From a virus (Duplodnaviria > Caudoviricetes): a stretch of DNA of 33,999 bases. The notes under the pieces were generated by a model. It made no database searches and was not told where the DNA came from. It saw only the letters and a program-made list of their open reading frames with translations. Below, one piece after another: positions 1 to 33,999 of the stretch. Position numbers and translations under genes: made by a program. The stretch is from IMG/VR virus record IMGVR_UViG_3300032274_000031, positions 1 through 33,999 of that record, one strand, 5' to 3'. Position 1 is the first letter of the stretch. The number at the start of each line of letters is the position of its first letter.

Positions 1-23
1 CACGCTGACGGAAGACGCGGCCA
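1..23. repeat. Terminal 23-bp overlap (circular assembly junction), copy 1
   Basis: CACGCTGACGGAAGACGCGGCCA at 1-23 is identical to 33977-33999. Confidence 0.97.
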
Positions 24-406
24 CACCGGCGGCAAATTGGAAGTATCAATATAGCATCCCTGGCGATTGGCTGGCCTTTGATCTGGTCTCCCTACCCGGT
101 TCTGAGGTGCCAATAGATCACGATATTGAAGAACGGAAGTTGTTGGGGAACTTCACACCGATTGCCGCTAAATATCGATTTCGGGCGAAGCCGTTAAACT
201 GGCCCGCCTGGTTCGATCAGTTGGCCATTGAATTTCTGGCGGCGGCTTTTTGTGAGCCGATAACGGAAAGCAACACAAAGGCGTTAAATATCCTGGAACG
301 GGTAGAGAAAATCACCCTGCCCCGATGCCGGTTAATTAATTCGCGTAATTCATCACCTGGCAAATTCCGGGATGAAACCCTGCTCCATGCACACCGCGGC
401 GGTTAA
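1..406 (+). CDS. Tail tubular protein A (T7 gp11-like adaptor), 3' part; the gene starts at 33807 and spans the junction (about 191 aa)
   Basis: Frame 2 is open from base 2 (TLTEDAATPAANWKYQYSIPGDW...) into ORF 107..406 and continuous with the ORF at 33807. It has the W-x-Y-Q-Y-x-x-P-x-D motif and lies between capsid and tail tube B. Confidence 0.85.
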   Translation, partial: TLTEDAATPAANWKYQYSIPGDWLAFDLVSLPGSEVPIDHDIEERKLLGNFTPIAAKYRFRAKPLNWPAWFDQLAIEFLAAAFCEPITESNTKALNILERVEKITLPRCRLINSRNSSPGKFRDETLLHAHRGG

Positions 407-408
407 TC

Positions 409-2388
409 ATGCCGATTAAAGCCCCATCGCAAACCTATAGCTTTTCATCTGGTGCCGTGCCCGGATTGGAATTTCGTAGTGACGTAGAGCGTTACTATTC
501 GGGCGCGTTAGATATCCAAAATATGATTGCAGGCGCAACGGGCTTTTTACGTGCCCGCGGCGGATCCCGGTTTATCCGGGAGCATTCCGGCGCGGATGAT
601 AACACGCTCTATGTCGAGTTCGAATACTCAGAAACGGCCAAGTATCTGCTGGTTATCATGAATTTAAAGGTGGAAGTCTATGACGGCACCACCAAGGCAC
701 TGAAAGCCACGGTAACAACGCCCTGGACATCTGCCCAGCTTTCGAACATCCGATACACGCAAGCGCTGGACACCATCATAGTTATGCATCCGGACCATGA
801 ACCGCGGCGCATTGTTCGAAATAGCGGCGATGATACCGTTTGGACGTTATCCCCGTTGCCCATGAAAAACCTACCAACGTTTCAATATACAGATGACACG
901 GTGGGCACCTGCACACCATCCGGATCCGTTGATTTTGGCGAGACGGCGACGTTAACCAGCACGTCCGGAGACTTCGCAAATGTTCCGGCTAGTCCATCCG
1001 GTCAAGGATGGGTGGTTTATATCAACGGTGGCCGGGTCAAGATCACCGGCAAGACCAGTAGTACGGTTGTTACTGGCACGGTTTCAGACAAGCTGACCGA
1101 TCAAAAAGCGGCGGAGCCTGGTGATTGGCAGGTAGAGGAACCGGTGTTTTCATCATCACGGGGCTGGCCGCATTCACTGGATCTATACGAAGGGCGTCAA
1201 ACCATCGGTGGTGCAAAAGCCAATCCTAATGGGTCTTGGGCGGCAAAAGCGGGCACGTTCTTTGATTTCGAAACGTCAACGGATGCCCTGGATGATGAGG
1301 CCGGGGAAACGTTCGTGGGTGGGCAAAAGCTTGGCACGATCCGCGATACATTGGCCGCGGATGTGCTGTTTCTGTTTTCGACTAATGGCATATGGGCCGT
1401 CCAGGAAACACCGATCACCACCACCAACTATGTGGCTCAATTGCAAACATCAATACCGGCGGCAAACGTGCGGCCGATCCTGATTGAAGATGCACCCGGC
1501 TTTATCATGGCGCGGAAAAACGGGGATCCGTTAAGCCTGTTTGAAATCACCTATGACGGCAACCGTGAAAAATACGGCGCGGAAGATCTGGCCTTGCTGG
1601 CACAATCTTACATGCGCGGCCCGGTGGATATGGATGAGCGCAAAGGCCAGACAGAAGACACGGCAAACCATGTGTTCCTGGTCAATGGCGATGATGGGAC
1701 GGTGCCGGTTATTCAGACGCGGCGTTCGCAGAAGATAGCCGGTTGGTCGATGTTTAATTTTCCAGTTGGTGAAGTTCTTCGAGTGGCTGTTGTTGGAAAT
1801 GCGGTTTTCTTTTTGATCAAACGCACGATTAACGGCGCTACCAGGTACTACATGGAAGAACTAACCGATGATCTTTCACACGATTGCGCGCTTACAGATA
1901 CGGACGGCACCGCAAAAAGCCTGTGGTCTGGGTTTAGTCACCTGGAAGGGCAAACCGTGCGGGTTAAGGGTGACGGTGCCTATAAGGGCGAATTCGTTGT
2001 CAGTGGTGGAAATATTGATTTAAGCGCGCTAGGGGATGAGGGGAATATTAGTAGCATCGAGGCGGGTCTGGTTTATGAGTGGCGGCTTGAAACCATGCCG
2101 GTGGCTGCGGAACTGCAAAACGGAACCGTGATTGGCCATCGTCACCGGATCGTTTGGGCGGCAATCCAGATGGTAAATACCTTTGATTTTTATGCACAAG
2201 TTGGAAGCGAAGTGCGGCCCGTGCGCTCCCGTCCATTTGGGGCGGCCACGTTTGGCCCGTTGAAATCGTTTACCGGTTCTAAAAAGGTTCGGTTCAAGAC
2301 CTGGTTTAAAGATGAAGGCGGCACGGTCACGCTTTACGGGGATAAGCCGGCGGAAATTCACTCACTAACAAAATGGATCGCACAATGA
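409..2388 (+). CDS. Tail tubular protein B (T7 gp12-like nozzle)
   Basis: 659 aa, beta-rich. N-terminal QTYSFSSG...RSDVERY...N...G...RGG, YTQxxDxxxxxHPDHEPR and RGWP motifs are typical of podovirus nozzle proteins; follows tube A. Confidence 0.85.
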   Translation: MPIKAPSQTYSFSSGAVPGLEFRSDVERYYSGALDIQNMIAGATGFLRARGGSRFIREHSGADDNTLYVEFEYSETAKYLLVIMNLKVEVYDGTTKALKATVTTPWTSAQLSNIRYTQALDTIIVMHPDHEPRRIVRNSGDDTVWTLSPLPMKNLPTFQYTDDTVGTCTPSGSVDFGETATLTSTSGDFANVPASPSGQGWVVYINGGRVKITGKTSSTVVTGTVSDKLTDQKAAEPGDWQVEEPVFSSSRGWPHSLDLYEGRQTIGGAKANPNGSWAAKAGTFFDFETSTDALDDEAGETFVGGQKLGTIRDTLAADVLFLFSTNGIWAVQETPITTTNYVAQLQTSIPAANVRPILIEDAPGFIMARKNGDPLSLFEITYDGNREKYGAEDLALLAQSYMRGPVDMDERKGQTEDTANHVFLVNGDDGTVPVIQTRRSQKIAGWSMFNFPVGEVLRVAVVGNAVFFLIKRTINGATRYYMEELTDDLSHDCALTDTDGTAKSLWSGFSHLEGQTVRVKGDGAYKGEFVVSGGNIDLSALGDEGNISSIEAGLVYEWRLETMPVAAELQNGTVIGHRHRIVWAAIQMVNTFDFYAQVGSEVRPVRSRPFGAATFGPLKSFTGSKKVRFKTWFKDEGGTVTLYGDKPAEIHSLTKWIAQ

Positions 2389-3107
2389 GCAGCAATACAT
2401 TAAAGGTTGCCGTGCCAATCATGGCATTGGCGGGCGTTGGGATCGCTACCGGAGGGTTTGGCCTGGCGGCCGCGGGTGCAAGCGGTGCGGCGGGAGCTGG
2501 GGCGGCGGGTGTCGCGGCGGGCCTCCCTGCCCTGGCACCAGCAACTACAGTCGGTCTTGCACCAGGAGTAACAACGGCCGGGCTGGCGGCAAGCAATACA
2601 GCCGCGGCAAGCACGGGTTTTTCGTCGCTGTTCACCGGGTTGGCAACAAAATCTAACGTAGGTCTCGCGTTTTCGGGGCTGGGTCTCGGGTCAAATCTGT
2701 TGGGTGCAAAACAACAGGCGGACGCGGACAAGGCCAATTTACAGGCACAAGAGGCGCAACAAACCCAGATAGACGCGGACGCACGCGCCGATCTGGCCAT
2801 TAAAGAGCGTGACAATCAATTTCGAGTGGCAGAAGCCCTTTCAAGTGTCGCCACCTATTTCGGTGCGCGTGGGGCCGCGCCTGGTGTTGGGTCCGCACGG
2901 ACGGCCACGGATGGGATCGTAAGCGGTGGGGCTGCGGAGGCGGACACGCTGGCGGCCGGTTTGTCATCGTTGGATAGTGCCAACATTTCAGCGTCCAGGC
3001 TGCGACGGTCGCGTGCCAAGCAAAGCAGATCCGCAACGCTCGGCCGGGTGGCCGGTGGCTTCCTGGATTTCGGCCGGGACATCTATAGGGCAAAGGTTCA
3101 AGCATAA
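2385..3107 (+). CDS. Internal virion/ejection protein (small, Ala/Gly-rich, gp14-like position)
   Basis: ATGA overlap with the tube B stop at 2385. Hydrophobic Gly/Ala N-half followed by a Q/A-rich coiled coil; synteny. Confidence 0.7.
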   Translation: MSSNTLKVAVPIMALAGVGIATGGFGLAAAGASGAAGAGAAGVAAGLPALAPATTVGLAPGVTTAGLAASNTAAASTGFSSLFTGLATKSNVGLAFSGLGLGSNLLGAKQQADADKANLQAQEAQQTQIDADARADLAIKERDNQFRVAEALSSVATYFGARGAAPGVGSARTATDGIVSGGAAEADTLAAGLSSLDSANISASRLRRSRAKQSRSATLGRVAGGFLDFGRDIYRAKVQA

Positions 3108-6004
3108 TGGCCAAAACACCAACTGCCGGACCTGCCCGGTTTAATCGTCGGTTTTTGGTTAAGGGTCGCAACCTGCCCAATCAAAGCCTGGCCGCTGTTG
3201 GCGCGAACGCTGGCCCTGTGGCGGCGACATTGCAAGCGGTGGCCGGTTACGGTCGGGCGTTGATTGAAGAGGACATAGCCGAAAAAACACAGAAGGCAAA
3301 AGACCAGGCAACGCGTGACGGCAAGGCGGCCGGTCTCAGTTCGGCGGAAGCATTTAACCCGATTGAATACCGGGAGCGCCTGACGGAAGCCGATGACGCC
3401 TATAACACGGCGATACGTGCCAGCTACTTAAGCCGGGTGGATCTATCCATTGATGAGGAAATCACGCAACACGCCCTCGCCTACCCCGATAACCCGGCGG
3501 CGTTTACGGATGCGTTCGACAAGTCAGCGGATAAGTTCATGGGCCTGGTCGATGCGGACGTGCGTCCGGACTTGGCGTTAAACATCCAATCACGCAAACA
3601 GCGCGCTTTGCTGCCGATTATGAAAAACGCCAGAACCAAGAGCGAAGCGCAGGCGAACGCGGTTTTATTGGCGGATGGTGACGCCTACCGAGATCAGGCC
3701 TTAAACGCCTGGCGCACGGACAACCCGGACGAAATAGAAGCATCAACCGCCAAATATGAGGCGGTGCTGTCGTCGCGGTCGGATCTATCGCCACAACAGA
3801 AAACCGGATTACTTCTGGATTTTGAACAGGACGTGCGCCGCCAGGTGGTGCTTGGTGGGTTTGATCAGGCAAAGGCGCAAGGGTTTGACCAGGCGCGGGC
3901 CTATGTGGAAGAGGTGGCCAATAACAGCAAAGGCATTGCGGATCCGGATGAGCGGGACCTGTTGACCGGAGAAATGGCGCAAGATCTGCGCGCCCTAGAT
4001 GCGCAACGCAAAGCCCAAACCCGGCAATTGCGCGGTGATTTGAAATCAATGATTACTGTTCTCGGCAAGGGTTACCCAGTTGGTGATCAGCTTACGAAAG
4101 CCAAGCAGGCCATAGGCGCGGTTGGGGATCCGGACCTGGCGGAAGAATTGCGCGTGGCAGAACGATTGTTTCACGTTCAGCAATCGGCACGGCAACAAAC
4201 ACCGGCCGGGCTTGAACGCGCCATAGCGGAAATGGATGAACGCCTGGGCACTCAATCGAGTGTCAGTGAAGAGCAATTAAATCAACGCGACATCGCCGGT
4301 AAAATCAAAACGGAGATGGATAAGGCCCTGGGCGTGTCAGTGCTAGAATGGGCTGGCCGTTCCAATGTCGTAACGGTTTCAGCATTGGATTTCCAAAACC
4401 CGCAATCTGTGGCGGCGCGGGTAGAAGCGGCACGGGTGGCGTCGGTATACTATGGCCGGGATGCCCTGCCCTTTCTTCCGGAAGAAATCACCATGATATC
4501 TAAAAGATATCAGGAAGCGGACGCCCTGGGTAAAACGGCCGTGCTCTCGGACCTGGCAGAACTCGACATGCCGGACGATATGCAAGCGGCCGTCCTGGAT
4601 GAACTGAACACCAAAGATCCGCATATGGCGTTTATGGTGGATCTGTCGCAGTCAGCCCCCCTCACCGCGCGATCTGTGATGCTGGGCAAAAGTATCTTGG
4701 CGGATAATAAGGGGATCCTGCCAAAGCCGGAAGATGTCGAAGGGGCGTATTTTGAGTATATGGGCGATGCCCTGCGCGCGGATCAAACCGGCACTTCACG
4801 CGCGGCTATCCAGGACGCAGCCGCGGCGCTCTATGCCCAAAAGATCCAGGGTGATGGATTTCAGGAAGACATTGAAAAATATAGTGACGCGGTGGCGGAA
4901 GTCGTGGGCACGGTCATTGAACATAATGACCAGAAAACCATCCTACCGCGCGGGCTTCCCGAAGAGATGTTTCACAACTGGGTGGATGGCCTGACGGAAG
5001 ATAATTTATTCGATATGCGCGGCGGCGTGATGGTTGGCCCGCACCGGCAAACCCCGGACGGCCTGGTGCCGATGGGTGCAAAGGAAATTAGAGAAGACGG
5101 GCGGTTCGTCACCGTGGGCGATGGGCAATATATGATCGCGGTGGAATCCAGTACCGGCATATTTGGCGATGACGAGTTGCGCTATGCGGTCGGTGAAGAT
5201 GGCCAGCCCTTTGTCCTGGATATCAACACACCGGAAGAAGATGACGCGTTAACGGCCGCGGTCGGGGATCAGGACCTGCAAGGCGGCGCGGGTGATGATC
5301 AACTGGAACCGGCGGTGGAAGTTTCCAACTTAAAACTATTGGGCGCGGCACGGAAGATCGGCCGCCACATTAAGGGAAAACTGTTTGGCCGCCAGGAAAC
5401 CCGCGCGGCACGGCGCGAACTGAGCGGTAAAGTCAATCCGGTGCCCATGCATATGACGTTACGGACGGTTTCACGCGTCTTGCACCAGGTTAACGAGGCT
5501 CGGCGCGCGGAAGGCCATGAACCGCTTGTCTCCGTGACCCTCTCCCCTGCTGATTATCCGGCCGGGTATTCGCAACCCGATATCGTGCAAGGTTTAGCGG
5601 AGGCCGTTTACCAGGGACATTTCAAAGGACCTGACGGCGGACGCACAGAAATTAATTTCGGACCGTTAGACCCGTACCTGGTTGATCGGATCAAAGGGGA
5701 GACGGGCATAGATCTGGCGGACTACCAGGACGTTATTGATACGGACGGGATCAGCCACGCCAAAAACAGCCATGGTCCCGATGCCAAACAATCGAAGGAT
5801 CAAGAGCCGGTAGGGCCGGAAGCCTTCGCCACCTATCGGCATGTGCTCAACGGCTATGACCGTTTGTCAACGCGCACGGGCACGGACGGGCGGACATTGA
5901 AATTCGAAAAGGATGTGAACGGCGTCATGGTGGTTGTTGAAAAGACCATGGATAAGCGGCGCGCGCTGGCCTTCAAAACAATGTGGATCAAAAAACGAAA
6001 ATAA
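3107..6004 (+). CDS. Large internal virion/ejection protein with C-terminal PBECR3-like (Barnase/EndoU/ColicinE5/RelE-like) nuclease domain
   Basis: 965 aa helical protein in the ejection block. The C-terminal ~120 aa (ETGIDLADYQDVIDTDGISHAKNSHG...DQEPV...LKFEK...VVVEK...LAFKTMWIKK) fits the PBECR3 pattern as I recall it. Confidence 0.7.
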   Translation: MAKTPTAGPARFNRRFLVKGRNLPNQSLAAVGANAGPVAATLQAVAGYGRALIEEDIAEKTQKAKDQATRDGKAAGLSSAEAFNPIEYRERLTEADDAYNTAIRASYLSRVDLSIDEEITQHALAYPDNPAAFTDAFDKSADKFMGLVDADVRPDLALNIQSRKQRALLPIMKNARTKSEAQANAVLLADGDAYRDQALNAWRTDNPDEIEASTAKYEAVLSSRSDLSPQQKTGLLLDFEQDVRRQVVLGGFDQAKAQGFDQARAYVEEVANNSKGIADPDERDLLTGEMAQDLRALDAQRKAQTRQLRGDLKSMITVLGKGYPVGDQLTKAKQAIGAVGDPDLAEELRVAERLFHVQQSARQQTPAGLERAIAEMDERLGTQSSVSEEQLNQRDIAGKIKTEMDKALGVSVLEWAGRSNVVTVSALDFQNPQSVAARVEAARVASVYYGRDALPFLPEEITMISKRYQEADALGKTAVLSDLAELDMPDDMQAAVLDELNTKDPHMAFMVDLSQSAPLTARSVMLGKSILADNKGILPKPEDVEGAYFEYMGDALRADQTGTSRAAIQDAAAALYAQKIQGDGFQEDIEKYSDAVAEVVGTVIEHNDQKTILPRGLPEEMFHNWVDGLTEDNLFDMRGGVMVGPHRQTPDGLVPMGAKEIREDGRFVTVGDGQYMIAVESSTGIFGDDELRYAVGEDGQPFVLDINTPEEDDALTAAVGDQDLQGGAGDDQLEPAVEVSNLKLLGAARKIGRHIKGKLFGRQETRAARRELSGKVNPVPMHMTLRTVSRVLHQVNEARRAEGHEPLVSVTLSPADYPAGYSQPDIVQGLAEAVYQGHFKGPDGGRTEINFGPLDPYLVDRIKGETGIDLADYQDVIDTDGISHAKNSHGPDAKQSKDQEPVGPEAFATYRHVLNGYDRLSTRTGTDGRTLKFEKDVNGVMVVVEKTMDKRRALAFKTMWIKKRK
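4484..4511. repeat. GATATC-like array with 11-bp period (intragenic)
   Basis: GAAATC(4484)-N5-GATATC(4495)-N5-GATATC(4506). Confidence 0.7.
5144..5172. repeat. 22-bp palindromic element with adjacent GANTC (intragenic)
   Basis: GAATC-CA-GTACCGGCATATTTGGCGATGA; unit at 5151-5172. Confidence 0.75.
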
Positions 6005-6008
6005 AGTG

Positions 6009-6060
6009 GCGGGTGCCATGGCTGCCAAGGCCGCCACGGAGACGCACGTAGCGCACCCGC
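6009..6060 (+). other. Intergenic stem-loop directly after the nuclease-domain gene
   Basis: GCGGGTGC (6009-6016) pairs with GCACCCGC (6053-6060) and encloses an inner TGGC..GCC-AA-GGC..GCCA hairpin; no U-tract follows. Confidence 0.55.
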
Positions 6061-6081
6061 TCAAGAGGTTTATAGAACGAA

Positions 6082-8073
6082 ATGCGGATTAATACGAGAG
6101 ATTTTCAAACATCAGCGGCGCTAATGCCTTTGCAAGGCGCGCCGACTGGCTTTGTCGAGAATACAAAAGCGGCATTCTCGGCCGTTTCACATAATGATCG
6201 TTCAATATCTGGATGGGGCAACCTGAAATCCGCCTATGACGATTACCTAGCGGACGTGGAAAAACAAACAGGCAAACAATTTGATAATCCAATGCTAGCG
6301 ACAAGTGCGCCGGTTCTGGGCATTGAAAGCCTGGGCGATAGTGGCCGGGCGATACAGGCGGCACGGCAAAAGCTTGATGCGGACCTGGTAAACTTGCATG
6401 AAACGGGCGGCGGATTTGATTTAAAGCGTGGCCAGGATCTAGAGCAAGCAATCAGAAACCAGGCGCGCGAATTAGAGACGGCCGCGGAAGATGTCGGAAA
6501 CCGGGCAGACGGGCTGGGAACGCTCGGCCAATTCACCGGGTCAATGGGTGCGGCGTTTACGGATCCGCCATTGATGGCCACTCTTTTTGCTGGTGCACCG
6601 GCCGCGGCGGGTTTTCTGCGAACCGCTATCATTGAAGGCGCTATAGGTGCGACAACGGAAGCGGCCATACAACCGACCGTGCAAGCCTACCGCCAGGAAC
6701 TCGGGTTGGAATACGGTTTGGATCAGGCGGCGCAAAATATCGCATTGGGTGCTGCTGGTGGGGCTGCGTTAAGTCCCATTGCGAAGCTTGCAGGCATGGG
6801 AACAACGAAACTCCTGGATGTTTGGCGCAAAACCCGAAAACAACCCAGCCAGGCAGAGCAAGACGCGGCGGCGATGCTACAACGCCAGGAAGAAATGATT
6901 CCGGCCGGTGTAGATCCGGAAGTGGCGGCCGCGAACCTGGATAAGGCCATGGCGGCCGGTAATGAAGGGCGGCCGTTGCGTGATGATGAACTGGTATCTG
7001 TAGATCCTGCACCGGCAGATGTGGCGGTGACACCGGCGGCAACAGCGGATCCGGCGGTGCGTGCCGGTAGCGCGCGGGATCCGCTTGGTGTTGTGGATGA
7101 TACGGCACCTTGGCGGTTGCCGCGGCGGACCGTTGAGCGGGTGCGTAACGTCTCCCCTGCCCTGGATGATGGCCAGAAAGAAACCATCAAACAACTGGCG
7201 CATGCTATCCAGTGGGCAAACACCACAAATGCCGAAAGCAGGCTTTCGGGTGAATTGTCAGATTTCTTAAAACAGGCAGAAAGCACCCCGATAACCCCGT
7301 TTCTGGACGCGTTGAGGGGTAAAGGGCCGGGCATTGGTGCCGGAGCTGTACGAGAGAAGCCGTTAATTCACGCGATCAAGGCCAAAGGGGGCTTACATCC
7401 GGAAGCGCTGGACCGGGCGGAATTGGAGCATATCGGGATCACGCCAAAGACCGTTCCGGGTTTCTTTTCGCGGAAATCAGAACATTACAGCCTGGATAGT
7501 CTGGGTGAAGTCCTGGGCGATAGCGGATTGTTTCCGGAAGTCGTTGGCGGCGGACGGATCGCACCGGATGAACTGGTGGAAAGCCTGCGCGGTGAAATGG
7601 CCGGGCAACCGCGGCGCGATCTTATGGATGATGAGGCGCTGGCCAATCAACAACTTTTAGATGACTTGGACCAGGCCATAAACGAAGCCGGAATTGATTT
7701 ATCCCTACCCGATTGGGAAATACAAAATCAGTTAGATCATTTTGCCGTTGCTGCGCGTGAGGCGTTGCAGCCGTTGGGCCGCGAATATGGCCAGGCGGTT
7801 GACCCACAAGGCAGGGAAGCGGCGGCGGTGCTTTCCGATCAGGACATGGACCGGGCCGCGGAAATACACGGGGATCTCTACGCCCGCAACCTGGCGGAAC
7901 TGCATGAGCATATGGCCGCCAATGATGATTTCGAAGTGGTGATTGATTTTGAGATGAACCAGGCCACCAAACAAATAGAGCCGGTCAAGATCCGGGCGCG
8001 GGATCTCTTAAATCAACTGGATATGGAAGAAGAAACCATAGAAGCATTTGCCATATGTGCGGGGGTTAAATAA
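6082..8073 (+). CDS. Internal virion/ejection protein
   Basis: 663 aa, with a Gly/Ala hydrophobic segment (GQFTGSMGAAFTDP...EGAIGATTEAAIQP) typical of podovirus DNA-transfer proteins; synteny. Confidence 0.7.
   Translation: MRINTRDFQTSAALMPLQGAPTGFVENTKAAFSAVSHNDRSISGWGNLKSAYDDYLADVEKQTGKQFDNPMLATSAPVLGIESLGDSGRAIQAARQKLDADLVNLHETGGGFDLKRGQDLEQAIRNQARELETAAEDVGNRADGLGTLGQFTGSMGAAFTDPPLMATLFAGAPAAAGFLRTAIIEGAIGATTEAAIQPTVQAYRQELGLEYGLDQAAQNIALGAAGGAALSPIAKLAGMGTTKLLDVWRKTRKQPSQAEQDAAAMLQRQEEMIPAGVDPEVAAANLDKAMAAGNEGRPLRDDELVSVDPAPADVAVTPAATADPAVRAGSARDPLGVVDDTAPWRLPRRTVERVRNVSPALDDGQKETIKQLAHAIQWANTTNAESRLSGELSDFLKQAESTPITPFLDALRGKGPGIGAGAVREKPLIHAIKAKGGLHPEALDRAELEHIGITPKTVPGFFSRKSEHYSLDSLGEVLGDSGLFPEVVGGGRIAPDELVESLRGEMAGQPRRDLMDDEALANQQLLDDLDQAINEAGIDLSLPDWEIQNQLDHFAVAAREALQPLGREYGQAVDPQGREAAAVLSDQDMDRAAEIHGDLYARNLAELHEHMAANDDFEVVIDFEMNQATKQIEPVKIRARDLLNQLDMEEETIEAFAICAGVK
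7009..7060. repeat. Two 22-bp palindromic elements in tandem (in frame)
   Basis: GCACCGGCAGATGTGGCGGTGA (7009) and GCAACAGCGGATCCGGCGGTGC (7039); they encode the linker APADVAV..ATADPAV. Confidence 0.75.
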
Positions 8074-10613
8074 TGAGCATTATCGAGTGTCTGCGTGATG
8101 CAGCCAAACAAGGCGAGTTAGATCTTGCCTATGTTGAGGAGTATGCGGCCGATACACAAGATCTGCTGGAAAACCTAGAAAAAGACCGATTTAAAAACAT
8201 GGATCCGCAAGCGGCAGAAGCCTTCGCCATCCAGGCCGCGCTTAAACACCAAAGAGAAGATGCAGCCCGCAAACGAACGAACAGCATTAAACAGGCGGTC
8301 ATCGTCGCTGGTCATCGCAATTACATGGACGCGTACCGGGTGGGTGAGGAAAAGACCCCTGCCCTACGCCGTGCGCTCAATAAGGTGCGGTCAATCCTGG
8401 GGGTTCCTGCAAAGGTGGCCAAGTCCGCACACGTGGGCCGCGCCGCCATGTCGTTGTTAACACGTGATGTGTTTGATCAATCAGGCGTCCGCAATGTGGA
8501 GATCCAGCATAAAGCCGTGCTGGGTCAAATTCATTCGCGGGCGGAAGCGTTTTTATCAGAAAGTCGGCCGCGCTGGGCGGGACTAACGCGCAAGCTGGAT
8601 CCGGACAACCTGGTTAAGGAACTGTTTGGAGAAAGTACCGGTGATGAGGCGGCAAAGCTGGCAAGTGAGGCCTGGCGCACGGCCGCGGAATATGCCCGCA
8701 AACGGTTTAACCTGGCGGGTGGTGATATCAAGTTTCGCCTGGATTGGGGGTTGCCTCAAACTCACGATCAATTGAGCGTTGCCGATGTGGATAGAAATCA
8801 GTGGGTTGACTACATTCTCCCCCTGCTCGACCGGAAACAGATGATTGATCCTATGACTGGGGCGCCCTACTCCGATGCGCGCCTGGTTGATGGTCTGCAC
8901 GTTGCTTACGACAACATTTCAACCGGCGGCTTGGCGACAAAGAAGCTCGGGCAAAAGGGCAATAAAAAAGGCCTGGCCAATACCCACCAAGAAGTGCGCG
9001 AATTTATCTTTTTAGATGGTGATAGCTGGAAGACATACCAGCAACGTTTCGGATCCGCGGACATATACGAAAGCATGAATAATCACCTGGACAACCTGGC
9101 GTCTGAAATCGCGCGCATGGAAGTGTTAGGGCCTAATCCAGATGCGACGGTGGCTTTCATGATTGATTACGTCAAATTAGATGCTTCCGGTAAAGGCCGC
9201 GCCGCGCATGATGCGTCAACCGGCATGATTAACGCCATTCAGGGCGTTTATGGAGAATTGACCGGGGAAAGCCGGGTGGCTGCACATGCCGGATGGGCGC
9301 GTGGATTTCAGGCGGTGCGAAGCATGTTAACATCCGCGCAATTGGGATCCGCCATTTTTCCGGCAATCTTTGGGGATATGGCCACACAACGGATAACGCG
9401 CGGGTTCAACGGTTTGCCCGTTATGACCCGAGATATTCCGCAGCTGCTTAAATTGATGATCCCGCAAACCATTGAAGATCAAAAGTTCGCAGTGCGCGCG
9501 GGCCTGGTTGCGGACAACTGGACGGGATCCGCGCTGGCCATGCGCCGCTATACCGGTGAAATCATGGGGCCTAAGTGGGCTAACTTATTTGCAGATGTCA
9601 CGTTGCGGGTGTCTGGGTTGTCGCCGTTTACACAGGCCGGGCGGTGGGCGTTCGGGTTGGAATTTCTCGGACACCTGGGCGATTTCAAAGGCAAAATGTT
9701 TGACGATATGCCCGTGGCCACACAAGCCGCATTAGAGCGCTACGGGATTAAACCGAGCGATTGGCAGAAAGCGAGCACCATAGATCTGTTGAACCATAAA
9801 GGATCTGAGTTTTTGGACGTGGTTGCCATGGACGAAAAGTTTCCGGATGTTGCGCGCAAGCTGCAACAAATGATTTTATCAGAAACGGAATTCGCGGTGC
9901 CGTCTGGATCCGCTCGGGTTCGCCATCAATTGCGGGGTGGCACCAAACCCGGATCCTTCGTTGGTGAGTTGGTGAACTCGGTGGCCATGTATAAGACGTT
10001 TCCGGTTTCAATTATCCATTTGCATATCATGCGGGGATTGCAGCTAGATACAAATTTGAAATCTCTAAGATATCTTTCTAATTTCTTTATTTCGGCAACG
10101 GTTATGGGTGCGTTTGCCTGGCAGGCGAAGCGATTAAGCAAGGGGCAAGACCCGCAACCGATGAACACCCCGGAATTTCTCATGCAAGCCATGATACAAG
10201 GCGGCGGCCTGGGCATGTTCGGGGATTTCGTTTTGGCTGACACAAATCGTTATGGTTACTCCCTGGGCGAACAGGTGGCCGGGCCGGTGGTTAACTTCCT
10301 CGGCGATGTGTCGCGCCTGACATCGGGCAACATCAGAGAATTGACGATGGGTGAAGACACCGGGTTCGCGGCGGAAGCGGTCAAATTCACAAAAAGATAT
10401 CAGCCGATGGGATCACTTTGGTTTAGCCGGGCTGCCATGGAACATATGGTTTATGACCAGTTGGAGCGCTGGGCGGATCCTAACGCCCCTTCCCGCTGGC
10501 GTCGTTATGAGCGTTCATTAAAAAGCCGTTCCGGTGGGGCTGGTCCCTATTGGCGGCGCGGCAAGATATTGCCCGACCGGGCACCGGATTTCAAAAAAGC
10601 GATTGGAAAATAA
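8073..10613 (+). CDS. Large internal virion/ejection protein (gp16-like position)
   Basis: 846 aa. WGLPQTHD, LGPNPDA, Q/MYKTFP, GGGLGMFGDF and GPV motifs resemble the last ejection protein of temperate podoviruses. Confidence 0.75.
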   Translation: MSIIECLRDAAKQGELDLAYVEEYAADTQDLLENLEKDRFKNMDPQAAEAFAIQAALKHQREDAARKRTNSIKQAVIVAGHRNYMDAYRVGEEKTPALRRALNKVRSILGVPAKVAKSAHVGRAAMSLLTRDVFDQSGVRNVEIQHKAVLGQIHSRAEAFLSESRPRWAGLTRKLDPDNLVKELFGESTGDEAAKLASEAWRTAAEYARKRFNLAGGDIKFRLDWGLPQTHDQLSVADVDRNQWVDYILPLLDRKQMIDPMTGAPYSDARLVDGLHVAYDNISTGGLATKKLGQKGNKKGLANTHQEVREFIFLDGDSWKTYQQRFGSADIYESMNNHLDNLASEIARMEVLGPNPDATVAFMIDYVKLDASGKGRAAHDASTGMINAIQGVYGELTGESRVAAHAGWARGFQAVRSMLTSAQLGSAIFPAIFGDMATQRITRGFNGLPVMTRDIPQLLKLMIPQTIEDQKFAVRAGLVADNWTGSALAMRRYTGEIMGPKWANLFADVTLRVSGLSPFTQAGRWAFGLEFLGHLGDFKGKMFDDMPVATQAALERYGIKPSDWQKASTIDLLNHKGSEFLDVVAMDEKFPDVARKLQQMILSETEFAVPSGSARVRHQLRGGTKPGSFVGELVNSVAMYKTFPVSIIHLHIMRGLQLDTNLKSLRYLSNFFISATVMGAFAWQAKRLSKGQDPQPMNTPEFLMQAMIQGGGLGMFGDFVLADTNRYGYSLGEQVAGPVVNFLGDVSRLTSGNIRELTMGEDTGFAAEAVKFTKRYQPMGSLWFSRAAMEHMVYDQLERWADPNAPSRWRRYERSLKSRSGGAGPYWRRGKILPDRAPDFKKAIGK
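10047..10085. repeat. GATATC-like array with 11-bp period (intragenic, degenerate)
   Basis: GATACA(10047), GAAATC(10058), GATATC(10069), AATTTC(10080), with A/T-rich 5-bp spacers. Confidence 0.55.
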
Positions 10614-10614
10614 A

Positions 10615-10965
10615 ATGGTCATGGATCTAGGCTGGTGGATTGCAGTGATTTTTATACCGGTAATCGGTGGGTTGTTCTGGATGATATGGGGCATCCGAAA
10701 AACGCAAACGGAAACGAACGAACGGGTAATAGCGACGATTAACGAAATCGCGCGGTCTATCCGGTCGGATATTATTTTAGGCGACGAGAAAAACCGGGCG
10801 CAGGTTGATGGGCTTCGTAAGGAATTATCTGACTACAAGCTCGAAGCCTCTAAAGAGTTTGTGGCCATGGAAACGTTGCGGGAATGGCGGCGGGAATTTC
10901 ACGATGATTTGTCAAAAATAAATAACAAGCTGGATCGGATGGCACCTATAGGAGCGGCAGAATAA
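10615..10965 (+). CDS. Putative holin or lysis-associated membrane protein
   Basis: ATG right after the upstream stop. One N-terminal TM helix (WWIAVIFIPVIGGLFWMIWGI) plus coiled coil; directly upstream of the endolysin candidate. Confidence 0.55.
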   Translation: MVMDLGWWIAVIFIPVIGGLFWMIWGIRKTQTETNERVIATINEIARSIRSDIILGDEKNRAQVDGLRKELSDYKLEASKEFVAMETLREWRREFHDDLSKINNKLDRMAPIGAAE

Positions 10966-11486
10966 TGAACAAGCATGATTTTTATGAAGTGATCGTCTCC
11001 CCTACCCTGGACGCCATGGGATTGCCCGGTGGTCTGGCGGCTAAACGCCTGGTGTTGGGAACGGCGTTGCATGAAAGCGGCGGCTTGCAGTTTATCCGAC
11101 AACGCACCGGTGGCCGGTCGCTCTATGGACCTGGTTTAAGTTTCTATCAATTTGAAATGGCAACCGTTGAATGGTTGGCCAATGAGTACCTGGCCCGCCG
11201 TGCGGATCTGGGAGATGCGGCGGAAAAGGCGTTTATGCAATTAAGTGATCAAGATTTGAAATGGGAAGATTTGGACCCCACGGCCTTAAAGGTGAAGCTA
11301 GAAAGCGATATGCGTTTTGCAACTGCGCTCTGTCGGCTCCGCTATTGGCCAATTCGCGAACCATTACCACAAGCAACGGATTTGCAGGGCTTGGCCCGGT
11401 ATTGGCTCAAACATTACAACGCGGGCGGAAAAGGCACGGTGAACAAGTTCGTGCGCGATGCCCGCTTTATTATGGGGGTTTATTAG
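10965..11486 (+). CDS. Putative endolysin (lysozyme/transglycosylase-like fold)
   Basis: GTALHESGG (catalytic E-S type motif), GPGLSFYQFE and YWLKHYN..GKG; position in the lysis cassette. Confidence 0.65.
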   Translation: MNKHDFYEVIVSPTLDAMGLPGGLAAKRLVLGTALHESGGLQFIRQRTGGRSLYGPGLSFYQFEMATVEWLANEYLARRADLGDAAEKAFMQLSDQDLKWEDLDPTALKVKLESDMRFATALCRLRYWPIREPLPQATDLQGLARYWLKHYNAGGKGTVNKFVRDARFIMGVY

Positions 11487-11861
11487 ATGCGACTATTAGA
11501 AGAAAGAATTCGGGTGTCGGTGATTGTTGGCGCGTTGGTTCTGTTGGCGGCGTGCGTTCCTGCCGCGGTGGGTATCGGGGTTGGTGTCAGCCTTGTGCAA
11601 GCCAGTCCGACCGTTAACCAGGCCGCGCACAAGTTGGCGGACCGTGTGGCAGAACGGATTATCCAATCAAATGGCCGGGTGGATAAGATCAGGGAAACCG
11701 TGTGTGCCCTGCCCGCTCCTGTTCGGTTGTTAGTTCGTGCCCGCGTCCTGGAACGATCTATAGGCCGGATCAATACGGCAAAGATTTGTGACACACCTGA
11801 AGCACCAGCGGATCCGGCGGTGCTCGATAGTGTGAAGGAGCCGAAAACGGATCCCGATTAA
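11487..11861 (+). CDS. Putative lipoprotein, spanin-like
   Basis: Hydrophobic leader ending in the lipobox-like LLAAC, a second hydrophobic stretch and two further Cys; follows the endolysin. Confidence 0.45.
   Translation: MRLLEERIRVSVIVGALVLLAACVPAAVGIGVGVSLVQASPTVNQAAHKLADRVAERIIQSNGRVDKIRETVCALPAPVRLLVRARVLERSIGRINTAKICDTPEAPADPAVLDSVKEPKTDPD
11802..11823. repeat. 22-bp palindromic element (in frame)
   Basis: GCACCAGCGGATCCGGCGGTGC, encoding APADPAV. Confidence 0.75.
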
Positions 11862-12583
11862 TGTTTTCCGTTCAAACGTTGGCCAGGTGTTGCGCGGCGG
11901 AATATCAACCGCCAAGCCGTGAAACCTGGCGCACCGTCTGGGGCGACGATCTCATTTCATATAATGAGGTCGCCGTGGGCGGTCATCATTGCACGGTTCT
12001 TTTGCTCTGGGTGCCAGAACATCGAAAAAAGGTGTCCTTGGTTGTCAACCGGGGCACTGAGCGGGAATTCTCCGATATCGTCACGGACATGCGGACATAT
12101 CCCTGGTACTCGAAAGACTTTGGTATTCACCATCGGGGTTTTGGCCTGGCCGCGCGTGAACTATGGGCGGCCGGGCTTGATGATCTTCTAGGAACGGAGA
12201 CGCTGCACAAACGCGATATCATATTAACCGGTCATTCGCTGGGCGGTGCGATGGCGTTATTTCAGGCGGCGTTGATGCTCAAGGCAAACCAGCGGCCGGT
12301 CTCTGTGGTGACGTTCGGCGCGCCGCGGGTTGGGTTGCCCTGGTTAGGGGTGGCAGATCTACAAGCCCGGTTGCAAAATGAAATCATCCTTCAATATGTT
12401 AATGGGGATGATATCGTTTCACGCGTACCGAGCCTGTTACCCGGTTGGCGGCATGGGGCGTCTGAGAAAAGTTTTTTATATTCGCGGCCTCATGCGTTCC
12501 ATAATCATAGAATCTCTGAGTATGTGGCGGCGCTGGGTGACGAAGGGCGGATATCTGGAAGACATCTAATAGATGTCAATTAG
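11861..12583 (+). CDS. Lipase class 3 (alpha/beta hydrolase)
   Basis: NRGT oxyanion motif, HRGF, nucleophile elbow TGHSLGG, TFGAPRVG, catalytic Asp in DDIVSRVP and His in NHRISEY. Confidence 0.92.
   Translation: MFSVQTLARCCAAEYQPPSRETWRTVWGDDLISYNEVAVGGHHCTVLLLWVPEHRKKVSLVVNRGTEREFSDIVTDMRTYPWYSKDFGIHHRGFGLAARELWAAGLDDLLGTETLHKRDIILTGHSLGGAMALFQAALMLKANQRPVSVVTFGAPRVGLPWLGVADLQARLQNEIILQYVNGDDIVSRVPSLLPGWRHGASEKSFLYSRPHAFHNHRISEYVAALGDEGRISGRHLIDVN
12550..12577. repeat. GATATC-like array with 11-bp period
   Basis: GATATC(12550), GACATC(12561), GATGTC(12572). Confidence 0.7.
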
Positions 12584-12885
12584 AGCCGTTTAACCTGCGT
12601 AGATAAATAGGGTTTTTCCGCAAGGATCTTCCGGGGGTCGTTCCATGATTTGCGACCCCCTCTTTTTTTAATATCTTCATCACGCCAAATCGAATAAAGG
12701 CGGCAACATGCCCCGTACAGTTTTAGAGCGGTGCCAAGTTTGCGGTCATTACGAAGCGCCATAAACAAATCGTAGAGTTCAGATCCGCGACTGGCGCGCC
12801 TGGTGTTGTAGGATCGGCTGCACTTGGTGTTGCAAAACGTTCCTTTGCGTTCGTGGGTATCGCCACATTCGAGACAGGTTGCCAT
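12580..12885 (-). CDS. Small basic Zn-ribbon protein of unknown function
   Basis: CLECG...FCNTKC four-Cys motif; start overlaps the MTase stop (TAATG), so it is the last gene of the par operon. Confidence 0.75.
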   Translation of the reverse strand: MATCLECGDTHERKGTFCNTKCSRSYNTRRASRGSELYDLFMALRNDRKLGTALKLYGACCRLYSIWRDEDIKKRGGRKSWNDPRKILAEKPYLSTQVKRL

Positions 12886-12937
12886 TACCGCCGGTCCTCC
12901 TGGTGCGAGAGTCCAGCACCGCCAGATATGGCGGGAT
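12885..12937. repeat. Pair of 22-bp palindromic elements flanking GAGTC at the 3' end of the MTase gene
   Basis: TTACCGCCGGTCCTCCTGGTGC-GA-GAGTC-CA-GCACCGCCAGATATGGCGGGAT. Confidence 0.8.
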
Positions 12938-13598
12938 CGGCCGCAATGGCGGATAAAATAGCCTGGCGCTCAAGTGCTGGCATTTCTTTTAAGTTGGTGG
13001 CCCATCTGTTGGCCTTCTTCCGGATGTTCTCACGCTCTCTATAGTTATCACCTATGTATTGATAATCATGCAGGGCAACCGGCGGTGCGTAATTCATCCA
13101 CAAAGTTTCCGTGGCCATGCCGCCACGGGTCGCGGCTTCATATTCGATGGTTCGGAAATCAGCCAGGGCACGGTCATAAAGATCTGATCTATACCCGGAT
13201 ATCATCACCATGCAGGGCAGGCGACAAATCAGGCCTAGCAATTGGTTGTGGTCTGCTAACGACAATTCGCAGGCGTAAAGATCGCGGTTTTGCACCCGGC
13301 GGGTTTCCATAACATAAGGCGGATCAAAATAGACGAATTCGCGACCGGTGAACTTATAGGATCCGAGCACGTCCAGGGCATCGCCATGAATGATGGTGGC
13401 CTGGTCTTTAAATTCGAAATCCAGAGCGGCGGCCTGGGGTCCGTGTTTTTCAATTAGAAGAGAAGAGGGGGCCGGGCGCATTTTGCGGAAAATGGCCGCA
13501 CCACCCGCAAAAGCTTCGATATATGTTTCATGCGGTGGGATCTGATTAATGATTGTCTGATACACACCAGCACCCGATTTACCCCCTGGATATCCCAT
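12885..13598 (-). CDS. Orphan DNA N6-adenine methyltransferase (Dam/D12-like) with C-terminal extension
   Basis: YPGGK N-terminus, SAM-binding YIEAFAGGAA, catalytic VYFDPPY, MISGY, ExLWMNY. Start moved to 13598 (GAGGT RBS). No cognate endonuclease seen. Confidence 0.92.
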   Translation of the reverse strand: MGYPGGKSGAGVYQTIINQIPPHETYIEAFAGGAAIFRKMRPAPSSLLIEKHGPQAAALDFEFKDQATIIHGDALDVLGSYKFTGREFVYFDPPYVMETRRVQNRDLYACELSLADHNQLLGLICRLPCMVMISGYRSDLYDRALADFRTIEYEAATRGGMATETLWMNYAPPVALHDYQYIGDNYRERENIRKKANRWATNLKEMPALERQAILSAIAADPAISGGAGLSHQEDRR

Positions 13599-13602
13599 TG
13601 GA

Positions 13603-13857
13603 TTAACCTCCGTCGCGGTCCAGTTTTTCGAGAATAGCTTCAATAATAAATGTGGTTACGGTCTTTGTCGGCACCAGTGATTTACCGTGTCGTTGGGTTC
13701 TGTCGTACAGATCCGGCGGTAGGCGCAGGGGGAACTGTTTGATTTGCGGCCTGGCCGGTGGGGTGTCGGCAGGCGTGGACCCCCCTTTATTGATCAGCTC
13801 GGTTATCTGCTGTTCGCTGGGCTGCACGGCTTTCGGTTTCTTTGGTAGTTTTGTCAT
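13603..13857 (-). CDS. Ribbon-helix-helix partition protein (type Ib ParB/ParG-like)
   Basis: 84 aa. Unstructured N-tail (ELINKGGS) followed by beta-alpha-alpha (KQFPLRLPPDLYDR...TVTTFIIEAILEKL); directly downstream of parA. Confidence 0.8.
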   Translation of the reverse strand: MTKLPKKPKAVQPSEQQITELINKGGSTPADTPPARPQIKQFPLRLPPDLYDRTQRHGKSLVPTKTVTTFIIEAILEKLDRDGG

Positions 13858-13890
13858 GGGTGTTTTCCGTTCATCGATATATAGCAAAAA

Positions 13891-13918
13891 GAAATCAATT
13901 TGATATCAAACTGAGTTC
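13891..13918. repeat. GATATC-like array with 11-bp period between parA and its RHH partner (parS/operator candidate)
   Basis: GAAATC(13891), GATATC(13902), GAGTTC(13913). Confidence 0.7.
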
Positions 13919-13920
13919 AT

Positions 13921-14571
13921 TCAAAAGATGGCCTTATATACGGCCTTCATTTCGGCGCGGGCCTTGGTATCGACGGGTTTAAACTCATTAATCCCAAGAC
14001 CGGCGCTTTGCGCTTTGCGGATGGCGGCGCGGGTCACAATCCGCGGCTTCATCAGTGAAAACTCTATCCCGGTTTCGTAGGTGTCCGGATCCATCAAGGC
14101 GCTGGTGGCGTCTTCTGCGTCCTGGCCGCGGGCCGGGCACTGGTTTAGGACGGCGACGGCTTTTAACTTTGGGTTCGCCTGGCGCATTTCGGACAAGATG
14201 GTATTGAGCGTTACCGTTGCCCAAACATCAAAGGTGGCAGGCATAACAGGAATTAAGAACAAATCCGCTATGGCCATTGCTGCGCGTTGGCTGGTTGTGT
14301 CACGGCCGCCAACGTCAATAATCACGTCATCATATTTAGGCGCTTGTTTCAAAATCTCAGAACGCACGAACTCACCATTTAATTGAATGGTCGTTGGCGC
14401 TGGCAGGGCAGGGGCCAAGGTTGCCCGCAATGCCATGAAGTCCAATGCGCTGGCTTGTAGATCTGCATCAACAAACAAAACGTCTTTTCGAAGCGCGCGC
14501 ATGCACGCCAGATTTACAGCAAGGGTCGATTTGCCCACACCGCCTTTAATGCCACCAATAGCTAGTATCAT
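13921..14571 (-). CDS. parA: ParA Walker-type partition ATPase (short, type Ib)
   Basis: Deviant Walker A KGGVGKST, VDADLQAS, Walker B IIDVGG, DLFLIPV; 216 aa with no N-terminal HTH. Confidence 0.95.
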   Translation of the reverse strand: MILAIGGIKGGVGKSTLAVNLACMRALRKDVLFVDADLQASALDFMALRATLAPALPAPTTIQLNGEFVRSEILKQAPKYDDVIIDVGGRDTTSQRAAMAIADLFLIPVMPATFDVWATVTLNTILSEMRQANPKLKAVAVLNQCPARGQDAEDATSALMDPDTYETGIEFSLMKPRIVTRAAIRKAQSAGLGINEFKPVDTKARAEMKAVYKAIF

Positions 14572-14600
14572 TGATTAGGTCCAATCTTCATAATTTCCCA

Positions 14601-14639
14601 GATATCAAAAAGATTTCTTTTTGATGTCGGCACGATACG
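14601..14639. promoter_or_regulatory. GATATC-like array with 11-bp period upstream of parA (operator/centromere candidate)
   Basis: GATATC-AAAAA-GATTTC-TTTTT-GATGTC-GGCAC-GATACG, 30 bp upstream of the parA ATG. Confidence 0.75.
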
Positions 14640-14892
14640 CGGATTAAATTGGACCTGTCAATAGGGCGCACACCAAAAGCGGGTAAAGGTCAAATTTCAC
14701 ACCTTTGTAGAGTAGGGGAGGGCGTCCGCGTTATCGGCTCAATTTTCCATAATTAGATATTATCCGTTTTTCAGGCACTTTGCGGCGGGTTTCTGCGGAT
14801 CAAAAAAATGGCGTTTCGGGCACGAAATGAAAAAAGCCTGGAAAAACTATATATGGTAGGTCGATGGATTTTTGCCTGTGGAAAACGCCGGA

Positions 14893-14922
14893 TTGACTTG
14901 GCCTATCGCGGACGGGTAGGAT
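14893..14922 (+). promoter_or_regulatory. Putative repA promoter overlapped by an iteron (autorepression)
   Basis: TTGACT-N18-TAGGAT with TTGGCCTATCGCGGAC at 14898-14913. Confidence 0.7.
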
Positions 14923-14953
14923 ACCACCAAATCTAGCCACCTGGGGGTGTATT

Positions 14954-16042
14954 ATGTCTGCTGGAACACAAGTAGATCTATTTTTGGACAGTCTGGTTGA
15001 CGCGCCTGTAAAGGATGACCAGAACTTAATGGAATTTCCGTTTTTCTCTCTGACTAAACAACCACGGCATGATGTGCTTGAATATGATGACGGCACAGTC
15101 AAGATCCGGGTTGAGCCAGGCACCGCGGGAATGGCGACGATTTGGGACAAGGATATTCTCATATATGTGTGTTCGTTGATTAATGAGCGGATCGAGCGCG
15201 GGTTGGATGTTTCGCAAACGGTAAGCTTCCATGTTTACGATTTTCTTAAGGTCACCGGGCGGCCGATAGGCAAAGAACATTATGAGCGGTTCGTTGATAG
15301 TTTGAAGCGCCTGGACGCCACGCGGATCCGGACCACCATTAGAACCGGTGACGAGGGCAATATTAGAACCTCGTTTGGCTGGCTGGAAAACTGGAAGGTT
15401 GAGACCAAGGACGTACCAGGGCGGCCGGAACCAGTCATGTCAGCGGTAACGCTTAAAGTCAGTGAATGGATGTTTCGGGCGATTGTGAAGGATCGCAAGG
15501 TGCTGACAATCAATTCAGACTACTTCCAGCTTAAAATGGGATTAGAGCGGCGCATATACGAACTTGCCCGTAAGCATGTGGGGCGTCAGCCTGAATGGTG
15601 GGTGGGCCTGGTCAAGCTGAAGGCCAAATGTGGATCCGTCCGCGAAATCCGGAAGTTCAAGGCCGAACTGGTAAAGATCATTGATCGCGATAGCCTGCCG
15701 GATTTTCAAATGGAACTTGTGGCGCAAACCGGTGATATGACCTACCGGACAAAGGATGGGCGCGAAATGGTGCGGTTTCGGCCGCGCGTGACCAGGCCAA
15801 GCTTAATAGATGACCTGGCGAAAAAGGCGGAACCTAAGAAAAAGCCGAGCGGTCCCGTGGAGCCGCCTAAATGCACCACAAGCGCCTATGAGATGGCGAG
15901 AGAGATGGCACCCGGCTACGACATCTATGCAATAGAGAAGAAATGGCAGGATGTGACGGTGGCAAACAACATGGTTTTAGAGCATCCAGACAAAGCGTTT
16001 CTTGGGTTTGTCCGCCTGTTTGTCGAAAAAAATCAAATTTAA
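14954..16042 (+). CDS. repA: Plasmid replication initiator RepA (RPA family)
   Basis: KDDQNLMEFPFFSLTK, GMATIWDKDILIY, DFLKVTGR and YFQL..GLERRIYELARKH.GRQ motifs; divergent from parA; iterons on both sides. Confidence 0.93.
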   Translation: MSAGTQVDLFLDSLVDAPVKDDQNLMEFPFFSLTKQPRHDVLEYDDGTVKIRVEPGTAGMATIWDKDILIYVCSLINERIERGLDVSQTVSFHVYDFLKVTGRPIGKEHYERFVDSLKRLDATRIRTTIRTGDEGNIRTSFGWLENWKVETKDVPGRPEPVMSAVTLKVSEWMFRAIVKDRKVLTINSDYFQLKMGLERRIYELARKHVGRQPEWWVGLVKLKAKCGSVREIRKFKAELVKIIDRDSLPDFQMELVAQTGDMTYRTKDGREMVRFRPRVTRPSLIDDLAKKAEPKKKPSGPVEPPKCTTSAYEMAREMAPGYDIYAIEKKWQDVTVANNMVLEHPDKAFLGFVRLFVEKNQI

Positions 16043-16055
16043 TTGAGTTATTCAC

Positions 16056-16500
16056 TGGCCTATCGCGGACGTGCGGGTCGGTTTTCCCACGCCAATAGGA
16101 TGAATTAACAGATATCGCGGACGCCTGGGCCTGGTGATCCGTTATCGCGGACGCTTGCTTGATCGAATCGGGCGGCGATATTGGCCAATAAATCCATTAA
16201 ATCGATATTTCAGGCGTTATCCCTGTGGATAAGTGCGCGCCTGGTCCTTTTTTTCTGTTGGCCTATCGCGGACATTGGACATGGCCTATCGCGGACATCC
16301 TATTGGCCTATCGCGGTCGTTTGTGTTGGCCTATCGCGGACGCAAAACAGGGGGCAAGCCATTGAAATGGTGGGGAAAATTGCGCCGCCTAACTCTATCT
16401 CTAACTACCATTTAACAAATCTAAGAAAAACAGATGTTTTATATCTATGATTTTACGAAAAATAATATGGACGAAACAGTATTGATTATGCCATCACATG
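16056..16500. repeat. Plasmid origin: iterons, DnaA box and AT-rich unwinding region
   Basis: (T)GGCCTATCGCGGAC at 16056, 16258, 16281, 16303 (1 mismatch) and 16326, the last four with 22-23 bp period; cores TATCGCGGAC at 16113 and 16143; TGTGGATAA at 16224-16232; AT-rich TAAC-repeat tract from about 16390. Confidence 0.9.
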
Positions 16501-16638
16501 AAGACACAAAGCAGACGTTAAATAGAGCCGTGTTTGATCGCTAATCCCTTGAAAATCAACAATAGACCACAAGCAGGGCTTAAAGTCCCGCTAGATGCTC
16601 GGCTGGTTGCAGGGCAAAAGCTGTGATTTTCTGCACTC

Positions 16639-16683
16639 ACCGTAAACTGACTAACCGTAAACTGATAAACCGTAAATCCGAAA
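16639..16683. repeat. 15-bp tandem repeat x3
   Basis: ACCGTAAACTGACTA / ACCGTAAACTGATAA / ACCGTAAATCCGAAA. Confidence 0.8.
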
Positions 16684-16860
16684 AATCAGAGTTACCGATT
16701 AGGGTTAAGAGGCGATGCCTGGAGCACCGCGAACTGGCGGCCGCAAACAGTGAGGTTTTCGGTCTGCAAGCAGGCCCGTGAGGCGTCGGGGGGAGGTGCC
16801 AGAATTTTATCCACCGGAAATGCTGTTGCGGTGGTATTGGGGGAATGGTAAAAAATTCAT

Positions 16861-17172
16861 ATGCAGGATCCCGCCATAAAAACCCGTGCACAATTGATTG
16901 AAGGCTGGCACCGTCGCCTTACGAACGTTGAGCAAGGCGCACAATCGGGGGCATTGGCGGATTGTCTGGCGGATTTTTATGACGACATGGAAGCGCGCAA
17001 TTTGGAACGCCAAGGGGAATGGGTTGATAACCTGGACAATCTCAGGCATTCGATTGAAAACCGATTGGCGAAGCGGGTGGTCATTGGTCTTGGGGTTATA
17101 TTGCTGATCATATCCCCGGCACTGAATGTCTGGGGCGAAGATATCGCGCGCTTTCTAAATCGGCTGTTCTAA
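16861..17172 (+). CDS. Hypothetical protein with C-terminal TM helix
   Basis: 103 aa; helical N-part and hydrophobic VVIGLGVILLIISPALNVW. Confidence 0.65.
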   Translation: MQDPAIKTRAQLIEGWHRRLTNVEQGAQSGALADCLADFYDDMEARNLERQGEWVDNLDNLRHSIENRLAKRVVIGLGVILLIISPALNVWGEDIARFLNRLF

Positions 17173-17173
17173 T

Positions 17174-17219
17174 TGTGGATAACTCACCGTTGACATGAAA
17201 TATCTAATTCAACTAACCT
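17174..17219 (+). promoter_or_regulatory. Sigma70-like promoter P1 with an upstream perfect DnaA box
   Basis: TGTGGATAA (17174-17182), TTGACA (17190)-N18-TAACCT (17214). Confidence 0.7.
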
Positions 17220-17220
17220 T

Positions 17221-17392
17221 TGCACTGGTATTGAAACTACCGTCACAAACCGGAAACGCCCCGAAGCGCGCATTTCTTATTAGCTCCGGGGGCGTTTGAG
17301 GGTCAAAGCTTTGGCTTTGGCTGGATGTCCAGGGGAATTTCCCTAAAGCTCATTACGACCCGTGTTTGTGCGGGGTTTCATCCCCGGAGTGC
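17221..17392 (+). ncRNA. C4-like (c4-2-type) structured RNA, copy 1
   Basis: Closing helices TGAAAC/GTTTCA and CACAAAC/GTTTGTG; hairpin AAACGCCCC/GGGGCGTTT; junction hairpin-GGATGTCC-AGGG hairpin-CCTAAAGC. Family name is from recall. Confidence 0.55.
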
Positions 17393-17497
17393 TAATGGTG
17401 GCATTTCGGCCCTTGAAGCCCGGCGGCGCGCCTATGTTACACATACGATGGTACATCAATCATAAGGAACTGTATTGCATCATTGTTCGCGTTGGGG

Positions 17498-17527
17498 TTG
17501 ACAGCCCGCCCGATATATATTTACCCT
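17498..17527 (+). promoter_or_regulatory. Sigma70-like promoter P2
   Basis: TTGACA-N18-TACCCT; same geometry as P1 relative to the downstream ACTGGTATT (offset 308 bp). Confidence 0.65.
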
Positions 17528-17529
17528 TC

Positions 17530-17750
17530 CAACTGGTATTTGATCGTGCCAATAGTGAAGCACTTATAACAAACGGGGCGCACCCCCGGAGAAACACCTT
17601 GTCCTCGAACCGGGGGCGCGTGGGGATTGGCATCATTCGCCAATCGGATGTCCAGGGCTATTCGTTCGTACCGTTGGTTCGCGAAGGCCTAAAGCCCGCA
17701 CGGTGTCGCAAGTGCTTCACACCTAAAGACACGATCAACCCCCGGCGCAT
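17530..17750 (+). ncRNA. C4-like (c4-2-type) structured RNA, copy 2
   Basis: GATCGTG/CACGATC and GTGAAGCACTT/AAGTGCTTCAC helices; CCCCCGG/CCGGGGG; GATTGGC/GCCAATC; shares GGATGTCCAGGG and CCTAAAGC with copy 1. Confidence 0.55.
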
Positions 17751-17962
17751 TTCTTCGCGTCTGGATATCCTGCCCGCGGTGGTTATACGGCGCGGCGTAT
17801 ATACGGGTGATAAAGGCAAGGTGAACGCGATGTCAAAGTGTATTAACGGGTGTGAATATGCCCGTATGTCGGGTTTCAAAATAAATAATGCTGGCCAGAG
17901 TGAACGTAAATCGCGTCATGGCGGTTTGTCTGTATGTGGTGGTTCGCGTTGGGGTGGCGTCC

Positions 17963-18724
17963 ATGGGTAATCGCCTCAACCTTTTGTTTGTTCAATATTG
18001 TGCAAAAGATCGATTGGCGGAAGAAATCGGGCTGACACCGGAAGCCCGTGGACTCTATGCGCTGACAACAGACTACTTGTTGGCACGCGGAAACCAATTG
18101 CGGCTGGATGCCCTCAAGCGTATGTCGGGTTTTAAGACGCGTGCCGGATTCACCAAAGCTTGGGAGGAATTGCAGGCGGCGCGCGGGGATTTGGGCGGGC
18201 CGTTGGTGATGCTGGAACGGGACGAGGCGGGCGACCTGGTGCAAGTCGAGTGGGTTTCAAAGGCCTTGGAAAAAGCCGGGGCACTGCATCAAAGCCATAG
18301 CGAACGCGGCAAGGCGGGGGCGGCGGCAAAACGCGATAAGCAGCCACCAGCCGGAGATAATGTCGCGACCGCGCCGACCTTTGAAACTTTTTGGGAGATC
18401 GGCCTGTGGCGGGCAAACAAGGACTTGGCGGCCGGAGTATGGAACACCGTGATATCTAGTGATGCGAAGGAGGCGGCGGCGGCAATCAGCGGTTTAAAAC
18501 AGTATTTGGCGGTGGCTCCGACAACACAGGAAAAGCGCCGCCTTGACCGCCCGGACTTTTTTTTAAGGCAACGGATCTATCAATTAGGCCCAGCGGAAAT
18601 GATTGAGCGATGGGCGACACCGGAACGGATGGCGGAAGAATTCTGCCGGGATTATTTAACGCGGATGACGAGAACGGCACCCGCCAAACCGAAAAGGAAA
18701 AAGCGACATGGCACGAGTAACTAA
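17963..18724 (+). CDS. DUF1376/YdaU-like protein, putative lytic replication initiator
   Basis: N-terminal QY.AKD.LAE..GLTPEARGLY..........SERGKAGAAAKR pattern plus a FETFW C-terminal domain. Start at ATG 17963 after GGGGTGG. Confidence 0.65.
   Translation: MGNRLNLLFVQYCAKDRLAEEIGLTPEARGLYALTTDYLLARGNQLRLDALKRMSGFKTRAGFTKAWEELQAARGDLGGPLVMLERDEAGDLVQVEWVSKALEKAGALHQSHSERGKAGAAAKRDKQPPAGDNVATAPTFETFWEIGLWRANKDLAAGVWNTVISSDAKEAAAAISGLKQYLAVAPTTQEKRRLDRPDFFLRQRIYQLGPAEMIERWATPERMAEEFCRDYLTRMTRTAPAKPKRKKRHGTSN
18444..18465. repeat. Degenerate 22-bp palindromic element
   Basis: ACACCGTGATATCTAGTGATGC, about 16/22 match to the consensus. Confidence 0.45.
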
Positions 18725-19112
18725 TGAATTGGACGCGCATATTGGCAAAGTCCTACGTGGGGCACGGATGGCGGCGGACCTGACACAAGGCGGCCTGGCG
18801 ACACGGCTTGATATCAGCTTTCAGCAAGTTCAAAAATATGAGAACGGCACCAATCGGGTTTCCGCGGCGCGGCTCTATCATATATGCCAAATCCTGGATA
18901 TGCCTATGGCCCGGTTTTATGAAGGATATGGAGAACTGCCGACAGCAGAGCCGCTCTACTCGAGAAACGTCTATTCAGCGGCGCGGGCCTTGGGTGATAT
19001 CCCGGAAGGGCCGCCAAAAGATAAGCTGTTGGGACTGATTCGGGTCATGGCGGGTCATTCAGCGGACATCATCGACAACGAGACAACGGAATTAAAAGTT
19101 GTCGGTGCTTAA
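18708..19112 (+). CDS. Xre/Cro-CI family HTH transcriptional regulator
   Basis: LTQGGLATRLDISFQQVQKYENGTNRVSAARL is a typical alphaproteobacterial Xre HTH. Confidence 0.9.
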   Translation: MARVTNELDAHIGKVLRGARMAADLTQGGLATRLDISFQQVQKYENGTNRVSAARLYHICQILDMPMARFYEGYGELPTAEPLYSRNVYSAARALGDIPEGPPKDKLLGLIRVMAGHSADIIDNETTELKVVGA

Positions 19113-19551
19113 AAAGGAGCCAAAAGACCGGTTGTTTTTACCTCTCAATGAGGATCCGTTTAACTGGTTTATAGACGGGGCGAAGCTCTTTGAACTTAGA
19201 AAAAACCATCGGCAATGGACGGAAAAACACATATACCGCGGCCGCCGTGTGGAAATACGGTTGGGGTATTCCGGACCGCGGGCCTATTCCGCCTGGGGCA
19301 CGATTGGCGATGTGCGCCTGGCTGATTGCATCAGTGAGCTGTTCCGTTGGAAAATCAGTTGGCGCGATGTGCTGCCCTATTGCTCAAGTGAGGCGGAAGC
19401 AACCGATATGGCCGTAAATATGCTGGATTTACCCGGCTGGTATGTGGACGAACCGTTGATCTGTTTTCAGATAATCCTTGACGAAAATTACATAGGGATG
19501 TCAGAAAGCAATCTAAAAGATATCTTAAAGAAATCAGAACGCGAAGGCTGA
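19099..19551 (+). CDS. ASCH/PUA-like domain protein
   Basis: LPLNEDPFNWFIDGAKLFELRK resembles the ASCH GxKxxExR motif; RLGYS. Start codon uncertain. Confidence 0.6.
   Translation: MSVLKKEPKDRLFLPLNEDPFNWFIDGAKLFELRKNHRQWTEKHIYRGRRVEIRLGYSGPRAYSAWGTIGDVRLADCISELFRWKISWRDVLPYCSSEAEATDMAVNMLDLPGWYVDEPLICFQIILDENYIGMSESNLKDILKKSEREG
19497..19535. repeat. GATATC-like array with 11-bp period (3' end of ASCH gene)
   Basis: GATGTC(19497), GCAATC(19508), GATATC(19519), GAAATC(19530), with A-rich spacers. Confidence 0.7.
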
Positions 19552-19553
19552 CG

Positions 19554-19760
19554 ATGGCAGATAATCAACATGATATATTTTTGGGACCGGCGGCGGATCC
19601 TAAGCTGGTCGGGGCAATTACAGAACTGAAGCGGGAATTATCGATGCGTAAGCACGTCTACCCGCGCTCGATAGAGCGGGGCAAGTTGACCAGGGAGCAA
19701 GCGGCGCAACGGATCATCCGGGTTGAACATGCCATAGAATTTTTGGAGAAATTGGCATGA
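19554..19760 (+). CDS. Hypothetical phage protein
   Basis: 68 aa, tightly coupled to its neighbours; ELKRELSMRKHVYPR...GKLT pattern. Confidence 0.75.
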   Translation: MADNQHDIFLGPAADPKLVGAITELKRELSMRKHVYPRSIERGKLTREQAAQRIIRVEHAIEFLEKLA

Positions 19761-20020
19761 AAGCGGCGCGCAAACCTTCGGACGTGGCAGGCGTAGCCGG
19801 GGATCGGTTGCGGAACTTTGTGGAACGGATCGAGCGGCTAAACGAAGAAAAGGAGGCTATTGCGGCGGATACTAAAGAGGTCTACGCGGAAGCGCAGGGC
19901 GTAGGTTTTGATATCAAGATCATGCGGGAAATTATCAAGTTGCGTAAAATGGAAGATGATGACCGGGCGGAAATGGAAGAAGTGTTAGGCGTTTACAAGC
20001 GCGCGCTGGGGATGGCGTGA
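19757..20020 (+). CDS. gapR: GapR/DUF2312 nucleoid-associated DNA-binding protein
   Basis: AGDRLRNFVERIERLNEEKEAIAADTKEVYAEAQGVGFDIKIMREIIKLRK...YKRALGM is the DUF2312 signature. Confidence 0.95.
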   Translation: MKAARKPSDVAGVAGDRLRNFVERIERLNEEKEAIAADTKEVYAEAQGVGFDIKIMREIIKLRKMEDDDRAEMEEVLGVYKRALGMA

Positions 20021-20021
20021 T

Positions 20022-20204
20022 ATGACTACAGCATCGCCAGATATGGCGGTGGGTGATTCCGCGCCCGGTTTGCGGCTCAAGCTGGAACGGCTGGGTGACC
20101 AGGCATTGAACGCCCCGGACCCGCTGGAAGCGGACGCGCTCATAAGCCAGATGCAGGAAATTTCAGAACGGTTGCACATGTTGGAATTTAGGAAAGAGGG
20201 ATGA
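20022..20204 (+). CDS. Small hypothetical protein whose N-terminus is encoded by the palindromic element
   Basis: 60 aa ORF starting 1 nt after the gapR stop. Confidence 0.5.
   Translation: MTTASPDMAVGDSAPGLRLKLERLGDQALNAPDPLEADALISQMQEISERLHMLEFRKEG
20031..20059. repeat. 22-bp palindromic element with adjacent GANTC
   Basis: GCATCGCCAGATATGGCGGTGG-GT-GATTC. Confidence 0.8.
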
Positions 20205-20256
20205 TCTAAGATATGTCCCCTTTTCATAGTCAAAACCCCGAAGAAGGAAAATCATA

Positions 20257-21012
20257 ATGCTGAGATGCACAATTGAGATGGTCCCTTATGGCGACGAAAC
20301 GAAAGCGCACACACTCGGCATGGTCGAGATAGCCAACACTGGCGGCGATCTGACCCACGGCACATACAAAACCGTGTTGAAGAAAACACCACCATTCAAA
20401 GGCGCTTTAAAAGCTGCATGGAAAAAAGGTGATTTGTTTGTTGGTCATGACGATCAGGAAATTATCGTCGGCGGCGTTGAGGGGTTCCACCGCCAGAACC
20501 GGGGCGTTTATGATCTGTTGTTTTTGGCCCTCAAGGCTTGTGGACTGGACCGTCGCAATGACAAAGCCACCATTTCAGAGCCAGAAGAAAAGCCACTAAC
20601 CCCGCACGTTACAATGCTTGTCTTGCTTGGTGTTTCCATCGAATTGACCGAGGAAGAAATTTCGACATGGACAATGGAGCAAATGGAACTGGCGGTTGAT
20701 TGGGCGTCTGCCTGCATCGCGGTAGCCAGCGACAATGAAGGCGTAACCATCCCACCAAAGCCGGATTTCCTGCCAGAAGAATCACCCATGTACCACCTAA
20801 TGGGCAAGGATCAACAGCCCTCCATTAAAGCCACGGTTAATCAATCCGACTGCCAAGCTTGTGACGGCTTCGGGATTGTTGATGTTGATGAACATGGCGA
20901 AGAACAACCGGCTCAGGCCGTTTGCCCTAAGTGTGGAGGCAGCGATTTAACCCCTTCCGAACGGGCGCTATGCACGGCCTCCCTTTCTAATACGGAGAAT
21001 TCAGATGCATGA
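20257..21012 (+). CDS. Hypothetical multi-domain phage protein with C-terminal CxxCxGxG...CxxCGG zinc finger
   Basis: 251 aa; AAGGAA RBS; CQACDGFG and CPKCGG motifs. Confidence 0.7.
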   Translation: MLRCTIEMVPYGDETKAHTLGMVEIANTGGDLTHGTYKTVLKKTPPFKGALKAAWKKGDLFVGHDDQEIIVGGVEGFHRQNRGVYDLLFLALKACGLDRRNDKATISEPEEKPLTPHVTMLVLLGVSIELTEEEISTWTMEQMELAVDWASACIAVASDNEGVTIPPKPDFLPEESPMYHLMGKDQQPSIKATVNQSDCQACDGFGIVDVDEHGEEQPAQAVCPKCGGSDLTPSERALCTASLSNTENSDA

Positions 21013-21241
21013 GGAAAAATGCTCGACATGTCGTTGTTGGGAACGGGCAGAAGACGAGCCTTCACTCGGTCGATGCCTATATGAGCCGCCGCCAATCATG
21101 CAAGTACTGGCGGATGCTTTGACCGCCGACCCATCGACAATGATCGATTATGGCTCTGTGTTTAGCGAAGCAATAGTCACGTCAATTTATGACGGTTGTG
21201 ACGCACACCAGCCAAAACCAGCAGAACCCGGGGCTTTCTGA
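21005..21241 (+). CDS. Small Cys-rich hypothetical protein
   Basis: CSTCRCW...GRC..EPP...GCDAH; GGAGA RBS. Confidence 0.7.
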   Translation: MHEEKCSTCRCWERAEDEPSLGRCLYEPPPIMQVLADALTADPSTMIDYGSVFSEAIVTSIYDGCDAHQPKPAEPGAF

Positions 21242-21356
21242 GTTATGCAACACATTAAAGCTACAAATCCGGGTAAACGCGAAAAACGGCAGAACTCCGC
21301 CACTCGCAAAACTCGGTATGTAAACCCCCTCGCCAACAGGGATAGGTACTTACACG

Positions 21357-21599
21357 CTATCCGATTTGCTCTGGTTGAGGAAAATCAGCATCAGCAATGC
21401 CAGATATTTGCAATCGACACCCGCGTGTTTCGCACTGAGTACAACGCAATTGCTCTGACAGCTTTGCCAGTGTTAGGCGTGGCGACTTCTTCACTATCGC
21501 AGCCAGATCGAGGCGGTGCACGCGGTCGCATTTTAAACACACCGCGCTTACGCCGTGGTTCCAATCTATCGCCTGTTGGACGGTCTCTAAGGTCTCCAT
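21357..21599 (-). CDS. Small Zn-finger protein (CxxC...CxxC), moron-like
   Basis: 80 aa from ATG 21599: VSAVCLKCDRVHRLDL...LRCTQCETR. Only minus-strand gene in this region. Confidence 0.7.
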   Translation of the reverse strand: METLETVQQAIDWNHGVSAVCLKCDRVHRLDLAAIVKKSPRLTLAKLSEQLRCTQCETRGCRLQISGIADADFPQPEQIG

Positions 21600-21669
21600 C
21601 CGGCGATCATACACAACACGCCCTGACGGGCAATTATTGAGCCGTTCTGCGGCGATGAAAGGAATTAAG

Positions 21670-21966
21670 ATGAAATTCGTATGGGAACCAGAAGATATAA
21701 AAACAGGCCGGTATTTCGTCCGAGGCAATGAGGATAATTATTCATTCTCCTGTCTTCACAAGATCGGGTACATCCATAACGCCGCTTTTAAACCGAAGTA
21801 CAAAAAAGTCGGATTAGCGATGACAGATGGCGCTGCATATCCATATGGCGAAAACGATGCCGAGTTCGCCCAGGCTCTAAATGATGGTGGCTATGTGCCT
21901 ATCACACCAACACAGGCAGCGGAGTTGATCATCCGGGTAGATGCTTCACGCAGTGGCAAAAGTTAG
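21670..21966 (+). CDS. Hypothetical phage protein
   Basis: AAGGAA RBS before MKFVWEPEDIKTGR. Confidence 0.7.
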   Translation: MKFVWEPEDIKTGRYFVRGNEDNYSFSCLHKIGYIHNAAFKPKYKKVGLAMTDGAAYPYGENDAEFAQALNDGGYVPITPTQAAELIIRVDASRSGKS

Positions 21967-21989
21967 GCCAATCGGGCCAGAGAAAGGAA

Positions 21990-22136
21990 TTTGGTGTAGC
22001 AGGATGATTGAATCCACAGGAACCCGCAAAGGCTCCCTGACGGCCTCCCGAAGGTTGAAAACCCGTGAGGGTTCCAAGAGGGATCAAGGCGCAGTCATAG
22101 ACCCCTGGCGGCAGGTTGCGATGGCCTGCACCAAAC
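21990..22136 (+). ncRNA. tRNA-like structured element (not a canonical tRNA)
   Basis: Acceptor-like TTTGGTG/CACCAAA (7 bp), TAGC after the stem, GGAT/ATCC hairpin, T-arm-like CAGGT-TGCGATG-GCCTG, and a long central part with GGAACCC/GGGTTCC. Confidence 0.4.
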
Positions 22137-22161
22137 CAGCAACAACATAGGTGATTTGCAA

Positions 22162-22299
22162 ATGGACCGTGCAGAAAAATTACGAATTGCAGACGCCTTG
22201 ATTGAGGCAGGCAAAAAGCTTCGGCGTGAAGTGGATAACGAAATAATGGTAGAGGCGATAATTCGATTATCGGAAACAGCGCCCCGCCATTGGATTTAA
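22162..22299 (+). CDS. Micro-protein (45 aa), not in the ORF track
   Basis: AGGTGA RBS; MDRAEKLRIADALIEAGKKLRREVDNEIMVEAIIRLSETAPRHWI. Confidence 0.6.
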   Translation: MDRAEKLRIADALIEAGKKLRREVDNEIMVEAIIRLSETAPRHWI

Positions 22300-22304
22300 T
22301 GAGT

Positions 22305-22418
22305 AATTTAGGTGCGCTATTTCCTCTGCGGTTCGCACCCGTTGTAGCAAGTTGGAAATAGACTCGGTGGGCAGTATTGGGAGTAAGGCGCTCTGGAGCC
22401 GCGACCGAGGCACAAATT
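22305..22418 (+). ncRNA. Putative three-way-junction structured RNA
   Basis: AATTT..GTGC/GCAC-AAATT closing stem with arms CTATTTCC/GGAAATAG and CTCGGT/ACCGAG. Confidence 0.4.
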
Positions 22419-22486
22419 TAAACGAGCGTTAATGGCTTCGTCGCTGCGCCATAAAGTCAGCGGCTTTTCAAAGGAGTTAGAACCCA

Positions 22487-22633
22487 ATGAGCAACAATAC
22501 CCAAGACATCGAAAAGATTATTGAGAAGGCAAGCAAGGAGGACGACCCGTTACGTGCAATGCAGTTTACACAAGCTGCACTCAACGCGGCGAATGCCGTC
22601 CGTGTCCTGGCGGATATGCCTGACAAAAAGTAA
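22487..22633 (+). CDS. Micro-protein (48 aa), not in the ORF track
   Basis: AAGGAG RBS; MSNNTQDIEKIIEKASKEDDPLRAMQFTQAALNAANAVRVLADMPDKK. Confidence 0.7.
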   Translation: MSNNTQDIEKIIEKASKEDDPLRAMQFTQAALNAANAVRVLADMPDKK

Positions 22634-22667
22634 TGAAGATGGGAGCCGCCGTGGCCAGTATGTTTAT

Positions 22668-22746
22668 GGCGCTTCCTTGAGTTCGTGCATCCCCTGTGGC
22701 CGGGGGGATGATGCCTAACCGAAAGGCGGTATCACTTGGAAGCGCC
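22668..22746 (+). ncRNA. Putative branched structured RNA upstream of the nuclease gene
   Basis: GGCGCTTCC/GGAAGCGCC closing stem with inner CATCCCC/GGGGATG and a CC-GAAA-GG tetraloop. Confidence 0.35.
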
Positions 22747-22768
22747 GCCAAATAGCAAAAGAGAAAAC

Positions 22769-23134
22769 ATGGATCAAATACCCTTAGTTATTGCCGATGT
22801 TGTTTCTGTCTATGACGGTGACACAATAAAAGTGATCGCGCGCCCATGGCCTGGTGTTTCTGTGGAAACATCGGTGCGGGTGGATGGGATCGACACGCCG
22901 GAAATCCGCGGCAAGTGTGAAGCGGAAAAGGCGCTGGCGATTGAGGCCAGGGACGCGGCGCGCGCCTTCGTTGGCCAATCGGTTGCCCTGAAAAATATTC
23001 ACCTGGGCAAATACGCGGGGCGCGTGGTAGCAAAAGTTTTCGTGGGAAATAAGGAGCTTGGGGAATTTCTGATTAGGTCCGGCTTGGCGCGTCGTTATGA
23101 CGGTGGTCAACGGGCTGGGTGGTGTGACGGTTAA
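22769..23134 (+). CDS. Thermonuclease (SNase family)
   Basis: VYDGDTI, VRVDGIDTPE, GKYAGRVVA, LIRSGLARRYDGG. Confidence 0.92.
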   Translation: MDQIPLVIADVVSVYDGDTIKVIARPWPGVSVETSVRVDGIDTPEIRGKCEAEKALAIEARDAARAFVGQSVALKNIHLGKYAGRVVAKVFVGNKELGEFLIRSGLARRYDGGQRAGWCDG

Positions 23135-23156
23135 AGACCTGGCGCACTGCTCTTAG

Positions 23157-23201
23157 ATCCCGCGCGGTGGTTCCTCCCCCACTGCGCGGGATGTCTTTTT
23201 T
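23157..23201 (+). terminator. Rho-independent terminator
   Basis: ATCCCGCGCGGTGG/CCACTGCGCGGGAT stem followed by GTCTTTTTT. Confidence 0.8.
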
Positions 23202-23211
23202 AGGTCAAAAT

Positions 23212-23298
23212 GATTTCATCAAGATTTCATTAATATCTATCAGAGACATAAAAAAGATATCTAAAAGATTGCAAACCGTAATCAGATCGCGTTATGCT
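23212..23298 (+). promoter_or_regulatory. GATATC-like array with 11-bp period overlapping a putative promoter
   Basis: GATTTC(23212), GATTTC(23223), GACATA(23245), GATATC(23256), GATTGC(23267), all in one register; TTGCAA(23269)-N18-TATGCT(23293). Confidence 0.65.
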
Positions 23299-23321
23299 CC
23301 CCCCGAATGAGAGTGAAAGCC

Positions 23322-23468
23322 ATGGACAGCCACGACATTTACAGCCAGCAATCAGAAGACAATCCCTACCAGGCGGTTAAAACCTTTTTCCTGGGTGTCA
23401 TTGTCGTGGCGGCGATGGTCTTACTCTATTTGCTGGCGTTGTCGTGGACGGCAAACGGATGGAACTAA
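23322..23468 (+). CDS. Small single-TM membrane protein (48 aa), not in the ORF track
   Basis: MDSHDIYSQQSEDNPYQAVKTFFLGVIVVAAMVLLYLLALSWTANGWN; stop overlaps the next gene. Confidence 0.55.
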   Translation: MDSHDIYSQQSEDNPYQAVKTFFLGVIVVAAMVLLYLLALSWTANGWN

Positions 23469-23773
23469 AAGTTAGCCAGGTTAAAGATATGACAGACCGG
23501 GAGCGCACCCGGTTTTTTTGCGCGTGTGAAATACTCATTGAAACATCGGCGCTGTTATGGCCAGGCGGGCAAGGGGAGCCGGAAAGTCTCAAGGCGTTAC
23601 GCACCCTCTCAAACGAAACCAAAACCTTTGGCCCTGGTGTATCTGCGGATGATATGCGCCAGGCGGTGAACCGGTTTTATCAGGATGTGGAAACGCGCCT
23701 GGCCAAGGCAAACCAGACAACCCACGATTTATTCAGGAAATATCCGGGCATTAGTGCACCGGCGGCGGTTTAG
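23459..23773 (+). CDS. Hypothetical protein
   Basis: ORF from MELKVSQ, co-oriented and coupled to its neighbours. Confidence 0.6.
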   Translation: MELKVSQVKDMTDRERTRFFCACEILIETSALLWPGGQGEPESLKALRTLSNETKTFGPGVSADDMRQAVNRFYQDVETRLAKANQTTHDLFRKYPGISAPAAV

Positions 23774-23797
23774 CGCCGTCTAGAAAGGGAAAGTATC

Positions 23798-25192
23798 ATG
23801 GCTGATATTATCATTGAAGATTTAAGCCCGCGGGCACAGGTCAATGGCAACGGCGTGCAAACGGTTTTCAATTATCAGTTTCCCATTTTCAGCGCCGCGG
23901 ATCTTAAGGTGTACGTAGACGACACACTTAAAACGCTGGATGTGGATTATACGGTTTCGGGTGTGCTTGTGGCTGCGGGTGGATCTATCACGTTCACCAC
24001 GGCACCGGCGGATCTAACGGTGGTGACGATTATCAGAGATTTGCCGATTGAGCGGACCTCTGATTTCCAGCAAACCGGGGATTTCAACGCCACTACAATC
24101 AATACAGATCTGGATAAACTGATTGCGATGGTGCAACAACTCGAGGCGGCACTTGCCCGCGTTATGGCCCTGGCGACGACTGACACAAACCCCGGCATGA
24201 CCTTGCCCGTAAGCACGGATCGGGCAAATAAAATCATGGCGTTTGATGCCAATGGCGCGCCGGTTGCTTCAACAAAAACCCTGACGGCGATTGAAGATGA
24301 AGCGGCGGCGGCAACAGCGGCGGCGGCGACCTCGGCCGGAGAAGCGGCGGCCAGTGCTGTATTGGCTGCATCGGAAGCGGTGGCATCCGCGGCATCCGCG
24401 GCGGCGGCCTTGGCGTCTCAGGTGGCGGCGGCTCTGAGTGAGGCGAACGCGGCGACAAGTGCTATCGCGTCGGCGGCGTCGGCGGCAAGCGGATTTCTTA
24501 AAGGGTTGGTCAATGCAACGGGAGTGATAAGCCCAAATCTCAGCACGGATGACGGATCGCTTTATGTGTGCGATACCTCGGGCGGCGCGGTAACGGTGAC
24601 CTTGCCTGAAATCGGGACATCGGAAGGCGTGCGATATGGGTTTTACAACAAAAGCGGTTCGAATGCGGTAACGCTGAACAGAAGCGGCACCGATACAATA
24701 AACGGCGGCACAACGCTTTCACTGAATATCGATACGGAATTTTTGATCATTATCGCAGATGACAATTCGCCGGATAATTGGATCACGTTAGCCGGTAGTT
24801 CAATCATTGCGGGCGAGGGGATCTTAAAGGTTGGGGAGACACTGAGCGTAGATCGTGGTTTCGTTGGCCAGGTTCCCCAGAACAGCCAATCAGCGGACTA
24901 TACCTGTGTGTTGGCGGATGCAGGAAAACATATTTTGCACCCGAGCGCAGATACAACAGCCAGGACATTTACAATTCCGGCAAATGCATCGGTGGCTTAT
25001 CCGGTGGGTGCGGCGTTAACATTTGTCAATCAGAACGGCGCGGGCGTTGTGACCCTGGCGATAACTTCGGATACCTTGCGCTGGGCGGGTGAGGGCACAA
25101 CCGGTTCCCGGACGTTGGCGGCAAACGCCATGGTAACGGCGCTTAAGATCGGGCCAACGGAATGGATGATTTCAGGCTCGGGGATGACGTGA
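23798..25192 (+). CDS. Tail fibre protein (T7 gp17-like N-terminal anchor)
   Basis: GNGVQTVFNYQFPIF..ADLKVY...DYTVSG...GGSITF..AP...IIRD...DF...N.DLD N-domain, Ala/Ser shaft, DTSGGAVTVTLP and beta-rich C-domains. Confidence 0.9.
   Translation: MADIIIEDLSPRAQVNGNGVQTVFNYQFPIFSAADLKVYVDDTLKTLDVDYTVSGVLVAAGGSITFTTAPADLTVVTIIRDLPIERTSDFQQTGDFNATTINTDLDKLIAMVQQLEAALARVMALATTDTNPGMTLPVSTDRANKIMAFDANGAPVASTKTLTAIEDEAAAATAAAATSAGEAAASAVLAASEAVASAASAAAALASQVAAALSEANAATSAIASAASAASGFLKGLVNATGVISPNLSTDDGSLYVCDTSGGAVTVTLPEIGTSEGVRYGFYNKSGSNAVTLNRSGTDTINGGTTLSLNIDTEFLIIIADDNSPDNWITLAGSSIIAGEGILKVGETLSVDRGFVGQVPQNSQSADYTCVLADAGKHILHPSADTTARTFTIPANASVAYPVGAALTFVNQNGAGVVTLAITSDTLRWAGEGTTGSRTLAANAMVTALKIGPTEWMISGSGMT
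24002..24023. repeat. Degenerate 22-bp palindromic element
   Basis: GCACCGGCGGATCTAACGGTGG; the first 14 nt are identical to the unit at 28869. Confidence 0.45.
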
Positions 25193-25956
25193 TGAGCGGC
25201 GTTATTCAGTTAATGGCCGGTGGTTTCGCGGCGGATGATGAACCAGCGAGCTATACCTATACCGATGTCACCGGGCAAAACCCGAGCACGGTTGTCACGT
25301 CGAATTCTATTACGGTAAGTGATATTAACGTTGCAATCCCGATCACGATTACGGGCGGAACCTACAGCATCAACGGCGGCGGCTTCACGTCTTCGGCTGG
25401 AACCGTCACCAAGGATGATACGGTTCGGGTGCAGGTCACAACCAGTTCATCATTCAGTACAGGAGTGAGCGCGACCACTACGATAGGCGGTATCCAGGAC
25501 ACGTTTACGGCTACGACACGTGCGGGTAGTTCGACTTTGCTTGCAAGCAACGCTGCGCTTTCTGGTGGCGGTATACACAATGGCGATTGTACAGGTGGTA
25601 ATTTTTACACAAGGGTGTACTGCTCTACTTCTGGAATTGCTCACAAGATAGATTTAAGTGTTCGCGAACAAGGTATCTCGGGCTGTACCGTCAGACTTAT
25701 GAACGGCTCATCAAGCGCACCAAGCTCAGCCGTTTCGGGCGGCTCCGTTGGTGGCGTGAGTTCAGGCACACATACGACAAAGACAGTCACCTTCTCCGGC
25801 GGTGCTATGACGGCTGGGAACTACTACTGGATACACATATATGGTGGCACTTGGGGAATGTATTACCGTCCAGTCTCTGGGAATCAGGCTGGGTACTACA
25901 ACAGTGCTTTGGTTCCCACCTACACCATAGGTAACGCCTTTTACATGTATACGTAA
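25192..25956 (+). CDS. Second tail fibre or receptor-binding tip protein
   Basis: Start coupled to the fibre stop (TGATG). Thr/Ser/Gly-rich Ig-like module (YSINGGGFTSSAGTV..DDTVRVQVT) plus a beta-sandwich-like C-terminus. Confidence 0.65.
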   Translation: MSGVIQLMAGGFAADDEPASYTYTDVTGQNPSTVVTSNSITVSDINVAIPITITGGTYSINGGGFTSSAGTVTKDDTVRVQVTTSSSFSTGVSATTTIGGIQDTFTATTRAGSSTLLASNAALSGGGIHNGDCTGGNFYTRVYCSTSGIAHKIDLSVREQGISGCTVRLMNGSSSAPSSAVSGGSVGGVSSGTHTTKTVTFSGGAMTAGNYYWIHIYGGTWGMYYRPVSGNQAGYYNSALVPTYTIGNAFYMYT

Positions 25957-26021
25957 GGAAATCACTGGGAACCGGCACCTATTAATATTTGAGGCGGCAC
26001 TAACCACAAAAGGAAAACGAC

Positions 26022-26720
26022 ATGAGTAAAAAACCAAAAGTGAGTAAAAAACCAAAAGCCAAAGTGATAGAGCCTATTGCGGTGGATGATGAGGTGCTGA
26101 TTGTGGCGGCTTGCTTAAATCTGCGCGTTGGCGTTGGCGAGGATTGGTTAGAGATCCAGGAGAACGGGCGATTGCGGCCTAATACATCGGTTATCAATAG
26201 CCATTGTGACGGCAAGAAGTTTAAGACGGCGGATGTTTTGCGCGTCTGGTCACGCGGCGCGGCGCACGGTGAGTTGCCCAATCCGAATAGAGATTGGCCG
26301 GAAGTTGGTGAGTTGGAGGCGATCAGCCCCGAGGTAATGGCCCTGGCGGTGGGTGGTAATGTTCAACCCGATGCCGCTGCGGTCGGTGAAGGATCTACAG
26401 AAGCGGAACCGGTAGCGGATCCGAAATTGGAAGAAGAAAAAGCAGAAACCACAACCCCGGAAGCCTCGGAAGCGTCGGAACAGGGTGATTTAGGGGGGGG
26501 TGAGGGCACCACGGGCGATGTTTCCGCCACACCGGGGCCTGAAAAGGATTTAGACGCACCAGCGGGCGCTACAGAGGAAAACGGGAAAACCGGCAAAATC
26601 ATCTCTGCGCCGCTCTCTCATACCCGACCGGCAGGCGCACGGCCGGGCCTGGCCATGGGTCGTCGGGCGTTTACGCAACCCGTGAATAGTCCGGATGCTC
26701 CGCCGAAAGATGCCGCGTAA
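26022..26720 (+). CDS. Hypothetical protein with acidic, low-complexity C-half
   Basis: AAGGAA RBS; 232 aa; immediately upstream of terS. Confidence 0.7.
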   Translation: MSKKPKVSKKPKAKVIEPIAVDDEVLIVAACLNLRVGVGEDWLEIQENGRLRPNTSVINSHCDGKKFKTADVLRVWSRGAAHGELPNPNRDWPEVGELEAISPEVMALAVGGNVQPDAAAVGEGSTEAEPVADPKLEEEKAETTTPEASEASEQGDLGGGEGTTGDVSATPGPEKDLDAPAGATEENGKTGKIISAPLSHTRPAGARPGLAMGRRAFTQPVNSPDAPPKDAA

Positions 26721-27255
26721 AAAGAATACATCGCCGAAGAAGACGGCGGGCACCAAACCAGCGGCAAAGAAAAAGCCGGTGGCACGGGTGCCCGCCACGA
26801 GGAAGAAGGCCGCGCCGGTAAAAAAGAAACCGGGGCGGCCTAAAGCTGTTACCCCTGAAATCGAAGAACAAATACTAGCGCTGATCTGTGACGGTAAATC
26901 GCTGGTGCGGATTGCCAAACTCGAGATCATGCCCGCGCGTTCCACAATCAATAAACATTTGTTGGATGATGAGGGGTTTTCGGACAGGTACGCGCGCGCG
27001 TGTGCGTTGCGCGGGGAAACTCTGGTGGATGAGATGTTGGAAATTGCCGACGAAACGGCCGGGGATTTTTACGAAGACGCGGACGGAAATAAGAAGGTGG
27101 ATCATGAAAACATTCATCGCTCAAAGCTGCGGGTAGATACCCGGAAATGGATGGCGGCAAAGCTGGCACCCAAGAAATATGGAACGAAGGTTGAAAGTGT
27201 CGTGCCAGGTGAGGGAGAAGGCAATCAAACGCACATCCATATTCATGAACAGTGA
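26710..27255 (+). CDS. terS: Terminase small subunit (Sf6-like) with histone-like Lys/Ala/Pro N-tail
   Basis: GRP...EQILALICDGKSL...MPARSTI...YARA...DEMLEIAD...HRSKLRVDTRKWMAAKLAPKKYG. Confidence 0.9.
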   Translation: MPRKKNTSPKKTAGTKPAAKKKPVARVPATRKKAAPVKKKPGRPKAVTPEIEEQILALICDGKSLVRIAKLEIMPARSTINKHLLDDEGFSDRYARACALRGETLVDEMLEIADETAGDFYEDADGNKKVDHENIHRSKLRVDTRKWMAAKLAPKKYGTKVESVVPGEGEGNQTHIHIHEQ

Positions 27256-27292
27256 TTTCATATAGATTTATAAAAGATATCTTATTGATATC
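27254..27292. repeat. GATATC-like array with 11-bp period between terS and terL
   Basis: GATTTC(27254), GATTTA(27265), GATATC(27276), GATATC(27287). Confidence 0.75.
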
Positions 27293-27310
27293 AGAAAACA
27301 GGACCAAAAA

Positions 27311-27493
27311 ATGATAACAAATCAGCGCGAAATACCAGCCCTGGATTGCCAGAAAGAACAGTTTTTGGCGCGTGTCTTAATCAGACATTGGCAGTCGCGG
27401 CGCTGGTGGCCAGATAGCGAACACAAAGCCTATATCCCTGTTGTTTTCAGCTTTCAAAGAATAGATGGCCACACATATTCACCTGCCGAATGA
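27311..27493 (+). CDS. Possible small hypothetical protein
   Basis: AGGA RBS, 60 aa, fills the terS-terL gap; no motif recognised. Confidence 0.35.
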   Translation: MITNQREIPALDCQKEQFLARVLIRHWQSRRWWPDSEHKAYIPVVFSFQRIDGHTYSPAE

Positions 27494-28829
27494 TTGGTTC
27501 GCGCGGGCTTATCAACAACCGTTTTATCGAGCCATACAATCGGGCGTTAAGCGCGCGGTTGCTGTGTGGCATCGCAGATCCGGGAAAGACAGTTGCGCGC
27601 TTAATCTGACGGCTACGCAATCACAAAAGCGGGTTGCGCTTTATTGGCATTGTTTCCCGACTGCCACACAAGGGCGCAAGGCGTTATGGGATGGGATCGA
27701 CGGCCGCGGGCGGCGGATCCTTGACCAGGCGTTCCCAAAGGAAATGCGGGTATCAACCAACGAACAGGAAATGCGGATCAAGTTTAAAAACGGATCCGTG
27801 TGGCAGATCGTTGGATCAGATAACTATGATAGCCTGGTTGGAACCAACGTTGCAGGCATTGTGTTTTCGGAATGGTCGCTGTGCAAACCGGCGGCCTGGG
27901 ACTATTTCAGGCCAATTCTAAACGAGAATGACGGCTGGGCCGTTTTCATCTACACGCCCCGCGGCCGCAACCATGGCTATCACCTGTATGAACTGGCCCG
28001 CAAACATCCAAAATGGCATGCAAGCTTGCTGACGGTGAACGATACCGAGAAACCAGGTATCGGACACAACGGCGGGCCGTTGCTGGATGAGTATGACGAG
28101 CCGGTCATGGTGCCGGTGGTGGCAGAAGCATCTATTCAGGAAGATCGTGATATGGGGATGAGCGATGCCCGGATTAACCAGGAATATTATTGTTCGTTTG
28201 ATGCGGAAGTAGAGGGCGCTTACTTCGGCAAGATCATGGCGGATCTGAGGGCGGCGGACCGGATAGGAAAAATCGATTATGACCCAAGCCTGACGTTAGA
28301 GACCTGGTGGGATCTCGGCATGGATGACAGCATGAGTATTGTTTTTGTGCAACCCGTGGGCGCGTTTTATCACGTGATCAATTATGTAGAAGGATCGGGC
28401 GAAGGCATTGGCTACTATGCCCGCGTGCTGGGGGAATTGGCGAAGGAGCACGGTTACACCTACACCCGGCACCTGGCACCGCATGATCTGAGCGTGCGCG
28501 AGATTGGCACCGGTGTAAGCCGTAAAAAATCAGCGATGGCGCATGGGATCCGCTTTGAGATTGTGCCGCGGATTGCCAAGTTTGAAGATGGTATAGAAGC
28601 GCTCCGCGCAATGCTGCCTGCCATGTATATGGATGAGGATAAATGCAGCACGCTGATTGAGGCCGCGAGCCTGTACCGGCGGAAATATGATGAAGAGGCA
28701 CGGGTTTACGATACGCACCCGGTCCGCGATTGGACAACGCACCCGATTGACGCACTGAGAACCGGGGCACAAAGCCGCCGGGGTGGAAAGAAACGTGCCG
28801 TTAGAGCGGCCGCAACGGCGCTGGGATGA
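27465..28829 (+). CDS. terL: Terminase large subunit
   Basis: Walker A HRRSGKD, Walker B GIVFSE, motif III YTPRG, QEYYCSF, nuclease WDLGMDD, HD and HPIDALR. Confidence 0.95.
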   Translation: MATHIHLPNDWFARAYQQPFYRAIQSGVKRAVAVWHRRSGKDSCALNLTATQSQKRVALYWHCFPTATQGRKALWDGIDGRGRRILDQAFPKEMRVSTNEQEMRIKFKNGSVWQIVGSDNYDSLVGTNVAGIVFSEWSLCKPAAWDYFRPILNENDGWAVFIYTPRGRNHGYHLYELARKHPKWHASLLTVNDTEKPGIGHNGGPLLDEYDEPVMVPVVAEASIQEDRDMGMSDARINQEYYCSFDAEVEGAYFGKIMADLRAADRIGKIDYDPSLTLETWWDLGMDDSMSIVFVQPVGAFYHVINYVEGSGEGIGYYARVLGELAKEHGYTYTRHLAPHDLSVREIGTGVSRKKSAMAHGIRFEIVPRIAKFEDGIEALRAMLPAMYMDEDKCSTLIEAASLYRRKYDEEARVYDTHPVRDWTTHPIDALRTGAQSRRGGKKRAVRAAATALG

Positions 28830-28837
28830 GAGATCCG

Positions 28838-28921
28838 GCACCGACACAAACGGCGGTAAAGACCTTCAGCACCGGCGGATCTGGTGGTGCGCGAATCCAG
28901 CACCGCCAGATACACCGATAG
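28838..28921. repeat. Three 22-bp palindromic elements with 31-bp period, intergenic after terL
   Basis: GCACCGACACAAACGGCGGTAA-N9-GCACCGGCGGATCTGGTGGTGC-GC-GAATC-CA-GCACCGCCAGATACACCGATAG. Confidence 0.85.
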
Positions 28922-28944
28922 GATCCAACAAAAGGGAAAAAGAC

Positions 28945-29373
28945 ATGGAACCAAGCACGAAACGACATGAGGAAAAATGGCTGGTGGTTTTCTGTGACCC
29001 GCCACCATTTGAGGACACGGCAAGCAAGCGGGAAAAGTTATATCGGCGGGTGTTGTTTCCGCTTTTAAAGCGTCACTTCCGGCATGTGTTCGTGATGAGA
29101 AAAGCGCAGAATTTCAAGGGGTATATCGTTGTTCAACCCGAATATTTATCCATGCGAGTGATTGAGGAACCGGGGCTGGAGTTCGCAAATCGGGTGGTGC
29201 AAATGGAACAAACGGGCCAGGCCAAAGTCTTAAGCGTTGTTGTTGATGAGCGGGAAATGCAAATCCCGTTTTGGCCTATGACTTGCGTATCGATGGTAAA
29301 GCGGTTAATAGGCAAGTCGTCCATTGCTTTCACTCCTTATCAACTTTACCGGCATTTGTCGGCAACTGATTAG
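28945..29373 (+). CDS. Conserved phage protein, possibly permuted papain-like/NlpC-P60 fold
   Basis: FRHVF ... PMTCVSMVKRLIG ... TPYQLYRHL (His before Cys, terminal TP); start moved to ATG 28945. Confidence 0.55.
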   Translation: MEPSTKRHEEKWLVVFCDPPPFEDTASKREKLYRRVLFPLLKRHFRHVFVMRKAQNFKGYIVVQPEYLSMRVIEEPGLEFANRVVQMEQTGQAKVLSVVVDEREMQIPFWPMTCVSMVKRLIGKSSIAFTPYQLYRHLSATD

Positions 29374-29385
29374 GGAGTATTACCT

Positions 29386-29586
29386 GTGAAATCCAGCGCA
29401 CCAGCACCCGTACAGCCTGACACATCCAAACAGGATGAATTAGCAGAAGCCAACCTAAAAGAGAAAGACCGGTTAGAGAAGAAAAACCGGGCAACCAGGC
29501 GCAATCAAAGATCGCGAGGACGTGGCGTAGCGCGTGGGTTTCTTGATTTGCCAAGTTCGGGCGCACAACAGCAAACCATCGGTTAA
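29386..29586 (+). CDS. Small basic protein preceding the portal (virion assembly)
   Basis: GGGAG RBS, GTG start; Pro-rich then Arg-rich, ending in IG; typical position in podoviruses. Confidence 0.65.
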   Translation: MKSSAPAPVQPDTSKQDELAEANLKEKDRLEKKNRATRRNQRSRGRGVARGFLDLPSSGAQQQTIG

Positions 29587-29588
29587 TT

Positions 29589-31172
29589 ATGGCAGATGCG
29601 AATGCAAAGACCGGCGGTTATGCAACGCCAGAAATGAAAATGTACCATCGGGCAAAGCAAGAGTTAGCGCCCTGGGAACAAGTGTTGAAAGAAGCGCACG
29701 AAATGGCGCTTCCAGCCTATAATCCGCAAGTCTATGGGGAAGACAAAGCTACAACGGATCCTATGGCGGCGGTTAATGGCCGGTTTGATGTAACGGCACC
29801 CGGTGCGGTGGACGAAAAAACCAATCGGTTATCCGGATCTTTGTTTCCGATGGCGGAAAGCTGGGCGGATTTCATGCCGATGCAACCCAGCCCAACCACG
29901 GAAAAGAATAACAAACAGGTGGATCAACAAATCCTAGAAATCTCATCCAAGTTTCATGATGCGATTGAGGTGTCAAATTTCCATAGCGAGATATCGGCGG
30001 CGCTCGATGATGTCCAGGTGAGTTTCGGCTCCTTGTTTATTCATGAGGGCACGCACATGAACCCGTTGCATTGTGAGGCGGTGCCGTCGCGCTCGATCAT
30101 TCCGGTGGAAAGTAAAAAAGACGGCACGATCAAAACCAATTTCCGTGAACGTGATATTGCTATCAGTGAAATAAAGGATTTGTGGCCGGATGCGAAGTTA
30201 TCAGATCCGGACCTCGCGCGGATGCTTAAGGACGATCCTTACAAAGAATTGACTTTGGTTGAATGCACCATGTACCGGCCAGACATGGAATATAAATACG
30301 ATTACAAAGTGTTTACGCAGAAAGAAAAGCTAATCGTGGATCGGTCACAAAACAGCGTGCCCGGCGTTATGTTCCGGATGAAAAAGGCGGCCGGTCAAAC
30401 CATGGGCTTTGGTCCTGTGTTGCGCGCCTTGCCAAAGATCCGGGTTGCTAACAAGGTGCGTGAACTGCTTTTGGCCAATGCGGGCCTGGCCATTATTGGC
30501 CTGTGGCAGGTTGAAAACGATGGCGTGTTGGATCCGGAAGGGCTGCGCCTGGTGCCGGGAACACTCATTCCGATTGCGGAAGGATCGAGCGGTATACGGC
30601 CTATCGCAACAAACATGGATCATAATTTGACCTGGGCCATGTTAACGGATCTGGAAGATGAAATTCGCCGGATCATATTAGGACCATCTTTACCCCCGGC
30701 GGAAGACAGCGGCCGGACGGCGTTTGAATTGGGATTGCGCGATAGCGACCGGCGGGAATTTGAATTGCCCAGCTCACTGCGGTTGCTGAGTGAAGCGCAT
30801 ATGCAAATCACGGCGCGGGTGTTGCATATCCTTTCCAGCGAACGGATGCGGGGATCTCCGTATTATATTGAAACCCTAGAGATTGACGGTGAAGAGATCA
30901 AAATGGTTCCAATGTCGCCCCTGGTGCGACTAAAGAAACGGATGGAAGCGGATGAGCAATTGCGCGCGGTTGTCAGCGCTTCGCAAGTGGCACCGGACCG
31001 GGCGCATGTGATTGTTAAGCGCGATAACATTTTGCGTAAATTCCTCACGGATAACGGCGTAGCTGGTGATGACCTTTATTCGGAAGAAGAAACCAAAGCC
31101 TTTGACGAACAAGCAGCCCAACAGCAAGCGGCATTAGCGGCCGCGCAATCACAACAACAGACAGGAGCTTAA
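29589..31172 (+). CDS. Portal (head-tail connector, T7 gp8-like)
   Basis: 527 aa; FDVTA, SNFHSEI...D...FG, GFGPVLRALP, RTAFE and SPL motifs. Confidence 0.93.
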   Translation: MADANAKTGGYATPEMKMYHRAKQELAPWEQVLKEAHEMALPAYNPQVYGEDKATTDPMAAVNGRFDVTAPGAVDEKTNRLSGSLFPMAESWADFMPMQPSPTTEKNNKQVDQQILEISSKFHDAIEVSNFHSEISAALDDVQVSFGSLFIHEGTHMNPLHCEAVPSRSIIPVESKKDGTIKTNFRERDIAISEIKDLWPDAKLSDPDLARMLKDDPYKELTLVECTMYRPDMEYKYDYKVFTQKEKLIVDRSQNSVPGVMFRMKKAAGQTMGFGPVLRALPKIRVANKVRELLLANAGLAIIGLWQVENDGVLDPEGLRLVPGTLIPIAEGSSGIRPIATNMDHNLTWAMLTDLEDEIRRIILGPSLPPAEDSGRTAFELGLRDSDRREFELPSSLRLLSEAHMQITARVLHILSSERMRGSPYYIETLEIDGEEIKMVPMSPLVRLKKRMEADEQLRAVVSASQVAPDRAHVIVKRDNILRKFLTDNGVAGDDLYSEEETKAFDEQAAQQQAALAAAQSQQQTGA

Positions 31173-31175
31173 TCG

Positions 31176-32087
31176 ATGCCCAGACTTATGGACGATTTGG
31201 GACAACAGGGAAACAGCGGACAAGATCAACCTGGTGCAACGGGTGCAGCGGGTGCAACGGATCCAGCGGCGGCGGCTGCGGCGGCCGCGGGTGGTGCGCC
31301 TGCGGGTTCGCCAGGTGGTCAAGGTCGCCAGGGTGGCGATGGCGAAGCGGACCCATGGACGATTGATTTTAATGGTGAGCAATTGGCCATCCCTGAGAAT
31401 TTCAGGGGTGATGAACCGGGAAGTGTCAATTCAGGCGCGGCGCTTAAGTCAGCTATGGATCTGACACGGCTTAACCGGGAGCTGAACGAAAGCCGCCAGG
31501 TTCCGGATGAGTACGAAATCAAGTTATCCGATGACCTGGCACCAAAGATCGAGGCGATGGGCGGGATTGATATCGAAAATCCGTTGCTGGTCAACTATCA
31601 GAAGATGGCCAAGGAAAAAGGGTTTACCCAGGAGCAATTCCAAAGCGGTATTGATCTCTATTTCGCGGATCAACTGGATAACGGAGATAGCCGAAGCGAA
31701 GAACAAATTCAGAGCGAAAACAACAGCGCAATTATTGCGGCAATACCCAACTGGGAGGCGGGCCGGAAAGGCGAATTAACCGCGTTTATGAATTCGGCCT
31801 TCGGTCAGTATTTCGCTAATGAGGATCCGGCGGCGGGCAAGGTTGATCCGGTGGCCACGGAATTGCGTTTAATGAATGAAACACCGGAAGGTGTGATTAT
31901 CCTTAATCGGTTGTTTGAGATGACGGGGGAAAAGTCGATCCCTGGCGCTGGCCATGGGGATGGTTCTGGCTATGTCACACATGCGGACCTGGAAAAACTG
32001 CAAGCCAGCGAAGCCTACCGTAAAGGAGATCCGGCGGCGCAAAAGAAAGCCGAGGAAATGGCCAAGGCCTTAACCCGCGGCAAATAG
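31176..32087 (+). CDS. Capsid scaffolding protein
   Basis: Acidic; IPENF, VPDEYE, AKEKGFTQEQF and C-terminal AYRKGDP motifs; lies between portal and capsid. Confidence 0.8.
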   Translation: MPRLMDDLGQQGNSGQDQPGATGAAGATDPAAAAAAAAGGAPAGSPGGQGRQGGDGEADPWTIDFNGEQLAIPENFRGDEPGSVNSGAALKSAMDLTRLNRELNESRQVPDEYEIKLSDDLAPKIEAMGGIDIENPLLVNYQKMAKEKGFTQEQFQSGIDLYFADQLDNGDSRSEEQIQSENNSAIIAAIPNWEAGRKGELTAFMNSAFGQYFANEDPAAGKVDPVATELRLMNETPEGVIILNRLFEMTGEKSIPGAGHGDGSGYVTHADLEKLQASEAYRKGDPAAQKKAEEMAKALTRGK

Positions 32088-32095
32088 ATAACCAG

Positions 32096-32123
32096 TTTCG
32101 GTGTCCCCAGAACACCGAAAAAA
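32096..32123. terminator. Hairpin after the scaffold gene; the U-tract is on the minus strand
   Basis: TTTCGGTGT-CCCCAGA-ACACCGAAA-AAA. Confidence 0.5.
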
Positions 32124-32207
32124 GGGGCACTCCCTAGGGTGCCTAAAACGGGGTGACGTGTTTTGATTGGTCCAGATCTTCCCACGTTGCCCCGTTTATT
32201 TTCTACA

Positions 32208-32286
32208 GCATCGCCAAATCTGGCGGTGTTGGATTCGGGCACCAGCATATCCGACGATACTCGGGCACCAGCATATTTGGCGGTGC
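32208..32286. repeat. Three 22-bp palindromic elements upstream of the capsid promoter
   Basis: GCATCGCCAAATCTGGCGGTGT-TG-GATTC-GG-GCACCAGCATATCCGACGATAC-TCGG-GCACCAGCATATTTGGCGGTGC. Confidence 0.85.
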
Positions 32287-32343
32287 TGGCCAGCATAAAA
32301 AGGCGGGAACATGCGCCTTACAGAATATTAGCGGCTGGACCTG

Positions 32344-32372
32344 TTGACATGGAATCTCGCCCTGGTGCAATT
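32344..32372 (+). promoter_or_regulatory. Putative capsid-gene promoter containing a GANTC site
   Basis: TTGACA at 32344, GAATC at 32352, weak -10 (TGCAAT). Confidence 0.4.
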
Positions 32373-32592
32373 TGGGGGCGCGGCATATCCTGGCTAGACC
32401 CGCATTAGATAGCCCGTTCGTCGGTACGCAACCCGGCCGGATCGTGAGAGGGCGATTAGGCGGCATATCACTGGCACAGACCCGCCGAAAACTGGCCCGC
32501 ATTGGAAAGCGCAATTTCCGAAGCAACCGGGCCAGTGTTTTTAATCCACAAAATGCAGGCCCTTTATTCTAGTTTTTTAGAAAGGGCTCATT

Positions 32593-33432
32593 ATGCCACA
32601 AGATAACCAAATCGAAGAATGGTTTGAAACCCTGTACAACAACGATGTGAAACTGGCCTATCAGCGAGAGGCATCACAGATCCGCGGTACGGTTCGAACC
32701 AAAAACAACGTTAAAGGCAAAACCACTAATTTCCGCATCGCTGGCAAAGGCGAAGTGGGCGACAAAGTGCGCGGTGGTGAAATCCCCATGTTCAATGCGT
32801 CCCGCGGCAATGTGCCATGTACGCTCGTTGATAAATACGGCGGTGATTCCGTCGATGATCTGGATGAGCTGAAGCATGATGCAAATGAGCGCATGATCAT
32901 GGTTAAGTCAGCGTCCGGCGCACACGGTCGATATACAGACAGCGCCTTAATCACAGCGATGGATACAACAACCAATTTTGTTGGGGACTATACAACCGGA
33001 TTAACAAAGGCGCTGGTGCAAAGTGTGCTTGAAAGCATGAAAAACAAAGATGTGCCCAACGATGGCGAGCGATACGCGCAAGTGACGGCGCACCAATGGG
33101 AGGAATTGATGGGTATCAAGGAATTCTCAAGCGCTGATTATGTGGGTTCGGATCTTCCCTGGTTGTCCGGCACCGAGGCAAAGCGTTGGCGTGGTGTTAT
33201 GTGGATGGCGCATAGCGGCCTACCAATTGTCGGCACCAATGCAACGGGCTTTATCTACCATAAAACCGCTGTTGGCCATGCCATAGCAACAGAGCTGAAA
33301 TCAACCTGGTCCTGGGAAAACAAAATGAGCGCTCACTTCCTCAATACGAGGATGAGCCAGGGGGCCTGTTTGGTTGATGCGGATGGGTGTTTTGAGTTGC
33401 GAACCGATAACACGGCGGCGCTACCCGCCTAA
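32593..33432 (+). CDS. Major capsid protein
   Basis: 279 aa; DVKLAYQ..S.IRGTV, VDDLDELK, A.GR.TD, DVP.DG.R, EFSSADYVG, YHKTAVGHA; follows the scaffold. Confidence 0.92.
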   Translation: MPQDNQIEEWFETLYNNDVKLAYQREASQIRGTVRTKNNVKGKTTNFRIAGKGEVGDKVRGGEIPMFNASRGNVPCTLVDKYGGDSVDDLDELKHDANERMIMVKSASGAHGRYTDSALITAMDTTTNFVGDYTTGLTKALVQSVLESMKNKDVPNDGERYAQVTAHQWEELMGIKEFSSADYVGSDLPWLSGTEAKRWRGVMWMAHSGLPIVGTNATGFIYHKTAVGHAIATELKSTWSWENKMSAHFLNTRMSQGACLVDADGCFELRTDNTAALPA

Positions 33433-33444
33433 ACAAGCATTGAT

Positions 33445-33474
33445 AACCGGCGGGGCACGTCCTCGCCGGTTGTT
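33445..33474 (+). terminator. Hairpin/terminator after the capsid gene
   Basis: AACCGGCGGGG-CACGT-CCTCGCCGGTT-GTT. Confidence 0.6.
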
Positions 33475-33521
33475 GGGCTTCACTAAAAATCGATCTTTTC
33501 ATTAATCAAGAGGTTCTAGAA

Positions 33522-33788
33522 ATGGCTTACAACAATGAAACAAACCCGTTAGGTGTTTTGGCACAAAACGGGCAATTCAAGTTCCTGCAATATGCGACGG
33601 CTGACGACACGTTGGCCACCATCAACACCGCGGGATATTTCAATCTGAGCGCTGCCATGATGCCGATTGGCTCCCTGTTGTTTATCCAGGGTTCGGATGG
33701 CTTCGGGCTGTTCGTTGTTAAATCGAACGCGGCCGGTGTCGTTGATATCGATGACGGAACGGTAGTTGGCGCGACCGATACGGACTAA
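33522..33788 (+). CDS. Small virion protein (head decoration-like)
   Basis: GAGGT RBS; YATADDTLATINTAGYFN motif; lies between capsid and tube A. Confidence 0.65.
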   Translation: MAYNNETNPLGVLAQNGQFKFLQYATADDTLATINTAGYFNLSAAMMPIGSLLFIQGSDGFGLFVVKSNAAGVVDIDDGTVVGATDTD

Positions 33789-33806
33789 AGATAAGGGGCG
33801 CGGGTA

Positions 33807-33999
33807 ATGCTATCAGAAACCACATTGTGTTCTCGCGCCCTCGTTATAGCCGGGGGCGAAGCTATATCTTCGTTTGATGAGGGCACCTTATCAGCGGATA
33901 CGGCAAACGATTTATACCCTGGCGTTCGCGATTTGGTGCTTTCTATGCACCCCTGGCACTTCTGCACCAAAACGATCACGCTGACGGAAGACGCGGCCA
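33807..33999 (+). CDS. Tail tubular protein A, 5' part (continues at base 24)
   Basis: AAGGGG RBS; MLSETTLCSRALVIAGGEAISSFDEGTLSADTANDLYPGVRDLVLSMHPWHFCTK, the typical C.RAL..G...ISSF...Y...RD..L..HPW.F pattern. Confidence 0.88.
   Translation, partial: MLSETTLCSRALVIAGGEAISSFDEGTLSADTANDLYPGVRDLVLSMHPWHFCTKTITLTEDAA
33977..33999. repeat. Terminal 23-bp overlap, copy 2
   Basis: Identical to 1-23. Confidence 0.97.

Follow-up and report, generated by a model that had tools for sequence, protein, structure and literature searches.

Do the 22-bp palindromes dispersed over this phage-plasmid direct methylation by the orphan methyltransferase (MTase) that it encodes, or is the base beside them shielded or sensed, the possibilities that the earlier note raised? 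The window, i.e., the whole stretch of DNA analyzed, comprises 33,999 nucleotides (IMG/VR record IMGVR_UViG_3300032274_000031). All 16 palindrome units listed in that note were found at their coordinates, in 10 loci (Table 1). We made a matrix from these units and applied it to the window, loci, phages, and plasmids. The units scored 15.3 to 29.3 bits (12.9 to 28.6 bits in leave-one-out scoring), compared with 11.0 bits for the next-best position in the window. At ≥12.9 bits, the window had 16 positions; 100 dinucleotide shuffles averaged 0.28 and never exceeded 2, and a 22.5-bit match turned up in one of them. The literal consensus fitted loosely, with ≤3 mismatches in only 6/16 units. An origin of the units as insertion footprints was disfavored: no target duplication was seen, left and right flanks were unlike, and the tail-fiber unit was an equal-length recoding. 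A search for a sigma-70 promoter in the capsid-proximal cluster of units found none.

TABLE 1 Features of the window (+4, base four positions outside a palindrome arm)
Feature	Coordinates	Strand	Remarks
Unit	5151..5172		Inside 965-aa virion gene; left +4, A of GANTC
Unit	7009..7030		Left +4, A of GATC; right +4, inner C of CCGG
Unit	7039..7060		+4, C of CCGG on both sides; 8-bp gap to unit 7009
Unit	11802..11823		Left +4, A of CTTCAG; right +4, A of TCGA
Weak unit	12885..12906		Spans MTase stop/Zn-ribbon start; right +4, A of GANTC
Unit	12916..12937		MTase 3' tail; left +4, A of GANTC; right +4, C of GGCC
Unit	13378..13399		Overlaps codons of SAM-binding GDA motif; both +4, G (exception); CCWGG adjoins both arms
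Weak unit	18444..18465		Left +4, A; right +4, G; no catalogued site
Unit	20031..20052		Left +4, A of CTRYAG; right +4, A of GANTC
Unit	24002..24023		Tail-fiber gene; no catalogued site; recoded relative to sister phage, equal length
Unit	28838..28859		3' of terL; left +4, A of GATC
Unit	28869..28890		Left +4, A of CTGAAG; right +4, A of GANTC
Unit	28900..28921		Left +4, A of GANTC; right +4, C of GATC
Unit	32208..32229		Upstream of major capsid gene; left +4, A of CTRYAG; right +4, A of GANTC
Unit	32239..32260		Left +4, A of GANTC
Unit	32265..32286		Right +4, C of GGCC
In-register GANTC	5144..5148		
In-register GANTC	12909..12913		Common to two units, both adenines at +4
In-register GANTC	20055..20059		
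In-register GANTC	28893..28897		Common to two units
In-register GANTC	32232..32236		Common to two units
Upf31-family gene, 237 aa	12885..13598	-	Dam-like catalytic core without target-recognition domain, plus basic helical C-terminal domain
DPPY catalytic motif, residues 92-95	13314..13325	-	In 119/120 homologues
Conserved basic C-terminal helices, about residues 176-216	12951..13073	-	Putative dimer and palindrome-binding module

The three pairs reading unit-NN-GANTC-NN-unit and the two single units with a GANTC flank were borne out. Of the window's 32 flanks, 17 had A at +4, 9 had C, and 6 had G. Four units had been set aside as lacking the adenine; two of them, 13378 and 24002, stay exceptions, and the other two, 7039 and 32265, have at +4 the C of a methylation site (CCGG and GGCC, respectively).

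The MTase gene lies 3' of parA and a small ORF, with which it shares the strand, and has units within it and at its 3' end; none occurs between 13400 and 18443 and hence none over its promoter. Its product matched PF02086 (E value, 1.8e-7), stayed below the cut-off of TIGR00571 (28.9 bits against 114.85), and was 50 to 52% identical to IncP-1β upf31.0 over 87 to 92% of the query. A fold search against DpnM gave a Z score of 16.4 over 149 residues, with the C-terminal domain barely covered. Upf31 shares the catalytic fold, the motif order, and DPPY with the alpha-class Dam/D12 enzymes (EcoDam, DpnM, and T4Dam), but it lacks about 100 residues of target-recognition domain (residues 69 to 82 of the window protein span DpnM 81 to 184, and the median spacing from motif I to DPPY among homologues is 64 aa), it has an added basic helical C-terminal domain, and the base that it would probe falls outside the recognized sequence. 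The absence of the target-recognition domain fits a role of the palindrome as a landing pad. The basic helical tail seen as an extra of this gene is real, although it is conserved throughout the family: helices lie at residues 187 to 205 and 208 to 219, and among 120 homologues, R189 and R198 were present in all and W199 in 116.

Sequence comparison indicates that the palindrome accompanies upf31 in IncP-1 plasmids, in P2-like and other temperate phages, and in two phage-plasmids of alphaproteobacterial type. The co-occurrence of palindrome and MTase across unrelated elements held, with at least two strong units in 23/96 upf31 loci and in 0/54 loci of other D12 genes; a strong unit lay near a full-length homologue in only 36/96 long loci. 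The window matrix found 14 sites in four clusters on plasmid pB8 and none in pB8 shuffles. In many homologues, units adjoin the gene's own -35 box. The contrast with other D12 loci and the units at the -35 box speak against a host REP-like repeat or a structured RNA unconnected with the gene, an origin already disfavored that we regard as hardly credible. The 20-bp core, with one mismatch, did occur 35 to 87 times per genome in five bacterial genomes other than the host's (reversed control, 5 to 16), but the chromosomal matches listed were scattered GC-rich near-matches, and Rfam gave no family in the window, its two matches (E values of 3.9 and 4.4) being far under the gathering scores. Units can outlast the gene, since whole-record searches of 26 viral records found by motif and without the gene nearby yielded no intact full-length homologue; two of them (G014 and G015) contained remnants, and three near-complete ones (G016, G019, and G020) had weak partial matches only. 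The other proteins suggested as binders fared poorly among 375 loci. The Zn-ribbon protein, thought to be coupled to the system, matched only the sister phage and is not a general partner; we likewise rejected the RHH-like protein (sister phage only), the Xre protein (no match), and GapR (one unrelated locus).

The +4 geometry relative to the palindrome proved real and general across elements. The base was A or C in 322/392 flanks, A and C being the two substrates of amino-methyltransferases. Across 338 flanks in 26 elements, a strict catalogue of host sites identified +4 as the methylated base of such a site in 55%, compared with 3 to 9% at other offsets, and 23/26 elements showed this register. 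Against column permutation, 153/292 flanks were in register (permutation mean, 58.6; maximum, 76), and along similar lines, three held-out sets gave 19/32 (versus 5.6), 19/26 (versus 6.3), and 28/42 (versus 11.4). An extended catalogue with registers added post hoc gave 180/292 and is not primary evidence. The catalogued sites included GANTC, GATC, CTGCAG, TCGA, GGCC, CCGG, and GGWCC. Of the proposal that the flanking adenine is the target, the fixed position stood; the probed base can be C as well as A, and the flanks together amount to a collection of numerous host sites.

We compared methylated positions with rows of the Blow 2016 supplement; the counts at +4 were 26 for A5 of CTGCAG versus 0 for C1/C4, 43 for C3 of GGCC versus 1 for C4, 14 for C4 of GGWCC versus 0 for C5, and 18 for A2 of GANTC versus 1 for C5. 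The flanks select the cognate methylated base and not merely any blocking base. GATATC was in register on its second A (9 versus 0), whereas both of its rows mark the first A (Blow 2016); some GATATC flanks follow from the constraint of coding for GDA. The methylated base keeps a fixed position, but cut positions are spread between 0/+1 and +5/+6, and a register on the cut site was rejected. Gaps of 4, 5, 6, 8, and 9 bp between tandem units often bring the marks of both strands to +4.

Could the units be plain operators, with Upf31 a repressor or antirepressor (a partner of KorB in published work, see below) and the flanks a matter of binding preference, codon use, or tandem duplication? A relaxed operator did lie upstream of 74/110 homologues (control rate, 22%), and the GDA-coding constraint is a further point for this view. 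However, no single sequence preference aligns 4-, 5-, and 6-bp sites, starting at offsets from 0 to +4, on their methylated base, and chance singleton matches without the gene lacked the signal (2/64 flanks in register). In addition, Pfam matched ParA but neither KorB nor ParB among the 39 window proteins scanned. We consider this explanation very unlikely.

At one locus (L267), the PstI (5/5) and XhoI (2/2) sites were in register and purged elsewhere. The survival beside units of hexamer sites purged elsewhere is in line with sensing (see below) and also with Upf31 as an active amino-methyltransferase that would methylate any A or C at +4. Host marks might thereby be copied onto chosen sites, which would then enter the next host in protected or hemimethylated form, as loading points for host MTases or as decoys; alternatively, selected GANTC sites might be kept fully methylated irrespective of the cell cycle. 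Catalytic motifs intact in 117 to 119 of 120 homologues support such a writer, as does A or C at +4 even without a host site, e.g., in upf31 promoters, where +4 is the C that pairs with the G of TTGACA. It would also account for a bias in three related IncP-1 plasmids, where the register favored the inferred transferred strand (17/18, 12/12, and 16/17, against 7, 5, and 6); given that these plasmids are homologous, the bias counts as one observation. Protection, however, accounts for tolerance and not for the 2.6-fold excess over the permutation null, and any blocking base would protect, yet the cognate base alone is used. Furthermore, m6A in CTGCAG and similar marks should attract Mrr/McrBC in E. 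coli K-12, and GANTC needs no protection in a host with CcrM. We regard writing as possible but on the doubtful side.

The earlier note knew of no described system with such a layout, yet it is not wholly undescribed: gene and repeats correspond to upf31 and the inverted repeats of IncP-1β plasmids, described in 1998 (Thorsted 1998, via Elg et al. 2025, PMC11997246), and the repeats were still called unexplained in 2025 (PMC11997246). The two systems share the protein family, the repeat, and the C-terminal domain with W198/W199, but the window gene sits on a phage-plasmid, with no KorB match and no unit at its own promoter. According to the parts of Elg et al. considered here, a pBP136/R751 hybrid homologue represses its own promoter about 50-fold and, as CTD mutants showed, requires the C-terminal domain for this (PMC11997246). 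Such autorepression of one homologue is in keeping with a plain operator. The flanks of the upf31 promoter should be unmethylated in E. coli K-12; the repression shows binding to unmethylated DNA and not a switch. Neither GATC digests nor SMRT sequencing detected methylation by pBP136 Upf31 (PMC11997246). The SMRT test used an expression vector without the repeats, together with a motif finder (PMC11997246), so methylation beside repeats could have been missed, a point in favor of writing. We rejected an SOS signature as support for writing, and its absence counts against it: in Elg's RNA-seq table, sulA (log2FC, +0.36) and umuD (log2FC, -0.41) showed no SOS induction, and four other SOS genes were not found in the table (PMC11997246). 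Elg et al. saw Upf31 as a KorB-binding regulator, probably no methylase, and nearly confined to IncP-1β (PMC11997246). What would be new is the proposed +4 mechanism; we did not find the register onto host-methylated bases in print, including the portions of Elg et al. considered (PMC11997246), nor anything relevant in those of PMC3614916, although Thorsted 1998 and the Akhtar thesis may mention flanking sites.

Among methylating, shielding, and sensing, the three roles proposed earlier, sensing is somewhat favored. A Upf31 dimer would grip the palindrome, its likely binding site, through the C-terminal helices, and each catalytic domain would probe +4 whatever the sequence context, with the methyltransferase pocket flipping out the base four positions past each arm. 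A mark made there by the host would weaken binding, as with SAM-bound BrxX, and occupancy would report whether, and since when, the present host has methylated the element. Broad-host-range elements would carry a library of common sites, some unit of which responds in most hosts. In its favor are the register, the choice of the cognate base, the retention of in-register sites purged elsewhere, the turnover of units between the sister phages, the tandem gaps, the missing target-recognition domain, and the negative SMRT result. We give this mechanism an even chance of being correct. An intact active site (DPPY in 119/120 homologues and motif I in 117/120) normally means catalysis, and the transferred-strand bias counts against sensing because a protective writer predicts it. 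The GATATC register, the low share of long loci with a strong unit, the plasmids without units, and the GANTC-poor loci without GANTC flanks (see below) count against it too. Bound Upf31 might instead hide the flipped base from the host MTase, in a mutual exclusion like that at Pap or agn43, and set up heritable ON and OFF states in place of a graded response. The same geometry and register data would suit such a shield, as would the strong steady-state repression by Upf31 (PMC11997246), but nothing shows two states and it differs from sensing in kinetics only; we deem it improbable.

Sensing by an MTase fold has a precedent in BrxX (PglX) of BREX, which has an intact pocket, shows no methylation on its own, and has a much lower affinity for methylated sites (bioRxiv 10.1101/2024.04.12.589305). 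The mark that BrxX reads, for defense, belongs to its own system and lies within a short site, whereas Upf31 would read the marks of other enzymes beside a 22-bp site. In OxyR/agn43, Lrp/pap, GcrA/CcrM, and IS10 transposase, host methylation controls protein binding on regulatory DNA. Each of these uses the site of one MTase within the footprint and has no MTase fold, while a single Upf31 pocket, set at a constant distance from the operator, would respond to many marks. M.SsoII, M.EcoRII, and M.CfrBI are self-repressing restriction-modification MTases that bind an inverted repeat over their own promoter; they keep a short target and a cognate nuclease and, unlike Upf31, are not known to have dispersed operators with foreign sites beside them.

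The Upf31 proteins are quite probably widespread methylome probes for mobile DNA, in which a dimeric module holds a pocket without a target-recognition domain of its own at one set base next to a 22-bp operator. With target bases of many host methyltransferases put at this position, a phage, plasmid, or IS element would read (or forge) the host's epigenetic signature at selected loci, here the CcrM cell-cycle mark. The +4 register offers a precise, testable account of the IncP-1β repeats and shows why the sole published methylation test could have missed activity. As a reader, one protein would tell mobile DNA which host it is in, what restriction-modification status that host has, or what stage the cell cycle has reached; as a writer, it would be a naturally occurring methyltransferase that a 22-bp site directs to whichever A or C lies at the set distance. 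In either case, Upf31 could be put to use for methylating chosen sites or for reporting methylation.

In the window phage, the reporter would be CcrM, acting on GANTC in a putative alphaproteobacterial host, and its signal would couple the units of the late, lysis, and partition operons to the phage's establishment in that host or to the host cell cycle. GANTC in Alphaproteobacteria is the mark of an orphan MTase, and protection from cutting therefore explains GANTC flanks poorly. A host-taxon test planned on named alphaproteobacterial plasmids failed because 7/9 plasmids tested (Sphingobium, Sphingomonas, Lichenicola, two Acinetobacter, Vibrio, and Methylomonas) had no unit of ≥17 bits, and GANTC depletion was used as a proxy for the host. 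By this measure, GANTC occurred in 10/126 flanks versus 1/224, all ten coming from two related phages; three other GANTC-poor loci (L003, L096, and L194) had no GANTC flanks. GANTC is the version of the flank seen in these two GANTC-poor phage-plasmids, one among many host sites. It was purged from the window phage and its sister G006, and of the sites remaining, 5/17 and 9/12, respectively, were in register (0.015 expected in the window). Between the sister phages, unit positions had turned over and the register was kept.

All 16 copies of the 22-bp palindrome (here, units) were present in the window where the earlier note had placed them. Their fit to its literal consensus was loose, with three or fewer mismatches in only 6 of the 16, but a symmetric matrix set them apart: units scored 15.3 to 29.3 bits (12.9 to 28.6 in leave-one-out scoring), the next-best position scored 11.0, and there were 16 positions of at least 12.9 bits versus a mean of 0.28 in 100 dinucleotide shuffles. 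An Rfam search of the window gave no match. The adenine proposed at the fourth flanking base read outward (+4) was found in 17 of the 32 flanks, but 9 had C and 6 had G. GANTC was scarce (17 sites versus about 130 expected from base composition), and its fixed distance was borne out, 5 of the 17 having their methylated base at +4 of a unit (in register) versus 0.015 expected. Units occurred within late genes, downstream of terL, ahead of the capsid gene, close to the lysis genes, and where the partition operon ends, a distribution that would fit control of the prophage state through silencing or timing. Frequently, a unit was also found about 200 bases into the upf31 gene, the family of the Dam/D12-like methyltransferase (MTase) of the window (e.g., the window and collected loci L009, L014, L084, L096, L163, and L167 to L170).

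The window element is a circular phage-plasmid, on the grounds of its terminal repeat, RepA, ParA, and GapR together with T7-like portal, scaffold, and tail-fibre domains. Its host was likely an alphaproteobacterium, given the best RepA matches, the Kordiimonas MTase matches, GapR, and the GANTC depletion. A syntenic sister phage-plasmid (G006; 30 to 60% protein identity, with 51% for RepA, 52% for the capsid, and 58% for the MTase) carried 15 units and had 9 of its 12 GANTC sites in register. Several unit positions were not common to both elements, and therefore the register must have been rebuilt more than once.

Features of the window and loci carrying multi-copy upf31-like elements
Feature	Location	Remark
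Terminal repeat, 23 bp	1-23 and 33977-33999	
RepA (PF10134), ParA	13603-16042	
GapR	19757-20020	
Unit overlapping codons of the SAM-binding GDA motif	13378-13399	Inside the upf31-family gene
Large virion protein	3107-6004	PBECR3 domain at its end
Class 3 lipase	11861-12583	After putative lysis genes
Pairs of GATATC-like hexamers	4495, 10058, 13891, 14601, 19508/19519, 27276	11 bp apart
Direct repeats around repA	14899, 16056, 16259, 16282, 16304, 16327	
Multi-copy upf31-like elements (1)	L111-L113, L118/L123/L145, L124/L125, L126/L128	
Multi-copy upf31-like elements (2)	L127/L141, L129-L131/L140, L148/L149	

The window MTase shared 50 to 52% identity with upf31.0 of IncP-1β plasmids and about 40% with genes of P2-like phages, and 1,139 homologues were found. 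Of the best 120 of these, 119 carried DPPY and 117 carried motif I. The basic helical C-terminal tail noticed earlier proved to be real, its helices being conserved as strongly as these motifs. In an alignment, about 100 residues of the DpnM target-recognition domain were replaced by about 12 in the window protein, whose model (pLDDT of 85.9) matched DpnM with a Z of 16.4 (rmsd of 3.0 over 149 residues). Therefore, the ability to read a short site in the usual way has been lost, with the catalytic pocket retained. According to Elg et al. 2025 (PMC11997246), Upf31 lowers the output of its own promoter from 4.76 to 0.09 units, this autorepression depends on the C-terminal domain, Upf31 has a fitness cost only when the plasmid is also present, and the repeats that Thorsted 1998 described in four clusters lack an explanation. 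On pB8, the window matrix found 14 sites, grouped into four clusters, so that the window unit and the IncP-1β repeat are the same repeat.

The proposed link between palindrome and MTase held across elements, although it was not absolute. When loci 8 kb or longer were compared, a strong unit was found in 36 of 96 with a full-length Upf31 homologue versus 3 of 54 with other D12 genes, and two or more in 23 of 96 versus 0 of 54, but strong units were absent from 7 of 9 gene-bearing plasmids. Of 110 distinct homologues, 74 had a relaxed operator, frequently adjoining TTGACA, in the 70 bases upstream (22% in the control), and a motif-first scan recovered many P2-like prophages with a upf31 gene adjoining the motif. 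The 26 unit-bearing records without a nearby gene had no intact copy elsewhere (0/26).

The geometry of flanking adenine and GANTC stood as a fixed +4 register but proved to be wider, taking in A or C of many host sites. After clustering, 153 of 292 flanks carried, at +4, the base that is methylated in a catalogued site (offsets 0 to 12, 5 to 15%), versus 58.6 ± 6.0 under a column permutation preserving position-specific composition. Since this first catalogue was composed once about 100 sites had been seen, new data were tested. Flanks in register amounted to 19 of 32 in two held-out IncP-1 plasmids, 19 of 26 in held-out multi-unit or gene-bearing viral loci, and 28 of 42 at further, previously unused sites in four viral records taken whole (permutation, 5.6, 6.3, and 11.4, respectively); for singleton chance matches, the value was 2 of 64. 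With a strict catalogue (positions from the supplement of Blow et al. 2016 [PMC4752239] plus GATC and GANTC), 55% of 338 flanks matched at +4 versus 3 to 9% at other offsets. Of 26 multi-unit elements picked by hand, 23 had +4 above the remaining offsets, the excess not being found in L083, L084, and L097.

Across 392 pooled flanks, the cognate base occupied +4 in CTGCAG (A5, 26), CTCGAG (A5, 7), GTCGAC (A5, 6), GGTACC (A4, 6), GGCC (C3, 43), GGWCC (C4, 14), and GANTC (A2, 18), while noncognate A or C of each of these sites appeared there 0 or 1 time. GATC and CCGG used both known registers, TCGA (26 versus 6) and CCWGG were less clean, AGCT was even (8 versus 8), GCNGC had no preference, and GATATC was an exception to the rule. 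Tandem spacing frequently put the marks of both strands at +4, with gaps, among others, of 4 (TGCA, TCGA), 5 (GGWCC), 6 (TGGCCA, CGGCCG), and 8 and 9 (NN-GANTC-NN). As a pattern in sequence, the +4 rule is strong. GANTC flanks made up 10 of 126 in GANTC-poor loci, all ten from the window and G006, which are related phages, versus 1 of 224 elsewhere. IncP-1 plasmids purge catalogued hexamers (observed/expected ratio of about 0.1 to 0.4 for most) but keep them in register; in three of them, 5/5, 5/8, and 4/6 PstI sites and 2/2, 2/2, and 3/6 XhoI sites were so placed.

The A/C preference, the retained pocket, the missing recognition domain, and the C-terminal domain requirement suggest that an Upf31 dimer would grip the palindrome and flip the base at +4 on each 3' flank. 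Such a dimer may sense host methylation at +4, a reading to which we give about even credence. In its favor, the flanks align on the base that the host enzyme itself targets, their excess lies far above the neutral level, and GANTC is among the sites used. BrxX offers a precedent (bioRxiv 10.1101/2024.04.12.589305), as an intact MTase that alone does not methylate and, like the proposed Upf31 sensor, is kept off by the mark. Alternatively, Upf31 might itself methylate the +4 base, which we consider possible but doubtful. Methylation was not detected by GATC digests or SMRT sequencing (PMC11997246), but the DNA sequenced by SMRT came from ER2796 carrying an expression vector rather than the plasmid with the repeats, making that test blind to repeat-borne sites. 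In favor of such methylation, the active site is intact, and in three homologous IncP-1 plasmids the register was biased to the transferred strand (45/47 versus 18/47) as inferred from RP4 (PMC7314908); no strand bias was seen in the window. However, methylation by Upf31 would account for the tolerance of sites, not for their excess, and an SOS signal is absent from the table of Elg et al. 2025 (PMC11997246). Sensing of the +4 base, its methylation, or its shielding by Upf31 would each, if true, be a kind of system for which we know of no described match.

The earlier statement that no described system has such a layout must be narrowed, since upf31 and its repeat are already known from IncP-1β plasmids. 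In the literature searched, with most subscription papers outside its scope, we found no report of a fixed-offset register onto host-methylated bases, nor of the recognition-domain loss of Upf31 and its wider occurrence in phages, in phage-plasmids, and in IS elements. Overall, the original observation was confirmed, and its interpretation was supported in part and widened.

Two P2-like prophage records (G014 and G015; L220 and L222) had units with only a short upf31 remnant, a C-terminal piece in both and also an N-terminal one in G015, recalling the upf31 deletions selected in pBP136. A upf31-like gene was also found on multi-copy chromosomal elements (up to about 2.3 to 2.5 kb, copies 88 to 100% identical), many with a variant palindrome upstream and TTGACA adjoining; in L130, it immediately precedes an IS66 transposase. 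Possibly, these are IS with a methylation-probing passenger. The unit-rich phages G007 (L368) and L186 themselves encode C5 cytosine methyltransferases, and cytosine sites abound in their flanks. In the window, a second repeat family of paired GATATC-like hexamers flanks parA, among other places, and might serve the RHH-like or Xre protein as an operator or centromere; a search for this pattern in G006 gave no match. The six direct repeats around repA are likely iterons.
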